Positions 1 to 64,000 of a stretch of 64,000 nt of DNA are shown here, piece by piece. Positions within the stretch are counted from its first letter, which is position 1. Every line of letters begins with the position of its first letter. This DNA comes from Candidatus Xenobia bacterium (lineage in GTDB: Bacteria; Vulcanimicrobiota; Xenobia; Xenobiales; QWHO01), in assembly GCA_045863235.1 (NCBI GenBank), contig BTUM01000008.1, positions 1 through 64,000 on the forward strand, in the 5' to 3' direction. A program made the position numbers and the translations under genes. A model generated the notes under the pieces. The model was not told the DNA's origin and did no database searches. It saw only the letters and a list, made by a program, of their open reading frames with translations.

Positions 1-752
1 GTGTTTACAACCCGTTCTTGTATACGGGGCAGCAGTTTGACGCGGATACGGGGCTGTACTACCTGCGGGCGCGGTTCTATGCGCCGGACATCGGGCGGTT
101 TACCAGCCGCGATCCCATCGGGTATGCGGGTGGCTCCAACCTTTACGCTTACTGTGGGGGCAATCCGGTTAACTTCGCGGACCCGAGTGGGTTGGAACGC
201 GTCTATTTTGGTCGACACGGAGACCCAGAGATTCCTCCACCTTGGCAAATAGAGCAAGCTGGGCCAGTAAGGCAAGCCGGGTTGACCGTAGTCATTGACA
301 ACCAAATGACCTGGCAGAGGGCAAGGAGTGCTTTGACTAGCGGTGATTACGCCGTCGTCACTACCGCCGTGCACTCTGATTCGGGAACGTCACTTCACTT
401 TACCCAGCCCGAAGCTCGGTTAACTTGGCCTACTTTGAATGGAAAAATTACAGCCAAAGCATTCATTGCAAATGGATGCGTTACGGCAACAAATACAGAC
501 TTCCAGGCGCTGGCAACTACTGGCAGTGGGAGAATAGTAGCCGGGTGGACAGAGATGCTCGGATACAATGAATACTCTGGCTTCAACTCTAGATTTATAG
601 TTCTGCTTGGAGAAGGAAAATCAGCGAACGAGGCATTGAAGGTAATGGCTGACGAGAAGAACAGCGCGGGCGATCCACTGTTCCCAAGAATCGGCTCCTT
701 CAAGGTCTTTGGCGACGTCGACAAGCCAAATCTTCTAAGCGAGGACCCTTGA
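1..752 (+). CDS. RHS repeat-associated core protein, C-terminal part (5' truncated by window) with caspase/CHAT-like toxin domain
   Basis: Classic RHS core YTGQQFDADTGLYYLRARFYAPDIGRFTSRDPIG...NLYAYCGGNPVNFADPSGL with DPxGL junction, then ~185 aa lower-GC C-terminal domain. Confidence 0.9.
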   Translation, partial: VYNPFLYTGQQFDADTGLYYLRARFYAPDIGRFTSRDPIGYAGGSNLYAYCGGNPVNFADPSGLERVYFGRHGDPEIPPPWQIEQAGPVRQAGLTVVIDNQMTWQRARSALTSGDYAVVTTAVHSDSGTSLHFTQPEARLTWPTLNGKITAKAFIANGCVTATNTDFQALATTGSGRIVAGWTEMLGYNEYSGFNSRFIVLLGEGKSANEALKVMADEKNSAGDPLFPRIGSFKVFGDVDKPNLLSEDP

Positions 753-754
753 CT

Positions 755-1201
755 ATGAAGCCTCACAAGCGCGCAGTGGGGAGCATAGTGGCTCTTCTTT
801 TGGTATCTTTGGCAGTCTATGCGCTTCTTAGCCGCTTCGCCTCCCAGGGCAACCTCTCTATACAGGGGATTTCTATCGGAATGACGCGAGAGGAAGCGCG
901 AAAACGTCTGGGCATGCCACATAAAGTTGATGGTCTTTACGAGGCTTATTTGGCGAATTCGGGCATTATCGAGATCACCTTCGACGGGTCTGGAGCGGTC
1001 GATATCGTTAGCGGCTTTAATACAACTGTAGAAATTAGATCTAGGAGATTTGGCCCAGACGCGAGTATCGACGAAGTAGCGTCTACAACCAGTGAGGCCT
1101 CGAGAAACGGCCGAACGCTGACGTTCACTGATGAATCATCAGTATTGGAGGTTACATTTAGCGACAAATTGTACTCAGGTCTTAGGCGGAGGAGGCGCTA
1201 G
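755..1201 (+). CDS. putative RHS immunity protein (N-terminal TM anchor, SmpA/BamE-like GMTREEARKRLG motif)
   Basis: Immediately follows the toxin stop, same low GC, hydrophobic N-terminus. Confidence 0.65.
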   Translation: MKPHKRAVGSIVALLLVSLAVYALLSRFASQGNLSIQGISIGMTREEARKRLGMPHKVDGLYEAYLANSGIIEITFDGSGAVDIVSGFNTTVEIRSRRFGPDASIDEVASTTSEASRNGRTLTFTDESSVLEVTFSDKLYSGLRRRRR

Positions 1202-1443
1202 CCTGTGCGCCGGCAGCGCTAGGAGCTTGGGTCAGCAGAGAGGCCGCTCCCAAGCCCTGGGCCACAAGTAGATGACGCGTGTCGCCGAGCGCCCATAGTT
1301 TGGCGACGACGCCGCTCAAGTCCGCCAGCATGCCAGGAAGCAGCCTCTTCTATCTGTCGGCCGCGCCGTTCCTCGGCTGGAGCGCCACGCCCTCATCGAC
1401 ATCGTGGCTCGCTTGGCGCGCAAAGCCACGCTGCAAAAGAAAG

Positions 1444-1560
1444 GTCGCGGTAGGGACCGCCCTCACGGGCGGCCCCGCACAGATCCCGGTATAGTATAAA
1501 TCCCGGCGAGCGGCACTACCGCACTGGGCTCCTACCTCGGATAATGGCGGCCAGACTCGT
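1444..1560 (-). mobile_element. group II intron 3' remnant (domains V-VI plus last codons of RT/maturase)
   Basis: Minus strand reads GAGCCCAGTGCGGTAGTGCCGCTCGCCGGGAT...CTGTGCGGGGCCGCCCGTGAGGGCGGTCCCTACCGCGAC (AGC triad, DVI hairpin, AC end); overlapping frame ends LAAIIRGRSPVR*; no intact RT ORF upstream. Confidence 0.8.
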
Positions 1561-1669
1561 TTTTGTCATGAATGGGAGATGTCAGACTCCATCCAGGTCG
1601 AGACGGCCCCGCTCCCGATGCTCAGATGTCCCGGATCCAAACCGCTCGCGGAGACGGCACGACAAGCAT

Positions 1670-1780
1670 TGTACATGTTTAGCGTATCAGCACTGTCGAG
1701 AAGGTGATCGCCCTGCAGAAGCGCTTCTCTATCAACCTTGCCAGTGGCAGAATTTTTTTCAAATACGCTAAACATGTACT
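1670..1780. mobile_element. MITE-like element, 111 bp
   Basis: Perfect 17-bp inverted repeats GTACATGTTTAGCGTAT (1671-1687) / ATACGCTAAACATGTAC (1763-1779), flanked by direct repeat CAAGCAT (1663-1669, 1781-1787). Confidence 0.7.
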
Positions 1781-1879
1781 CAAGCATGGTCCGTCGTGTC
1801 CATGCACGAATTCACCAGGGCTCCATGAGGTCGGCCATGCTCAGGTAGGGCTCCTGGCTCACTGCTTGAAGCGTGCCCC

Positions 1880-4582
1880 ATGCACGAGCTGACCCCCTCG
1901 GCCGCCGCCGAGCGCCTGAAAACCGATCTGACCGCTGGCCTATCTTCCGAGGAAGCGGCTCTCCGGCTCGAGCGGGACGGGCCCAACGAGCTGGAGGCGG
2001 CTGAGCCCATCTCGGCCTGGCGCATCCTGGTCAACCAGTTTGCCAACCTGATGGTGCTGATTTTGATCGCGGCGGCTGTGATCGCGCTGATCAGCTGGTG
2101 GCTCGACGGCGCCCACGGCCTTCCTTCCGACGCTCTGGTGGTGGCCGCCATCGTCGTTTTGAACGCGGTTCTGGGCTTCGTCCAGGAGTATCGGGCCGAG
2201 CGCACCCTGCAAGAGCTCAAGCGCGTGACCGCAGCCCGGGCCCAGGTGGTGCGAGGCGGGGCGGCCCTCAGCCTGGAGCGTTCCGAGCTGGTGGTGGGCG
2301 ATCTGGTGGTGCTCCAGGAAGGAGACAAGGTTCCGGCCGATCTGTTGCTGGTCGAGGCCCAGCGCCTGCAACTCGACGAGAGCATGCTGACGGGAGAGTC
2401 GCTGCCCGTGACCAAGCGCGTGGGACCGCTGGCTGCCGACACTCCCGTGTCCGACCGCCTGGGCTCGGCCTTTGCCGGAACGACCGTTACCAGCGGACGG
2501 GCCACCGGCCTGGTCGTGGCCACCGGCTCGCGCACCGAATTGGGGGGAATCGCGACCAGCCTGGCCACCACCACTTCCGAGGAAACCCCTCTGGAGCGCC
2601 GCCTGGACCGACTGGGCAAACAGATCGGTTGGGCCGTGCTGGCGATCAGCACGGTGGTGGGCGCCACCGTGCTGTTCGTGGAGGGGGCCCACGACACGCG
2701 CACGGTGGTGCATGTGCTGCTCTTCGCCGTCGCCCTGGCCGTGGCCGCTGTTCCCGAAGGGTTGCCGGCCGTGCTGACCGTCTCGCTCTCCATCGGGGCG
2801 CGGCGGCTGGCCAGGCAGAATGCGGTCGTGCGTCGCATGGCGGCGGTCGAGACGCTGGGCTCGGTGACCGTGATCGTCACGGATAAGACGGGCACGCTCA
2901 CCCACAACCAGATGACCGTCAGCGCCCTCTTCTGCGAGGGTCAAGAGCGCGCCGTCAGCGGCCAGGGGTACGAAGCCGACGGGAAGCTCGAGGGCCAGCT
3001 GACCCCCGATCTCGAGCTGCTGCTGATGACCGGCGTGCTGGCCAACTCCGCTCGCCTGGAGGTCTCCGACGGGCGACGCCAGGCTCTGGGCGACCCCACC
3101 GACGCTGCCTTTCTTGTGCTGGCCGAGAAGGCCGGGATCGACTGGCAGGGCCTTCAGAAGGACAACGAGCAACTGGGCGAGGTCCCCTTCACCTCCGATC
3201 GGCGCCGGGCCTCCAGCTTGCGCCGATTCCGCGGCTCGCGCTGGCTCTTCTGCAAGGGGAGCCTGGATACTCTAGAGCAGCTCAGCGAGGCCCCCGACCC
3301 CACCCTGCGGGAGGTCGAGCTGCGCTTCGCCGAGCGAGGCCTGCGAGCCCTGGCCCTGGCTGTTCGAGAGCTCCCCGAGGGCTACCAGGTGGATGACCTG
3401 GAGCAGGAGGAAAGGGGGTTTCGCCTGCTGGGACTGGTGGCCATGGGCGACCCGCCCCGGGCCGAGGTGCCTCAGGCCATGGCTGAGTGCCGCCAGGCCG
3501 GCATCCGGGTCATCATGCTCACAGGCGACCACCCCCAGACGGCACGCTCGATCGCCGACCAGGTCGGCCTGCTCGACCCCGAGCACCAGGCCGTCTACAC
3601 CGGCCAGGAGGTGGACGCGCTGGACGACGCGGAAGTGGACCAGCGGCTGGCCCACGCCAACGTCTTTGCCCGCGTCAGTCCCCACGCCAAGTTGCGCCTG
3701 GTGGAGCGGCTGCTGGCCCAGGGCGAGGTGGTGGCCATGACCGGCGATGGCGTGAACGACGCCCCGGCCCTGAAGAAGGTCCACGTGGGAGTGGCCATGG
3801 GCAAGGCCGGCACGGCCGTTGCCGTGGAGGCCAGCGAGCTGGTGCTGTTGGACGACAACTTTGCCACCATCGTGACCGCCGTCCGACTGGGACGCGGGGT
3901 CTTTGCCAACGTGCAGAAGTTCATCGCCTTCCTGTTCTCGGGGAACGTGGGAGTGGTCCTGGCCATGTTCATCGGCACCATCCTGGCCGGCATCTTCAAC
4001 CTGCGGGTCGGGGTGGAGCTGCTGCTGCCCCTGACCGCGGCCCAGATCCTGTGGATGAACCTGGTCACCGACGGAGCGCCGGCGGTCGCCTTCTCACTCA
4101 CCCGAGCCCAGAAGGACGTGATGCTCGATCCCCCGCGGCGACCCGATTCCCCCATCTTGAGCCGTTCGATGTGGGCCTATGTGTTTCTGACCGGAAGCAC
4201 GGTCTGCGCGCTCTTGCTGGCTGTGCTGGATGCCACCTACCAGGGCGGCTGGTTCACCGTGCACGACCACGACTACGAGTATGCCCGCACGGCCGGCTTC
4301 TACACGGTGGTCACGGCCCGTCTCTTCAACGCGCTGAACTTCCGCCAGCTGCCCCAGAGCTTTCTGGCTCCCGGGTTCTGGCGCGACCTGGCTGTGCCGA
4401 TGGCCTGCCTGGTCAGCTGGGGGATGACCCTGACAGCCATCTACTTCCCGCCTCTGCGCGACATGTTTCACCTGGTGCCGCTCGACCTCGAGCACCTGGG
4501 CCTCTTCAGCTGCCTGGCCTGCGCCGTGCTCTTGCCCGGCTGGGCCTTCGTGCGCTTCCACGGCATCCAGATGAATCGCTAA
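1880..4582 (+). CDS. cation-translocating P-type ATPase (P2A, Ca2+-type)
   Basis: [31 protein letters not shown] motifs; multiple TM helices. Confidence 0.95.
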
Positions 4583-4604
4583 GCCCGGTGCCGAACCCCC
4601 CCGG

Positions 4605-5453
4605 ATGGGAATGCTGATCCGACTCATTGTTCTGTCAGCCCTGTTGAGCTCGCCGGTGCTGCTCCTGGGGCAGCCGCTCTGGGCCTTCCTGCTGGCCGTG
4701 GTGATGGTGCTGGCCGGGCTGGCCTCGTTCTTACAGCGCCATCTCGAGCAGACGTACCGCTATCGCTACCTGGAGGACCGGGCCCAGGACGCCCCGGCCA
4801 GGCTCGGATTCTGGCGCTTCTTGCTCGACCGCGATCAGTACCGATTCCTGCTCGCCGAGGCGCTGGTGCAAGCCGGGAAGTTGTCCGAGGCCGAGCAACT
4901 CGCGACCGACCGGCGAACGTCCGAATGGTTGCGCCATTACGTGCATTACATTCTCGCTCGCAAAGCCCGCAACATCGACAAAGCCGTGCTCGAGATGGAG
5001 CACGTGACCCGCTGCCAGCTTCCGGCCCAGCACGCTCCGGCCTTCCGGCTCGACTTTGCCCGCCTGCTGGCGGAGTTTCGTCCCGAACGCCTGGGCGAAG
5101 CACGGGAACTGGCCGAGCGCGCCCGCTCGGAGATCACTCAGCCCATCATGCGGCAACTGGCGGACGGGGTGGTGGGGGTGGTTCAGGTAGCCGAGGGCTA
5201 CCCCGAGGAAGGGCTGGCCAGCCTGGACGGCTGCCTGACCGGCCTGGCCAGCCACAGCCAGAACGTGATGCTCATCCCGGCTCTGGCTGAGCTGGAGCGC
5301 TGGGCGGGGCGGGCTCTCTGGCGCTCGGGGCGCTGCGGCGAAGCCCGTCAGCGCTTTGAGAAGGCGATCGGCATGACCTGCCTGGAAAGCATCAAGCGCC
5401 CGGCCACGGAAGACCTGGAGGCGATGCAGGATCAGCTCAGAACTGCGGGCTGA
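4605..5453 (+). CDS. hypothetical membrane protein with TPR-like helical repeats
   Basis: Two N-terminal TM segments followed by amphipathic helical repeats; follows ATPase. Confidence 0.65.
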   Translation: MGMLIRLIVLSALLSSPVLLLGQPLWAFLLAVVMVLAGLASFLQRHLEQTYRYRYLEDRAQDAPARLGFWRFLLDRDQYRFLLAEALVQAGKLSEAEQLATDRRTSEWLRHYVHYILARKARNIDKAVLEMEHVTRCQLPAQHAPAFRLDFARLLAEFRPERLGEARELAERARSEITQPIMRQLADGVVGVVQVAEGYPEEGLASLDGCLTGLASHSQNVMLIPALAELERWAGRALWRSGRCGEARQRFEKAIGMTCLESIKRPATEDLEAMQDQLRTAG

Positions 5454-5486
5454 CGTGCTGGAAACGAAGCTCCAAGTAGGGAGCCC

Positions 5487-6056
5487 TTAAAGCGCGGGCA
5501 CGACGCCCGTGTTCCACGAGATAGGCTCGAACTCGAGCTCCTCGACCGTCTTCCCGCCTTCGCTGACCCGATAGCGACGCACGTCTTTCTGCTCGTCCAC
5601 CCACAGCTGGTGCTGCTGAGCACCTTTGAACTCATAGAGTTGCAGCCCCTCGAGGCGGCTCAGGCTGGGCACGCCGCAGGCTTCCACCTTGCCCAGGATC
5701 TGGTGCAGCAGGGGGGTGATCAGGGAGGTATCGGCAACGTCCTTGGACCGGGTGCTGCGCCGGAGCTGAATCATGCCGCTGCGCACGGTCACGTAGTCGG
5801 TCGAGCGGGCTGAGTCGTACAAGACGACCGTCCCGCTGTGGCGCTGGCTGCCCGGCAGGATCTCGGCCCGAATCAAGCCCGGCGCCCTGTAGGCATAGCT
5901 GAAGCGGTACTGGCCCGAGGGGCCTTTGTACTGGTAACGGAAGCAGTAGTCGCGAGACTGCAAGATCTTGCTCTTGACCGCCTGCCAGTCGCCTTCGGTC
6001 CCGGCCAGGGCCGGCAGACAGAGAGAAAGGGTGAGAAGGACGAACAGCACTCTCAT
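5487..6056 (-). CDS. exported protein, LolA-like fold possible
   Basis: Signal peptide MRVLFVLLTLSLCLPALA; beta-rich body ending in QLWVDEQ..VRRYRV; start reassigned to ATG 6056. Confidence 0.6.
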   Translation of the reverse strand: MRVLFVLLTLSLCLPALAGTEGDWQAVKSKILQSRDYCFRYQYKGPSGQYRFSYAYRAPGLIRAEILPGSQRHSGTVVLYDSARSTDYVTVRSGMIQLRRSTRSKDVADTSLITPLLHQILGKVEACGVPSLSRLEGLQLYEFKGAQQHQLWVDEQKDVRRYRVSEGGKTVEELEFEPISWNTGVVPAL

Positions 6057-6266
6057 TTCTCGAAGTATATCACCGGTGCTCCGGCACGAAAAGGCGCCCT
6101 GCAAGATCCTGACTCTTGACTTTGACCCGCACCCCGCCGATGACAACCCCTGGCCGCGCTCCTCGATACCGCTGCACTCCTTCTGGCCCGACACGGCCGC
6201 GGCCAGATCGGCCACCTCCCGGCAGGCTTGCAGGGTTCCCCGGCCGACCTGCGAGAACACCCCCGA

Positions 6267-7157
6267 ATGGCTCGGCTGATTGATGGAACGATGATCGCCC
6301 AGAAAGTGCGCTCCGAGGTGGCTCAGGGTGTCGCGGAGCTCTCCGGCGTCAAGCCAGGACTCGCCACCGTGCTGGTAGGAGATGACCCGGCCAGCCAGGC
6401 CTACGTCTCCAGCAAGCAGAAGGCCTGCGCTCAGGTGGGCATCACTTCGTTTGGCCGTCACCTGAGCACCACCGCCAGCCAGGCGGAGGTGGAGGCGGCG
6501 GTCCGCGAGCTGGGCCAGGATCCGGCCGTGCACGGCATCCTCGTGCAGTTGCCTTTGCCGGCCCACTTGAACGAGGAAGCCGTGCTCGCGTGCGTTCCGC
6601 TGGAGAAGGACGTGGACGGCTTCCACCCGATCAACCTGGGCCGCCTGGCGATGAAAGGGCGTGAGCCGCTGTTCGTCCCCTGCACCCCCGCAGGCTGCAT
6701 CCGGCTGCTGCAGGAGACAGGCGTGCAACTTGCCGGGGCCGAGGCTGTGGTGGTCGGCCGCAGCAACATCGTTGGGATGCCCGCTGCCCTGTTGCTGGTG
6801 CGCCAGGACGCGACGGTCACCATCGTGCACTCCCGCACCCGATCCATGGCCGAGACCATCCGTCGGGCCGACGTGTTGATCGTGGCCATCGGCAAGCCGG
6901 GCTTCGTCACCCGAGAGATGGTCAAACCGGGAGCGGTGGTCATCGACGTGGGCATCAACCGGGTCAGCGACCCGAGCAGCCCCAGGGGCTCGCGCCTGGT
7001 GGGCGACGTCGACTTCGAAGGAGTCAGCGAGGTGGCCCAGGCCATCACCCCCGTTCCCGGTGGAGTGGGGCCGATGACCATCGCCATGCTGCTCCAGAAC
7101 ACGCTGACGGCGGCGCGCCACGCAGCGAGATCCCTGTCGGCCAGCTCGACGACCTGA
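6267..7157 (+). CDS. folD: bifunctional methylenetetrahydrofolate dehydrogenase/cyclohydrolase
   Basis: HGILVQLPLP, KDVDGFHP, PCTPAG, GRSNIVG, PVPGGVGPMT motifs. Confidence 0.97.
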   Translation: MARLIDGTMIAQKVRSEVAQGVAELSGVKPGLATVLVGDDPASQAYVSSKQKACAQVGITSFGRHLSTTASQAEVEAAVRELGQDPAVHGILVQLPLPAHLNEEAVLACVPLEKDVDGFHPINLGRLAMKGREPLFVPCTPAGCIRLLQETGVQLAGAEAVVVGRSNIVGMPAALLLVRQDATVTIVHSRTRSMAETIRRADVLIVAIGKPGFVTREMVKPGAVVIDVGINRVSDPSSPRGSRLVGDVDFEGVSEVAQAITPVPGGVGPMTIAMLLQNTLTAARHAARSLSASSTT

Positions 7158-7190
7158 CCACGCCGCGGCCAGGAGGCTTTTCTGGGCGCC

Positions 7191-8951
7191 TCAGCGCAGC
7201 TTCTGACGAGCCCCCGCATGACCCGGATTGAGCCGAAGCTCGGCCTGGAAGTGGTGTCGTGCCCGCTGCTGGTCGCCCTGGGAAGCATAGAACAGGCCCA
7301 GGTTGTAGTTGGCCTCCAGCAGAGAGGGGTCGAGGCGGAGCGCCTGCTCGAGCTCGTCCGCTCCCTCCGGCTGACCGAGCTGCAGCATCGTGACGCCCAG
7401 GTAGAGTCGAGCCCGGGTCCGTCCGGGGTCGGCCTGAACGGCCTGGCGGAAGCAGGTGATGGCCGGCTCGAACTGGTCGACCTGCAGCAGCAGCAATCCT
7501 TTCTGGATGAGCTGGCTGGGAGTGTCGGGGTAGCGCAGCGGTCCATGATGACTGCCCCGGCGCAGGAAGACGGCGGCCACCGAGTCGCTGTAAACCAGCT
7601 CCCACTCTTTGGAGGACTCCAGGCGGCGGGGCAGATCCCCCTGAAGGTGCGTGGCCAGCACCAGATCCACTTTGTAGAGGTCCAAAATCTCCTGCCACTT
7701 GACCCCGGCCTTCTTCTCCCACGGGCCACCCAGTTGGATGGCCAGGGCCTCCAGATAGACCTCTTCGGAATAGACGGTGTGGGCCCGTCCGTCGATGAAG
7801 ATCTGCCAACCGGGCAGGTGCCAGGCGAGCCAGCCGCCCCATTCATAGGGATTGACCAGGCGCCGGGGCAACTCGGGGTTGGCCTGCAGAAAACTCACCG
7901 CGTCCATCGGGAAGTGCGTGTGCCACATTCCCAGGCGAGCCGGGGGAACAGTGAGGCGCTGCCAGCCCCACCAGAGCTCCAGAGCCAGCACCAGGCCGAG
8001 CAGGGCCAGGCGCAAGCCGGCGCGGGCCCGCAGCACCACCTGGTGCAGTTGCACCCCGGCCAGGCACGCCAGGGGCAGGTTGCGCCAGGCCAGCAGGCCG
8101 CCCAACAAGAAGGCCAGGGTGAGCAGGGCCAGCGCCCGGTCGCCCGCCCGCCAGTGCAAGCCGGTCGCCCCCAGCCCCAGCACCAGCACCAGCCAGAACC
8201 AGGCGTGCGCGCCCATCATCGCGGGGGCCACCCACTCGTTCAACCCCAGGCGAAAGGCCGATTCGCCGAACAGGCTGAAAGGGAAGCTCAGGATGGCCAC
8301 CCCGTAGGGGTTGGCCACCGCGGCCGCTAAGGCCAGCACAGCCGCCCCTCCCAGTTCGGTCGCCTGGGGCCGCCGCTTCTCCAGCAGGCAGCCCAGACCG
8401 GCCACCAGCAAGATGCCCGGACCCAGGATGAAGGCCCCGTGCAGGTTGGCCCAGAGCGCGGTAAGGACCACGGACGCCGCCAGCTTGGACCGAGCTGGCC
8501 GGGCCAGGTAGGCGCGCACCAGGGCCAGGGTCAGGGCGGTCAGCAAGTAGGTGGCCAGATAGGGCCGCACGTCATAGAAGAAGCGTGCGGGTGGGAGCCA
8601 GGCGTAGAGGCAGGCCAGCATGGAAACGGCCCAACTGGCCTCGACGCTCTTACGGACGAAGAACAGGGGGATGAGGGCATAGGCCAGCACCAGGATCAAA
8701 GTGCGGGACAGATAGAGCCCCTCCCAACTTGATACCCGATGGATCTCGTAGGCCGCCAGCGCGAACAGCCACTCGTGGTTGAGCCACTGGGTGCCGGTGA
8801 AGGAGAAGGGGTCGGGGGCCACCACCTGGCCGGTCTGGGCCAGAAAACGCCCCGAGGCCAGCAGCCACCAGGTGTCCGAGGCAGGCAACGGCTGAGCCGA
8901 GGCGGCCGCCACCCCAACCACCGCAACCAACCAGGCCAGCAGGCGAATCAA
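7191..8951 (-). CDS. polytopic membrane protein (GT-C/ArnT-like) with C-terminal TPR
   Basis: DTWWLLASGR...PDPFSFT...NHEWL N-terminal loop, LWANLHG, FIDGR, many TMs, TPR tail (EANYNLGLFY). Confidence 0.75.
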   Translation of the reverse strand: MIRLLAWLVAVVGVAAASAQPLPASDTWWLLASGRFLAQTGQVVAPDPFSFTGTQWLNHEWLFALAAYEIHRVSSWEGLYLSRTLILVLAYALIPLFFVRKSVEASWAVSMLACLYAWLPPARFFYDVRPYLATYLLTALTLALVRAYLARPARSKLAASVVLTALWANLHGAFILGPGILLVAGLGCLLEKRRPQATELGGAAVLALAAAVANPYGVAILSFPFSLFGESAFRLGLNEWVAPAMMGAHAWFWLVLVLGLGATGLHWRAGDRALALLTLAFLLGGLLAWRNLPLACLAGVQLHQVVLRARAGLRLALLGLVLALELWWGWQRLTVPPARLGMWHTHFPMDAVSFLQANPELPRRLVNPYEWGGWLAWHLPGWQIFIDGRAHTVYSEEVYLEALAIQLGGPWEKKAGVKWQEILDLYKVDLVLATHLQGDLPRRLESSKEWELVYSDSVAAVFLRRGSHHGPLRYPDTPSQLIQKGLLLLQVDQFEPAITCFRQAVQADPGRTRARLYLGVTMLQLGQPEGADELEQALRLDPSLLEANYNLGLFYASQGDQQRARHHFQAELRLNPGHAGARQKLR

Positions 8952-10138
8952 AATCGCGGAACCACCCCCGGGGGAGCGTTGCGCAGGACCAGTACTTTGC
9001 GCTTGTTTCGCTCCACCCGGTTGGCCAGGCCCTTGACGCCCCCTCGGCTCACCAGCTTTCCAGCCAGGGTCTCAAACTCTTTGGCGTCCTGCTCGCTGTC
9101 CCAGACGGTGAGCCAGACCAGTCCCTCCTGGCTGCCTTTGAGGTAGCTGCAATAAAGATCGCCCCCCCAGCCTTCGGCCGCCCGAGCGGCCAGTTCGGCC
9201 CCCACCAGATTCTCGCCCGCATTGCGAACGCAGTATTCGCCGGCCACGTCACAACCGAGATACTTCCAACCCGCGGGCGGGTCTGGAAGATTGAAGCTGA
9301 GGCTCGCCGGCCGGTCGTTTCTCAGGTAACGCTCGGGATGGAGGACCTGCTCGCTGGATGCGGGCAGGCGCCGGTAGGCCTGATCCACCTTCTTCCAGCC
9401 CCCGGTGCGACGCAGCGCTTTACAGAAACTCATGCCGCGAAAGTAGGGGTCGCCCACCAGCTTCTGAATGAAGGGCGGAGCGTTCCCCATGCCGGGCTGG
9501 GCGCCGGTGAGCATGCTGTCGTTGTCCATCATGCCGTCCATCATGGACGGGTCCAGGCCCATGCTGACGGCCACGTAGTCGATCATCACCAGGGTGGCGT
9601 CTCCCTCGATCAGGCACTGGGCGGCGAAGGCCTGATCGAAGTTGGCAGCGGTGTCTTTGTCAATCTTGAGCAGGTTGAAGTGCTGATCTTGCAGGGCGTG
9701 GTCGAGCTCGTGGATCGTCAGCATGTCCTGCATGTTGAACCCCTGCGATGCCAGTATCCCGGCCATGGGGTCGGCCTCCGGGCTGCCCCCGGTGGCCACC
9801 AGGAAGCGCTTCTTGTAGGGGTCGTACAGCCCTTGAACCTGCTGGCTGTAAAGGTCGCGCAGGCTCTTGCGGTAGTCCACCCCGGGGGCCAGCAGTCCCA
9901 CCTGGTGCATGAACACCTGGCGCACCGCGAAGGGCAGCCGGGCTGCCTCCTGGTCGAACAGCCCCTGCAGGTAGCGGGCCACCTCGGCCTGGGGCAGAGC
10001 CTGGCTGGGCACCGGTTTGGTGAACTTCAGGCCGCGGATCTGCTCGAGCTCCTTGCTCAGGCGAGCTACGTCCTGATCGATCGAGCGGGCCAGCACCGGG
10101 GCCAGCAAGAGCACCAGCAGGATGAGGATTCTACGCAT
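8948..10138 (-). CDS. secreted zinc metallopeptidase-like protein
   Basis: Signal peptide; HELDHALQDQHF (HExxH) and downstream EGDA; AAEGWGGD. Confidence 0.8.
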   Translation of the reverse strand: MRRILILLVLLLAPVLARSIDQDVARLSKELEQIRGLKFTKPVPSQALPQAEVARYLQGLFDQEAARLPFAVRQVFMHQVGLLAPGVDYRKSLRDLYSQQVQGLYDPYKKRFLVATGGSPEADPMAGILASQGFNMQDMLTIHELDHALQDQHFNLLKIDKDTAANFDQAFAAQCLIEGDATLVMIDYVAVSMGLDPSMMDGMMDNDSMLTGAQPGMGNAPPFIQKLVGDPYFRGMSFCKALRRTGGWKKVDQAYRRLPASSEQVLHPERYLRNDRPASLSFNLPDPPAGWKYLGCDVAGEYCVRNAGENLVGAELAARAAEGWGGDLYCSYLKGSQEGLVWLTVWDSEQDAKEFETLAGKLVSRGGVKGLANRVERNKRKVLVLRNAPPGVVPRF

Positions 10139-11052
10139 CAATCTCCCTCGACGAGCCAACCGCGGCTCAAGTAGCGGTCCCAGGAATCGGCCAGGAGGGC
10201 CACCACCGGGCCTTCCACCCGCTCCACCACGCGGCAGGCGGCAGCCACAGCCGTACCGCTGGAGCCCCCCACCAGCAGGCCCTCCTCGCGGATCAGCCGG
10301 CGGGTCATGGCGAAACTCTCCTGGTCAGAGACCACTTCGACCTCATCCAGAGAATCCCGGTCGAGGTTGGGGGGAGGCTGGGAAGATCCGATGCCCTCCA
10401 GCTGGTAGGCGCCGTCCGGACCGGGAACGCCCGTCTCGAGCCAGTGAGCCAGGCCCGAGCCCACCGGGTCGGCCAGCACCATGCGCAAGCCGGGGCGGAC
10501 GCGGCGAAAGAAACGGCCCACTCCGGTCAGGGTGCCCCCCGTCCCGGCCCCGGCCACGAAGGCCGCCACCTCGGGAACCTGCTCGAGCACCTCGGGCCCG
10601 GTGGTCTGCTCGTGGATGCGCGGGTTGGCCGGGTGGGCGAACTGGTCGGTCAGAAACCAGCCCTTCTCCCGGGCCAGCCGGGCAGCCACGTTGCGGAAGT
10701 TCTCCGGGCTGTCCAGAGGCGCATTGGGGGTGACCACCACTTCGGCCCCGGCCGCCCGCAGGGCCACCCGCTTATCCTCGCACATCTTCTCGGGCAGCAC
10801 GCAGACAAGTCGGTAGCCTCGCACCGCCGCCAGCAGGGCCAGGCCCAGCCCGGTGTTGCCAGCGGTGGCCTCCACCATGGTCGAGCCGGGGTGAAGCTGG
10901 CCGTCCGCCTCGGCCGCTCGCACGATGGCCAGAGCCAGCCGGTCCTTGACGCTGCCTCCCGGATTGAGGTGCTCGCACTTGGCGTAAATTCGGGGGTGGA
11001 TGCGCTCCAGGCGCACCATCGGGGTGCGCCCGATCAGCTCCAGAACGCTCAC
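10138..11052 (-). CDS. cysteine synthase / cystathionine beta-synthase family PLP enzyme
   Basis: IGRTPMV, KCEHLNPGGSVKDR, EATAGNTG, GAGTGGT; GTG start overlapping upstream stop. Confidence 0.93.
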   Translation of the reverse strand: MSVLELIGRTPMVRLERIHPRIYAKCEHLNPGGSVKDRLALAIVRAAEADGQLHPGSTMVEATAGNTGLGLALLAAVRGYRLVCVLPEKMCEDKRVALRAAGAEVVVTPNAPLDSPENFRNVAARLAREKGWFLTDQFAHPANPRIHEQTTGPEVLEQVPEVAAFVAGAGTGGTLTGVGRFFRRVRPGLRMVLADPVGSGLAHWLETGVPGPDGAYQLEGIGSSQPPPNLDRDSLDEVEVVSDQESFAMTRRLIREEGLLVGGSSGTAVAAACRVVERVEGPVVALLADSWDRYLSRGWLVEGD

Positions 11053-11855
11053 TCGGGCGAGGGGCCGTAGAGCGCTTGCAGCACCTGGCCGGTCCGAGCG
11101 GCCCAACTGGCCTCGTTGTGAGCGCCGTCGGAGACCTCGCGGTAGAACAGGAAGTTCTCCCGGGTAAAGCCGGTCTCCACCAGGCGGCCTGCGAGCTCGC
11201 GGGTGTTGTCGATGGGGTCGGGCACCCCGTTTTCGTCGGCGTCGCGCCCTTCGCGGGCGCCAGCGTCGAGCCAGAGGCGTCGGGGCCCGGGGGAGTCGGT
11301 GGCCGTGAGCTGCCGCGAGGCCTCCCGATCGGCCCACCAGAGCGAGGGCGAGAGTGCCCCCACCAGACCGTAGACCTCGGGGTGACGGAAGCCCAGGTAG
11401 AGCGAGACCAGTCCGCCCATCGAGGAGCCCATCACCCCCGTGTGCTCGGCCCCGGCTCGGGTGCGGTAGGTACGGTCCACGAACGGCTTGAGCTCGTCCA
11501 CCATGAACCGTGCGTAGGCCTCGGCCCGCCCCCCTCCGTGCTTGGGGTCAGGCAGGGGAGAGTACTCCGAAAGCCGGTCGGGGGTGTTGTCGGCGGCCAC
11601 GATGATCAGCTCGGGCAGCTTACCTTCCTGGATCAGGTGCTCGGCCGTCTCGTCAAGTCCCCACTCGGTGCCGAAGGCGGCGGTGCGGCTGTCGAACACA
11701 TTCTGCCCGTCGTGCACGTAGAGCACGGGATAGTGCTTGTCCGGGCTCTCCTCGTAACCGGGCGGCAAGTAGACCCGCACATCGCGCCGGTTGCCCAGAG
11801 CCTGCGAGGAGAAGCCGTGATGGATGCGCACGTCGCCGGTGACCACGAGAGCCAA
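11049..11855 (-). CDS. alpha/beta hydrolase, putative esterase (Fes/IroE-like)
   Basis: VYLPPGY, YPVLYVHDGQN, GSSMGG nucleophile elbow, HNEASW. Confidence 0.9.
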   Translation of the reverse strand: MALVVTGDVRIHHGFSSQALGNRRDVRVYLPPGYEESPDKHYPVLYVHDGQNVFDSRTAAFGTEWGLDETAEHLIQEGKLPELIIVAADNTPDRLSEYSPLPDPKHGGGRAEAYARFMVDELKPFVDRTYRTRAGAEHTGVMGSSMGGLVSLYLGFRHPEVYGLVGALSPSLWWADREASRQLTATDSPGPRRLWLDAGAREGRDADENGVPDPIDNTRELAGRLVETGFTRENFLFYREVSDGAHNEASWAARTGQVLQALYGPSPE

Positions 11856-11923
11856 TGTAGCAGGCAGGGCAGACTTTGGTGTTACCGAAAGGTTGCCCGA
11901 CCGCGACCAAGAAGGCGAAACGG

Positions 11924-12847
11924 GTGAAAGTGCTGATTACCGGCGGGGCCGGATTCATCGGGAGTCACATCGCCCGCTACTTCCTGGAAACGGGCCATGA
12001 GGTGGTGGTGCTCGACTCGCTGCGCTCGGGACGGTGCAACGTGGACGAGAGCATCCTGACCCGGGGCAGCGTGACCGACTACGAGCTGGTCGACCGCCTG
12101 ATGGCCGGAGTGCGACACGTCTTCCACCTCGCCGCCCTGGTGAGCGTGCCCGAGTCGCTCGAGAAGCCCCATGAGTGCGTCGACATCAACGTGCAGGGGA
12201 CCCTGAACGTGCTCAGGGCGGCCCGTCGTCACGGGGTGGAGAAGGTGGTGCTGAGCAGTTCGGCAGCCGTCTACGGCGATGATCCCGAGCTGCCCAAGCA
12301 CGAATCGATGCGGCCCGCTCCCAAGACTCCCTATGCCGTCACCAAGCTCGACGGCGAGTATTACCTGGCCATGGCCGCTGCCGAGTGGGGCGTGCCCACC
12401 GTCAGCTTGCGCTATTTCAACGTCTACGGACCTGGTCAGGACCCGGCCTCCCAGTATGCCGCGGCCGTGCCCATCTTCGTGCAACGGGCCCGACAGTGTG
12501 AACGCATCACCATCTTTGGGGACGGCAGCCAGACCCGCGACTTCATCCACGTGCGCGACGTGGTGGCCGCCAACGTGCTGGCGGCAAGCCGGCCCGACCT
12601 GACCGGGGTCTACAACGTGGCCCGGGGCGAGAGCCTGACCATTCTGGAGCTGGCTCGCAAGATCGTAGCCCTGATGGGCTCGAGCTCGGAGATCGTGCAC
12701 GGACCCGAGCGGCCCGGTGACATCCGCCACTCGCTGGCCGACGTCACCCGCCTGCGCCAGTCCGGCTTCGCTCCCTCGGTGGGACTCGACGAGGGGTTGC
12801 GCGAGACGCTCGACTGGATGCGTCGCGCTGCCAGCGAACCCGGCTAG
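11924..12847 (+). CDS. NAD-dependent epimerase/dehydratase (UDP-glucose 4-epimerase-like)
   Basis: TGGAGFIG, YAVTK (YxxxK), RYFNVYGP, GDGSQTRDF. Confidence 0.93.
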   Translation: MKVLITGGAGFIGSHIARYFLETGHEVVVLDSLRSGRCNVDESILTRGSVTDYELVDRLMAGVRHVFHLAALVSVPESLEKPHECVDINVQGTLNVLRAARRHGVEKVVLSSSAAVYGDDPELPKHESMRPAPKTPYAVTKLDGEYYLAMAAAEWGVPTVSLRYFNVYGPGQDPASQYAAAVPIFVQRARQCERITIFGDGSQTRDFIHVRDVVAANVLAASRPDLTGVYNVARGESLTILELARKIVALMGSSSEIVHGPERPGDIRHSLADVTRLRQSGFAPSVGLDEGLRETLDWMRRAASEPG

Positions 12848-12865
12848 AATCCCATGTGTGTCGGA

Positions 12866-12933
12866 GGAGCTACGCTCTCGGGGGCCCCTACCTTGGGCGT
12901 CCGCAGCCGGAAAACGTTTCCGGCTGCGCTCCT
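12866..12933. repeat. dispersed intergenic repeat copy A containing a strong hairpin (probable terminator between convergent genes)
   Basis: Ends GGAGCTACGCTCTCG and CGGCTGCGCTCCT shared with 37692-37756; hairpin CGCAGCCGGAAA-ACG-TTTCCGGCTGCG. Confidence 0.55.
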
Positions 12934-12938
12934 GAGGC

Positions 12939-13973
12939 TCAGCCGCGCCGCTTGACCTGCTCGAGCTCGAGCACGCTCTTCCCCACGGCAACCCGGTCGC
13001 CGATCTGGAGCATCATCGAATCGCCGGGGTCTAGACTGAGGTCCTGTCCGGTCGCCCGGTGGATGGTGACCGGCAGACCCTGAGCGTTGACCTCGATGAC
13101 GTACGAGCCCTGCTCCTCTTCCCAGCGCAACAGGGCCTGCTCGTAAGGAAGAGAGCTATCCCCGATCAGCACGGCGTGGCCGAAGCGCGGATCGGCCAGC
13201 CCCATCGAGCGCCCCAGCAGCATCTCGGCGGCGTTGAGAGGCATGACGGCACCCTTGTCGGGGCCTTCCAGCACCTGCATGCGCCAGCCGGCTCGGGACG
13301 GCCGGGCCTCTACCGGGGCCGCCTCGGAGGGCGCGCTGAGCGGCACCGAGCGACGTCTCGGGGGAGGCGGCTTGGGGGGCGTGACCTTGGGGATGGGCGG
13401 TATGTTGGCCGGCAACTGAGAGGGGCGCTCGACCAGGCGTTCGAGCTGACGCTCGGGCGGCGGGGGCATGGTGGGCAGTTCGGGCGGCGGAGCGATGGGC
13501 GGGGGCAACAGCTCGAATTCGAAGGAGGGTTCGGGCTCGAAGTCCGGGGCCGACTCCTGACTGGGAAGAACGGGATCGAGGGGGATCTCCCATCCTCCCT
13601 GGCTGATCACCTCGGCCGGCTCCGACTCGGGCAGCCTGGTGCCCGCACTCGACTCGAGCACCAGCAGTACGTGGCCCATCTGGATCTTGGTGCCGACAGT
13701 GAGGGGGGCCTGGGTGACCCGCTCGTCGTCCACCTTGGTAGAATTGGTACGCGAGAGATGGGTCAGCAGATAACACTTCCGTCGGTGGTCCCAGCGCAGG
13801 GTGCAGTGGGTCCGCGAAACGGTGGGATCGGTAAAGAATACCTGGCCCTCCTTGCTCGGAACGCGTGCGTTAGCCGCCCGTCCAAGGATGATCTCCTTGG
13901 ACAGCAGGGGAATGACCCGATCGCGCTCACTGCCCCCGATGACCCGCAGTTGAAAGCCGGAGTTCCAGCTCAT
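12939..13973 (-). CDS. double FHA-domain protein with Pro-rich linker
   Basis: N-terminal FHA ILGRA...DPTVSRTHC...SRTNST; second FHA-like domain LLGRS...LQIGDRVAVG. Confidence 0.85.
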   Translation of the reverse strand: MSWNSGFQLRVIGGSERDRVIPLLSKEIILGRAANARVPSKEGQVFFTDPTVSRTHCTLRWDHRRKCYLLTHLSRTNSTKVDDERVTQAPLTVGTKIQMGHVLLVLESSAGTRLPESEPAEVISQGGWEIPLDPVLPSQESAPDFEPEPSFEFELLPPPIAPPPELPTMPPPPERQLERLVERPSQLPANIPPIPKVTPPKPPPPRRRSVPLSAPSEAAPVEARPSRAGWRMQVLEGPDKGAVMPLNAAEMLLGRSMGLADPRFGHAVLIGDSSLPYEQALLRWEEEQGSYVIEVNAQGLPVTIHRATGQDLSLDPGDSMMLQIGDRVAVGKSVLELEQVKRRG

Positions 13974-13995
13974 CAGGCCAATCGGTTCGACAGGC

Positions 13996-14436
13996 TCAAG
14001 AAAGACTCATCCCTACCAGGGGAATCCCCCCTAAATAGAGCCATCCCTCGGCCCCGGGGGGATAGTCCTCATCGTAGCAGACCCAATCGAAATGCCCCGC
14101 CAGCAGCTCGCACACGCCGGGCTGGGTCTCCAGCAGGTCGAACGCGCTCTTGAGCTTCAGCGACCACCACTCCTCCTCGATCTGCCAGGCCGGGCGGCTC
14201 TGAATGACCTCCAGGGCAAGCGCCACCGGCTTGAGACCCCCCCGTGCGTCCAGGCGGCGCTCGGTCTCAAGCTCGTAAACGAATAACTGCCTATCTCCCG
14301 ACAGGTAGACGCGGGCGACCTCGAGGTCGGCGCAGAAGTGGGCCCCTCGGGTGGCCTGGGGGCCCTGGGCGGCGCGGTAGAGCTTCACCAGGGCCCTTTT
14401 CGCAGCCGCCCGGCGGCTCCCTTTCGCCGCTCTCAT
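13996..14436 (-). CDS. hypothetical protein, possible ADP-ribosyltransferase-like fold
   Basis: LYRA...GAHFCADLEVARVY...LFVYEL pattern; divergent from dnaK. Confidence 0.5.
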   Translation of the reverse strand: MRAAKGSRRAAAKRALVKLYRAAQGPQATRGAHFCADLEVARVYLSGDRQLFVYELETERRLDARGGLKPVALALEVIQSRPAWQIEEEWWSLKLKSAFDLLETQPGVCELLAGHFDWVCYDEDYPPGAEGWLYLGGIPLVGMSLS

Positions 14437-14551
14437 CAGACAGACTCTAACTAAGGTCTAACGATCTTCAAGCTCAACCCCAACAGGCCCCCTGCTATTC
14501 TAGCCTCAAGCATTTCGCCCTCCGGGGCGTAACATCAAAGGAGATTTCTTC

Positions 14552-16375
14552 ATGAACAAAGTTGTAGGCATCGACCTGGGAACCACCAACTCGGTGCTGG
14601 CCATCATGGAGGGCGGCAAGCCCGTCGTCGTCGCCAACGCCGAGGGGAGTCGCACCACCCCGTCGGTGGTAGGGTTCTCGAAGGGCGGCGAGCGGTTGGT
14701 AGGCGAGCTGGCCAAGCGCCAGGCCGTCAGCAACCCGGACCGCACCGTCAAGTCGATCAAGCGCCACATGGGTACCAACCATCGCGTCAAGATCGACGAC
14801 AAGCAGTACTCGCCCGAGGAGATCAGCGCGATGGTCCTGCAGAAGCTGAAGCAGGACGGCGAGACATACCTGGGTGAGAAGATCAAGCAGGCGGTCATCA
14901 CCGTGCCCGCCTACTTCAACGACGCCCAGCGCCAGGCCACCAAGAATGCCGGCACCATCGCCGGCCTCGAGGTGCTTCGCATCGTCAACGAGCCCACCGC
15001 GGCAGCCCTGGCCTACGGTCTGGACAAGCAGCACGAGACCCTGACGGTCATCGTCTTCGACCTCGGCGGCGGCACCTTCGATGTGTCCGTGCTCGAGATC
15101 GGTGATGGCGTCTTCGAAGTGAAGTCCACCGCCGGCGACACTCACCTGGGTGGCGACGACTGGGATCAGCGCATCGTGGACTACGTGGCCGAGCAGTTCA
15201 AAAAGGAGCACGGCATCGACCTGCGTCAGGACAAGATGGCCCTGCAGCGCCTGCGAGACTCGGCCGAGAAAGCCAAGATCGAGCTCAGCCAGGTGATGCA
15301 GACCAACATCAACCTGCCCTTCGTGACGGCTGATGCCTCTGGACCCAAGCACCTGGACGTCACCCTGTCGCGGGCCAAGTTCGAGGAGCTGACCGCCGAC
15401 CTCCTGGAGCGCTGCGCGGCCCCCTGCCGCCAGGCGCTGCAGGACGCCAAGCTGAAGATCGACGAAATCGACCGCGTGCTGCTGGTGGGCGGATCCACCC
15501 GTATGCCGATGGTGGTCGACCTGGTCAAGAAGACCTTCGGCAAGGACCCCTCGCGCGACGTCAACCCCGATGAGGTGGTGGCGCTGGGCGCTGCGGTTCA
15601 GGGCGCGGTGTTGTCGGGCGAGATCAAGGACGTGGTCCTGGTGGACGTGACCCCGCTCACGCTGGGTCTGGAGACACTGGGTGGCGTGATGACCAAGCTC
15701 ATTCCTCGCAACACGGCCATTCCGACCGCCAAGACCGAGACCTTCTCGACGGCCGCCGACAACCAGCCGGCGGTGGACATCCACGTGCTCCAGGGCGAGC
15801 GAGAGTTCGCCCGCGACAACAAGACCCTGGGACAGTTCCAGCTGAGCGGAATCAGCCCCGCTCCGCGCGGCTTGCCGCAGATCGAGGTCACCTTCGAGCT
15901 CGACTCCAACGGCATCTTGAACGTGACCGCCAAGGACAAGGCCACGGGCAAGTCCCAGAACATCAAGATCACGGCTTCCACCAGCCTGAGCAAGGACGAG
16001 GTCGAGCGCATGGTGCGCGAGGCCGACTCCAACGCCGCCGCCGACAAGGCCCGGCGCGAGGCGGTCGAGCTGAAGAACGAGGCCGATTCGCTGGTCTATC
16101 AGAGCGAGAAGGCTCTCAAAGACCTCGAGGACAAACTGAGCGGCGACGTGAAGGCCCGAATTCAGGCCGGTCGCGAGCGCCTCAAGCAAGCCGCCGAGGC
16201 CAGCAGCCCGAATGCCGACGAGCTCAAGAGCGCGATGGAGCAGCTCAAGAACGCCCTCTACGAGGGGTCTCAGGCCGCTTACCAGAGCGCCGGAGGCCAG
16301 CAGCAACAGGCCGGTCCTCAGGCCGAGCCGGCCGACAGCGACGTGATCGACGCCGACTACGAAGTCAAAGCCTGA
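14552..16375 (+). CDS. dnaK: molecular chaperone DnaK
   Basis: [42 protein letters not shown] tail; AAGGAG RBS. Confidence 0.99.
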
Positions 16376-16400
16376 CGAAAGCGTCCGGACCGACCCCCTC

Positions 16401-16432
16401 GAGGCGGGAGAAATCCCGCCTCTTTTCTTTTT
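16401..16432 (+). terminator. rho-independent terminator after dnaK
   Basis: GAGGCGGGA-GAAA-TCCCGCCTC followed by TTTTCTTTTT. Confidence 0.9.
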
Positions 16433-16446
16433 CTGAGCCAGGTTGA

Positions 16447-16479
16447 TTTCAGTGCCCTTTCAGCCCGACAACCTACTCT
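16447..16479 (+). promoter_or_regulatory. direct-repeat box plus -10 element
   Basis: TTTCAG-TGCCC-TTTCAG-N10-TACTCT upstream of ORF 16537. Confidence 0.7.
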
Positions 16480-16536
16480 TCAAAAAGATAACTCAGCGTT
16501 AACAACTGCCTGGCCAGGCGTGATAGGATGTAGGAA

Positions 16537-17295
16537 ATGTCAGACGCCATCGAGGAAATCGGACGCCGCAACGGAGACAAACGCAACGAGGCCATGGAGG
16601 CCTGGGCTGCGATGATCTATTCCGACCAGAGCCGCCGCGGCGATCTGGCCGTGGTGCAAGAGAGCGCCGGATGCGGTGGCTCGAGCGTGCCCAAGGATAC
16701 GCTGCAGCTGACCGACCCCAAGAAGATCGCCAAGCTCAAAGAGGTCAAGGCCGCCCAGGAAGCCCTCAAAGCCGAGCAGGCCCGCACCCGCGACACGGTG
16801 CAGAAGTCCGAGCCGGTCGAGCCCGCGATGGCCACTCAGGCCCCGGTCGAGGCCCGGCGCGAGGTCGCCAAAGTGCAGGCCACCCGCCAGACCCAGGAGA
16901 CCGCAACCCGCCAGGTGCGCCAGGGCGAGGAAGCCCGCGAGCAGGCCCAGGTGGCCCGCGAAGAGGCCGTCCAGGCCCAGACCGCAGCACCCGATGTCGA
17001 GATTCCCGCCACCCTGGGCAACTCCAAGGAAGCCGGCGAGCAACTCTCGCAAGTGCGCAGCCTGACCGCCACCAGCAGCCCTGACCAGGTTGACAAGACG
17101 CGTGAGGCCGAGGCGCCCGAGCCGGTCGTCGAGGTGGATTCGGCCGAGCAGGCGGCCTTGCTGGCCGCACTCAAGTCGGGCGCGGGCGCCAACCCCGATC
17201 TGGTAGCCAAAGCTTACGTGCAAGCCACCAGCATGGAGGGCGTCAAAGGCACGCTTCAGGAAGAGATGCTGCGGGGCTTCGTCGTAGCCCTGTGA
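16537..17295 (+). CDS. hypothetical Ala/Glu/Gln-rich, largely disordered/coiled-coil protein
   Basis: Long ORF with host-like codon usage, AGGA RBS, own promoter box; no signal peptide. Confidence 0.75.
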   Translation: MSDAIEEIGRRNGDKRNEAMEAWAAMIYSDQSRRGDLAVVQESAGCGGSSVPKDTLQLTDPKKIAKLKEVKAAQEALKAEQARTRDTVQKSEPVEPAMATQAPVEARREVAKVQATRQTQETATRQVRQGEEAREQAQVAREEAVQAQTAAPDVEIPATLGNSKEAGEQLSQVRSLTATSSPDQVDKTREAEAPEPVVEVDSAEQAALLAALKSGAGANPDLVAKAYVQATSMEGVKGTLQEEMLRGFVVAL

Positions 17296-17855
17296 GACGA
17301 GTCCTTCTCCTGGTCTGGGTCGGGCTGGCGGCCGGTCTGGCTCTGGCCACCGACGAAGCTTCCTTTCGCCAGTTGCTCGAGCCCCTGTCGCTGACGTTCA
17401 CGGCCCCGGCTGGATTCGAGCCTATTGCTCCGCCCGAAGGCTGCGACTACGCCCTCAAAGGGAGCACCGGCGAGCTTCGCTACGCCATCCGACCGCTGGC
17501 GGCCCAGGTAGAGGCTTACCAGAAAAGCCAGGAGCCGGGCAGCCAGACCGTTGCAGCCGACCCCAACAAGCTGTACTCCACCATGCTGTTGGCGATGGGG
17601 GCCAATCTGGCCGGGGTCTCGCCCGACCGCATCCCCAACCAGGCCTTCAGCCCGCCCAACGTCAAGGCCGAGTTCGGCGCTGACGCCGGCATGACATCGG
17701 CCGTGCCCCTGGGCGATGGCCGGCTCTGCCTGCTGAACGTCTACCACAAGGACAACGTGGCCGACGCCTTCGTCTACTACATCGCCGCTGACATGGAGAC
17801 CCTCAAGGGTCTGATCAACACGCCCGCCGTCTTCCAGGCGCTGCGCTTCAAGTAG
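17292..17855 (+). CDS. exported hypothetical protein
   Basis: Signal peptide MRRVLLLVWVGLAAGLALA; GTGA overlap with previous gene. Confidence 0.7.
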   Translation: MRRVLLLVWVGLAAGLALATDEASFRQLLEPLSLTFTAPAGFEPIAPPEGCDYALKGSTGELRYAIRPLAAQVEAYQKSQEPGSQTVAADPNKLYSTMLLAMGANLAGVSPDRIPNQAFSPPNVKAEFGADAGMTSAVPLGDGRLCLLNVYHKDNVADAFVYYIAADMETLKGLINTPAVFQALRFK

Positions 17856-17871
17856 ACCTCCCGTTCAGGGC

Positions 17872-17900
17872 TTGAATTCTTTGCCTGGTTTATGTATAAT
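17872..17900 (+). promoter_or_regulatory. sigma70-type promoter
   Basis: TTGAAT-17 bp-TATAAT, 10 bp upstream of ATG 17911 (near-leaderless). Confidence 0.75.
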
Positions 17901-17910
17901 TTGTTTCAAC

Positions 17911-18315
17911 ATGGCCAAGCGCAAGAAAATCAGAGGCGACGTCCGGGTTGCTTACCGGGGGCGGACGTTCGGATCCGATCCCGGACTTGACAACCGCCGC
18001 CAGAGCCGACGCATGGCGCGCCAGTTTCCCATCTGGTATCGTCCTGACGGCGAGGTAGAGTTCCAGCGCAGCCGCACGCTCAACTTCTCCAGCAACGGGG
18101 CTCGCATCATGCTGCCAGCTCCGCTCGACCCCGAAGGCGGGCTGTTGCTCGAGTTCGAGCTGGAAGACAAGCTGCGTCTCCAGGCGCGGGCTCGCCTTAT
18201 CTGGCAACGCCCCATGGCCGATGGCAGCACTCTGGCCGGAATCCACTTCGAGCTACCTCCCGACGTGCAGAATCGGCTGAACAACTGGGTCAAGAAGCAG
18301 GCTAAAGCCTCCTAG
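17911..18315 (+). CDS. PilZ domain protein
   Basis: RRQSRR (RxxxR) and NFSSNG (D/NxSxxG) motifs; LAGIHF. Confidence 0.85.
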   Translation: MAKRKKIRGDVRVAYRGRTFGSDPGLDNRRQSRRMARQFPIWYRPDGEVEFQRSRTLNFSSNGARIMLPAPLDPEGGLLLEFELEDKLRLQARARLIWQRPMADGSTLAGIHFELPPDVQNRLNNWVKKQAKAS

Positions 18316-18366
18316 CCCCAGAAGAGCCCCCTCTTTGTAGCGATTTACACGCCAGGAGGGTTGGTT

Positions 18367-20160
18367 ATGCAAGACGGCACCGAGCCGCTGGGGGGCCTTC
18401 GCCGCACCCATCGCTGCGGCGAGCTGCGTACCGAGCACGTGGGCCAGGAGGTCGTGCTGATGGGCTGGGTCCATCGCCGCCGCGACCTGGGCGGGCTCAT
18501 CTTCGTCGAGCTGCGTGACCGCGAGGGTCTGGCCCAGTGCGTGTTCGACTCGGCCGAGAGCAAGTCGGCCTTCGCCCTGGCCGAGCGGCTGCGCTCGGAG
18601 TATGTCGTGGCGGTAGAGGGCCGGGTGCTGCAACGCTCGCCTCAGACGGTCAACCCCAATCTGGCCACCGGAGAGGTGGAGGTGCACGTGGACCGCTTGC
18701 GCCTGCTCAACCCCTCGCGCGAGCTGCCCATCATGGTGGCCGAAGAGCAGAACGTGGACGAGTCCAAACGGATGCAGTATCGCTATCTCGACCTCCGTCG
18801 CCCGCGCATGACCCGCAACATCGTGCTGCGTCACCGCTTCACCAAGGCCGTGCGCGACTTCCTCGACTCGGTGGGCTTTCTGGAGATCGAGACTCCGATG
18901 CTGGTGCGCTCCACTCCCGAAGGGGCGCGCGACTACCTGGTGCCCAGCCGGGTCCACCCGGGCTCGTTCTATGCCCTGCCCCAGTCGCCCCAGCTCTTCA
19001 AACAGCTGCTCATGGTGTCGGGCTTCGATCGCTACTTCCAGATCGCGCGCTGCTTCCGCGATGAGGATCTGCGCGCCGACCGCCAGCCCGAGTTCACCCA
19101 GATCGACATGGAGATGTCCTTCGTGGGGCAAGACGACGTGTTCGGTGTGGTCGAAGGCCTGGTGGCCCATGTCTGGAGCACGGTGATGGAGCACCAGATC
19201 CCCCGCCCCATCCGGCGAATGCACTACAAGGAGGCGGCCGAACGCTACGGCAGCGACAAGCCTGACCTGCGCTTCGGGCTGGAGCTGCACTGCCTGGATG
19301 AGATCGTGCGCGGCAGCGAGTTCACCCCCTTCGAGCAGACCCTGACCTCGGGCGGCTCGGTCAAAGCCCTCGTGGTGCCTGGCAAGGGCGGTATCAGCCG
19401 CAAGGAGCAAGACGAAGTGGGAGCGCTCGTCCCCGGCCTCAAGACCTTCTACGCCTCGCGCCAGCAGGGCGAGCTAAAGTCGTCCTTGCTGGCCAAGCTG
19501 GGCGCCGAGCGGCTCGAGCAGGTCGTGCAGGCCCTGGGCGCGGGTGAAGGCGACCTGGTGGTGATGGCCGCCGGGCCGGCGGCCACCCTGAACGGGCAGC
19601 TTGGCCGCTTGCGCCTGGAGTTGGCCAAACGCTACGAGCTCATCCCCGCCGGCAAGTTCGAGTTCCTGTGGGTGGTCGACTTCCCCCTCTTTGCCTGCGA
19701 CGAGGAGACGGGGCGGCTGGTGCCCGAGCATCATCCCTTCACCTCCCCCCACCCCGAGGACGCCCACATGCTCGACTCGGACCCTCGCCAGGTGCGGGCG
19801 GCGGCCTACGACCTGGTGCTCAACGGCAACGAGGTGGCCTCGGGAAGTATCCGCATCCACCAGCGCGAGATGCAGGAAAAGGTGCTCAACTGCATCGGGC
19901 TCTCGCTCGAGGATGCCCGCCAGAAGTTTGGCTTCTTGCTCGACGCTTTCGAGTACGGAGCCCCTCCCCACGGCGGTATCGCCCTCGGGCTCGACCGCCT
20001 GGTAGCGATCTGCGTGGGCTGCGACTCCATCCGCGAGGTGCTCGCCTTCCCCAAGAATGCCAGCGCCGCAGACCCCATGACCGGAGCCCCGGTGGAGGTC
20101 AGCCAGGACCAGCTGGACATCCTGCACCTCAATGTGCGCGTGCCCCAGGGTGCCCGGTAG
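18367..20160 (+). CDS. aspS: aspartate--tRNA ligase
   Basis: RTHRCGEL, GWVHRRRDLGG, FYALPQSPQLFKQ, RCFRDEDLRADRQPEF, PPHGGIALGLDR. Confidence 0.98.
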   Translation: MQDGTEPLGGLRRTHRCGELRTEHVGQEVVLMGWVHRRRDLGGLIFVELRDREGLAQCVFDSAESKSAFALAERLRSEYVVAVEGRVLQRSPQTVNPNLATGEVEVHVDRLRLLNPSRELPIMVAEEQNVDESKRMQYRYLDLRRPRMTRNIVLRHRFTKAVRDFLDSVGFLEIETPMLVRSTPEGARDYLVPSRVHPGSFYALPQSPQLFKQLLMVSGFDRYFQIARCFRDEDLRADRQPEFTQIDMEMSFVGQDDVFGVVEGLVAHVWSTVMEHQIPRPIRRMHYKEAAERYGSDKPDLRFGLELHCLDEIVRGSEFTPFEQTLTSGGSVKALVVPGKGGISRKEQDEVGALVPGLKTFYASRQQGELKSSLLAKLGAERLEQVVQALGAGEGDLVVMAAGPAATLNGQLGRLRLELAKRYELIPAGKFEFLWVVDFPLFACDEETGRLVPEHHPFTSPHPEDAHMLDSDPRQVRAAAYDLVLNGNEVASGSIRIHQREMQEKVLNCIGLSLEDARQKFGFLLDAFEYGAPPHGGIALGLDRLVAICVGCDSIREVLAFPKNASAADPMTGAPVEVSQDQLDILHLNVRVPQGAR

Positions 20161-20165
20161 GTTTT

Positions 20166-20187
20166 TTTCAGTCGGCACGGTTACTAT
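20166..20187 (+). promoter_or_regulatory. single-copy TTTCAG box plus -10 element
   Basis: TTTCAG-N10-TACTAT upstream of cdd; upstream half-site degenerate (CGGTAG). Confidence 0.5.
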
Positions 20188-20219
20188 CCGCATGAGCTTT
20201 ATCATCCGGAGGGTATACC

Positions 20220-21335
20220 ATGATTATCGGGACTCAGAGTTTCCAGCCGCCGTCCGCCGGGCGCACCGTCTCCACCGCCTGCAACGGCGGTTGCAGCCAC
20301 AGCCGCGATTCGGCCCAACTCGGCGATCCCACCAGCCTTCCGGATGTCTGCCCCAAGAGCCTGGCCAAAGGGATCACCCGCCCCTGCCCCCTGAAGGTGG
20401 CCCTGCAGGCCCGGGTAGCCTCCGAGACGGTGGCCCAGCAGCTGACCGGCATCCCGGTGTCGCCCGTGCTGAGTAAGCCCGACCCGGCCACCACGCAGAA
20501 GCTGAAAGAGCTGCTTCCCGACAAGCCCTTCGTCATCGAAGCCGGCCGGGCGGCCGAGCTGGCCAAGACGCTGGGCATCTCGGGCGAGCAGCTGATGCTC
20601 GAGCTGATCCCGGTGGCCAAGGAGATGGCCCGCCCCCCCGTGTCCGAGTATCTGGTCGGCGCCGTAGGCCGGGGCGAAAGCGGCAACCTCTATCTCGGCG
20701 TCAACCTCGAGTTCGGCAAGCAAGCCCTCAATCAGACCACCCACGGCGAGCAGTTCGTGGTTCAGAACGCGATGCACGCCGGGGAAGCGCGCCTGACCAG
20801 CCTGGCCGTTTCGGCCGAGCCCTGCGGACACTGCCGCCAGTTCCTCAATGAATTGACCGGAGCCAAAGAGCTCGAGATCCTGATCCCCGAAAAGCCCAAG
20901 GTGCAACTCAAGGAGCTGCTCCCCCGCGACTTCGGCCCCCAGGACCTGGGCGTCAAGGCGGCCGTGCTCTCTCCTCAGGCCCACAGCCTGAGCCTGCCCG
21001 AGGCCGACGAGCTGACCGGTCAGGCCCTCCAGGCCGCCAACAAGTCCTACTCGCCCTACAGCCAGAGCCCCTCGGGCGTGGCCATCCAGCTCAAGGACGG
21101 CTCGGTCTTTACCGGCTCTTACATCGAAAACGCTGCCTTCAACCCCAGCCTGTCGCCCCTGCAGGCAGCGCTGATGAACGTGGTGGCGGCCAAGAGGTCT
21201 TACGAGGAGATCGACCGGGTGGTGCTGGTCGAGCGCCAGGACGGCAAGGCCAGCCAGGACTTCGCCACCAGCGCGGTGCTGGCCAGCATCGCGCCCAGCG
21301 CCGAATACACGGTTCGCCAGGCCAAAGGAGAGTAA
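20220..21335 (+). CDS. cdd: cytidine deaminase (two-domain homodimeric type) with ~90 aa N-terminal extension
   Basis: GVNLEF, HGEQ, PCGHCRQF Zn motifs, second domain SYSPYS...ENAAFNPS. Confidence 0.92.
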   Translation: MIIGTQSFQPPSAGRTVSTACNGGCSHSRDSAQLGDPTSLPDVCPKSLAKGITRPCPLKVALQARVASETVAQQLTGIPVSPVLSKPDPATTQKLKELLPDKPFVIEAGRAAELAKTLGISGEQLMLELIPVAKEMARPPVSEYLVGAVGRGESGNLYLGVNLEFGKQALNQTTHGEQFVVQNAMHAGEARLTSLAVSAEPCGHCRQFLNELTGAKELEILIPEKPKVQLKELLPRDFGPQDLGVKAAVLSPQAHSLSLPEADELTGQALQAANKSYSPYSQSPSGVAIQLKDGSVFTGSYIENAAFNPSLSPLQAALMNVVAAKRSYEEIDRVVLVERQDGKASQDFATSAVLASIAPSAEYTVRQAKGE

Positions 21336-21342
21336 ATTCCCG

Positions 21343-22866
21343 ATGCAAACCCCGAGCGTGGGAGGGGGGCCTAACAATCCGAGTGTGCGACTCACGTTGC
21401 TGCACACCAATGACGTGCACGGCTTCGTGCTGCCGGTGGAAGACAAGGTGGTGCTGGGCCAGAAGGTCAAGCTGGGCGGCGCGGCCCACCTGGCCACCCT
21501 GGTCTCGCAGAAGAAGGCCGAGAACCCAGGCAACACCGCGCTCGTCGACTGCGGCGACGCTGTCCACGGGGCCCTGACCACCGACTTCGACCAGGGCCGG
21601 TCGATGGTGGACGTCATGAACCGGGTGGGCTATGACGTGGCCACCCTGGGCAACCACGACTTCCAGTGGACCGTTCCGGTTCTGGAAGAGCGCCTGCAGG
21701 CCACTCGCCACCCGGTCGTGCTGGCCAACGTGGAGAAAACCGACGGCAGCCGTCTGCCCAACACTTCTCCCTATGTCATTCGCGAGCTGGGGGGCCTGAA
21801 GGTGGCCTTTATCGGTCTGGTGACCGAGGATACGGGCACCCAACAGCGGGCCGACCGGGTGCGCGGGGCCCGCTTCCAGACCGCCGAGAGCGCCTTGCGT
21901 CAGCAAATCGCGGAGGCCCGCGGGGACGGGGCCGAGGTGCTGGTGGTGGTCAGCCACTGCGGCCTGCCGGCCGACGTCCGCATGGCCGAGCAGTTCCCCG
22001 GACAGGGCCTCGTCTTCCTGGGCGGACACAGCCACGATCGCACCGAGAAGCCGCTCAACGTGGCCGGCAACATCCTGGTTCAGGCCGGCTCTCTGGGCAA
22101 GGAGCTCGGGCAACTCGACCTGGAGATCGACCTGGTCACCAAACGCGTGGTGGGGACGGACTTCAAGCTGCTCACCGTCAACCCGGAAGAGATCCCGGCC
22201 GATCCCGAGATCGAGCGCCTGGTGCAGAGTTACGAGCAGCGAGCCCGAGTGGCCATGGGCGCGGTGGTGGCCCACCTGCCGGCCACGCTGACCCGCAGCC
22301 GGACCACCGATTCCGGGGTCGGCAACCTGGTTTGCGACGCCATGCGCGAGATGGCCGGGGCCGAGCTCGCCTTCACCAATGCCGAGGGGCTGCGCTCCGA
22401 CCTTCCGGCCGGCCCCGTCACACGCGGCCAGCTCTACGACGTCACCCCTTATGGCGGGCAGCTCAAGGTTGGCAAGATCAAAGGCAGCGACGTGCAGGAG
22501 GCGCTGGAGCACTCGTTGCTCGAGTGGGAAGAAGACCACGGCCTGCAACTCGGCTTCCTGCAGGTCTCCGGGCTCAAGTTCCAGTACGACAGCAACAAGC
22601 CCCAGGGGCAGCGGATCGTGAGCGTGGAGGTGGGCGGCCAGCCGCTCGAGCCCGAGCGTGAGTACACCATCGCGCTGGAGGATTACCTGGCTACCGGCAA
22701 GCTGGGCTACGACGCGCTCGCCCGCGGCCAGTACCACGAGGTGGGCAACACCGTGATGGAGGCCCTGGAGGAGTACATGGTGGCCAAGAACGGCCAGCTC
22801 AATCCCGCCAGCGAGGGCCGCATCGTGGATGTGGCGCTCCGGGCAAAGCCCCTGGCTGGAACGTAA
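21343..22866 (+). CDS. 5'-nucleotidase / UDP-sugar hydrolase family metallophosphoesterase, no Sec signal
   Basis: LHTNDVHG, DCGD, LGNHDF, SHCG, GGHSH; C-terminal domain with FLQVSGL. Confidence 0.92.
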   Translation: MQTPSVGGGPNNPSVRLTLLHTNDVHGFVLPVEDKVVLGQKVKLGGAAHLATLVSQKKAENPGNTALVDCGDAVHGALTTDFDQGRSMVDVMNRVGYDVATLGNHDFQWTVPVLEERLQATRHPVVLANVEKTDGSRLPNTSPYVIRELGGLKVAFIGLVTEDTGTQQRADRVRGARFQTAESALRQQIAEARGDGAEVLVVVSHCGLPADVRMAEQFPGQGLVFLGGHSHDRTEKPLNVAGNILVQAGSLGKELGQLDLEIDLVTKRVVGTDFKLLTVNPEEIPADPEIERLVQSYEQRARVAMGAVVAHLPATLTRSRTTDSGVGNLVCDAMREMAGAELAFTNAEGLRSDLPAGPVTRGQLYDVTPYGGQLKVGKIKGSDVQEALEHSLLEWEEDHGLQLGFLQVSGLKFQYDSNKPQGQRIVSVEVGGQPLEPEREYTIALEDYLATGKLGYDALARGQYHEVGNTVMEALEEYMVAKNGQLNPASEGRIVDVALRAKPLAGT

Positions 22867-22930
22867 TTCGAGCGCCCGCTGCCTTGAGCGGGGGGGGAAA
22901 CCCGACCGAGGGGAGAGAATTTCCGACCCA

Positions 22931-23299
22931 GTGGAACGCAACACCCGCCAGCGCGACGCCATTCGCAAAGCCCTCGTCGAGGCCGACCGGCCGCTCAGCC
23001 CGGCCGAAGTGCTGGCGGCGGCCAAGGAGTTCTCGCCGGGGCTTGGAATCGCTACCGTCTACCGCAACCTGAAGGGGCTGGAAGAGGAATCGCTGATCGC
23101 CCGCATCGAGCTACCCGGCGAGGCGCCCCGCTTCGAGATGGCCGGCAAGCACCACCACCATCATTTCCACTGCCGCACCTGCGGCAAGGTGTTCGAGGTG
23201 GAGGGTTGTCCGGGCGATCTCTCGGCTCTTTCTCCGCCCGGTTTCCGGCTCGAGGGCCACGAGCTGGTGCTCTACGGCACCTGCACTTTCTGTCCGTAG
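22931..23299 (+). CDS. Fur family transcriptional regulator
   Basis: TRQRDAI, ATVYRNL, HHHHFHCRTCG, C-terminal CxxC. Confidence 0.92.
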   Translation: MERNTRQRDAIRKALVEADRPLSPAEVLAAAKEFSPGLGIATVYRNLKGLEEESLIARIELPGEAPRFEMAGKHHHHHFHCRTCGKVFEVEGCPGDLSALSPPGFRLEGHELVLYGTCTFCP

Positions 23300-23598
23300 C
23301 GATAGACGAAGAAGCTCAAGCCTCCCAGCGACAGCGCCCAGCCCCAGCCCATGAAGCCGAACGCCCACATGGTCACGGGCACGGTCAGGTTGACCAGGGA
23401 TGCGTAATGCGCCAGCGTCAAGGTCACCGGCGTCTCCTTCCAGAACGAGATCAGCCACAAACAGGCAGCGGATGCCAGGAAGACGATCCCGAGCAAACGC
23501 ACCGGCCCGTCAAACCAGACCAGGATGAAGCCCAGGATGCCGTCGAGCAGCATCAACATCACGCCCAGAAAACGGGCGAACACCGGCTTGAGACTCAC
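23272..23598 (-). CDS. small 4-TM membrane protein
   Basis: Hydrophobic ORF overlapping neighbours in an operon. Confidence 0.6.
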   Translation of the reverse strand: MSLKPVFARFLGVMLMLLDGILGFILVWFDGPVRLLGIVFLASAACLWLISFWKETPVTLTLAHYASLVNLTVPVTMWAFGFMGWGWALSLGGLSFFVYRYGQKVQVP

Positions 23599-23897
23599 GA
23601 TCGTGCCTCCTTTGCTCGTCGAATGGCCACCAGGGCGGCCAGGGCCAGCAAGCCGTAAACCAGGGCAAAGCCGAGCAGCGACGGGCGCAGCCAGACCAGA
23701 CCCGCAGCCAGCAGCAGGTTGAGCAGCACGGCGTAGCCGGCGTCTCGGCCGGCGGCCGGACGCGGGCTGGAGAAACGGAGCAGCCAGAGGGCCGCAAAGC
23801 CCAGCAGCACGGCCGCTCCCAGCAGGCGGAGCTTGAGGCAGAGGATGGCCAGCACCACGTCCACCGCTGCCAGCGTGCTCAGGACCGCTTTCGTCAT
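23595..23897 (-). CDS. small 4-TM membrane protein
   Basis: MTKAVLSTLAAVDVVLAIL...; ATGA overlap with cyclase gene. Confidence 0.55.
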   Translation of the reverse strand: MTKAVLSTLAAVDVVLAILCLKLRLLGAAVLLGFAALWLLRFSSPRPAAGRDAGYAVLLNLLLAAGLVWLRPSLLGFALVYGLLALAALVAIRRAKEARS

Positions 23898-24652
23898 GGG
23901 CAGACCGCCAGCACCCGGGCGGGAAAGTTGGGAGCGTCGCCGGCCTTGGGGAAGGTCACCAGGGCCATGGCGCCGACTTCGGGCACCAGGTCGAGGTTGG
24001 CCAGGAACTCGATCTGGTAGCGGTCCTGGCTGAGAATGTAGGCCTCGCAGGCAAACCACTCGTGCAGCACTTCGGGCAGGGGGCGGTCGGGAGGGATGGG
24101 GCGGCCGGTGCTCGAGCCCGGATCAGGGTCTCCCGTCTCGTGGCCCGAGGCCGTGATCTTGCACACCTCGTAGAGATAACGCAGCACCTCCAGCGACCAG
24201 CCGGGAGTGCGGCCCTGGTTGGCGATGGCCTCGGGGTCGGGCCAGCGTCGGCTCCAACCCGTGCAAAGGGCCACGAAGGCCCCCTCGGGGATGGTGCCGT
24301 GGCGGGCCTCCCAGGCCTGCACGTCGGCCATCTCCACCACCGTATCAGGGTTCTGCTCGACCCGAGAGCGAATGTCGAGCACGACCAGGGGCAGGATCAT
24401 CTCCTCCGGGCGCAGGTCCTCCACCTTGCGACCGCCCCGGAACATGTGGGCGGGAGCGTCCACGTGGGTGCCCCAGGCGCCCACCAGGGTGTGGTAGACG
24501 GCCCAGAAACCGAATCGGTCGAGTTGCAGGGCATCTTGCCGGGTCTCATCCAGGTAGCCCGGATAATGCGGAATGCCGGGCCGGAAGGTCTGGGTCAGGT
24601 CGACCAGCCTCCTGGAACGCAGGCTCCGAGCCAGTTCCCACAATTCGTGCAT
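23894..24652 (-). CDS. cyclase family (kynurenine formamidase-like) metal hydrolase
   Basis: LVDLT, GTHVDAPAH, TPGWS, QIEFLANL, FPARVLA. Confidence 0.9.
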   Translation of the reverse strand: MHELWELARSLRSRRLVDLTQTFRPGIPHYPGYLDETRQDALQLDRFGFWAVYHTLVGAWGTHVDAPAHMFRGGRKVEDLRPEEMILPLVVLDIRSRVEQNPDTVVEMADVQAWEARHGTIPEGAFVALCTGWSRRWPDPEAIANQGRTPGWSLEVLRYLYEVCKITASGHETGDPDPGSSTGRPIPPDRPLPEVLHEWFACEAYILSQDRYQIEFLANLDLVPEVGAMALVTFPKAGDAPNFPARVLAVCP

Positions 24653-24756
24653 CCCGTTGGTTCACATCCCGGCAACAAAAGGTTAACGAGAATGTTACCT
24701 TGGCTGTGAGCTTCCCTACAACCTGCCTTCCGCTGCTCGACTATGCTGGTTTCAAG

Positions 24757-25101
24757 ATGACCACGAAGCGCCTCCAGGAGCGGGTTCAGGAATGCCTTCC
24801 GGCCTGGTATCGTTGCGACCAGCGGAACTTCCTCCGAAGCTCCATCCTGGACGTGAGCGAAGGGGGAGCACGCCTGGTGGCCACCGAGGCCGTGCCTGAA
24901 GGAGAGGTGCACCTGACCCTGCGCCTCGGATCCGAACACGTGACCCTGGTGGCCACCCGGGCCTGGCAAAAGCCTCTGCGACGGGGGTCTGGCTTCCTCG
25001 TCGGGCTGTGTTTCGGCGCCATGGATAGCTCCGAGTCCGCTCGCCTGCAACGCTGGGTGCGCCGCCGGGTGCAGCTGCGCGAGTTGCAGGGGGTGGCCTG
25101 A
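24757..25101 (+). CDS. PilZ domain protein
   Basis: RLQER (RxxxR), DVSEGG, LVGLCF. Confidence 0.8.
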   Translation: MTTKRLQERVQECLPAWYRCDQRNFLRSSILDVSEGGARLVATEAVPEGEVHLTLRLGSEHVTLVATRAWQKPLRRGSGFLVGLCFGAMDSSESARLQRWVRRRVQLRELQGVA

Positions 25102-25260
25102 GTGGGACGCGACCGACGCGTGAAGCGCGACCTGCACGCGCTGGATCAGAACGGCATGGTGCTCTGCAATCCGAGAGACAAAGAGGCGGCCCACCGGGCC
25201 CAGGTTGAGGGGATTGTGCAAAAACAGACTGGTCTTGCACGTCACGTCAGATTGACCTGA
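25102..25260 (+). CDS. possible small protein (52 aa)
   Basis: GTG directly after PilZ stop, reads VGRDRRVKRDLHALDQNGMVLCNPRDKEAAHRAQVEGIV...; below ORF-track cutoff. Confidence 0.3.
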   Translation: MGRDRRVKRDLHALDQNGMVLCNPRDKEAAHRAQVEGIVQKQTGLARHVRLT

Positions 25261-25268
25261 TGGGCAAG

Positions 25269-26384
25269 TTAGAAGGCAAACACAACCGGCAGTAATTCGT
25301 TCGGCCCCCCGCCGGCCGGGAAAGGCGAGCCGGGAATCGACGTGGTGGAAGCGTTGGGCCCGATCTGGAAACCGTTGATCAGGTTGGCCGGCCGATCCGC
25401 GGCGTAAAGGAACGGCGCGTTGGGAACCGGGTAGCTCACGATGTCCGCGCCCCCACCGGGCTTCGGATAACCGGCGAGCAGGGTCACCCCCCCGGTGGCC
25501 GGATCGACCGAGAAGGCGCTCAGGCTGCGACTGGTGCGGTCGCCGATGAACAAAACCTGGTCGCGGAAGGCAAAACGAGCCGTGGCGGCTCCGGCGGGCG
25601 CGTAGCTCACCGGAAACCCGGCCAGCTGGCTCAAGCTGCCATCGGCGTTCCGCCGGAAGCCGTTCAGGAAGCCATCCGCCACGGACACGTAGACGAAGCT
25701 GTTCGCGGGCTCCACTTCCAACGCGAAGGGCTGGTCTCCGGTGGGGGTATGGGCCACGTCGGTGAGGGCTCCGGTCCGGCCATTCAACTGGTAGGTCACG
25801 ATCTCATCGGCACCAAAGTCCGCCACGTAGAGGAAGTTGTTGTCGAGATCAAAGCTGCCGTTGCGCAGCTCGGTGAGGCCCCGGATCGGGAATCCGGTCA
25901 GCCGCGTGAGGGCACCGGTGGTCTGGTCGACTCGAAATCCATCGATTCCGTCCTCTCCAAGGGAATACAGAAACTGGCCCGTACGATCCAGGATGATGTT
26001 GTTCTCCGGCTCGCTGGTCACCGGGAATCCAGCCAGAGGCGTGAGGCGCCCCGTGTTGCCATCCATCGCGAAACCAAGAATCTCGTTGCTGGTGAAGCTT
26101 CCCGCGTAGACGAACGGGCTGCCGGGGCTGTTCTCGAGCGACAGGATACCGGCGTTGGTGGCCAGAGGAGAGTTGGCGGTGCGGACCAATGAGCCGTCCG
26201 CGGCGCTGACCTCGAAGATATCGATGCTGTCGCCCGGGCTGTTGGCGGCCAACAGATACATCACCAACCGCCCGATGGGGGGAACCGGCGCGGGCGGTTG
26301 GGGCGGGCCGCCCCCCGAACTCTCGTCGCCTCCGCAGCCAGCGAACATCAGAACGCAGAGCAGCGCGATGACCAATCGCTTCAT
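25269..26384 (-). CDS. lipoprotein, lactonase-family 7-bladed beta-propeller
   Basis: Lipobox MFAGC; repeated D..G.FLY / F.VD..TG.LT.L.GFP blades. Confidence 0.85.
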   Translation of the reverse strand: MKRLVIALLCVLMFAGCGGDESSGGGPPQPPAPVPPIGRLVMYLLAANSPGDSIDIFEVSAADGSLVRTANSPLATNAGILSLENSPGSPFVYAGSFTSNEILGFAMDGNTGRLTPLAGFPVTSEPENNIILDRTGQFLYSLGEDGIDGFRVDQTTGALTRLTGFPIRGLTELRNGSFDLDNNFLYVADFGADEIVTYQLNGRTGALTDVAHTPTGDQPFALEVEPANSFVYVSVADGFLNGFRRNADGSLSQLAGFPVSYAPAGAATARFAFRDQVLFIGDRTSRSLSAFSVDPATGGVTLLAGYPKPGGGADIVSYPVPNAPFLYAADRPANLINGFQIGPNASTTSIPGSPFPAGGGPNELLPVVFAF

Positions 26385-26490
26385 CAGGAAAAACTCCCTC
26401 CCTGGACGTTCTGCCCGCGTTCGGTGGAAGCTCCAATGCACCTCTACCTGCGCCCGGCGTGGCGAGCTCAGAGCCCGCGCTGCCGGGTGC

Positions 26491-29400
26491 TCAGATCACC
26501 ACCCGATGGCTCTCACCCGGCTCCAGGCGCAGCCGGTAGCGCACCCGGCCATCGCTCTGGGGTACCTCCTCGGGCCCCCGCCCGGGCGGCAGAGGCGGGG
26601 TGAGCACCTCGACTGCCACCGGCGTGCCACTCAGCGAGAGCTGGTAGCTCTCCGAGTCGTATCGCTGCTCTACCTGCCACTCTCCGCGGCCGGCCGGGTC
26701 CTTCAGGTCCAGGCGGATGGATGAGCCTTCCAGGGCGGTCGGGATGTGAGGAGCCACGCTCAGCTTGCCGGGCTCGCTGTGCAGCCCGGCCACGACCTCC
26801 ACCAGGCCCCAGGGAAGCGAGGCGTTGGTCCAGCCAAACCCCGGGCCCTCGCCCTGGGTCTCCTCGTAGCGCCCCTTCTGCACCGGGGGCGGCCCGCCCG
26901 AGACCACATCATAGCGCTCGAGGATGGTTCCGTCCCGGCCCTCGACCTTCTCGATGGTATCCAGCCACTTGCCGATCCAGCGGCTGGCAGCCTCATAGTC
27001 GCCATAACGCACGGCGCCCTCGATGGCCATCATGTGCAGGGGGGCCCAACCCGAAGGGCCGTTCCACTGCATCTCGGGATGTCCGTAGTCCTCGGCCGTG
27101 GCCGCCAGGCCATGCTCTTTCTCGAAACGGCTCAAACTGGCCAGGCTACGCTCGATCATGCGCTTCTCGGCCGGCACCGAAGGATCGAGCATCCCGGCCC
27201 AGAGCGGCCCGGCAGCAGCCGCCAGGGCGTCCTGATCGCGGCACAGTCCCTTGTCGTGGCCCTGGAAGCGGTAGTCCCGGAACATGCCGTCCTCTTCGTC
27301 CCAGCACAGGCGCAGAACCGACTCCTTGCGCAGAGCGGCCTCCTGGCGCCAGTGAGCGGCCTCCTGACCCTTGCCCAACTGGTCCGCCATGGCGGCCATG
27401 TCGTTGGAGTAGCGATACAGGAAGGCGTTCAGGTCGGGCGGCACCAGATCCAGAGTGCGGTCGTAGAAACGCGAGGTGGTGTCGAAGCCCGATTCGTCCA
27501 TGGCAAACTTGTGGTTGGGCCCGCCCCAACGCGCCAGGCGCACCGACTGGCCGTTGATCTGGGAGATTCCCCGCTCTCCCTCCTGGCACCAGAAATCCCT
27601 GTAGTCACCGCTCATTGCCTGGTAGGCCTTCTCCAGCCAGAGGTCGGCCTCGACCTGGCCCTCCTGAGCAGCGCGCAGAGGGTGGCTCATGCGCACGAGC
27701 TGTGGCAGGATAGGCGGTTGGGACTTGTTGAGGTAGACCGAGCGCGCCGCGTTGGGAACGCGCCCGGTGGAATCGAGCAAGAAGAGCAGGTTGTCAGCCA
27801 TCCCGGCCACCGTCTGGCCGGCCCCCTGCCAGCGCATGCCCATCGCCATGAACAGGGTATCCCAGTTGAACTGGGTCTTGAAGATGCCCAGGCTGGGCAC
27901 AGCCGCTTTGTGAAAGATGGGCATGGCCGAATCTTTGGTCACCACCGAAGGCTCGATGGTGAGCGGCTCCCAGCCGGTGGCGACGCGCTCGTAGAGGCGG
28001 TTCCAACCGGGGCGGCCGGAAAGCGGGCCCAACCCGGTCGCCGGGGTCGCGCTCGGCTCGTTGAGCCAGTCGCGCTGATGGTCGAAGAAACGCTCCAGGG
28101 CCGGGTTGCCGCCGGCACGGAAGAAGGCTCCCAGAATGCTCTGGGGCAGCTTGACCCGGCCCGAGGCGGGCAGCTCCTCGCGGGCGTAGAGCCGGTCACC
28201 CAGCAGCAGGCTGTCGCCCAGGGCGGCCACCAGCAAGCAATCCGAGCCCTTCTGCAGTTGGAAGACGCCCGGCGCCAGCACGGCCAACTCGGCGTCCGGC
28301 AGCTCGATGGAGAAGGGGCCCACTCGGAAAGGACCCTCCAACTTCTGGGAGGCCTGGCGCGAGAGCGGCTCGTTGCCGTAGACCAGTCCGGTCAGACCGC
28401 GTCCCTGCACGGCCGAGATCGCCGTGGGAGAGAACAGGCTTTCGTGCAACTCCAGCATACGCCGATCGCCGGGGCCGGAGGTGGGCTCCAGGCCGACCAG
28501 CTTCTGGCGATGAGCCCCCAGCGGGCTGATCGGGGCCTGGTAAGAAGAGGTCGCCGGAGGCCGCGGACCGAGCAGGTCGCGCACCTCGGAGGGTGAGGCC
28601 AGCTGACGACCCGCGCTATCCCAGAGCAGGCCCTCGGGCGTACGCAGCCGTTCCAGGCTGGCCAGCATGGCGCGGGCGCGGGGGTCGTCGCCCTCGAGCA
28701 CGCCGGCCCGGAGCACCGCCAGGCTGGCCAGGGTCTCCACCGGCGAGCGCCGGTCGCCCTTGAGGTCGCGGAAGGTCTCGCTGTCGGGGTCCCACATGGT
28801 CGCCAGCATGCGCTCTTTGCGAAGCTCCGCCTTCTGGTTCCAACTGGCGGCCTCGTCCGAGCGTCCCAGCCGGGTGGCCATGGTGGCCAGGTCCTTCTCG
28901 GTGCGATAGAGCCAGGCGTTCAGGTCCACCGGCGCGTAGGCCATGGGGTCGCCGTTCTCGAAGCGGTGGGCGTTCTTGGAGCCACCCGACTCCTCCAGCG
29001 TGGCCTCGGGCGAGTAGTCCACATCGCAGAATCGGTTGAGCCCATTGGGAAGCTGCTTGAAGTAACCATCGCTCCAGGAATTGCGATGATCAGATGCGAT
29101 CACGTCGTAGGCTCGGCGCAAGAAATCCGGGTCGTGCGGCTCTTGCAGCACCAGCTCGGAGAAACGGGGCATCCCGGAGCGACCCAGCTCATTGAGCTGG
29201 TTGGAGCCGGGCAGCACGCCGTAGCGCTCGCCCAGGCTGAGAAAGTTCTCCAACAGTCCCCGGGCCGCCTGGGGCTGCCCCTGAGCCCGCAGCTCGGTCA
29301 CCAGGGTGGGCAACTCGTTCAACTCCAGAGCCGAGCCTGGATAGGGGAAAGGCACGTCGATGCGCTGCTGGCTCAGCTGGCCGGTGAAGGTCCAGCCCGG

Positions 29401-29547
29401 CCGCAGCTCGAGCCCGGGCGGCGGGGCCGACTGGGTCTCGCCCAGACGCACGCTATCTTGCGGTTCCGCGCTGGCAGTGGGTCGCGATGTGCGCGCGGCC
29501 GGCAGCGGGCGGGACAAGACGACGCGATCGATCGGTCCGAGATTCAT
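26491..29547 (-). CDS. trehalase-family (GH37-like) protein with duplicated glycosidase domain
   Basis: C-terminal domain QFNWDT, YLNKSQPP, ESGFDTTSRF, PPDLNA, QWNGPSGWAP, ERYDV, GFGWTNA; N-terminal partial copy with ESGG..RF, PVDLNAWLY. Confidence 0.88.
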   Translation of the reverse strand: MNLGPIDRVVLSRPLPAARTSRPTASAEPQDSVRLGETQSAPPPGLELRPGWTFTGQLSQQRIDVPFPYPGSALELNELPTLVTELRAQGQPQAARGLLENFLSLGERYGVLPGSNQLNELGRSGMPRFSELVLQEPHDPDFLRRAYDVIASDHRNSWSDGYFKQLPNGLNRFCDVDYSPEATLEESGGSKNAHRFENGDPMAYAPVDLNAWLYRTEKDLATMATRLGRSDEAASWNQKAELRKERMLATMWDPDSETFRDLKGDRRSPVETLASLAVLRAGVLEGDDPRARAMLASLERLRTPEGLLWDSAGRQLASPSEVRDLLGPRPPATSSYQAPISPLGAHRQKLVGLEPTSGPGDRRMLELHESLFSPTAISAVQGRGLTGLVYGNEPLSRQASQKLEGPFRVGPFSIELPDAELAVLAPGVFQLQKGSDCLLVAALGDSLLLGDRLYAREELPASGRVKLPQSILGAFFRAGGNPALERFFDHQRDWLNEPSATPATGLGPLSGRPGWNRLYERVATGWEPLTIEPSVVTKDSAMPIFHKAAVPSLGIFKTQFNWDTLFMAMGMRWQGAGQTVAGMADNLLFLLDSTGRVPNAARSVYLNKSQPPILPQLVRMSHPLRAAQEGQVEADLWLEKAYQAMSGDYRDFWCQEGERGISQINGQSVRLARWGGPNHKFAMDESGFDTTSRFYDRTLDLVPPDLNAFLYRYSNDMAAMADQLGKGQEAAHWRQEAALRKESVLRLCWDEEDGMFRDYRFQGHDKGLCRDQDALAAAAGPLWAGMLDPSVPAEKRMIERSLASLSRFEKEHGLAATAEDYGHPEMQWNGPSGWAPLHMMAIEGAVRYGDYEAASRWIGKWLDTIEKVEGRDGTILERYDVVSGGPPPVQKGRYEETQGEGPGFGWTNASLPWGLVEVVAGLHSEPGKLSVAPHIPTALEGSSIRLDLKDPAGRGEWQVEQRYDSESYQLSLSGTPVAVEVLTPPLPPGRGPEEVPQSDGRVRYRLRLEPGESHRVVI

Positions 29548-29616
29548 ACACCTGGAATCTTAGCGTACCTTCACTGAAAAACTGTCCAAAGACTCCGCCG
29601 GGTGGTGGAGTCGTGC

Positions 29617-29982
29617 TCAGGCGCCGACCTGCTGCAAGAACTCAAGCCGATTGCCGAACGGGTCATGGCAGTAGAAACGAAGCACGCCCGGCCAGCTGCT
29701 GTCGGTGGAGAGCGAACCGCAGGTGGGCTCCAATCGCCGCCGGATCAGCTCCAGATTGTCCACCTCGAAGGCCACGTGGGCTTTGCGCGCGGGCATGAAG
29801 CGCGGGTCGATCCCCAGGTGAAGATGAAACCCCGGCAGCTCGAACCAGCAGCCGCCCCGCTGAGCCAGCGGCTCGGGCTTGGGAAGCTCGGTGAGGCCGA
29901 GCAGCTCGCCGTAAAAGGCGCGGGCACGCTCCTCACCCCCTACCGGAATTGCGATCTGGGCGTGGTGGGCTGACTTGATCAT
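29617..29982 (-). CDS. VOC/glyoxalase family protein
   Basis: HHAQIAIP, ARAFYGELLGL, HVAFEV, DPFGNRLEF. Confidence 0.92.
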   Translation of the reverse strand: MIKSAHHAQIAIPVGGEERARAFYGELLGLTELPKPEPLAQRGGCWFELPGFHLHLGIDPRFMPARKAHVAFEVDNLELIRRRLEPTCGSLSTDSSWPGVLRFYCHDPFGNRLEFLQQVGA

Positions 29983-32090
29983 GGTGCCCCATTCTGAACG
30001 GGTTGCCGGGCTCTCGTCAAGGGCAGGTCGTAGACCGAGCCGTTGCTGACCAGCTCGGTCTCCCCCATCTGAAAGCGCACCTGGGGGGTATCGGTCCAGA
30101 AGACCGCCCGCCCATCCTCAATCATGAGCTCGAAACAGCCGTTCATCTGGAACAGGCTCAGGAGCGGCCGGCCATTCCAGTTGACGCGGGTCGGGGTAGG
30201 ACTGGGCGCGCCTCGGGTCAGCACCGGAGCCGTGCCGTTGTGCTCCAGCATCAGGGGGGCCGGGCCGCCCTGCACGGGGATGAGCGACTGGCCGGTATTC
30301 TCGGCCACCGAGACGAACTTGATCAGGAAACGCTGCGAGCTCTCCAGCGGCTCGTCGTCCAGCGAGATGGCCAGCACAGCCCCCACCGGCGAGGTGCCGG
30401 CATACTCCAGAGGACCCACCTGGGCCGTGTCGGGCAGCTCGCCAGCCAGCGCCACCAACCGGGGAGCCTGGATGCGAAGCAGACCCTGGCTTGTGCGTCG
30501 CTCGATCTGGCCGGTCGAGCTGGTATAAGTGCCGGCCGCAAAGAGCGGGCCCAGGGCCGCCTCGGGGCTTTTGCCCCCGGCGGTCAGCACCACCTCGGTG
30601 TCGCCCGAGGGTTCCAGGCGTGTGAGGGTGCGCAGCGCGTAGGCAACCCGGGCCGATTCCGGACCGACCGGGTAGATCAGCTCGGCCAGGTCCTCGCCCA
30701 CCTCCACGTCCTGGCGCAGAAATGCCAGGCCCGCCGCGGAAAACAGGCCCCAGACACAGGGGTCGCTCTGGTAACCGAACTCGACCAGCCGGGGAGCGAC
30801 CTCGCCTGTTTTGTAGCTAAAGAGCAGCATACCGTCGTAATCTTGCAGGCAAGCGTAAGCCAGCGCCTCGGGCATACTGGCGGCCCGATAAGTATTGGGC
30901 CAGACCCAGCCCCACTCGCGGATCACCACCGGCTTATCGGGCCAGCGCAAGGTTGCGGTATAGGGCGCGAAGCCAAAGCGACCCGGGTCGCGCAGAGTAT
31001 TGGTGTTCTGGTAGAAGAACTTGCCCTGCCAATCCGGTCCCGAAAAGGCGGGATGGTCGACATAGTGGTTCTCGGAGACGAAATCCATCTCCGCCGCCAC
31101 CGAGTAGACGTCAGGCGGGATGTCGGCCGAGACGACGGCGGTGATGGGCACCTTGACCCCGATGCGACGCAAATGGCCTTTCATGGTCTTGAAATAATCC
31201 CGCTGCACGGCCACGAAGAAGTCCACTCCGTCCTGCTGACGGGGAGGGGGATCGAGGGGTCCGGTGAGATGGGGCAGCGCCACCGTACCGGCGACCGGGT
31301 CCTCCTCGGGCTTGAGGGCGGTTCCCCAGGCGGCCGCCAGGCCGGCCCGGTCCGGGTAGCGGGTCAGCAGCCAGGCGTTCCAGCGCTGGCCCAGATTGCT
31401 GCGATAGGGCTCGACGAGCTTGTCGGTGTGGCTTGCGTTGAGGAAAAACCCGCTCTCGTTGCACACTTCCACCAGCGCCATCATGGGGTCGTCCACCGGG
31501 GCGAGGCCGGTATAGGGATTGACGGCGGTGAGAAACTGGCTGGCATACTCTTTCTGCAGCTCGATCAGCCGCTCGTCGAAGCAGGCGTAGGGGCGAGCCG
31601 CGCGAGGCAAAGCCGCGGCGTTGGCCACTCCGTCCTCGGGCGTGAAGGTGCGAAAGTCGATCAGGTCCAGGTAGTAGTGCATCTTCTTCTCGCGCACCCG
31701 CGAGATCCAGTAGTGCAGCGTGAGCAGCCGCTCGAGGTTGAGCCGGCGCGAGCCGGGCACCCCGGGAATGTCGAGCAGGGCTCCCTTGGAATCGGTGGCC
31801 TCGAAGCGCACCATGTTGACTCCGGCGCGAGCCCAGGCGTCCACCACCCGGTCGATCTCTTGGCGCGGGATCCACAGGTTTCGATTGGCGATGTTGACGC
31901 CCCAAAACTTGGCCCGTGAGCCGTCGGCCCAACGAAACTGCCCGTCCCGCACAGTCAGAAAACCCTTTCTCAGGGGGTTCTGCTCGCGGGTCAGGCTGCC
32001 CAGCTCGCGCACCTGCAGGCTGTCGGGATACTCCTGAGCCGCAGCCAGAGCCACCAGAACCAGCAAGGCGAGAATGACGCGCACAGCCAC
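29979..32090 (-). CDS. secreted glycoside hydrolase (GH-A clan, GH5/GH42-like)
   Basis: Signal peptide; KFWGVN, NMVRF, NPYTGL, EVCNES acid/base, VVIREW nucleophile. Confidence 0.75.
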   Translation of the reverse strand: MAVRVILALLVLVALAAAQEYPDSLQVRELGSLTREQNPLRKGFLTVRDGQFRWADGSRAKFWGVNIANRNLWIPRQEIDRVVDAWARAGVNMVRFEATDSKGALLDIPGVPGSRRLNLERLLTLHYWISRVREKKMHYYLDLIDFRTFTPEDGVANAAALPRAARPYACFDERLIELQKEYASQFLTAVNPYTGLAPVDDPMMALVEVCNESGFFLNASHTDKLVEPYRSNLGQRWNAWLLTRYPDRAGLAAAWGTALKPEEDPVAGTVALPHLTGPLDPPPRQQDGVDFFVAVQRDYFKTMKGHLRRIGVKVPITAVVSADIPPDVYSVAAEMDFVSENHYVDHPAFSGPDWQGKFFYQNTNTLRDPGRFGFAPYTATLRWPDKPVVIREWGWVWPNTYRAASMPEALAYACLQDYDGMLLFSYKTGEVAPRLVEFGYQSDPCVWGLFSAAGLAFLRQDVEVGEDLAELIYPVGPESARVAYALRTLTRLEPSGDTEVVLTAGGKSPEAALGPLFAAGTYTSSTGQIERRTSQGLLRIQAPRLVALAGELPDTAQVGPLEYAGTSPVGAVLAISLDDEPLESSQRFLIKFVSVAENTGQSLIPVQGGPAPLMLEHNGTAPVLTRGAPSPTPTRVNWNGRPLLSLFQMNGCFELMIEDGRAVFWTDTPQVRFQMGETELVSNGSVYDLPLTRARQPVQNGAP

Positions 32091-32167
32091 CTGACTCGAG
32101 TTGGCCCGCGGGGCTCGAATTCCTTTCGAGCAGGCTGGGCCCGGTGCCGGTCCGAACCAGAATCGGC

Positions 32168-32908
32168 ATGAGGAAGATGGCGCTGCTCTTGGTGGTTCTC
32201 TGTCTGCAGTTGGCTGCACTGGCCGAGCCAGGTGAGGAGGAGTTTCAGGCCGGGAACGCCTGCATGGAGAAAAAGCAGTATCGCGAGGCCCTGGAGCACT
32301 ATCAGGCCGGGCTCAAGAATGCGCCCGCCGAGCCAGCCCTGCTCTTCAACGGGGGGCTGGCCGCCTATCTGGCCGGCGACGGAGCCACCGCCATCGCCCT
32401 GTGGCAAGAGCTCAAGAAGCTCGAGCCCGAGAACTGGCGCCTCCTGGCCAAGTTGATCCAGGCCTACCAGCTGACCGGCGACCTCAAGGCCCGCGATCAA
32501 GAGCGAGCTGAGCTGATGGCCCTCTGGCGAAAGAACCCCGCCGCCATCCAGCAGAAGAGCTTCTGTCGCGAGCAGTTCCAGGTGGGGGGCGAGTCGGTCA
32601 TGGCCTTCGAAAGCTGGCAGCTCGAGGGGGATCGGGCCGTGCGCTACATCTTCTCGGTGCTGGGCCCGGACGGCCAGGAGAAATACCGCATCTCGCTCGG
32701 CTCCTACGACGCCACCACGCAGTTCGGTCGCGAGTCTGGCGAGCTCGGCCCCAACGAGCGCTACTGGCACCTGGATTACTATGGACCCGGCGAGCACCGC
32801 ACCTATGCCTTCCAGAAGGCGGAGCCGACGTATGACGAGGTGCGCAGGCTGGTGGTGGGGATTCTCGAGGGCACGATCAAACCGATGAGCGGAACCAGGA
32901 AGTCTTAG
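32168..32908 (+). CDS. exported TPR protein
   Basis: Signal peptide then TPR-like helices (EALEHYQAGLKNAP, LLFNGGLAAY). Confidence 0.8.
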   Translation: MRKMALLLVVLCLQLAALAEPGEEEFQAGNACMEKKQYREALEHYQAGLKNAPAEPALLFNGGLAAYLAGDGATAIALWQELKKLEPENWRLLAKLIQAYQLTGDLKARDQERAELMALWRKNPAAIQQKSFCREQFQVGGESVMAFESWQLEGDRAVRYIFSVLGPDGQEKYRISLGSYDATTQFGRESGELGPNERYWHLDYYGPGEHRTYAFQKAEPTYDEVRRLVVGILEGTIKPMSGTRKS

Positions 32909-32949
32909 AAAACCGGCCGCCCGGTATCGGCACTCTGGGACCCGCAGAG

Positions 32950-32985
32950 AAAAAAGGCCCGAGGCGTGCTGCCTCGGGCCTTTTT
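32950..32985. terminator. bidirectional rho-independent terminator
   Basis: AAAAAAGGCCCGAGGC-GTGCT-GCCTCGGGCCTTTTT between convergent genes. Confidence 0.92.
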
Positions 32986-33003
32986 GTGCGGTACAGACCG
33001 GAC

Positions 33004-34665
<1,662 letters not shown>

Positions 34666-34688
34666 GATTTGCTGATTCCTCCGTCTTC

Positions 34689-34991
34689 TTATTCAAAAAT
34701 TCCCAGGACGTCTTTTTCCTGGAGAATCACGTAATCTTCGCCTTCGAGCTTGATCTCGTTGCCCGAGAACTTGCTGTAGAGCACGGTCATGCCAACCGCG
34801 ACTTCCATCTTGGCCAGGCTGCCATCTTTGAGCATCCGGCCCGGGCCAGCGGCCACGACTTTGCCCTTCATGGGCTTCTCCTTGGCGGTGTCCGGCAGGT
34901 AGACGCCGCCGGCAGTCTTCTCGTCCTGAGGGACAGGCTGGACCACCACGCGGTCCGCCAGAGGCTTGATAGTGAGAGTTTTGGTCGCCAC
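34689..34991 (-). CDS. groS: co-chaperonin GroES
   Basis: [33 protein letters not shown]. Confidence 0.98.
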
Positions 34992-35115
34992 AGGGATTCC
35001 TCCTCGTCATTGGCTCCTCGTCCCGGCTCAGGGTTCAAAGACCCTTCAACCAGGCCGTTCTAATTGGAGACGGCGACAGATTATGGCTTATGGCAGACCT
35101 TTCCTGCCCTGGCGC

Positions 35116-35156
35116 GTTAGAGTTCCGTTTGCGCGCGTGTTAGAGTTCCGTTTGCG
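35116..35156. repeat. 18-bp direct repeat, 23-bp period, upstream of groES
   Basis: GTTAGAGTTCCGTTTGCG at 35116-35133 and 35139-35156. Confidence 0.85.
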
Positions 35157-35997
35157 GAGAGGGAGAGAAGCCTGTACCAGTCTTGGAGGGCTCCTCTGGG
35201 AGTGGCTCGTAAGCGCGGTAGACCTGGATGGGCAGAGAGACCCGCTCCTCGCGCCCCCCGCCCTTTGGGGTGAGGCCGACCCGAAAGCCGTAGTGCACCC
35301 GAAACAGGCTCCACTCGCCCGAGAATGGTGCCGTCTCCTCGATGGGGAACTCGAAGTAGCCGTTAAGGGGCAACTCGGCCTGGGGGGCGGGCTCGATGTC
35401 GTGGCTCTGAACCCACAGCACCTTGCGATAGTCGCTGACCTTGGATTCCTCGATGGCCGCAAACCGAAAGCTGATCCGGTCAGGCAGGTGGGACTCGGAC
35501 TGCTCTCGCTCCAGCACCAGCTCTCCGCGCAGACTCTCGGCCGTGTACAGGTGGGAAGCATGCAGCAGCCCGGTCAGCTTGATTCCGTCGTTCTCAACCA
35601 CCAGCTCGGCACTGGCCGAATCCGGGAAAGGGTCTTCGGGAGGGAGCACGGTCAGGTGCAGCCGGTTGATCTCCTCGAGAATCCGGGGACGAGCCCGCGC
35701 CTTCAAAAAATACTGGCAGCGCAGGTCCCAGCTCGCGTAGCTGGGAGGCGTGCGCTCGGGTAGCTGAAACCGAAAGGGCTCGCGCTGCGTGCGTTCGCCA
35801 GAGGAGGTAAAGGTGTGCACCTGCTCGACCAGCGGCAGCACATAAGAACGAAACAAGTGATTGGCGCCCACGATCTCCTCGCCCTGGAGGGAGACGGTGA
35901 CCTTGACCCCCTTAGGATAATCGGCCAGCTCGACTTCGCCTTCCACCACATCCCCCGGACGCAAAGTCTGCCGCTCGACGTTCAGCTCGAGTTTCAC
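35140..35997 (-). CDS. arrestin-fold / Spo0M-like protein (two beta-sandwich domains)
   Basis: LRPGDVVEGEVEL...PFRFQLPERTPPSY...YFLKARA; second domain FEFPIEETAPFSG; start reassigned to GTG 35997. Confidence 0.7.
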   Translation of the reverse strand: MKLELNVERQTLRPGDVVEGEVELADYPKGVKVTVSLQGEEIVGANHLFRSYVLPLVEQVHTFTSSGERTQREPFRFQLPERTPPSYASWDLRCQYFLKARARPRILEEINRLHLTVLPPEDPFPDSASAELVVENDGIKLTGLLHASHLYTAESLRGELVLEREQSESHLPDRISFRFAAIEESKVSDYRKVLWVQSHDIEPAPQAELPLNGYFEFPIEETAPFSGEWSLFRVHYGFRVGLTPKGGGREERVSLPIQVYRAYEPLPEEPSKTGTGFSPSPQTEL

Positions 35998-36033
35998 CCG
36001 CCCCCCTTCGCGGAGAGCCCTGCACCGCCCCTG

Positions 36034-36066
36034 TTTCAGGGGCTTTTCAGCTGCTGGCGGTATTCT
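36034..36066 (+). promoter_or_regulatory. direct-repeat box plus -10 element
   Basis: TTTCAG-GGGCT-TTTCAG-N10-TATTCT upstream of ORF 36098. Confidence 0.7.
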
Positions 36067-36097
36067 CAAGCCACAACCAGCAGGAAGGAGAGCCCAG

Positions 36098-36577
36098 ATG
36101 TCTCAGTCCCTAGCAGATCGCGAACGGCGCACATACGATGTGCTCTCTGGCAACAAAGGCCAGCGCAAGCAGGGGTTTCAGCAGCAGCGCTTCCTGCGAG
36201 GTTCGGCGGCTCCGCCCAAGAAGGACGAGAAGAAGGCCGAGGAGCCCCCCCGTCGCCACTGGGCCGAGTTACTGGCGACCATCGAATGGGCCGAGCGGGT
36301 GGCCGGCATCTACAATCTTGACCGTGAGCCGGTTGTCGAGCCGGCGGCCGTCGTGGCCGAGATCGAGGAAGAGCGGTGGACCGTGCCCACCCAGTTCAAG
36401 GCTCCGGTTCAGGTCAACGAAGGCCAGAAGCTCGACATGAACAGCATTCTGCTCCACTCCATGACCACCAGCGCTCCCATCAATCAGGCCGAGGCTGCGC
36501 CGGCAAACGGCAACGTGCTCAGTCCCGACCTCCCCATGATGCAACTGCAGATTCTGGCGCTCCGCCCCCGCTTCTAA
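36098..36577 (+). CDS. hypothetical protein
   Basis: AAGGAG RBS, host-like codon usage, promoter box. Confidence 0.75.
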   Translation: MSQSLADRERRTYDVLSGNKGQRKQGFQQQRFLRGSAAPPKKDEKKAEEPPRRHWAELLATIEWAERVAGIYNLDREPVVEPAAVVAEIEEERWTVPTQFKAPVQVNEGQKLDMNSILLHSMTTSAPINQAEAAPANGNVLSPDLPMMQLQILALRPRF

Positions 36578-36694
36578 AGTGCAAGGCCTTAGGTCTTGCA
36601 CTTTACAACGCGCTGGAACGCAGTTCCGGCGCGTTCGTCAGACGAGCACATTCGTCCATCTTCCTCGCGGGAGGCTCATGACCGTTCCGGGACT

Positions 36695-37612
36695 TCAGGT
36701 AGAAGCTCGTGGGTGGACGCGAGTGACCGCCCAGGCCCGAATGGAGGAGTCGTTGTCGCGGACGGCCTGGCGCATGTACGTCTCTCCCTCCAGCTTCTCA
36801 CCCAGCGCGTAGGCCCTCCGCCGAATGGTCGGCTGGTCATGACGCGTGGCCAACTCGAGCACCTGACGCCGGATGGGCGACTGGAGCGAGCCACCAGCCG
36901 ACTCCAGCACGTCCAACAGGCCATGCACCGCGTGAACCGGGTCTTCCCAGTCAGCCAGGCGCTCGAGGCCCATGCGAAGCACTACCGGAGCATCCTCGCC
37001 CTGGGCCACCAAACCCACCAGAGCCGACCGCACAAGCTCTGACGGCGGGGGGGGCACCTGGCTGAACACGGCGGCCACCTCTTCGGGGACTTCCGTTCCC
37101 AGGGCCCACAACAGGACGGAGCGGCGGTCGGCCGGGTGCATCCAGGCAGCGGTCAGCAACTTCTGCAGCAGGGCCGCCCGACCGCGCGGCGAGAGGAGAC
37201 TGCAACTGAGCAATTGCAGAGCCACCGCCACCCGCAGCGGACGGCGCAACTCCTCCAGCGGGAGCAGGGACTCGGCAACCTCCAGAGTCTCGGCTTCCTT
37301 CAAAGCCCCTTCGTCGGGAGGACCGATGGGCAGCCGGGAAACAAAGCTCAACACCACTTCGGCGCGGGCCAGCCCGCTCTTGACCATCCAGCCCAGAGCC
37401 TGGATGCCCCCCGGACCGGGCCCGGCCAGGCGGGCGTAAAGCTCGGCGCGCAAGCCGGGGGCCAGATTGGGCTCAGCGTGCACTTCCTGCACCAGCAGAT
37501 CGGTGAAAATCGGGTTCTGCAGCACACCCTCGCTCAGCTCGTCCTGACCGAAACGGCGCAGGGCCCGCCGCAGCGGGCGCTCTAACTCGCTTCTTGACAA
37601 CAGCTCTTCCAT
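36695..37612 (-). CDS. hypothetical alpha-helical (HEAT-like) protein
   Basis: Leu/Ala-rich helices; C-terminal HEAT-like IRRRAYAL...DNDSSIRAWA. Confidence 0.65.
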   Translation of the reverse strand: MEELLSRSELERPLRRALRRFGQDELSEGVLQNPIFTDLLVQEVHAEPNLAPGLRAELYARLAGPGPGGIQALGWMVKSGLARAEVVLSFVSRLPIGPPDEGALKEAETLEVAESLLPLEELRRPLRVAVALQLLSCSLLSPRGRAALLQKLLTAAWMHPADRRSVLLWALGTEVPEEVAAVFSQVPPPPSELVRSALVGLVAQGEDAPVVLRMGLERLADWEDPVHAVHGLLDVLESAGGSLQSPIRRQVLELATRHDQPTIRRRAYALGEKLEGETYMRQAVRDNDSSIRAWAVTRVHPRAST

Positions 37613-37691
37613 GGCCGTCGGGTATTACACCACCTGAGCGGACCTCCCTGCTACACTCCCGTTTTGACCTGCTCGGAATGAGAACGCGCGG

Positions 37692-37756
37692 GGAGCTACG
37701 TTCTCGCCCCCCCCCCCGCCTCCGCCACCACAAGATGGGGTTTCGGCTGCGCTCCT
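37692..37756. repeat. dispersed intergenic repeat copy B
   Basis: GGAGCTACGTTCTCG...TCCGC...TTTCGGCTGCGCTCCT, similar to 12866-12933. Confidence 0.5.
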
Positions 37757-37773
37757 ACTCAGGAGACGCCCGG

Positions 37774-38661
37774 TCAGCGCAAGATCTTCTGGGCTTTCTT
37801 GAGGGCGTTCTTCTCGTTGATGTAGGAAAGCTTGCGATAGGCCTCGCTGATCTCGAACCAGGCCACCTCGTCTGCCTCACCGTCCCGCGGCGTGGCGTTC
37901 TCCTCGACGAGTTGCATCAGGTAGAAGAAAACGAACTTGTGATAGAGCGTCTGGGTTTCCTTGAGGAAGAAGTAGTATTCGATCTCGTGCAGCTTGTCGA
38001 TCGCCTGAGTGCGATGGCCAGTCTCCTCGAGTATCTCGCGCTCGGCCGTTTGCTCGTAAGTCTCTCCCTTGTCCACCCGGCCTTTGGGCAGGGCCCAGAT
38101 CCGTCCTCCTCGCTTGGAGACAAGACAGACCTTGTATTTGTTCTTCTCGCGCTTGAAGACCACGCCGCCGGCGGACATTTGCAGCGCCTCGGGTGTAGCC
38201 GTGGCCGACTGGGCGCCCTCGGAGCCAAACCGGACCGGCCCTCCCAGGAAGTTAGAAAACTGTCCGGGGCTGCTGGCCAGCGCCTGTTGGGCCAGTTGAC
38301 TGGCCGGGTGGTCAGGGAAAATCGGCTCGAAGCGAAACTCAAAGGCGAGCTCGCGCAGTTGCTTGCGAGCCCGAGAGAGTCCCTCGGCCAGGGCTCGGTC
38401 GTCCGGGGACGGCTGGGCCTCGAGTAGATGGCCCCGCAGCCACTCAGCCTCGGTGTGAATGATGACCTGCTGAGGTTGGTTTCGATTTACCTCTTCGAGA
38501 CTGCGGATCAGAGCCATCAGTTGGGCCTGCTCGACCGAAGCCGAGCCGGCTCCCTGACTGATGCGGCGCACGGTGAGCTGGTCGCTCTCCAGAGTAATGC
38601 CCATCCCGGCCCGAGGTGGGTCGGCCTGGTGGGCCGTCGCAATGGTTACAACCAGCTTCAT
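37774..38661 (-). CDS. RNase H-like (degenerate) domain fused to Nudix hydrolase
   Basis: Nudix box GRVDKGETYEQTAEREILEETG; N-terminus follows RNase HI pattern (PPRAGMG, AQLMALIRSL, VIIHTEAE, ASQLAQQAL). Confidence 0.8.
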   Translation of the reverse strand: MKLVVTIATAHQADPPRAGMGITLESDQLTVRRISQGAGSASVEQAQLMALIRSLEEVNRNQPQQVIIHTEAEWLRGHLLEAQPSPDDRALAEGLSRARKQLRELAFEFRFEPIFPDHPASQLAQQALASSPGQFSNFLGGPVRFGSEGAQSATATPEALQMSAGGVVFKREKNKYKVCLVSKRGGRIWALPKGRVDKGETYEQTAEREILEETGHRTQAIDKLHEIEYYFFLKETQTLYHKFVFFYLMQLVEENATPRDGEADEVAWFEISEAYRKLSYINEKNALKKAQKILR

Positions 38662-40136
38662 TCGGGCCCGAAGTTGAAGTCCTCGGGCTCTTGCTTCTCG
38701 AGCTTGACGTCGCGGGCCAGCGTGAGGTCGAAGAAAACCCAGGCCCGGGTGTCGAGGTCTCCACGGGCGGCCGTTCTCCAACTGGAGATGCCCGGATAGA
38801 CTTTGATCGTCTGACTTCCAAATCTCTGCTCGAGATCGGCCGCAAATTGGCGGAGCAGATTGCGGATGATCCAGGGATTGAACTCGTACATCATGGGCAC
38901 CACGAAGTCGACCTTCCAGCCCATCCAGTCCTGACAGCAAAAGTCATAACCCGACAGTCGAAAGCGACCATTGTCGCGATCTCGATAATAGAGGGGGAGA
39001 ACCGCTGCCGACAGGGCCCGGTGAGGCCCCAGCATCGGTCGCAAATCGTCCACCAGGAGTCGCAAGCTCTCCTCGCGGCGACGAAGAATTTCGTGACAGC
39101 GCGCATACTGCTCACGCAGGGTGGGGTTGGAGGCTTCATAGTAATTGTAAGCCCCGTCGCGGATGCCAAGCCACTCGGGCAAGCCCTGCCCGTCCACCGG
39201 AAAGCGGACGTGGTCCATGTGCAGCCCAGCCACCCCCGGATGGCCCTGAATGATGCCTGCAAGGGCGCCCTTCAAGCGCTTGCGCACCTGCTCCGACTCC
39301 GGATTGACATAGATGGGGCGAAGCAGCTTGCGGCGAGGAGCGGGGAAGGGGTCTTCCTGGGGGCCGATCAGAAGAAAATCAGGTGGATGGGCCCCAGCCC
39401 GCATGGCCTGACGGAGAACGGTTCCCAAAGGGCTTCCCTGATCGTTCACCCCGTGACGGGCCAGGATGGCGGAGATGTCCCGGGCCTCGGAACTGGTCTC
39501 AAACAGCCTGGCAGTCTCGCGCATGATGGCCACGGTATCGGGGGCCGCGCCCGGCCGTCCGTCCAAACGGGCCGCCTCGCGTCGCAAATAATCAGACATC
39601 AGCTCGTTCCACAGGCTGGGACCGCTGTGCCACGGCAGCATGGCCGTGGTGTTGTCCATCTTCCAGTAGAACATGTGGCACCAGGCGTGCACCTCGATGC
39701 CCTGATTGCGGCCTTCCTGAATGAAGATCTGCAAGGTGTCGATCACCTCGTCTCCTTCGGTTCGGAAGTTCCAGCTCAGATGGGGGTAGACCGGAACCCC
39801 GGCCTCACCCGGTTTGTAAGGCACCACGCGGGCGGTGTGGTTCTTGATCTCCACTGCGGGGCAGATTGAGTAGCCGCGCAGCAAGGTCTCCAGGAAGACG
39901 GACGTGACACCCTGCTTGGCCAGGTGGGCCATCGTCTGGCGGGCCACCCGGCGCACCTCGAACTCGTTGTACTGGCGCGTGCCCGGCAAGAGCCAGTCGG
40001 GAGAGAGCCAGACGCCAACCATGGGAGGCTCGAGCTCATAGCTGTCCTGGGCCCACAGGGGGGCGATCAAACAGAGCCAAAGAATCGAAAGAATCAGGAA
40101 CGCATTCCGCAGCGCCATCAAGCGACTTCTCCGCAC
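38658..40136 (-). CDS. exported GHL10/DUF187-like glycoside hydrolase
   Basis: Signal peptide; MVGVWL, GIEVHAW, YVNPESEQVR, GLHMDHVRFP, QDWMGW, DFVVPMMY. Confidence 0.8.
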   Translation of the reverse strand: MRRSRLMALRNAFLILSILWLCLIAPLWAQDSYELEPPMVGVWLSPDWLLPGTRQYNEFEVRRVARQTMAHLAKQGVTSVFLETLLRGYSICPAVEIKNHTARVVPYKPGEAGVPVYPHLSWNFRTEGDEVIDTLQIFIQEGRNQGIEVHAWCHMFYWKMDNTTAMLPWHSGPSLWNELMSDYLRREAARLDGRPGAAPDTVAIMRETARLFETSSEARDISAILARHGVNDQGSPLGTVLRQAMRAGAHPPDFLLIGPQEDPFPAPRRKLLRPIYVNPESEQVRKRLKGALAGIIQGHPGVAGLHMDHVRFPVDGQGLPEWLGIRDGAYNYYEASNPTLREQYARCHEILRRREESLRLLVDDLRPMLGPHRALSAAVLPLYYRDRDNGRFRLSGYDFCCQDWMGWKVDFVVPMMYEFNPWIIRNLLRQFAADLEQRFGSQTIKVYPGISSWRTAARGDLDTRAWVFFDLTLARDVKLEKQEPEDFNFGPE

Positions 40137-40316
40137 GAATCTTGAGTGGCCGCCTCGGCCCTGGGCCGCACGACTTTATGAGAATTCAAGCCGGAGCGCT
40201 CAGATCCTCCCCGGAGCGTGGCTGCAGCCAGGGCGTGAGCCCGGGGGCGAAGTCTGACTGTCGTGATGAAGGTTGGGCAGAGCGCGTCCGGCGCAGGGGC
40301 AAGAACGCTCGACAGA

Positions 40317-42209
40317 TCAGAAGCCGAAACCCCCGAACATGAAGGGGGTCATCATCATGGGCATCATCATCATCGGCATCATCATCATCGGCAACATGCT
40401 GATCATGCTGATGGCCGGCATCAGGCTCATCATCGACCACATCGGCGCATTGTTCATGGGCGGCATCCCCATGGGCGGCATCTGCATCTGCTGCCAGGGC
40501 TGCTGCTGAAACTGGCCGTAGGACTGCATCGAGGGAGGGAGGCTGCCAGGGTGGGGCTGGTAAGGCATCTGGATCCCCGAGTAGCCCTGGTAGGGGTCGT
40601 AATAAGCCTGCCGCGGGTCGTAGTAAGCTTGCTGCTGGGGTCGGCTATTGGGCTGATGCGCCTGGAATCCGCCCATCTGCTGCCAATCATCGGCATAGCT
40701 CTGCGGCTGAACCGGAGGAGTGGGGGCGGGGCCGGGCGCGAAGTCACCCCAACGGCCCCACCACTGGTTGGAAGCCGGTTGCTGCGAGGCAGGAGCAGGT
40801 CCCGGAGCAGCCGTCTGCGCCGGGGCGGCACCGAAGTCGCCCCACTGGCCAAACCAGCTGCTGGAAGGCTGGGGGGGAGCGGGAGTCGCTGCGGAAGCGC
40901 TCTGAGACGGGGCGGAGCCAAAGTCGCCCCACTGACCGAACCAGCCGTCCCCTGGCTGAGAGGAAGACGGCGGCGCCTGGGGTGCAGGTTGAGAGGCTTT
41001 CCCGAAATCGCCCCACTGGCCCCACCAGTCGCTCCTGGGGGAGGGTGGAGGCACCTGGAATCCGTCGAACACGCGGTTCTGCCCCCCGGGCGCGATGACC
41101 GGTTCCTCGCTTCGGGGAGGGGGGGCGATCTCGAACTCCTGGGGAGGCGGGGCAGGATGCTGGCGGTCGAACTCCTCGAGATTGATCTGCGTGCGCGCAA
41201 AGGAGCCAGCCTGGGTGGAGCCGAGGCCCTGCTGGCGCATCTGTTCCATCAGGACATAGGGATCTTTGGGCTCGGAAGCGGCCGGCTGCGAAGCAGGAGC
41301 TGCCACTGCGTCAGCAGGCGTGGGGCTCGACGGCGCCTGGCTCACCTGCTCCTGCGTGGTTTCGGGAGGCAGGACTCCATTGGCCCGCATGTCCTCGAGC
41401 ATCTGGGCCATGTCGCCGGTGACGGGCTCCTTGAGCGGCCGAGGAATCTCACGATTTTCTTGAAGAGACGGGGGCGCGACTGTCTCAGACACCGTCTCGG
41501 GGGGTTGAGTGACGGCCGCCGAACTCTGGACAGCAGGCTCCGGGGCTGGCTGCGGGGGCGCAATGGGCGGAACGGGCTCGGCTGTGCTGGGGCTCTGCAA
41601 GCCAAGCTGCTGAGACGCAAAACCCGAGACCGGTGTACTGCCCATGCCCTTGCGGCGCATCTCTTCCAGCCTGGCCCATGGATCCTGGCTTACGGGCTGG
41701 GGAACCTGGGACTGAACGGAAACCTCAGGCGGGGCCTGCTCGGAAACGACCGGCTCGGGAGCTGGCGGGGAAGCGGCTTGCTCGACGACAGGCGCGGCAG
41801 CGGGCGGAGGCGGGCCAGGAGGCTCGGGGATCTCGACGCCGGCCCGGCGCATGTTGGCGATCATCTCGCGCATCTCTTCCGAAACCGGCTCTTTGACGAC
41901 GATGGGTCGGGCGGGTTGAGGCTCGACAGCCGGCTGCTCGGGAGTGGACGGGGGGGCGACCGGCTGCTCGGGAGCGGCCTGAGTTAGCGGAGAACCCTGG
42001 CCGAAGGAGACCTGGCCGGCGACGATGGGGCCCATGGCCGTGCTGCCCAGTCCCTGCTTGCGCATCTGGGCCATTCGCTCATAAGGATCGACCGACGCGC
42101 CAACCTTGTCCTCGGGCTCGGAGCTGGTGACGGTCGGGTTGCCGTTGCTGGCGACAGGTCGCCCCGTCATGCCTGGATCGAACCCGGGAATCATCGGATT
42201 GACCGCCAT
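40317..42209 (-). CDS. Pro/Gln-rich low-complexity protein with internal repeats
   Basis: 630 aa ORF, GGAGGTGA RBS, three repeat families and Met-rich tail. Confidence 0.8.
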   Translation of the reverse strand: MAVNPMIPGFDPGMTGRPVASNGNPTVTSSEPEDKVGASVDPYERMAQMRKQGLGSTAMGPIVAGQVSFGQGSPLTQAAPEQPVAPPSTPEQPAVEPQPARPIVVKEPVSEEMREMIANMRRAGVEIPEPPGPPPPAAAPVVEQAASPPAPEPVVSEQAPPEVSVQSQVPQPVSQDPWARLEEMRRKGMGSTPVSGFASQQLGLQSPSTAEPVPPIAPPQPAPEPAVQSSAAVTQPPETVSETVAPPSLQENREIPRPLKEPVTGDMAQMLEDMRANGVLPPETTQEQVSQAPSSPTPADAVAAPASQPAASEPKDPYVLMEQMRQQGLGSTQAGSFARTQINLEEFDRQHPAPPPQEFEIAPPPRSEEPVIAPGGQNRVFDGFQVPPPSPRSDWWGQWGDFGKASQPAPQAPPSSSQPGDGWFGQWGDFGSAPSQSASAATPAPPQPSSSWFGQWGDFGAAPAQTAAPGPAPASQQPASNQWWGRWGDFAPGPAPTPPVQPQSYADDWQQMGGFQAHQPNSRPQQQAYYDPRQAYYDPYQGYSGIQMPYQPHPGSLPPSMQSYGQFQQQPWQQMQMPPMGMPPMNNAPMWSMMSLMPAISMISMLPMMMMPMMMMPMMMTPFMFGGFGF

Positions 42210-42244
42210 CAGCTCACCTCCCTTCCACCAGCCCCTCGCCCCTC

Positions 42245-42277
42245 AACCTACCGCGAGCCTCTCAAAAGAGACTGAAA
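42245..42277 (-). promoter_or_regulatory. direct-repeat box plus -10 element
   Basis: Minus strand TTTCAG-TCTCT-TTTGAG-N10-TAGGTT upstream of ORF 42209. Confidence 0.65.
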
Positions 42278-42442
42278 CAAGACGCCCTGCTTCAGGATAA
42301 TCCAATTCCGGGGCAAGGCGGTTGCCAGAATATTACCAGTTTATCCAGAACCGGGAGAGGGAGCAACCCCGACCCGAGGCGAACCGGCCTTTGCTGCGCG
42401 CAAAAGCGCGCCTGCCAGCCTGTGAGGAAAGCGAGGCCGAAC

Positions 42443-42994
42443 GTGAGCCAGACCGAGGCCGACCTGCGTCGAATTATCCGTGAGGAAACCGCCTTTCGCG
42501 TGGGCTCGGGGTTTGACGTCCACCGCTTCGCCGAAGGACGCCCGATGATTCTCGGAGGCGTGGAGATTGAGTGCGACGTCGGCCTGCTCGGGCATTCCGA
42601 TGCTGATGTCGTCGTGCACGCCGCCATGGACGCCGTGCTCGGGGCGGCCGGCCTGCCCGACATTGGCAATCTCTTTCCGGATACCGACGAGCAGTTTCGA
42701 GGCGCCGACAGTCTCGAGCTGGCTCGTCGGGTAGCCTGGGCCGTGCATGAGGCGGGCTGGAGCATCGTGAACCTGGACCTGGCCGTGATGGCCGAAAAAC
42801 CCCGGCTGTCCCCTCACGTAGCCATCATGCGCGAGCGCATGGGCGGCGCCTTCGGACTGGAGCCCTGGCAGATCGGTATCAAGGCTACCACCATGGAGAG
42901 GCTCGGCTTCATCGGCCGCTCGGAAGGAATTGCGGCGCTGGCAACCGCGCTGCTGCGACACTATCCATCACCATCACGGGAGGAAACGCCATGA
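42443..42994 (+). CDS. ispF: 2-C-methyl-D-erythritol 2,4-cyclodiphosphate synthase
   Basis: RVGSGFDVH, GHSDADV, DIGNLFPDTD, KATTMERLGF. Confidence 0.95.
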   Translation: MSQTEADLRRIIREETAFRVGSGFDVHRFAEGRPMILGGVEIECDVGLLGHSDADVVVHAAMDAVLGAAGLPDIGNLFPDTDEQFRGADSLELARRVAWAVHEAGWSIVNLDLAVMAEKPRLSPHVAIMRERMGGAFGLEPWQIGIKATTMERLGFIGRSEGIAALATALLRHYPSPSREETP

Positions 42995-43689
42995 AAATCC
43001 GTTACTTGGGGCACTCAGCTGTAGCAGTCGAGCACCAGGACACCACCGTCGTCGTCGACCCCTTCATGACCGGGGGACCATGGGTCAAGACGGTCCCGGC
43101 CGACCTCCAGCCGACCACCATTCTGCTCACTCACGGCCACGAAGACCACGTGGGCGATGCGGTCGCGCTGAGCAAGAAGCACAACGCGCCCGTGGTGGCC
43201 ATGTTCGAGCTGGCCAACCGGCTGGCCGAGCTGGGAGCCGAAGTGGTGCACTGCGGCCTGGGCGGCCGCATCAAGCACGCCTGGGGCTGGTCCAAGCTGG
43301 TGCCCGCATGGCATTCCTCCTCTTTCCACGGCAAGTACATGGGCACGCCGGCCGGCGTGGTCTTCGAAGTCGGCGGACGGGTCTTCTATCACGCCGGAGA
43401 CACCTGCATCTTCTCGGACATGAAGCTGATCGCCGAGCTCTACAAGCCTGAGATCATGTTTCTCCCCATCGGGGGAGCGTTTACCATGGACGTCTTCGAG
43501 GCCGTCAAGGCTATCGAATTCGTCTCGCCTCGCTTTGCCATCCCCATCCACTACAACACGTTCGAGGCGATCAACCAGGACCCCGAGGAGTTCCGACGCG
43601 AGGTTGAGAGCCGATTCAGCACGCGGGTCCAGGTCATGGAGCCTCTGGACAGTTGGGAAATCCCCAGCCCGGTGACTAGCTCCAGGTAA
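42991..43689 (+). CDS. metallo-beta-lactamase-fold metal-dependent hydrolase (UPF0173-like)
   Basis: LGHS, THGHEDH, YHAGDT, LPIGG, IPIHYNTF. Confidence 0.92.
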   Translation: MKIRYLGHSAVAVEHQDTTVVVDPFMTGGPWVKTVPADLQPTTILLTHGHEDHVGDAVALSKKHNAPVVAMFELANRLAELGAEVVHCGLGGRIKHAWGWSKLVPAWHSSSFHGKYMGTPAGVVFEVGGRVFYHAGDTCIFSDMKLIAELYKPEIMFLPIGGAFTMDVFEAVKAIEFVSPRFAIPIHYNTFEAINQDPEEFRREVESRFSTRVQVMEPLDSWEIPSPVTSSR

Positions 43690-43731
43690 ACAGAAGGATT
43701 CCGCTCCCGGCTGGAAAAAACTTCAGTAGCC

Positions 43732-45513
43732 ATGCCGAAAGCTATTGCTCGTCTTCTATGCAGCCTGTCGCTGGCCCTCGGGCTGCTGTGCCCCGTTCTG
43801 GCCGATGACCTCAACCGGGTCACCCTGGTGCGCATCGGCCAGCACGGGGACACGCTGCGCCTGGTCCTGGAGACGGACCAGGCGCCTGTCTGCCAGGTCT
43901 ACCAGCGCAGCAAGCCAGAACGGCTGGTGATCGACCTGGTGGGGGCCGAACTGCCCAACAATCTGCGCCGGCCCACTCCCCGCGCTCCCTGGCTCCTGTC
44001 GAGCAACCTGCAGCAAGAGAACCTCAGCCGGGTGCGCTGGACGCTCAATCTACGCGAGCGGATCCCTGCCTCGCAGATCAAGACCGAAGTGCTGGACAAT
44101 CCTCCCCGGCTGGTGGTGGACATCGATCCCTATTACGCTCGCGAAGAGACCATCGCACTCAGCTCGGGACTCAAGTGGAACCGCCGCGAGGCAGCCAACT
44201 CCACGGGCTACCTTCTCTGGAACGACGTAAGTTATTCTCTGGACGACCCCAAAGTGCGCCTGGACGTAGGCCTGGCCCAGGATCGACTGGACGCCCGCGA
44301 GACCGTCAGCTCGATGGTGCGCCGCACGGGAGCGCGGGTGGGGATCAATGGCGGCTACTTCGCCACCTCTGGCGGCCCCCTCGGGCTGGTCGTCAAAGAG
44401 GGCAAGCTTCTGGCCCCCCACGTTGGGCGTCGGCCGCCGCGAACCGCCCTGGCCCAGACTCGTGATCGCAAAGTCAGCTTCAGCCGCATCGCTGCCCGCG
44501 GCGGGAAGCTCGTCTCCACGGACGGCAACACCTGGACCGACGTCCTGTTGGCCCTGGGCGGGGGTCCCCAGCTGGTTCACCGGGGAGCGATCGCCCTCAC
44601 GACCGACCAGGAAGCGCTGGGGCGCAGCGGCAATGACATCACCCGCTCGTGTGGCCGTACCGCGCTGGCCACCACCCGCGACGGGCGCATGCTGCTGGCC
44701 ACCGCAGCCGGCTGGCGAGATACTCACACTCAGGGCCTGCGTCTGGAGGAACTGGCTTCGCGCCTGATCCGTCGCGGGGCGGTGGAGGCCATGAACCTGG
44801 ACGGTGGTGCCAGCGTGGACATGGTCATCGGAGGCGACGTGGTGGGCTCGGGACCGGGCTCGACCACCCGCGAGAAGCCCGTGGCCACAGCCGTGCTGGT
44901 GCATGACGAGCACCCGGCCACTTATCCCGAGCGCATCCAGCTCAAGGTGGAGGAATCCAGCCTGCCGGCCGACGGGTCGAGCACGACCCGGGTGGTGGCC
45001 GAGGTGACCGCTCCCGGAGGGCAGAGCGTGCCCGATGGCACTCCCATTCGCTTCCTGGGCGACCGGGCCAGGCTCTCTGCTTATGCCACCACCGTCAAGG
45101 ACGGTCGGGCCAGCGTCGAGCTGACCTCCCTGCGCTTGCCCGGACCGGGTCTGGTCAGGGTGGAGTGCGGCGGAGCCCGAGCCGAGGAAAGCTTGCGCTA
45201 CCTGGCCGGCAGCCCGCGCCGCCTGCGGGCGGGCCTGGTGCGCCAGCGTTACCAGGCTCCTGGCCAGCTGGCGGTCGTGGCGGTGCAGGTCGATGACGAG
45301 TGGGGCAACCCGGTGGGCTCGGTGCCTATCCGGTGCGCCGAATCCGACTTTCAGATTCCGACCGATGGCAGCCTGCAGCTCGAAATTCCCTTCGAGCTGA
45401 AGGGCGGGACGGTCACGATCGAGTCGGCCGGCCTGAGCGCAGTCACGGTGACGGTGGGGGCGATGGAGGCACCGCTGGCTCCAAGCCCGTCTCCCTCCCC
45501 GAAGGCTCGCTGA
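43732..45513 (+). CDS. exported AMIN + phosphodiester glycosidase (NAGPA-like) + Ig-like domain protein
   Basis: Signal peptide; PERLVIDL/PPRLVVDI AMIN; INGGYF, GGGPQL, AMNLDGGAS; invasin-like ADGSSTT..VPDGT. Confidence 0.85.
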   Translation: MPKAIARLLCSLSLALGLLCPVLADDLNRVTLVRIGQHGDTLRLVLETDQAPVCQVYQRSKPERLVIDLVGAELPNNLRRPTPRAPWLLSSNLQQENLSRVRWTLNLRERIPASQIKTEVLDNPPRLVVDIDPYYAREETIALSSGLKWNRREAANSTGYLLWNDVSYSLDDPKVRLDVGLAQDRLDARETVSSMVRRTGARVGINGGYFATSGGPLGLVVKEGKLLAPHVGRRPPRTALAQTRDRKVSFSRIAARGGKLVSTDGNTWTDVLLALGGGPQLVHRGAIALTTDQEALGRSGNDITRSCGRTALATTRDGRMLLATAAGWRDTHTQGLRLEELASRLIRRGAVEAMNLDGGASVDMVIGGDVVGSGPGSTTREKPVATAVLVHDEHPATYPERIQLKVEESSLPADGSSTTRVVAEVTAPGGQSVPDGTPIRFLGDRARLSAYATTVKDGRASVELTSLRLPGPGLVRVECGGARAEESLRYLAGSPRRLRAGLVRQRYQAPGQLAVVAVQVDDEWGNPVGSVPIRCAESDFQIPTDGSLQLEIPFELKGGTVTIESAGLSAVTVTVGAMEAPLAPSPSPSPKAR

Positions 45514-47731
45514 CCAGCTGGTAAGTTCCGTTTCGCACCTCGACCACGTAGGCCCGGCGCCGATCGAGCTTCTTTCCGGGAGCAAAGCTGCCGGTCACCC
45601 CGACATACTCGGAAAGCCCGGCCAGGTAGTCGCGCACTGACCGCCGCGTTGCTCCCGGCGTTTCCAGCGCGGGCAAGACCATCTTGAGCACGTCATAGGC
45701 AGTGGCCTCGCGATGGGAGGGATCGAGATCGCCGAACATCTGCTGAAACTTGCGCTTGAAGTCGGCCACCTCGGGGCGGCTCACGTCCGGGTGAAAATAG
45801 GCCGAAAGCAGCAGTCCTTCCACGTCCTTACCTCCGGTACGCACCAGCTCGCTGCCGAAGAGACGGGCTTGACTGGCGGTGGGCACCTGGAGGCCAGCCT
45901 GGCGCAACTGGCGCATCAGGTCGACGAGCACCTGGGCCCGATAGTCAGCCAGAAAGACGAACTGGGGTCGGGACTTGATCAGCATCGGCAGGTTGCTCTC
46001 GCCGTAGGGCTGCTCAAAGACGACCTCCCCACCCCGCTTGAGCAAAATCGAGCTGAACTCGCCGGCCATGGTGTTGGACAGAGTCAGTCCCGGGTCGTAG
46101 AGGATGGCTCCCCGCTTTAATCCCAGCCCGGTGAAGTGAGCGGCCAGAGCGTCCAACCGCTCGAGATTGGAATCCGAGCCGGTGAAGCAGTAAGGACCGG
46201 CCTCCCAGATGCGCGGGTCGGAGGCCACCGGCGCCACCATGGCCAGGCCCGCGTCGTTGTAGACCGCAGCCACGGCCAGGGTGTGCTGGGAGTTGAAGGG
46301 TCCGATCTCCACAAGGTAGTCGGGCCGCGGGCAGATAGCCTCCTTGGAGAGCTGCAAGGCCAGAGGGAGCGAAGATTCGTCATTGTAGAGGTCGAGTACC
46401 AGGGGCCGCCCCCCCAACTGGTTCACCTCGGCCTGGGCCAGAGCCAGGCCATAGAGCAGGCTGACGCCTTCGTTCCCCTCGCGTCCGGACATGGAGGTCA
46501 ACACGGGCACGCGCACCGGAGGCTTCCCGAGCAGCAGAGCCAGCGCGTTCTGTTTGAGTATGTGGGCCTCGGCGTCGGCCGGGTTGCGCGTGACCAGGCC
46601 ATCCATCAGCTCGATGGCTTTGGCCGGTGAGCCTTGCTCCATCAGCTGCCTGGCCCGATTTTTCTCCGAGAGGCCGGTGCGGGTGAGGCTATCCAGGCTA
46701 CGAAAGGATGGCTTTGCACCGCCTGGCCGCACCAGGCCGACCAGAGCGGCGGTCAGAAAGAAGATCGTGGCCGACACCATCAGGGCCCCCAGCCAACGGG
46801 GAGCGCCGGACCCGGGCCTCAGCCTCGGAGCGGCCAGGGGAGAGGGTTCGGAATGGGGCCGTGCCACGCGACGTCGGGCCGGAGCCTCTGGACGCTTGTC
46901 TCCCAGGCGGGCCAGGATCAAGAGCAGGTCTCGCACCAATTCGCTGGTATCCGAGTAGCGCTGGCCCGGGTCAGGCTGCAAACAGCGCAGCACCAGCGCC
47001 TCGGTGTCGGTACCGATATCCTTGCGGTGGGGTCGAATGCGGTGGCTGCCGTAAATAGGGGACGGGGGCTTGCCGGTCAGGACGTAGTAGAGCGTGCCAC
47101 CCAGGGAGTAGATGTCGCTGCGGCCATCCGTCTGGCGCGAGTCCTCCCACTGCTCGGGAGCGGCGTAGCCGACCGAGCCCGAAGCCTGGGTGTCGCGACG
47201 CTTCTTCGGGTCGAAATGGCGCGCCAGGCCAAAATCGATCAGCTTGACCACGCGGCCCTCGCCGGCCGGACCGCTCATGGAGGTGGTGATCATCACGTTC
47301 TCGGGCTTGAGGTCGCGGAAGATCACGGGTGGATTCTGCTGATGAAGGTAGCCCAGCACCTGAGCGATCTCCAGGGCCCAGCGCATGGCCTGCAACTCGC
47401 TCAAGGGGCCCTCGACCTCGACCACCTTGGCCAGATTCTGGCCTTCGACGAACTCCATGACCAGGTAGTTCTTGCCCTGGTCTTCGAAGTGGTCCACGAT
47501 CATGGGCAGGCTCTTGTGCCGCAGTCCGGCCAGCATGTGAGCCTCGCGATTGAAGTTCTCAGTCGCCTCCTTGAGCAGTACCGGGTCGTAACAAACCATC
47601 TCTTTGATGGCCCACAGCTTGCCAGACAGGCGACGGTCTTCGCAAAGATAGACCGCGCCCATGCCCCCCCGACCGAGGGGGCGGACGATCACAAAGCGAT
47701 CGAGCAAGACGTGACCTGGTTCCAGAGTCAT
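45443..47731 (-). CDS. Ser/Thr protein kinase with TM helix and extracellular LivJ-like substrate-binding domain
   Basis: GRGGMGAVY, AIKEM, FRDLKPEN, DFGLA, GYAAPEQ; TM; periplasmic-binding-protein pattern ending AYD...YVGVTG. Confidence 0.92.
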   Translation of the reverse strand: MTLEPGHVLLDRFVIVRPLGRGGMGAVYLCEDRRLSGKLWAIKEMVCYDPVLLKEATENFNREAHMLAGLRHKSLPMIVDHFEDQGKNYLVMEFVEGQNLAKVVEVEGPLSELQAMRWALEIAQVLGYLHQQNPPVIFRDLKPENVMITTSMSGPAGEGRVVKLIDFGLARHFDPKKRRDTQASGSVGYAAPEQWEDSRQTDGRSDIYSLGGTLYYVLTGKPPSPIYGSHRIRPHRKDIGTDTEALVLRCLQPDPGQRYSDTSELVRDLLLILARLGDKRPEAPARRRVARPHSEPSPLAAPRLRPGSGAPRWLGALMVSATIFFLTAALVGLVRPGGAKPSFRSLDSLTRTGLSEKNRARQLMEQGSPAKAIELMDGLVTRNPADAEAHILKQNALALLLGKPPVRVPVLTSMSGREGNEGVSLLYGLALAQAEVNQLGGRPLVLDLYNDESSLPLALQLSKEAICPRPDYLVEIGPFNSQHTLAVAAVYNDAGLAMVAPVASDPRIWEAGPYCFTGSDSNLERLDALAAHFTGLGLKRGAILYDPGLTLSNTMAGEFSSILLKRGGEVVFEQPYGESNLPMLIKSRPQFVFLADYRAQVLVDLMRQLRQAGLQVPTASQARLFGSELVRTGGKDVEGLLLSAYFHPDVSRPEVADFKRKFQQMFGDLDPSHREATAYDVLKMVLPALETPGATRRSVRDYLAGLSEYVGVTGSFAPGKKLDRRRAYVVEVRNGTYQLVSEPSGRETGLEPAVPPSPPPSP

Positions 47732-47801
47732 CCCTCCGTGAGTTCATGGCTTCCAGCCAGTGCGGGAGGGTATCCTGCAGGGAGGCCACGAAGATTTCCC
47801 C

Positions 47802-48590
47802 ATGAACGTCCTCCTGGCCGTGGACGAAGTCGGGCTGGCCGAAGAGCTGCTGCAAAATCTGAGCCTGCCTGACCCGAGCTACGTGGCGGTTGTGGCTGCT
47901 GCCGGAGGTCCGGCCTCGGGTGACGTGCGCAAACGACTCAAAAATGTGGCCGAGCGGCAGCGCCGACCGGGCGTGGAGGCCTCCACCCTCACCCTTACGG
48001 GAGATCCAGCCCGATCGATCCTGAAGATGGCCGTCGAATTGCCCGCCGACCTGGTCGTCCTGGGCGTGTCTTCAACCGGTGACCAGTCGGGCGGGCTGGC
48101 CGCCAGGCTGGTGCAGAGCTGTCAGTGCCCCGTGGGCATCGCCCGCACCGGCCGCCCCATCCGCAACGTGGTTCTGGCCGTCAACCAGATCGAGACAGCC
48201 AACCGATGCCTGGACTTCCTCTCCCAGTTCCCCTGGCCCAAGGATGGCGTCACCTTTACTCCTGTGGCCGTCTGTGGCGAGCCGTCCAAGGAAGCGCTTC
48301 GTCGCGAGGTGCTCGCCGAGGTCAGCCGGCGCCTCGAGGACTGGACTGTCCGTTGCCAGCCCCGCCTGGAGACAGGCCAGGCCACAGCGGCCATTCTGAA
48401 GGCTGCCAGCGAGCTGGGGGCCGAGCTGGTGGTGGTGGGAAGCCGCGAGTTGTCCGCCCCGGCCCGCTTGTTTCTGGGCAGCGTTTCGGGGCAGGTGATG
48501 AGCCAGGCGGCCTGCAACGTGCTGGTGGTGCGCGGGAGGGTGGGGGTGGCCCTGGATCAGGAGGATCGGCCGGCCGAAGAGCTCGTTTGA
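47802..48590 (+). CDS. tandem universal stress protein
   Basis: NVLLAVD, GDPARSIL, LVVVGSR...FLGSVSGQV...CNVLVVR. Confidence 0.88.
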   Translation: MNVLLAVDEVGLAEELLQNLSLPDPSYVAVVAAAGGPASGDVRKRLKNVAERQRRPGVEASTLTLTGDPARSILKMAVELPADLVVLGVSSTGDQSGGLAARLVQSCQCPVGIARTGRPIRNVVLAVNQIETANRCLDFLSQFPWPKDGVTFTPVAVCGEPSKEALRREVLAEVSRRLEDWTVRCQPRLETGQATAAILKAASELGAELVVVGSRELSAPARLFLGSVSGQVMSQAACNVLVVRGRVGVALDQEDRPAEELV

Positions 48591-48632
48591 GCTTGCCATC
48601 GCGACATCGGTGAGCCGAGACCTGCCAGGAAT

Positions 48633-48780
48633 GGCCCTGGTCGGGGTCTGTTGACGCCTGCTGAGCGAGGTTCTCCCGCCCGCCCGCCGCGAGCCATGCG
48701 GTTCCCAAAGTGCGGGGACCAGCAGACCAGCTCGGCTCGATCTTCGGACCGAACTTCGCCAGGGTTTCCTGACCAGGGCC
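48633..48780 (+). ncRNA. candidate structured RNA (unclassified)
   Basis: Closing stem GGCCCTGGTCGGGG / TCCTGACCAGGGCC, inner GGTTCCC/GGGGACC hairpin and C(UUCG)G tetraloop; G-U pairs favour plus strand. Confidence 0.4.
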
Positions 48781-48858
48781 GGGAGAATCCCCTGCTCCGG
48801 GCAGGGGCCGGCAGGGGGCGGGGCAAAGCCGCCATGGACCACGCCGCCAGGAGGCTCC

Positions 48859-49812
48859 ATGCACCGTATCTTGATCGTCCTGATTGCCCTGTCCACGCTG
48901 CTGACGGCCCGAGCCCAGACAGGCCCGGTGGACCTGCGCGGCGACGAGGGCCTGCTGATGGACCTCAAACCCACCGGCGCCGTCTGGCTTGGCAACGACC
49001 GCGTCCTGGTCTGTGACCGGCGCTTCAACGACTTCCACATCTTCGACCTGACGGGCCGGCGCTACAAGTTCCTCTCCTATCCGGTCCGCTCCGTCCCGAT
49101 CGCCCAGTTCTCCTGCCTTACGCCGCTGGACGAGACCAGCTACCTGACCGCCGGCTCCCACCATCACGAGAAGAACCACGTGCGTTACGTCAGCGCCCGC
49201 AGCGTGGTTTTCCGGGTTGGCCTGGAAGGGGAAGAGCTGGCTCGCTGGTGCGGCGAGGTGAACCTCGAGCCCGACCGGGCCCTGCGCGCCACCGGCAATT
49301 TCGGCGAGTCCCCCCGCACGCCGCTCGAGCTCCAGGGCCTGGCGGTGGACACCAAGAACAAGCGCATCTTTTTCGGCTGCTCGCAACCGATGTCCAGCCA
49401 GGAAACCATTCTGGTCTATGAAGGCAAGCTGGACAAGTTCCTGGCCCGTGACAAAGGCTTTGAGCTCAAAGAACTGAAGACCGACCTCAAACCAGAGACC
49501 GATCCGACCACCAACACTCCGTATTTCCTGGCTGACATGCAGTACATTCCAGGAGAAGGCTTACTCCTCTTGCTGGGCTCCCAGTCCTATGACAAGCGCA
49601 CCTTTGGAGCCAGCCAGCTGTGGATGTTGCGGGGTGGTTTTCCCCCACCCAAGCTCATCATGAAAGACATCGCTCCCGGCAATCGAGCTGCCGGGCTGGC
49701 CGTTCGCCACATCAAGGAACGCAACTACGACGTCGCCATCACTTTTGACAACGATCCCGAGGAAACCCGTATCCCCTCACGCCTGTTGGTGTTGCCGGGA
49801 GTCAAGCTGTAG
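48859..49812 (+). CDS. exported hypothetical protein, beta-propeller-like
   Basis: AGGAGG RBS, signal peptide, TAGSHH and ELQGLAVD motifs. Confidence 0.7.
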   Translation: MHRILIVLIALSTLLTARAQTGPVDLRGDEGLLMDLKPTGAVWLGNDRVLVCDRRFNDFHIFDLTGRRYKFLSYPVRSVPIAQFSCLTPLDETSYLTAGSHHHEKNHVRYVSARSVVFRVGLEGEELARWCGEVNLEPDRALRATGNFGESPRTPLELQGLAVDTKNKRIFFGCSQPMSSQETILVYEGKLDKFLARDKGFELKELKTDLKPETDPTTNTPYFLADMQYIPGEGLLLLLGSQSYDKRTFGASQLWMLRGGFPPPKLIMKDIAPGNRAAGLAVRHIKERNYDVAITFDNDPEETRIPSRLLVLPGVKL

Positions 49813-50898
49813 GTGGGCGAGGTCGAGTTATCCGCCCTGCGCGAGCGCATCGCCGAGATCGACGAGCAGATCTTGAGCCTGATTGGCGAGCGACTCGAAA
49901 CCGCGGTAGCCGTGGCTGAGGCCAAGCGCAGCGGGAGGATCCCTGTGCGCAACTTCCAGGTGGAAGTGGAGGTGCTGGCCCGCGCCCGCCGGGCAGCCCG
50001 GCAGAAAGGGTTTGACGAAGAGCTTGCCCAGCGGGTGCTTCGCGAGCTGATCGAAGCATCGGTCAGCACCCAGACCCAGCACAACATGACCCCCTCCGAG
50101 CGCCAGCAGCGGGTTCTCATCGTGGGAGGAGGCGGCCGCATGGGCCGCTGGCTGGGGCAGTTCTTCGCCGACCAGGGCCATCAGGTGGCTGTGACCGACC
50201 CGAGCTGGCAGAACAGCCTGCCGCTGCGAGAGGGGGTGGCCGAGGCCGAAGTGGTGGCGCTTGCCACCCCCCTCTCCGCCACCCCCCCGGTCCTTCGGGA
50301 AGTGCTCGCGCTTCCCCAGCGCCCGCTCGTGTTCGACATCTGCAGCCTCAAGGGCGAGCTCATCCCGATTCTGCGTGAGGCGGCCGGCCAGGGCCATCGG
50401 GTCACCAGCCTGCACCCGATGTTCGGTCCCGGGCCGGCGCTGCTATCGGGGCAGACCCTGCTGGTCTGCGACGCGGGCCACGCCGAGGCCACGCGTCAGG
50501 CGCGCGCTCTCTTTTCGCACAGCGCTCTCAGTCTCTGCGACCTGCCCCTCGAAGAGCACGACCGGGTGATGAGCGTGGTGCTCGGGATGAGTCACGCGAT
50601 CAACCTGGTCTTCGCGCTCACCCTGGCCCGCTTCGGCTTGCCTCTGGAGCAGTTGGGACGACTCGCCTCGAGCACCTTCGCCCGTCAGATCCAGACCACC
50701 GCCCAGGTGGCGGGCGAGAATCCCTCTCTCTACCACCAGATCCAGTTCCTCAATCAGCACACAGGTGGGGTCTACCAGGCCCTGAGCAGCGCGCTGGCCG
50801 ACTTCCGCGCCGCCGCCACCTGTTCCGACGAAGACCAGTTCGTCTGCTTGATGGACGAGTGTCGCCAGTTCTTTTACGGAAAGAATGCCGATGGCTGA
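49813..50898 (+). CDS. tyrA: bifunctional chorismate mutase / prephenate dehydrogenase
   Basis: LRERIAEIDEQIL CM domain; IVGGGGRMG, DICSLK, SLHPMFGP, EHDRVMS. Confidence 0.9.
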   Translation: MGEVELSALRERIAEIDEQILSLIGERLETAVAVAEAKRSGRIPVRNFQVEVEVLARARRAARQKGFDEELAQRVLRELIEASVSTQTQHNMTPSERQQRVLIVGGGGRMGRWLGQFFADQGHQVAVTDPSWQNSLPLREGVAEAEVVALATPLSATPPVLREVLALPQRPLVFDICSLKGELIPILREAAGQGHRVTSLHPMFGPGPALLSGQTLLVCDAGHAEATRQARALFSHSALSLCDLPLEEHDRVMSVVLGMSHAINLVFALTLARFGLPLEQLGRLASSTFARQIQTTAQVAGENPSLYHQIQFLNQHTGGVYQALSSALADFRAAATCSDEDQFVCLMDECRQFFYGKNADG

Positions 50899-51253
50899 TC
50901 AGATCGTCATCCGGGGATTGAAGGCGGACTGCATCATCGGTCTGGCCGATTGGGAGCGCATGGTGCGCCAGACCGTCTCGCTGGACCTGTGGCTGGACTG
51001 CCAGGTCGGCCTGGCGGCTCAGCACGACAAGGTTGTGGAGGGGGTTCTCAATACCCGCAGCCTCTCCAAGCGCGTCCAGGCCTTCATTGCCGACTCCGAG
51101 TTCCAGCTCATCGAAACCCTGGCCGAGCGCCTGGCGGCCCTGATCCTGCGCGAGTTCCCCGTCCAGAGAGTGCGCCTGCAACTGGCCAAGCCAGGCGCGT
51201 TGCGGGGAGCCGAGTCGGTCGCCGTTCGCATCGTGCGACCCCGCGGTTCATAG
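50891..51253 (+). CDS. folB: dihydroneopterin aldolase
   Basis: DQIVIRGL, IIGLADWER, FQLIETLAE, KPGAL. Confidence 0.92.
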   Translation: MADQIVIRGLKADCIIGLADWERMVRQTVSLDLWLDCQVGLAAQHDKVVEGVLNTRSLSKRVQAFIADSEFQLIETLAERLAALILREFPVQRVRLQLAKPGALRGAESVAVRIVRPRGS

Positions 51254-51318
51254 ACAAGGACCGCCTTCACTGACGAAGGTCATTCCTCCCAGGCGCTCTC
51301 GGCCCTTATCATGCTTGA

Positions 51319-51789
51319 GTGGAGACCTCTTCGCCCGCTCACGTTTTTCGCGTCAGCCTGGGGCGCTTTCTCCGGTGGTTCGCTCTACCGGGGAGCCTGC
51401 TGGGAGGCTATTGCCTCTATCTCCTGTGGTGGCTCTGGCGGGTCTGGCCCGCGGCCGTGGAGGGGCGGCTGGGAATGGCCCTCCCCCTGGTCGTTCTGGT
51501 AGGGCTGATCTTCGGCTCACTGGGGTCCATTGCCTGGGCCCACGCCGGTCTGGAATATGAGCTTCAGGCATACGGTTTGATCGTCAAGCAGCGGGGTGCG
51601 CGCCTGCACTTCTCGTGGGACCGGTTGATCTGCACTCGCTCCCATCGCGCGAGCTGGCGGGCCCGCCTGCACCTGTCCGACGGGGAGAAGGAGCACCTGG
51701 TCGAAAGCTTCTTCCTGCCAGATTTCGAGACCCTGGCAACCCTGGCTCAGCAACGCGCCCGGCGTCGCAGCACAACTCTGACCCCCTGA
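51319..51789 (+). CDS. hypothetical 2-TM protein with PH-like cytoplasmic domain
   Basis: Two TMs followed by YELQAYGLIV...HFSWDRL. Confidence 0.55.
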   Translation: METSSPAHVFRVSLGRFLRWFALPGSLLGGYCLYLLWWLWRVWPAAVEGRLGMALPLVVLVGLIFGSLGSIAWAHAGLEYELQAYGLIVKQRGARLHFSWDRLICTRSHRASWRARLHLSDGEKEHLVESFFLPDFETLATLAQQRARRRSTTLTP

Positions 51790-51836
51790 CCTGGATCATA
51801 TTACCCGCCACCCAGAGGCGCTATCCTCTGGATACG

Positions 51837-52217
51837 ATGAGACCTAAAGCATTAAGTCTACTGGAACTGGTGGTGGCGGTGGGGGTATTCGCGACCGCCT
51901 TTCTCCTTCTCCTGGGTGTCTTCCCCACGGCCACCCGGGCCATCCGCCAGGCCAACGAGTATCTCACCGCTTCCTTCCTGGCCGAGCAGGAGATCGAGAC
52001 GGTCCGAGGCCTCGCGTTTGAGGATATCGACGACGTGTCTCCTCGCGAGGTCACCGTCCAAACCACAAACCGGGGGACCACCGCGGACGCAAGCTATACT
52101 GTCGAGGTGGACATCGACAGCCTGAATCCAGAGCTCAAGCGCATTCGAATTCTGGTCAGCTGGACCCGCGAGCGACCCCGCAGTCTGGAGTTGAGCACCT
52201 ATGTCGCAGACTACTGA
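51837..52217 (+). CDS. type IV minor pilin/pseudopilin (PilV/GspI-like)
   Basis: KA-LSLLELVVAV prepilin-like N-terminus with Glu+5. Confidence 0.8.
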   Translation: MRPKALSLLELVVAVGVFATAFLLLLGVFPTATRAIRQANEYLTASFLAEQEIETVRGLAFEDIDDVSPREVTVQTTNRGTTADASYTVEVDIDSLNPELKRIRILVSWTRERPRSLELSTYVADY

Positions 52218-52785
52218 GCGGAAAGCATTTACCCTTGCCGAGGTCCTGATCTACGCGATCGTCGCCATCTTGCTGCTGGCCATGGTCTACTCAACCTTGA
52301 TGATGGTGCTCCAGGTCTACCAGAACACGCGTAACTTCGCCCTCTTGCAGATGGAGGCGATGAAATCGGCCAGCGAGGTCGCCAACGAGCTTTCGCGGTC
52401 CCCCAAGAGCTCGGTGTCCACCGGGTCGGACTGGCTCCTCATGCTCTCGAGCGTGGCTCCGACCGGCCGGATCGCGTATGACAACTCGGGTCGGGTGCTG
52501 TGGCAAAAGTGGGTCCTCTACTACCGAGACGCCGACAACAAGCTCCTGCGCAAGGAGCTGACCTTCACTCCCACCGCGACCCCGCCGGTCGTGGCACCCG
52601 ACGTCAACACCCTGATCAACGACCAGAACCTGCCCGCGCGTATCGTCGCCACGGACATCACCGGCCTGACCTCCTCGGGCGCATTTGCCGGAGAATCGGT
52701 CACCATCACCGCGAGCAACGATCTGAGGGGTCTTGCGAGCGTCAATGTCACGCTTGGATGCAGCTTCCGCCCGCAGGGCGAGTAG
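52201..52785 (+). CDS. type IV minor pilin/pseudopilin (PilW/GspJ-like)
   Basis: RKA-FTLAEVLI N-methylation-like motif. Confidence 0.82.
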   Translation: MSQTTERKAFTLAEVLIYAIVAILLLAMVYSTLMMVLQVYQNTRNFALLQMEAMKSASEVANELSRSPKSSVSTGSDWLLMLSSVAPTGRIAYDNSGRVLWQKWVLYYRDADNKLLRKELTFTPTATPPVVAPDVNTLINDQNLPARIVATDITGLTSSGAFAGESVTITASNDLRGLASVNVTLGCSFRPQGE

Positions 52786-52799
52786 AACCGGAGGCCCGT

Positions 52800-54101
52800 A
52801 TGTCTGCCAAGAAACAAGCCGCGAACTCTCTGGCCATCGCGCTGATGGTCCTGGTCGTCCTGGTCGTGATGGTGGTTGCAGTCGGCATCCTGGGGTCGCA
52901 ACACCTCAATCTGGTCAAATCCAACCTCCGAAGCACCACTGCGGTCTACGCCGCCGAAGCCGGCATCGCTGCTGCCCTGGTCGAGCTGAAGGCAAACCCG
53001 GGCTGGTCGGCCGGCTTCCAGAATGTCGACCTCCAGGGCGAGTGGGACCCTCGCTATTCGGTCAGCGTCACCAACAACAACCTGGGCGGAGGGGTCATGA
53101 CGGCACCTGACGGGACCGAGGTGCCCGCAGGATGCGTCTATCTTCTCGCCACCGGAACGTGCCAGGGGGTCCAACCTCGCCGGGTGGCGGTCATGCTGAC
53201 GGCCGGCGGCGGAGCCTTTCGCTACGTCATCGCTTCGGGTGGCAACATCGACCTCTCCGGCCACGGAGACATCCGCGGGAGCATCAAGTCCAACGGCGAC
53301 ATCTCCTTCAAGGGTAGCATCAACATCATCCCCGACCAGGGCTCTGGCCGAGTGATCGCAGCCTACCTCCCCGACGAGAATGGCAATCCGACGATTGGCC
53401 CTGATGGAAAGCCGCTGGGAAACATCTTCATCGGCTCTGGTCTCGATGTCGAGCCCGGCCAGGATGTGCGGGCGCGATACCTGATCGACAGCGTCGCCAA
53501 AGTCGATCCCCCCGGAGCAGCCCATCCCTACGACACGAGCTCGGACACTCTGCCCTTTGGTCCCACCTTCAACGACACTCTGCCCGACCCCGACCGCTCG
53601 GTCTTGCTCGCTCCCGGTGGCTACGTGCAACACAACGAATCAAGCTATCCGTTCGGAAAAATCAAGACCCTGCAGCTTAACGGCAAGATCCACTTCTTCC
53701 CCAACGGGCTGACGATGGACTCCGGGAGCAAGGTCGAGGGACCGGGCACCATCGTGGTGGGCAACGGCAATTCGGCCACGTTCAACATCCCGCTGAACCT
53801 GGAAATGAATGTGATCGCGCTGGATAAGGAAGCTCCGGAGCCGGGCGAGTTTGGTAAAGCCACGGTCACCTTCGGAGCCAACACGGTGATCCGTGGCCTG
53901 GTCTACAGCCACGGCATCGTTGAAGCCAAGGCCCAGTTCGAGGTGGAGGGGTATGTGATCTGCTATGGAGACTGGAAGCAGGTCCAGGCCAATGCAAGCG
54001 TCGACGCCTCTCGAAATCCGGACCTGAGAGTGCCTGGTTTCGAGGCCTGGTTTGGTGGAGGAGGCGGCAGCGTCCAGGTGATGTCCTGGCAGAGGTTGTG
54101 A
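52800..54101 (+). CDS. PilX/GspK-like minor pilin with beta-helix-like C-terminus
   Basis: Hydrophobic N-terminus lacking Glu+5, AVYAAEAGI PilX motif, C-terminal SWQRL. Confidence 0.8.
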   Translation: MSAKKQAANSLAIALMVLVVLVVMVVAVGILGSQHLNLVKSNLRSTTAVYAAEAGIAAALVELKANPGWSAGFQNVDLQGEWDPRYSVSVTNNNLGGGVMTAPDGTEVPAGCVYLLATGTCQGVQPRRVAVMLTAGGGAFRYVIASGGNIDLSGHGDIRGSIKSNGDISFKGSINIIPDQGSGRVIAAYLPDENGNPTIGPDGKPLGNIFIGSGLDVEPGQDVRARYLIDSVAKVDPPGAAHPYDTSSDTLPFGPTFNDTLPDPDRSVLLAPGGYVQHNESSYPFGKIKTLQLNGKIHFFPNGLTMDSGSKVEGPGTIVVGNGNSATFNIPLNLEMNVIALDKEAPEPGEFGKATVTFGANTVIRGLVYSHGIVEAKAQFEVEGYVICYGDWKQVQANASVDASRNPDLRVPGFEAWFGGGGGSVQVMSWQRL

Positions 54102-54102
54102 G

Positions 54103-55743
54103 TTGACCACCGTGGTTGCCGACTATCGGGTGCTGGAAACCCTGCCCGACGGGTCCCTGAAAGCTGAGGGCCCCGACCGGGGGCAATGGAGGCTCGAGCC
54201 CGTGCCGAGCGACCTGGGCGATGAGCGATTCGAGCAACTCGCCCATATCCGGGACGAGGTCTTGCCCCGGGTGGCTCTCCCCGTGCCACTCGAGGGCGGT
54301 CGCTACCTCCCGGTCGAGTGGTTCGAGCCTCCCTGTGCCGCTCCCGACCGGGAGAGGATGCTGGAGCAGATCGGGCGACTGGGCCCGGCCCTGGACCGGC
54401 TCTGGCACGAGAGCGGCTACGAGCTCCCCCGCTCCATCGAGCTGGGAGAAGACCCGGCCGGTCACCTGCGCCTGGCCCGCTTGTTAGGCGGGGAGGCACG
54501 TCCCCGGCTCAGCGCCCTGCTCGCCGAGCTGGCAGCCGGCCTGACCCGCCTGCTCACCCGGCCAGGGGCGGGCGGGATGCATGAGCAGCTCCCGCTGAAC
54601 CTCGACTGGACTTTGCAGCGCGCTCTCTCCGGCGACCCCGAGCGCTCCTTCCGAAGTTTCTCCGAGTTCACTGAATCTCTGGCCCGCAGGCACACGGCCG
54701 CGCGACCCCACCCGGACGAGCGACGGCTGCCGCCGGTGATCCATCGTAAGCGCAAGCCGCGAAGCAAGATAGCCCGAGTGCTGGTCGCCCTGGTCGTGAT
54801 GGCCGCGCTCTGGGGTCTTTGGCAGCTGGGGCGCGAGCAAGTCTACCAACCCGTGCTGGAAGACGCGGTGGTGGTGGCCCTTCCTCGCACCCTGCTGATC
54901 TACTCCTCGGTGGGACGAAACCTGCTGGACCGCATCCCCGCCCCCGCAGAGATCGTCGATGTGGCAGGCTCGGAGGACGGCCTGCTGGTGGCCTCGGCAG
55001 GCCCCGTCCGCCAACTGCTGGTGTATGACCTGCGCCAGGGCCGCTGGCGGGTGGGCGGCCTGATGGAGCGCGAGCCCGGGACGATCGAGATGGACTGGGA
55101 CGGCACCCATCTGGTCGTGGTGGAGCCAGGCTCACGAACGGCGATCAGCCACGCCCTTCGCCCGCGCGAGCAGTGGACCAACCGCAATCCTCCCCTGATT
55201 CCCACGGCCATGTTCGCGGGCAGCGGCCGCGACCTGGTGGCGACGGCCCACGACGAAAGCGGCACCCTGGTGGTGGTGGGAGACCCGACCCGGGGTCGCC
55301 TGGCCTGCTACCAGGCCGAGGATCGGCGCCTGCTGGCCAAGGTCAAACTGGAGCCCTTCACCGCCCTGAGCCTCTCCTCCGGAGGCAAGACGCTCTTGCT
55401 GGCTCGTCCCGGCGAGCTGGTAAGGCTGGCTCCCCGCAGCCTCGAGGTGGAGGACCGCCTGGCCCTGCCCGGGAGGACGGTGGTGCGATTGCTCCAGGAT
55501 GAGGCCCGGGGCAGACTCTGGGCCGTGCACGAGGACGGCCAGGTCAGCCGGCTGGATTTGATGAGCGACAGAGTGCTGGCCAGCTCCAGGGCCTGGGGAA
55601 CCCCGGTGGATGCCGTCCGGGCGGGACCCCGGCTCTGGCTGGCCACCACGAACGCCCTCTTGATTCTTGACGCCGAGTCCCTGGATCTGCTTCAGGAGCT
55701 GTCTTTACCCGAGCCCGCGCGGGGGTTGACCGTGGTGCACTGA
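54103..55743 (+). CDS. membrane protein: degenerate kinase-like N-terminus, TM, extracellular beta-propeller
   Basis: YRVLETL, YLPVEW, LQRALSGDPERSF kinase-like remnants without HRD/DFG; TM; YncE-like blades. Confidence 0.6.
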   Translation: MTTVVADYRVLETLPDGSLKAEGPDRGQWRLEPVPSDLGDERFEQLAHIRDEVLPRVALPVPLEGGRYLPVEWFEPPCAAPDRERMLEQIGRLGPALDRLWHESGYELPRSIELGEDPAGHLRLARLLGGEARPRLSALLAELAAGLTRLLTRPGAGGMHEQLPLNLDWTLQRALSGDPERSFRSFSEFTESLARRHTAARPHPDERRLPPVIHRKRKPRSKIARVLVALVVMAALWGLWQLGREQVYQPVLEDAVVVALPRTLLIYSSVGRNLLDRIPAPAEIVDVAGSEDGLLVASAGPVRQLLVYDLRQGRWRVGGLMEREPGTIEMDWDGTHLVVVEPGSRTAISHALRPREQWTNRNPPLIPTAMFAGSGRDLVATAHDESGTLVVVGDPTRGRLACYQAEDRRLLAKVKLEPFTALSLSSGGKTLLLARPGELVRLAPRSLEVEDRLALPGRTVVRLLQDEARGRLWAVHEDGQVSRLDLMSDRVLASSRAWGTPVDAVRAGPRLWLATTNALLILDAESLDLLQELSLPEPARGLTVVH

Positions 55744-55764
55744 TGCGCCCTCCAGGAGGCCAAC

Positions 55765-57507
55765 ATGGAAAAAATCGACCTGGTTAAGAGTCTGGATGAG
55801 GCCGGCCTTGTCATGGAAGAGGCAGCCCGGGTGGTGCTGGCCGATCCTCGCTTCCAGCGCATGCCGGTTACCCGGGCGCTGGTCGAGGGCAAGCTGATCA
55901 AAGAGGGCGAGCTGGCTGACTTCCTGGCCAGACTGTTCCACCTCGATTATGTCGTGCTCGACGATCTCCGTCCCGAGCTTCTGCAGCTGCTGCCCCGATC
56001 TCTGATGCAGGACGCGGCCGTCGTTCCCTACCGGATGGAGGACGACGAGTTGACCATCGCGGTAGCCGACCCGCTGGACGTGGCCACCGAAGACATCATT
56101 CGTGGGCTCACCCATCTCAAGCTGCGCCGGGTGGTCGCTCGGCGCAGCGACATCCTGCGAGCCCTTCAGGGGCCCAAGGGGGGAATGTCTCAGGCCATCG
56201 AGGGCTTCGTGGCCCACTCGCCTCATCAGGAGGTGGAATTCTTCGCCGACCGCGACGAAACCGAGGCGGCCGTACCGACGGACGAGTTCCACGAGCATGA
56301 CGCCCCCATCATCGACCTGGTGGCAGCCTTGATCTCCGACGCCATCCAGCTCAAGGCCTCGGACATCCACGTCGAGCCCCAGGAAAACTGCCTGCGCATC
56401 CGCTACCGCATCGACGGCGTTCTGAGAATCTTCGGCGAGCTGCCCAAGAAGGTCCAGAACGCCGTGATTTCCCGCATCAAACTGGCCTCTGGGATGGACA
56501 TCTCCGAGCATCGCAGGCCTCAGGACGGCCGCAGCCAGGCCCGGGTAGGGCGTAGATGGGTCGACCTGCGCGTCAGCGCCACCCCTTCCTACTACGGCGA
56601 GAAGGTGGTGCTGCGCATCCTGGACAAGAGCGTGGGCCTGCTCCGCCTCGACAGCCTGGGAATGTCGGACGAGGTCTATCAGGTCTACTCCCGAGTCCTG
56701 GAGAGCCCGCAGGGAATGGTACTCCTGACCGGTCCCACCGGCTCGGGCAAGACCACCACTCTTTACGCCAGCCTCAACGTGCGCAACCGCACCGCCGACA
56801 ACCTGGTGACGGTGGAGGACCCGATCGAGTACCAACTGGCCGGCATCACCCAGATCCAGATGAATCCCAAAGCCGGCGTGACGTTCGCCTCGGCTCTGCG
56901 GTCCATCTTGCGCCAGGACCCGGACATCATCATGGTGGGCGAGATCCGTGACCTGGAAACAGCCGAAATCGCCTTCCAGGCTGCTCAGACAGGCCACTTC
57001 GTGCTCTCCACCCTGCACACCAACTCCTCGCCCGCCACCATCATCCGCCTCTCCCACATGGGGGTGGAGCCGTTCCTGGTGGCCTCCTCGCTGCTGGCGG
57101 TGGTGGCCCAGCGCCTGGTGCGCCGCATCTGCCCGGCCTGCAAGCGGGAGATGCGACCCGACGAGGGCACCCTCAAATTCGTCGAGCTGGCTTCCCAGCG
57201 AGAGCTGCCCGCCACCTTCTGGGAAGGAGCCGGCTGCGACCAGTGCGGCAAGACCGGTTTCAGAGGTCGGGTGGGGCTGTACGAGATCTTGCCGATGACC
57301 GACAGCCTGCGCGAGCAGATCTACGCGGGCACCAGCCAGGACAGGATCTCCCAGACCGCGTTCAAGGAAGGCTTCTCGACCCTCTTGCACGATGGAATGA
57401 CCAAGGTGGCCGCGGGCGAGACTTCGCTGGCCGAAGTCCTGCGAGTGGTGCCCATCGAGTCGGCGGGCGCCATCGCGCGCCTGCTCGCCTCAGGGTCGAA
57501 AGTCTGA
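55765..57507 (+). CDS. GspE/PilB family secretion/pilus assembly ATPase
   Basis: ASDIHVEP, RPQDGR, GPTGSGKTTT, TVEDPIEY, LRQDPDIIMVGEIRD, TGHFVLSTLH, CxxC pairs. Confidence 0.95.
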   Translation: MEKIDLVKSLDEAGLVMEEAARVVLADPRFQRMPVTRALVEGKLIKEGELADFLARLFHLDYVVLDDLRPELLQLLPRSLMQDAAVVPYRMEDDELTIAVADPLDVATEDIIRGLTHLKLRRVVARRSDILRALQGPKGGMSQAIEGFVAHSPHQEVEFFADRDETEAAVPTDEFHEHDAPIIDLVAALISDAIQLKASDIHVEPQENCLRIRYRIDGVLRIFGELPKKVQNAVISRIKLASGMDISEHRRPQDGRSQARVGRRWVDLRVSATPSYYGEKVVLRILDKSVGLLRLDSLGMSDEVYQVYSRVLESPQGMVLLTGPTGSGKTTTLYASLNVRNRTADNLVTVEDPIEYQLAGITQIQMNPKAGVTFASALRSILRQDPDIIMVGEIRDLETAEIAFQAAQTGHFVLSTLHTNSSPATIIRLSHMGVEPFLVASSLLAVVAQRLVRRICPACKREMRPDEGTLKFVELASQRELPATFWEGAGCDQCGKTGFRGRVGLYEILPMTDSLREQIYAGTSQDRISQTAFKEGFSTLLHDGMTKVAAGETSLAEVLRVVPIESAGAIARLLASGSKV

Positions 57508-57978
57508 CCTCCAGATGTGCTCGGGCCCGTGCGCCACCCGCTCGAGCAGCTCGCGCAGGGGAACTTGGAGCACGGGATGGACCAGCTCCGGCTCCAACTC
57601 GACAAGCGGAACCAGCACGAAGCACTGGCTGGCCACCTGGGGATGGGGCAGCTCCCAGTCTTCATGACGCTCGACCCGGTCGTGATACAGGGTCAGATCC
57701 AGGTCGATGGTGCGGGCGGCGAGCTTGTCCGCGCTGCGACGTCGGCCCAGCTCGGCCTCCAGCTCGCGCAGGCGCCCGCGCAGCTGAGCCGGGGGGAGAG
57801 CGGTCTCGATCTCCACGGCCAGGTTGAAAAAACACGGTTGTTGCGAGCCTGGTGGGTAGGGCGGGCTCTCATAGACGGCGCTGCGGCGCTTGACCTTGAA
57901 GGAGCGCTCGAGGGCCGACAGAGCCGAGCGCAGGCTCTGCTCGCGCTGCAGGTTCGAGCCCAGATCGAGGAAGATCAA
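57490..57978 (-). CDS. folK: 2-amino-4-hydroxy-6-hydroxymethyldihydropteridine diphosphokinase
   Basis: LGSN, FFNLAVEI, ARTIDLDL, LPHP, FVLVPL. Confidence 0.92.
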   Translation of the reverse strand: MIFLDLGSNLQREQSLRSALSALERSFKVKRRSAVYESPPYPPGSQQPCFFNLAVEIETALPPAQLRGRLRELEAELGRRRSADKLAARTIDLDLTLYHDRVERHEDWELPHPQVASQCFVLVPLVELEPELVHPVLQVPLRELLERVAHGPEHIWRSDFRP

Positions 57979-58667
57979 ACCAGCGTGCGCCCCCCATCGA
58001 CCTGCAGAACCTGCCCCGTCACGAAATCGGCCCGGGCCAGAAAGACCACGGCCTCGGCGATGGACTCGGCCCCGCCCAGACGTTCGAGCGGGATCCTTTC
58101 GACCAGGCGGCGCTCGTGCTCGGGGTCGGCCTCTGCCGGAGGCAGGGCGGCCCCGGGCGCAACGGCGTTGCAGCGCACCTCGGGAGCCAGCTCCAGAGCC
58201 AGGCAGCGAGTCAGCATGACCACTCCTGCCTTGCTCAGGCAGTAGGGGAGATGGCCTTTGAGAGGACGCTCGCCATAGATGTCGGCCAGGTTAACGATGG
58301 CGCCAAATGAGGCGCGCAGACGCGGTGCCAGGCCAACCGCCAGGCCCAGAGGAGCCTCCAGGTTGAGCCCGCGGAAACGATCCCAGTCGTCCAGCGCCCG
58401 CTCCAACGGGCTGGGGCCAAAGAGGGCCGCGTTGTTGACCAGCAGATCCAGCCGCCCGAATCGCGAGAGGGCCTCCTGCACCAGCTGCTGCACCCCCTCA
58501 CGGCGGCTCAGATCGGCCCGGACGGTCTCCACCCGCCCGGCCAGCGGCTCGGGATCGGAGCGATGCACGTGTAACAGCAGGTCGTAGCCCTCGCGGGCCA
58601 GAGCGGCAGCCACGGCCTGCCCCAGCCGCACTCCAGCCCCGGTTACCAGCGCCACTTTGCGCTCCAT
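57975..58667 (-). CDS. pteridine reductase (FolM/PTR1-type SDR)
   Basis: ALVTGAGVRLG (Arg typical of pteridine reductases), LVNNA, YCLSK; operonic with folK. Confidence 0.85.
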   Translation of the reverse strand: MERKVALVTGAGVRLGQAVAAALAREGYDLLLHVHRSDPEPLAGRVETVRADLSRREGVQQLVQEALSRFGRLDLLVNNAALFGPSPLERALDDWDRFRGLNLEAPLGLAVGLAPRLRASFGAIVNLADIYGERPLKGHLPYCLSKAGVVMLTRCLALELAPEVRCNAVAPGAALPPAEADPEHERRLVERIPLERLGGAESIAEAVVFLARADFVTGQVLQVDGGRTLV

Positions 58668-58730
58668 GCTGGAGGCCGGTTCCCCCCGTGGTCCGGGTTG
58701 ACCTTCCGTGGTATTCTCCCCAACAGAGCC

Positions 58731-59999
58731 GTGAGCGACTACGATCCGAACGACGAGGCCCTGCACAAAGCCTTCACGCGCGAGGAGGCTCCCCAGCCGT
58801 CGACCCCCAAGCGGTCGTCGGGCAAGGAGCGTCTGGCCAGCGGCACTTTGCTCGATGGGCGCTTCAAGGTTGTGCGCATGATCAAGGCCGGAGGCATGGG
58901 CGCCGTCTATGAAGTCTCCGACCGACTGCTCAACGACCGCATCTTCGCCCTCAAGGAGATGACCGACCTCAACAGCGACCCGGCCGAGCGCCTGGCTGCC
59001 CGCGACCGCTTCATCTCCGAGATCCAGGTGATGCAAGCCCTGCGGCACCCCAACATCCCCCGCATCACGGCCCAGTTCATTCACGAGAACTCTTTCTTCT
59101 TCGTGATGGAGTTCATCGAAGGGGTGGATCTGGGACAGGTGCTCAAGGAGCAGGGCTCCCCCGGACTGGATGCCCACCGGGTGGTGACCTGGGCCCTGCA
59201 GGTGCTTGATGCCCTGATCTACGCCCACGGGCAAGATCCCCCCGTCACCCATCGCGACATCAAGCCCTCCAACATCCTGCTCGGTCGAGACGATCGGGTG
59301 CGACTGATCGACTTCGGGATCGCCCGCGTGACCGGCCCGGGCGAAGGGTTCTGGATCGGCACGCCGGGCTACGCCCCGGCCGAGCAGCAGGCAAACCAGC
59401 CCGAGCCGAGCTCGGATCTCTACGCGCTGGGGGCCACCATGCACGAGCTCTTGAGCGGGCGCAAGCCGCAGGATTTCGATTTTCCAGCTTTCGAAGACCT
59501 GGGCGTGCAGGTTGACGCCGAGTTGGCCCGCATCATTTACGACTCGCTGGGCACCTGGCCCGAAGACCGCATTGCCCGCGCCCAGGACTTCGCCGATCGA
59601 CTGCGCAACCTGGCCAACATTCAGGTCTACTTGCCGGGAGTCGACCCGGGCCAGGATTTCGAGGCCGCTGCCCACCGGCTCAAGACCGAGGTGCTCGATC
59701 CGCTGCTGCAAGAGCTGATCCAGCGCTATCGCAATGAGTGCCACACCCCTCACATCCCCAAGAACCTGGAGTTCTTACAGTTCACGCTGGCCTGTCCCAC
59801 CGAATTCGAGCTCCGGGTGATCAAGGACCCCGACAGCGGGGAGATCGCCTTCCTCGAAAAGCAAGGCATCCTGAGCCCTCAACGCCTGGGTGGAGTCAAT
59901 CCGCTATCGGATCAGGCCGAGAGCCAGGTGCGCAGTCTCATCGCGACCTTCGTGGACAACTACGAGAACTTCAAGAACTCCAACTGGATCGTGGGCTGA
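58731..59999 (+). CDS. cytoplasmic Ser/Thr protein kinase with uncharacterised C-terminal domain
   Basis: GGMGAVY, ALKEM, HRDIKPSN, DFGIA, GTPGYAPAEQ; no TM. Confidence 0.92.
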   Translation: MSDYDPNDEALHKAFTREEAPQPSTPKRSSGKERLASGTLLDGRFKVVRMIKAGGMGAVYEVSDRLLNDRIFALKEMTDLNSDPAERLAARDRFISEIQVMQALRHPNIPRITAQFIHENSFFFVMEFIEGVDLGQVLKEQGSPGLDAHRVVTWALQVLDALIYAHGQDPPVTHRDIKPSNILLGRDDRVRLIDFGIARVTGPGEGFWIGTPGYAPAEQQANQPEPSSDLYALGATMHELLSGRKPQDFDFPAFEDLGVQVDAELARIIYDSLGTWPEDRIARAQDFADRLRNLANIQVYLPGVDPGQDFEAAAHRLKTEVLDPLLQELIQRYRNECHTPHIPKNLEFLQFTLACPTEFELRVIKDPDSGEIAFLEKQGILSPQRLGGVNPLSDQAESQVRSLIATFVDNYENFKNSNWIVG

Positions 60000-60074
60000 T
60001 CCCTCCGGGGGGCAGGAAAAAATTCAATTCTTACGAACTAACTTTTGCTTCCCGCTTTCAGGGGGTTACGATTC

Positions 60075-60704
60075 TTGCTGGACAAACTGACCGGGCTCTA
60101 TCAAAAGAAGTACTTCCTCGAGCAACTCGACCTCGAGGTGAAGCGCTGCGCCCGCTACCGGCGTCCCCTGTCGGTACTGGCTCTCGAGCTCGACTACGCT
60201 TACTTCCACCCCGATGTGGACGTGCGCTGGTCCATGGGTTACACCCTGTTCAAGCAGCTCGGTCCCATCGTGATCTCCACCCTGCGCAACGTCGACCTGG
60301 CCTCCCGCTTTGATGGAGAAGTGTTTCTCGCCTTCCTGCCCGAGACCGGACGCGAAGGGGCCCTGATTGCCGGCGAGAGACTACGCAGCCGCGTCGAGCG
60401 CCACTGGTTCCTGGGCCAGGTGCCCGGGGCGCCCGCCGCCGAGGGACTCAAAAGCGACCGCTTCCGAGTGGCGCTCAACGTGGGAGTGGCCATCTTTCCC
60501 GAGAACGGCCTCGAGCCGCCGACCCTGGTGGAAGCCGCCCGAGGAGCTTTGATGTGGGCCAAGAGCGAGGGCAGCAATCGGGTGAAGATCGCCTCCAGCG
60601 GGGGGGTGGAGACCAGCCTCCCCGAGGCCAGCGCCAGCGAACGACCCAGAACTGACGCTCCCACCTCGTGGGACGCGCTCGCAACCGACCACAATGAGGA
60701 GTAG
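60075..60704 (+). CDS. degenerate GGDEF domain protein
   Basis: DKLTGLY, RPLSVLAL, LRNVDLASRFDGEVF; start uncertain (TTG 60045 or 60075). Confidence 0.8.
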   Translation: MLDKLTGLYQKKYFLEQLDLEVKRCARYRRPLSVLALELDYAYFHPDVDVRWSMGYTLFKQLGPIVISTLRNVDLASRFDGEVFLAFLPETGREGALIAGERLRSRVERHWFLGQVPGAPAAEGLKSDRFRVALNVGVAIFPENGLEPPTLVEAARGALMWAKSEGSNRVKIASSGGVETSLPEASASERPRTDAPTSWDALATDHNEE

Positions 60705-60748
60705 ACGCCCATGGTCAGGTATGCTAGATTAGGGCCGGAGGTCGGAGT

Positions 60749-61717
60749 ATGACGGCTCCCTATGTTTGGGCTTTCGGGCTTGGTTTCGTGCTCACGCTGG
60801 CCCTGACCCCGGCAGTCCAGGCCCTGGCCCGCCGGGCCGGCGCCATGGACAAGCCCGACCCGCGCAAAGTGCATAAAGTACCCATCCCGCTCTGGGGTGG
60901 GCTGGGCGTTTTTCTGGCCTGCGTAAGCGCCATGGCGCTGGTGCTGTGGCCCCTGCGCGAGAGCCTGACCGAGCGCATGGTCAACCACCTCCTGGGCATG
61001 CTCATCGGGGGGTCTGTGATCGTGGCGGTGGGCATGGTCGACGACCGCTTCGGCATGAAGGCCACCGTCAAACTGGCCTTGCAGATTCTGGTGGCCTGCA
61101 TCATGATCTCCTTCGGGATCCGCATCGACTACCTGTCCATCCCGTTCCACGGATTGGTCTTCCTCGAGCCCTGGCAGGCCATCGGATTGACCATGTTCTG
61201 GATCGTGGGCATCACCAACGCCATCAACCTGCTCGACGGATTGGACGGCCTTCTTTCAGGCGTTTCTCTCATCTCGGCGGTCATCTTCGCCGTCGTCGCC
61301 AGCGCCAGCGGACAGGGCCAGTGGGTCACCGTGCTGATGATGGCCACCATTGCCGGCTGCGCCCTTGGCTTTCTTCGTTACAACTTCAATCCCGCCCAAA
61401 TCTTTCTTGGCGACACGGGCAGCCTCTTCTTCGGGCTGATGTTCGCTGGTTTCTCCGTCATCGGAACCCTCAAGGTCACGGCCGCCTTTGCGCTGGCCAT
61501 CCCGGTGTGCATTCTCGGGGTGCCCATCCTGGACACCTCGTTTGCGATCGTCCGTCGCAGCCTGGCGCGGCGCCCCATCTTTCAACCCGACAAGGGGCAC
61601 CTGCACCATCGACTGCTCGGATTGGGCTTGTCCCAGCGCCAGGCCGTGATGTGGATTTACTTCATCAACATCCTCTTCGGTCTGGCCGGACTCGCCATTG
61701 CCTACGCCGCCAAATAA
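60749..61717 (+). CDS. undecaprenyl-phosphate GlcNAc-1-phosphate transferase (WecA/TagO, GT4/MraY family)
   Basis: DKPDPRKVH, GMVDD, NAINLLDGLDG, IFLGDTGS, HLHHRLL. Confidence 0.93.
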   Translation: MTAPYVWAFGLGFVLTLALTPAVQALARRAGAMDKPDPRKVHKVPIPLWGGLGVFLACVSAMALVLWPLRESLTERMVNHLLGMLIGGSVIVAVGMVDDRFGMKATVKLALQILVACIMISFGIRIDYLSIPFHGLVFLEPWQAIGLTMFWIVGITNAINLLDGLDGLLSGVSLISAVIFAVVASASGQGQWVTVLMMATIAGCALGFLRYNFNPAQIFLGDTGSLFFGLMFAGFSVIGTLKVTAAFALAIPVCILGVPILDTSFAIVRRSLARRPIFQPDKGHLHHRLLGLGLSQRQAVMWIYFINILFGLAGLAIAYAAK

Positions 61718-62894
61718 AGTGCACGTGATGACAGTCTTCGGGACGCGCCCGGAGGCGATCAAGATGGCTCCTGTGGTGCTGGCCCTGGCGGCTGATCCGC
61801 GCGTACGCGTGACCAACGTCGTCACCGGCCAGCACCGCGAGATGCTCGATCAGGTGATGCAACTGTTTGGCATCTCGCCTGACGTCGACCTGAACATCAT
61901 GCAACCCGGCCAGACCCTTTCGGCCATCACCACGCGCACCCTGGAGGGACTCGAACCGGTGCTAAGGCAGCACCAACCCGACGTGGTGCTGGTTCAGGGA
62001 GACACCACCACCGCCTTCGCCGCCGGGCTGGCGGCTTTCTATCATAAGATTCCGGTCGGCCACGTAGAAGCCGGCCTGCGCACCGACGATCGCTACGACC
62101 CCTTTCCCGAGGAGATCAATCGGCGACTCCTGACCACCCTGTGCGAGATGCACTTCCCCCCCACTCACACCTCCTACTCGATCCTGCGCAACCTCGACGT
62201 GTGTCAATCGCGCATCCATTTGACCGGCAACACGGTCATCGACGCCCTGCATCGAATCCTGGCCGAGACCCCCCCCGGCCTGCCGGGCGATCTCCAGGGC
62301 ATCTCGGCGGAAAGCCGCATCCTGCTTGTAGAAACGCATCGTCGCGAAAATCTCGGCAAGCCCATGCAGGATATCTGTGAGGCCCTGCGAACGCTCGTGA
62401 AAAAGTTCACAAACACCGTCCTGGTGTTCAGTGTCCATAAGAATCCGCAGGTACGGGAAGTCGTCTTCCCGGCTCTAGAAGGGCTGGAGCGGACCTACCT
62501 GCTGGAACCGGTTGATTACCCGGTTCTGCTCCGGTTGATGAGAGAGTCAACCCTTATCCTGACCGACTCGGGGGGAATTCAGGAAGAGGCTCCCGCTCTC
62601 GGTAAGCCGGTGCTGGTTCTCAGGCGGACCACTGAACGCCCGGAAGGCATCGAGGCTGGAGTCTCCCGTCTGGTGGGAACCGACCCCGCGCTCATCGTCG
62701 AAGAGGCTTCCCGGCTTCTGACCGACCCGGAGGAATACCGGAAGATGAGCCAGGTCGCCAACCCGTATGGAGACGGCCGGGCCTCCGAGCGGATCGTCCA
62801 GGCCGTGTTACACCGGTTTGGCCATCTACCAGAACGGCCGCCAGACTTTGTCTATGCGCCTTCTGGCTCGGAGCTCGGAGCTACCCTCAAATGA
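61698..62894 (+). CDS. wecB: UDP-N-acetylglucosamine 2-epimerase (non-hydrolysing)
   Basis: FGTRPEAIKMAP, QGDTTT, HVEAGLRT, TDSGGIQEEAP, NPYGDG. Confidence 0.96.
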   Translation: MPTPPNKVHVMTVFGTRPEAIKMAPVVLALAADPRVRVTNVVTGQHREMLDQVMQLFGISPDVDLNIMQPGQTLSAITTRTLEGLEPVLRQHQPDVVLVQGDTTTAFAAGLAAFYHKIPVGHVEAGLRTDDRYDPFPEEINRRLLTTLCEMHFPPTHTSYSILRNLDVCQSRIHLTGNTVIDALHRILAETPPGLPGDLQGISAESRILLVETHRRENLGKPMQDICEALRTLVKKFTNTVLVFSVHKNPQVREVVFPALEGLERTYLLEPVDYPVLLRLMRESTLILTDSGGIQEEAPALGKPVLVLRRTTERPEGIEAGVSRLVGTDPALIVEEASRLLTDPEEYRKMSQVANPYGDGRASERIVQAVLHRFGHLPERPPDFVYAPSGSELGATLK

Positions 62895-63187
62895 GCGATG
62901 AAGAGGAGTCCGGCGGACGCCCCTCCCGCTCGCTCGAGGAAGTAGAACAGAAGATTCGTGAGTTAAAGGAACCCCGTAAGGGTGACCTGACTCTGGGGCG
63001 AGGAATGGCACTGGTCTTCTCGCTGGGCTTCGCGGTGGTGGGCGCTCTCTATGGCGGCTACCTCTGCGGACACTGGCTCGATCAGCGCTACCACTCGCAG
63101 TTCTTCACTCCGGTGATGGTGCTGGTGGGTCTTGGCCTGGGGGTGTTTGTGGGCTACCGGCTGATCAAGCCATTGCTGGAGGACTGA
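62891..63187 (+). CDS. AtpZ/AtpI family protein
   Basis: Two TMs with GYLCGHWLD pattern, upstream of atpB. Confidence 0.8.
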   Translation: MSDEEESGGRPSRSLEEVEQKIRELKEPRKGDLTLGRGMALVFSLGFAVVGALYGGYLCGHWLDQRYHSQFFTPVMVLVGLGLGVFVGYRLIKPLLED

Positions 63188-63193
63188 AGGGAA

Positions 63194-63475
63194 ATGCCTA
63201 CGGGCATCTTGGCGGGACTATTGTTGGGAGCGGCCCATCTGGCCCTGTTTCACCGCGGGGTGAGCCTGGCCTGCTCCATTCGCCGCCCCACGGCCGCGCG
63301 CTGGGTAGCTTTCATGCTCAGCGCCATGCGCTTTCTGATGACCGCCTCGGCTGGCTACGCAATGGTGCATTCGGGCGTTTCGGCGCTGGGACTGGGAATT
63401 GGACTGCTGGTCGCCCTGTACGCCTATCGCATCAGCCTGATGATGATTCCAATGCCCAGGGAAAGCAGGGTCTGA
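63194..63475 (+). CDS. ATP synthase subunit I-like membrane protein
   Basis: Small 3-TM protein with MRF motif directly before atpB. Confidence 0.65.
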   Translation: MPTGILAGLLLGAAHLALFHRGVSLACSIRRPTAARWVAFMLSAMRFLMTASAGYAMVHSGVSALGLGIGLLVALYAYRISLMMIPMPRESRV

Positions 63476-63476
63476 G

Positions 63477-64000
63477 ATGATGCTGTGGTTGGCTCAGGAG
63501 GTCGAAGCACATGGCGCCCACGGCGCTCACGCCGCTGGCGATTACAGTATGTACTACATCCCCATCGGTTCGACGCTGTTCGTTTACCTGATCATCTTCG
63601 TCACGGCCTCCATGGCCCGCAGCGGCATCGGCATCATCCCTCGGGGTTGGGGCGCCGTCTACGAGCACATCTTCGACTGGCTCGACGGCCTGGCCCAGGA
63701 TCTGATGGGCCCTGAAGGTCGCAAGTACGTGCCCTTCGCCATGTCGATCTTTCTCTTCGTTTTGGTGTCGAACTGGTCGGGACTGTTGCCCTGGCCGACT
63801 TTCGGGGAGGGGCATGATGCCATCAGCTACATTCCCCCCTCGACCTCGTTCAACACCACCCTGGCACTGGCCCTGATCTCCTTTGGCTCCTTCAACCTGT
63901 TCGGCTTGCAGAAGCGGATCTTTCCGCCCAAGGAAGAGGAGCAATCGCACGTGGGCCACGCCGAGCACGAGCCCGAGGTGCCCGGCCACCCGGTCCCGCA
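63477..64000 (+). CDS. atpB: F0F1 ATP synthase subunit a (3' truncated by window)
   Basis: IPRGWGAVYE, GPEGRKYVPF..SIFLFVLVSNWSGLLP, PPSTSFNTTLALAL. Confidence 0.92.
   Translation, partial: MMLWLAQEVEAHGAHGAHAAGDYSMYYIPIGSTLFVYLIIFVTASMARSGIGIIPRGWGAVYEHIFDWLDGLAQDLMGPEGRKYVPFAMSIFLFVLVSNWSGLLPWPTFGEGHDAISYIPPSTSFNTTLALALISFGSFNLFGLQKRIFPPKEEEQSHVGHAEHEPEVPGHPVP

Follow-up and report, generated by a model that had tools for sequence, protein, structure and literature searches.

The 64,000-nt stretch of DNA analysed here (hereafter the window) belongs to an uncultured bacterium with an Eremiobacterota-type genome, and the question that it raises concerns the way in which some of its genes are switched on. 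At three places, each upstream of an orphan gene, two TTTCAG-type hexamers occur with one and the same spacing between them and at one and the same distance from a -10 element. What is this box, how widely is it used and what might read it? An answer would give a way, through sequence, into the gene regulation of a phylum of which hardly any member has been cultured.

The box in the window

A sequence-only reading of the window had proposed three full boxes, each preceding a co-oriented orphan gene. All three were recovered at the positions proposed, and the downstream ORFs (16537-17295, 36098-36577 and 42209-40317) all lack a Pfam family. The features are as follows.

16447..16463, + strand: tandem TTTCAG-N5-TTTCAG box, predicted activator site at about -39 to -23 (matrix score 26.7 bits)
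16474..16479, + strand: -10 element TACTCT, 10 nt 3' of the proximal repeat
16537..17295, + strand: orphan target gene downstream of the 16447 box, 252 aa, without a Pfam family
20166..20187, + strand: half-site promoter with a proximal TTTCAG (20166-20171), N10 and TACTAT (20182-20187) (20.9 bits)
29557..29579, - strand: doubtful site TTTCAG-N11-TAAGAT, the ATG of the trehalase gene lying 9 nt further on (<12 bits)
36034..36050, + strand: tandem TTTCAG-N5-TTTCAG box (30.3 bits)
36061..36066, + strand: -10 element TATTCT
36098..36577, + strand: orphan target gene downstream of the 36034 box, 159 aa, without a Pfam family
40317..42209, - strand: orphan target gene, 630 aa, N-terminus M-A-V-N-P, without a Pfam family
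42245..42250, - strand: -10 element TAGGTT, invariant in an alignment of orthologous promoters (A1)
42261..42277, - strand: tandem TTTCAG-N5-TTTGAG box (29.7 bits)

The window thus contains three copies of the pattern TTTSAG-N5-TTTSAG, where the mean of 100 dinucleotide shuffles is 0.01, and since none of the shuffles (0/100) reached three matches, chance is excluded. The 252-aa orphan has six homologues, and no more, among 5.8 billion proteins; its gene has a leader of about 50 nt with a Shine-Dalgarno site, as estimated from sequence positions, and is followed by two co-oriented ORFs (17292-17855 and 17872-18315). The Atlas model of the 630-aa orphan has low confidence (pLDDT 0.41), and a structure look-up in the Atlas returned no usable look-alike.

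Two weaker sites had also been put forward. The half-site upstream of cdd (20220-21335), which is followed by a 5'-nucleotidase gene (21343-22866), was confirmed, with a proximal repeat, an N10 gap and a -10 element. The site before the trehalase gene fared less well: the sequence is present with an N11 gap, but its low matrix score and a spacing class that is at background genome-wide (see below) leave it unsupported as a promoter of this kind. An Rfam search of the window found no RNA family. Among assembled RNA contigs, one ends at 42239, beside the start predicted for the 42277(-) promoter, while the others in the window span promoters or begin elsewhere, their cover being too sparse to show starts. 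At a second locus, with five box promoters, the RNA contigs were likewise too thinly spread to show any.

Abundance and geometry in the genome

Motif frequency lies far above background, and this holds well outside the window. The strict pattern TTTSAG-N5-TTTSAG is present in 78 copies in the 8.36-Mb genome, and a weight matrix finds 420, 382 and 355 matches at 16, 18 and 20 bits, respectively, against 22, 7 and 1 in the reversed sequence. The genome has about 380 box promoters, and some 6% of its genes possess one.

The geometry is rigid in both its parts. Between the repeats, a gap of N5 is found 78 times (0 in the control) and N6 11 times (5 in the control), with the remaining gaps at background. 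Between the proximal repeat and TAnnnT, N10 is found 138 times against 7 in the control, while N9 (5 versus 9) and N11 (10 versus 8) are not enriched. If the -10 element is taken as -12 to -7, the repeats occupy -39 to -34 and -28 to -23, both away from the distance of a sigma-70 -35 element, and the site logo displays no -35-like letters at 16-18 bp. The boxes of this genome always consist of two repeat units at one fixed place. The architecture announced by the sequence-only reading as PhoB-like, i.e. direct repeats with an 11-bp period situated 10 bp 5' of a TAnnnT -10 element and without a -35 element, holds genome-wide. The flanks of the sites and the 10-nt gap have no information content, so that the box is not a copied element.

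A G is found two bases 5' of the -10 element in 278/472 sites, and the genome also contains leaderless-type promoters that have no box. Box promoters and these boxless ones share the same -10 flavour, TAnnCT with a G two bases upstream, which suggests that they are served by the same sigma factor.

Placement and leaderless layout

The box is non-coding and runs in the direction of the genes. A co-oriented ORF follows 90% of sites, and 270/385 are intergenic, when only 17.6% of random positions are; a further 76/385 overlap nothing but the beginning of their own target ORF, where that ORF was called too long. In 236/385 sites a start codon is found 5-9 nt after the -10 element (5.6% of random positions), this distance being most often 6 nt, in 120 sites, or 7 nt, in 58 sites. 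This implies leaderless mRNAs, and the sequence positions agree with the layout used to recognize leaderless promoters in Actinobacteria and Deinococcus, in which TAnnnT precedes the start codon by about 6-8 nt. We infer that transcription probably begins at or beside the start codon. The start codons themselves are to be taken as predicted since they come from crude, GC3-based gene calls. With this proviso, a 33-bp rule would predict where promoters, probable transcription starts and true start codons lie for about 6% of the genes of the large-genome lineage.

Conservation in relatives

The strict pattern is present in 4/4 genomes of the same genus, 16/16 of family f2, 1/1 of f4 and 1/19 of f3, with no match in the reversed control. 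In a phylum sample it was found in 0/82 genomes of f14 and 0/10 of f18. The box is kept in two large-genome families and in a class-level relative, and is not conserved in small-genome relatives. At the level of single promoters, the 42277(-) box is kept at three orthologous loci, including that of an orthologue with 39% identity, and alignment A1 shows it retained while its flanks drift. A literature search found nothing linking Eremiobacterota to this motif or to type III secretion; PMC9259500, in which TXSSCAN was applied to related genomes, may have a bearing on their secretion systems.

Known systems with a similar layout

The closest match in layout is the pho box of E. coli, in which tandem repeats with an 11-bp period lie 10 bp 5' of TAN3T, eight operons being reported in the part of PMC1906773 concerned with it. 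The period, the distance to TAnnnT and the replacement of the -35 element are the same here. However, the repeat letters are TTTCAG, the scale is different (about 380 promoters versus those eight operons) and the targets are mostly leaderless-looking orphans. A canonical Pho regulon, brought to mind by the TTCA core and by phosphoesterase and lipid-remodelling targets, was considered and rejected: domain searches found neither a PhoU domain nor a PstS-type PBP_like_2 domain in this genome (the latter is present in 1/4 genomes of the same genus), which makes such a regulon impossible here. The TTCA core is shared with the PhoP sites of Streptomyces coelicolor, tandem 11-nt units of the form G(G/T)TCAYYYR(G/C)G close to the -35 region. 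In the portion of PMC2275107 that deals with them, though, PhoP operators comprise two to eight units in varied layout, whereas here there are two units in one fixed place.

SARPs offer a second precedent. As set out in extracts of PMC10936776, they bind as a side-by-side dimer, in contact with sigma region 4, to direct repeats that are spaced 11 bp apart and extend over the -35 region; the same extracts give the rule that repeats are 11 or 22 bp apart with the 3' repeat 8 bp from the -10 element. The afs box of AfsR, with two 11-bp-spaced repeats over the -35 region and the spacer, resembles the box described here, and proteins combining a winged helix (wHTH) with a BTAD domain abound in this genome. 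The distance to the -10 element, 8 bp for SARPs, is 10 bp from the hexamer end here, a difference that depends on where one lets the repeat unit end. Each SARP governs a single biosynthetic cluster, whereas the box here precedes hundreds of dispersed genes.

A third group is that of the promoter boxes of effector genes. The rhizobial tts box read by TtsI and the Xanthomonas PIP box read by HrpX are placed at a set distance from the -10 element of dispersed genes for secreted proteins, under one activator. Their consensus sequences differ from that of the box, and these systems accompany injectisomes, whereas the one type III apparatus seen here, to judge from its export-gate genes, is of flagellar type. 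The tts-box likeness in the sequence-only reading is one of layout: the search for FHIPEP and FlhB brought up a flagellar-type cluster and no injectisome-type one with an OmpR-type regulator of its own.

A putative activator and its alternatives

In the reading that we favour, with a probability of roughly 60%, the box is a PhoB/SARP-like activator site that stands in place of the -35 element and is read by a head-to-tail winged-helix dimer. A winged-helix activator, either OmpR/PhoB-type or SARP-type, would bind the two repeats; the bound dimer would substitute for the absent -35 contact and recruit RNA polymerase with a housekeeping-type sigma factor, and one very large, possibly secretion-linked gene programme would thereby be switched on. 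That the binder is a wHTH dimer, that it activates rather than represses and that all sites answer to one signal are what we infer from layout and precedent. Hundreds of orphan genes would then be gathered into one programme.

The overlap with the core promoter would equally suit a repressor, and the rigid spacing would equally suit direct reading by a sigma-like factor. Polymerase might indeed read the repeats itself, by means of an unusual sigma factor or a lineage-specific, sigma-bound adaptor, in which case the box would define a promoter class. Spacing as rigid as that of promoter elements, a box on about 6% of genes and its restriction to one lineage are consistent with this idea. However, the -10 element is an ordinary TAnnnT matching that of boxless promoters, and the identity of the two direct repeats, 11 bp apart, indicates a pair of like DNA-binding domains and not one sigma region 4. 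In addition, the gaps of 10 and 21 bp that separate the repeats from the -10 element are incompatible with the -35 to -10 distances of the sigma-70 family. Direct reading by polymerase seems rather unlikely to us on this evidence. Alternatively, the box could be an operator on which a repressor or silencer dimer covers the -35 region and spacer of -35-independent promoters, keeping them off until a signal arrives. The site does overlap the core promoter (-39 to -23), the G two bases 5' of the -10 element could form an extended -10 that supports -35-independent initiation, and boxless leaderless-type promoters exist in the genome. Yet a repressor needs no exact distance to the -10 element, which is difficult to reconcile with the sharp N10 peak flanked by N9 and N11 at background, and the layout is that of known activator boxes (PMC1906773 and PMC10936776). 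We consider an operator improbable.

Finally, the box might simply travel with a dispersed repeat or with duplicated gene cassettes, without a common regulator. Paralogue clusters of 22 and 21 genes do carry it, and the genome holds a 70-bp dispersed repeat. However, the sites have no sequence in common beyond the repeats and the -10 element, 196/379 target proteins are singletons by BLAST, and the box is kept at orthologous promoters with drifting flanks. The lack of a common flank and the singletons bring this explanation close to refutation.

Candidate regulators

Regulators of both OmpR and SARP type, which the sequence-only reading had suggested looking for, are plentiful. The genome has 26 Trans_reg_C matches and fourteen classic OmpR/PhoB-type regulators. 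Combinations with BTAD include REC+wHTH+BTAD, FHA+wHTH+BTAD and STAND+TPR+BTAD, the last having Trans_reg_C only as a weak match below cut-off. A REC+wHTH+BTAD gene and a histidine kinase gene adjoin three box promoters.

Three candidates were set aside. The REC+wHTH+BTAD protein beside box promoters on contig C79 has full-length orthologues in part of family f2 only, a response regulator encoded 3' of a box on contig C28 is found only within the genus, and the most conserved OmpR-type protein, the WalR/MtrA/RpaB-like regulator of contig C4, also occurs, its recognition helix unchanged, in a boxless relative. No NCBIfam model above cut-off names any of these three. In a phyletic comparison of winged-helix regulators (30 loci from 5 genomes), two display a box-like pattern and are candidates on that ground: the one at 57817-58519 on contig C22 and one on contig C58.

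Target products and a flagellum-derived export apparatus

The products of the regulon are mostly orphans. A Sec-like N-terminal hydrophobic stretch is found in 12/379 of them, compared with 866/5853 other genes, so that the claim of a genome-wide set of mainly orphan proteins, poor in signal peptides, stands. Several targets are phosphoesterase or lipid-remodelling genes. What the products have in common is a bipartite N-terminal peptide motif. In its first part, residue 3 is small and hydrophobic (in 62.5% of products); its second part is P-x-[DE]-[RQS]-[VLF]-x-[LP], the acidic residue of which is at median residue 28. Box, leaderless layout and N-terminal peptide together turn 'hypothetical proteins' into a testable class. 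The motif is reminiscent of the export signal of early flagellar subunits, which pairs a hydrophobic N-terminal signal with a gate recognition motif: in Salmonella FlgD, as described in a section of PMC8983047, signals at residues 2-5 and 36-40 need a separation of at least 19-30 residues. The products here resemble this in their hydrophobic residue 3 and in having another short motif further on, but the latter is not FLTLL-like.

Type III or flagellar export genes, which such a parallel calls for, are present as a flagellar-type T3SS, the only type III machinery seen. FHIPEP and FlhB are each represented by one full gene, and the two genes lie in a flagellar-type cluster with genes for FliG, FliM, FliN, FliF, FliE, FlgB, FlgC and FliK, and contig C27 encodes the export gate (FlhA, FlhB, FliP, FliI, FliJ, FliF and FliG). 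A genome search for these export-gate proteins found no second, non-flagellar FHIPEP or FlhB copy, and flagellin, FlgI (P-ring) and MotB-plug (stator) had no match in the genome. This flagellum-derived apparatus is kept across the whole order.

It is possible, although we think it less probable than the contrary, that through this one box a whole secretome is switched on, i.e. some 380 bipartite-signal substrates of a flagellum-derived T3SS lacking filament, P-ring and stator. If true, the flagellar export machine would have been turned to protein delivery a second time, independently, in a lineage suspected of predation. The pairing of a flagellin-less export machine with a regulon makes the repeated conversion of flagella to secretion a testable question. 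The apparatus's own rod, hook-like and FliK-like proteins fall below the 8-bit cut-off for P-x-[DE]-[RQS]-[VLF]-x-[LP], the best score being 7.4 bits for the hook-like protein. Up to 19 stand-alone paralogues of the FlhA-C docking domain are found as well, some of them fused to FliG_N.

Genome-wide distribution and geometry of the box

The three full boxes that the sequence-only reading had proposed, each a tandem TTTSAG-N5-TTTSAG repeat (S is C or G) placed 10 nt before a TAnnnT -10 element, were all found in the window at the coordinates it had assigned to them:

16447 (+), box upstream of the gene for a 252-aa orphan
36034 (+), box upstream of the gene for a 159-aa orphan
42277 (-), box upstream of the gene for a 630-aa orphan

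The degenerate repeat TTTSAG-N5-TTTSAG occurs three times in the window against a mean of 0.01 in 100 dinucleotide-preserving shuffles, none of which reached three, and each box is followed by exactly 10 nt, TAnnnT and a co-oriented ORF without any Pfam family. A half-site claimed upstream of cdd is also real (proximal repeat, N10 and TACTAT, with a matrix score of 20.9 bits); the one claimed upstream of the trehalase gene has a gap of 11 nt, a spacing class without genome-wide enrichment, and was therefore dropped. A G+C-rich hairpin with a trailing T run lies directly 3' of dnaK (16398-16425) and resembles an intrinsic terminator; if it is read as such, the box at 16447 would open a new transcription unit.

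The assembly, of which the window is contig C8 (8.36 Mb in 166 contigs, 65.8% G+C, 97.6% complete), contains 78 copies of the strict repeat pattern. A weight matrix built on these sites in three refinement rounds gave 420, 382 and 355 matches at 16, 18 and 20 bits, compared with 22, 7 and 1 in the same sequences reversed. The consensus is TTTCAG-nnTTy-TTTCAG-N10-TAnnCT, with a proximal repeat better conserved than the distal one. Neither the bases 5' of the box nor the 10-nt gap carry any information, so that the sites are not copies of a mobile element. They are spread over 113 of the 166 contigs. Between the repeats, a gap of N5 was found 78 times (0 in the control) and one of N6 11 times (5 in the control), the remaining gaps being at background. 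Between repeat and TAnnnT, N10 dominates (138 versus 7), N9 (5 versus 9) and N11 (10 versus 8) are at background, and a second peak at 21 nt corresponds to the distal repeat. If the -10 hexamer is placed at -12 to -7, the distal repeat falls at -39 to -34 and the proximal one at -28 to -23. Neither is at the distance of a sigma-70-type -35 element, and the site alignment shows no -35-like letters at 16-18 bp. When genes were called crudely from third-position G+C (6182 genes, 84% coding), 270 of the 385 sites scoring at least 18 bits were intergenic, as compared with 17.6% of random positions; for 76 others the only overlap is with an over-called 5' end of the target ORF itself, and 39 fall inside another gene.

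Leaderless-type layout of most box promoters

At 236 of these 385 sites a well-supported ORF has its first start codon 5-9 nt downstream of the -10 element (5.6% for random positions), most often at 6 nt (120 sites) or 7 nt (58 sites). The same layout is known for leaderless genes of Actinobacteria and Deinococcus. Most box genes thus look leaderless, with an RNA start that we infer from sequence, while all three in the window are among the exceptions, which have a Shine-Dalgarno site and a leader. The genome also contains box-free promoters of the leaderless type, and both kinds have a -10 element of the same flavour (C at the fifth place, G two bases upstream), which argues for one sigma factor acting at both.

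Target genes and their shared N-terminus

Among 379 downstream proteins, 196 are BLAST singletons, and two paralogue clusters stand out, one of 22 PQQ_2-propeller proteins of about 400 aa and one of 21 proteins of about 1300 aa. No Pfam family reached cut-off in 22 of 37 randomly sampled targets, nor in 28 of 37 not drawn at random (50 of 74 together); about two thirds of neighbouring genes have one, but these had been scanned for other reasons and are no proper control. The 252-aa window orphan has six homologues among 5.8 billion proteins. Targets that can be named include acyltransferases, a dual-specificity phosphatase, glycerol-3-phosphate dehydrogenase, alpha-amylase, a P450, an HD-GYP protein and a VWA protein, several of which carry 90-310 additional N-terminal residues.

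The N-termini have features in common. Position 3 is occupied by I, V or L in 62.5% of the leaderless set (20% of other genes), and expectation-maximisation trained on this set yielded the motif P-x-[DE]-[RQS]-[VLF]-x-[LP], whose acidic residue has a median position of 28. The motif occurs in 46% of the leaderless set, a somewhat inflated value as this is the training set; the rate is 2.6% for an internal segment of these proteins and 5.3% for the N-termini of other genes. Outside the training set, it was found in 20% of box genes with a leader (versus 2.5%), which argues for a feature of the protein and against one imposed by the RNA start. Of the 379 products, 12 open with a Sec-like hydrophobic stretch right at the N-terminus, compared with 866 of 5853 other genes, while the products more often have their first hydrophobic stretch at residues 13-100 (91 of 379 versus 825 of 5853).

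Conservation among relatives

Searches with the 630-aa orphan found relatives in metagenome-assembled genomes labelled Candidatus Eremiobacteraeota and Vulcanimicrobiota, and in one 3-kb contig labelled Burkholderiales; box and -10 element are kept at three of three orthologous promoters, including that of a 39%-identity orthologue. Among 41 relatives, the strict 33-bp pattern was present in 4/4 genomes of the same genus, 16/16 of the large-genome family f2 (5-9.5 Mb), 1/1 of f4 and 1/19 of the small-genome family f3 (1.9-4.7 Mb), with no reversed-control match in any of them. Across 151 sampled genomes from the phylum, the counts were 2/2 for f1, 13/13 for f2, 2/2 for f4, 1/17 for f3, 0/82 for f14 and 0/10 for f18, plus single matches in four other families, against one reversed-control match in total. 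Counts of half-site plus -10 agree with this distribution: 143 versus 35 in the reversed control for G013 and 25 versus 4 for G040 (relatives from another family and class), and 4 versus 12, 6 versus 0 and 34 versus 25 for three f3 genomes. In G013 and G040, 25 of 27 strict-pattern sites have a downstream ORF, 12 of these 25 being leaderless-type, and the peptide motif was found in seven (2 of 16 internal controls).

A putative winged-helix activator

The E. coli pho box has the same layout, in that its tandem repeats have an 11-bp period and lie 10 bp upstream of TAN3T (PMC1906773). SARP boxes are close, being direct repeats 11 bp apart that overlap the -35, on which SARP sits as a side-by-side dimer contacting sigma region 4 (PMC10936776). 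Streptomyces PhoP has an 11-nt unit whose TTCA core is shared with the box (PMC2275107). These likenesses make it likely that the box is bound by a winged-helix dimer, arranged head to tail, which would replace the -35 contact. The layout is of a known kind; new are the letters, the scale, the lineage and the coupling to leaderless-looking genes and to a shared N-terminal peptide. A full-text literature search found no report of the box motif or of type III secretion in Eremiobacterota.

Trans_reg_C has 26 matches in the genome, among them winged-helix (wHTH) plus BTAD proteins that also carry receiver, FHA or STAND/TPR domains. Two regulators, one at C22 57817-58519 (C-numbers are contigs) and one on C58, match the phyletic pattern of the box across 30 loci in five genomes. 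A search with a whole REC+wHTH+BTAD protein as query gave 171 candidates in this genome, while most genomes of g3, a genus with small genomes, have 12-25; this is a first-look count in which many matches cover the receiver domain only. Such a gene, together with a histidine kinase gene, adjoins three box promoters, but this neighbour was rejected as the regulator since half of f2 is without a full-length orthologue. Also rejected were a C28 response regulator downstream of a box, which is confined to the genus, and a WalR/MtrA/RpaB-like regulator, whose recognition helix is the same in a genome without the box. A canonical Pho regulon is excluded as such: the genome has no PhoU domain, which 13 of 14 control genomes have, and no PstS-type PBP_like_2 domain, found in one of four same-genus genomes, a double absence that is unusual for a free-living 8-Mb bacterium. 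These and further regulators of the same classes lie at the following positions:

C4 205129-205915 (-) (locus L106 4131-4916), the WalR/MtrA/RpaB-like regulator, an OmpR-family response regulator; nearest models YycF/WalR, MtrA, PhoB and RpaB, none above cut-off
C79 7392-8934 (-), C115 2269-3433 (-) and C31 52019-54785 (-), examples of a large family of wHTH+BTAD (SARP-like) proteins

The C4 gene adjoins a short PAS histidine kinase gene, and its product, 96-97% identical between families and 81-95% in the small-genome family, is probably an essential global regulator.

A flagellum-derived export apparatus

Profile matches revealed a flagellar-type type III secretion cluster and, elsewhere, five stand-alone, soluble proteins made up of the cytoplasmic FlhA-C domain alone or, in two cases, of its fusion to FliG_N:

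C27 about 55,900-79,400 (loci L010, L011), flagellar-type cluster
C80 28011-29436 (-), FlhA-C protein
C3 26972-28256 (-), FlhA-C protein
C1 about 377670-378254 (-), FlhA-C protein
C106 14865-16857 (+), FlhA-C protein
C107 13657-15910 (-), FlhA-C protein

The cluster encodes the only full FlhA and FlhB of the genome, together with FliP, FliN, FliM, a short FlgE/F/G-like protein, FliK, an SLT lytic transglycosylase, FliJ, FliI, FliG, FliF, FliE, FlgC and FlgB, and no match to Flagellin_N, Flagellin_C, FlgI or MotB_plug was found anywhere in the genome. Full or near-full FlhA is present in 41 of 41 relatives and flagellin in only eight, each with a second full FlhA. In G013 (loci L110-L112), the flagellin locus also has FliD, FliS, a sigma factor, MotA and MotB, and its FlhA is only 40-54% identical to that of the window's genome; a second, flagellin-free locus is syntenic with the C27 cluster, has an 83% identical FlhA and is its orthologue. 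These comparisons show the machine to be a distinct apparatus of flagellar origin that occurs across the order. Each f3 genome has 2-3 FHIPEP (FlhA-C) matches and each f1 or f2 genome 3-19, the lowest value of 3 occurring only in a 75%-complete f2 genome.

That the regulon products might be substrates of such a machine, as the sequence-only reading had suggested, would be consistent with one FlhA-C paralogue lying in an operon behind a box, and the bipartite N-terminal motif is reminiscent of the pair of export signals in early flagellar subunits, which in FlgD span residues 2-5 and 36-40 and have to be separated by at least 19-30 residues (PMC8983047). However, the apparatus is also present in f3, a family without the box, and none of its own rod, hook-like or FliK-like proteins reaches the cut-off of 8 bits for the regulon motif. 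On balance, a regulon serving as a secretome seems less likely than not.

Beside the cluster, at C27 55985-57051 (-) (L010 10987-12052), three identical tandem genes encode an 81-aa glutamine-rich protein without a Pfam family, the last copy lying behind a 26.3-bit box.

Other elements in the window

Within the 3' part of the trehalase ORF, at 26584-26680 (-), ARAGORN calls a 97-nt tRNA-Gly(ACC); Rfam at gathering score has no tRNA in the window, and the call is probably false. A 70-bp element with two hairpins lies at 36572-36642, 3' of the gene for the 159-aa orphan. It gave 62 BLAST alignments genome-wide (roughly 35-40 separate copies among the matches listed), has far higher depth and many differing flanks in contigs from RNA runs, and looks like a dispersed repeat of REP or terminator type.
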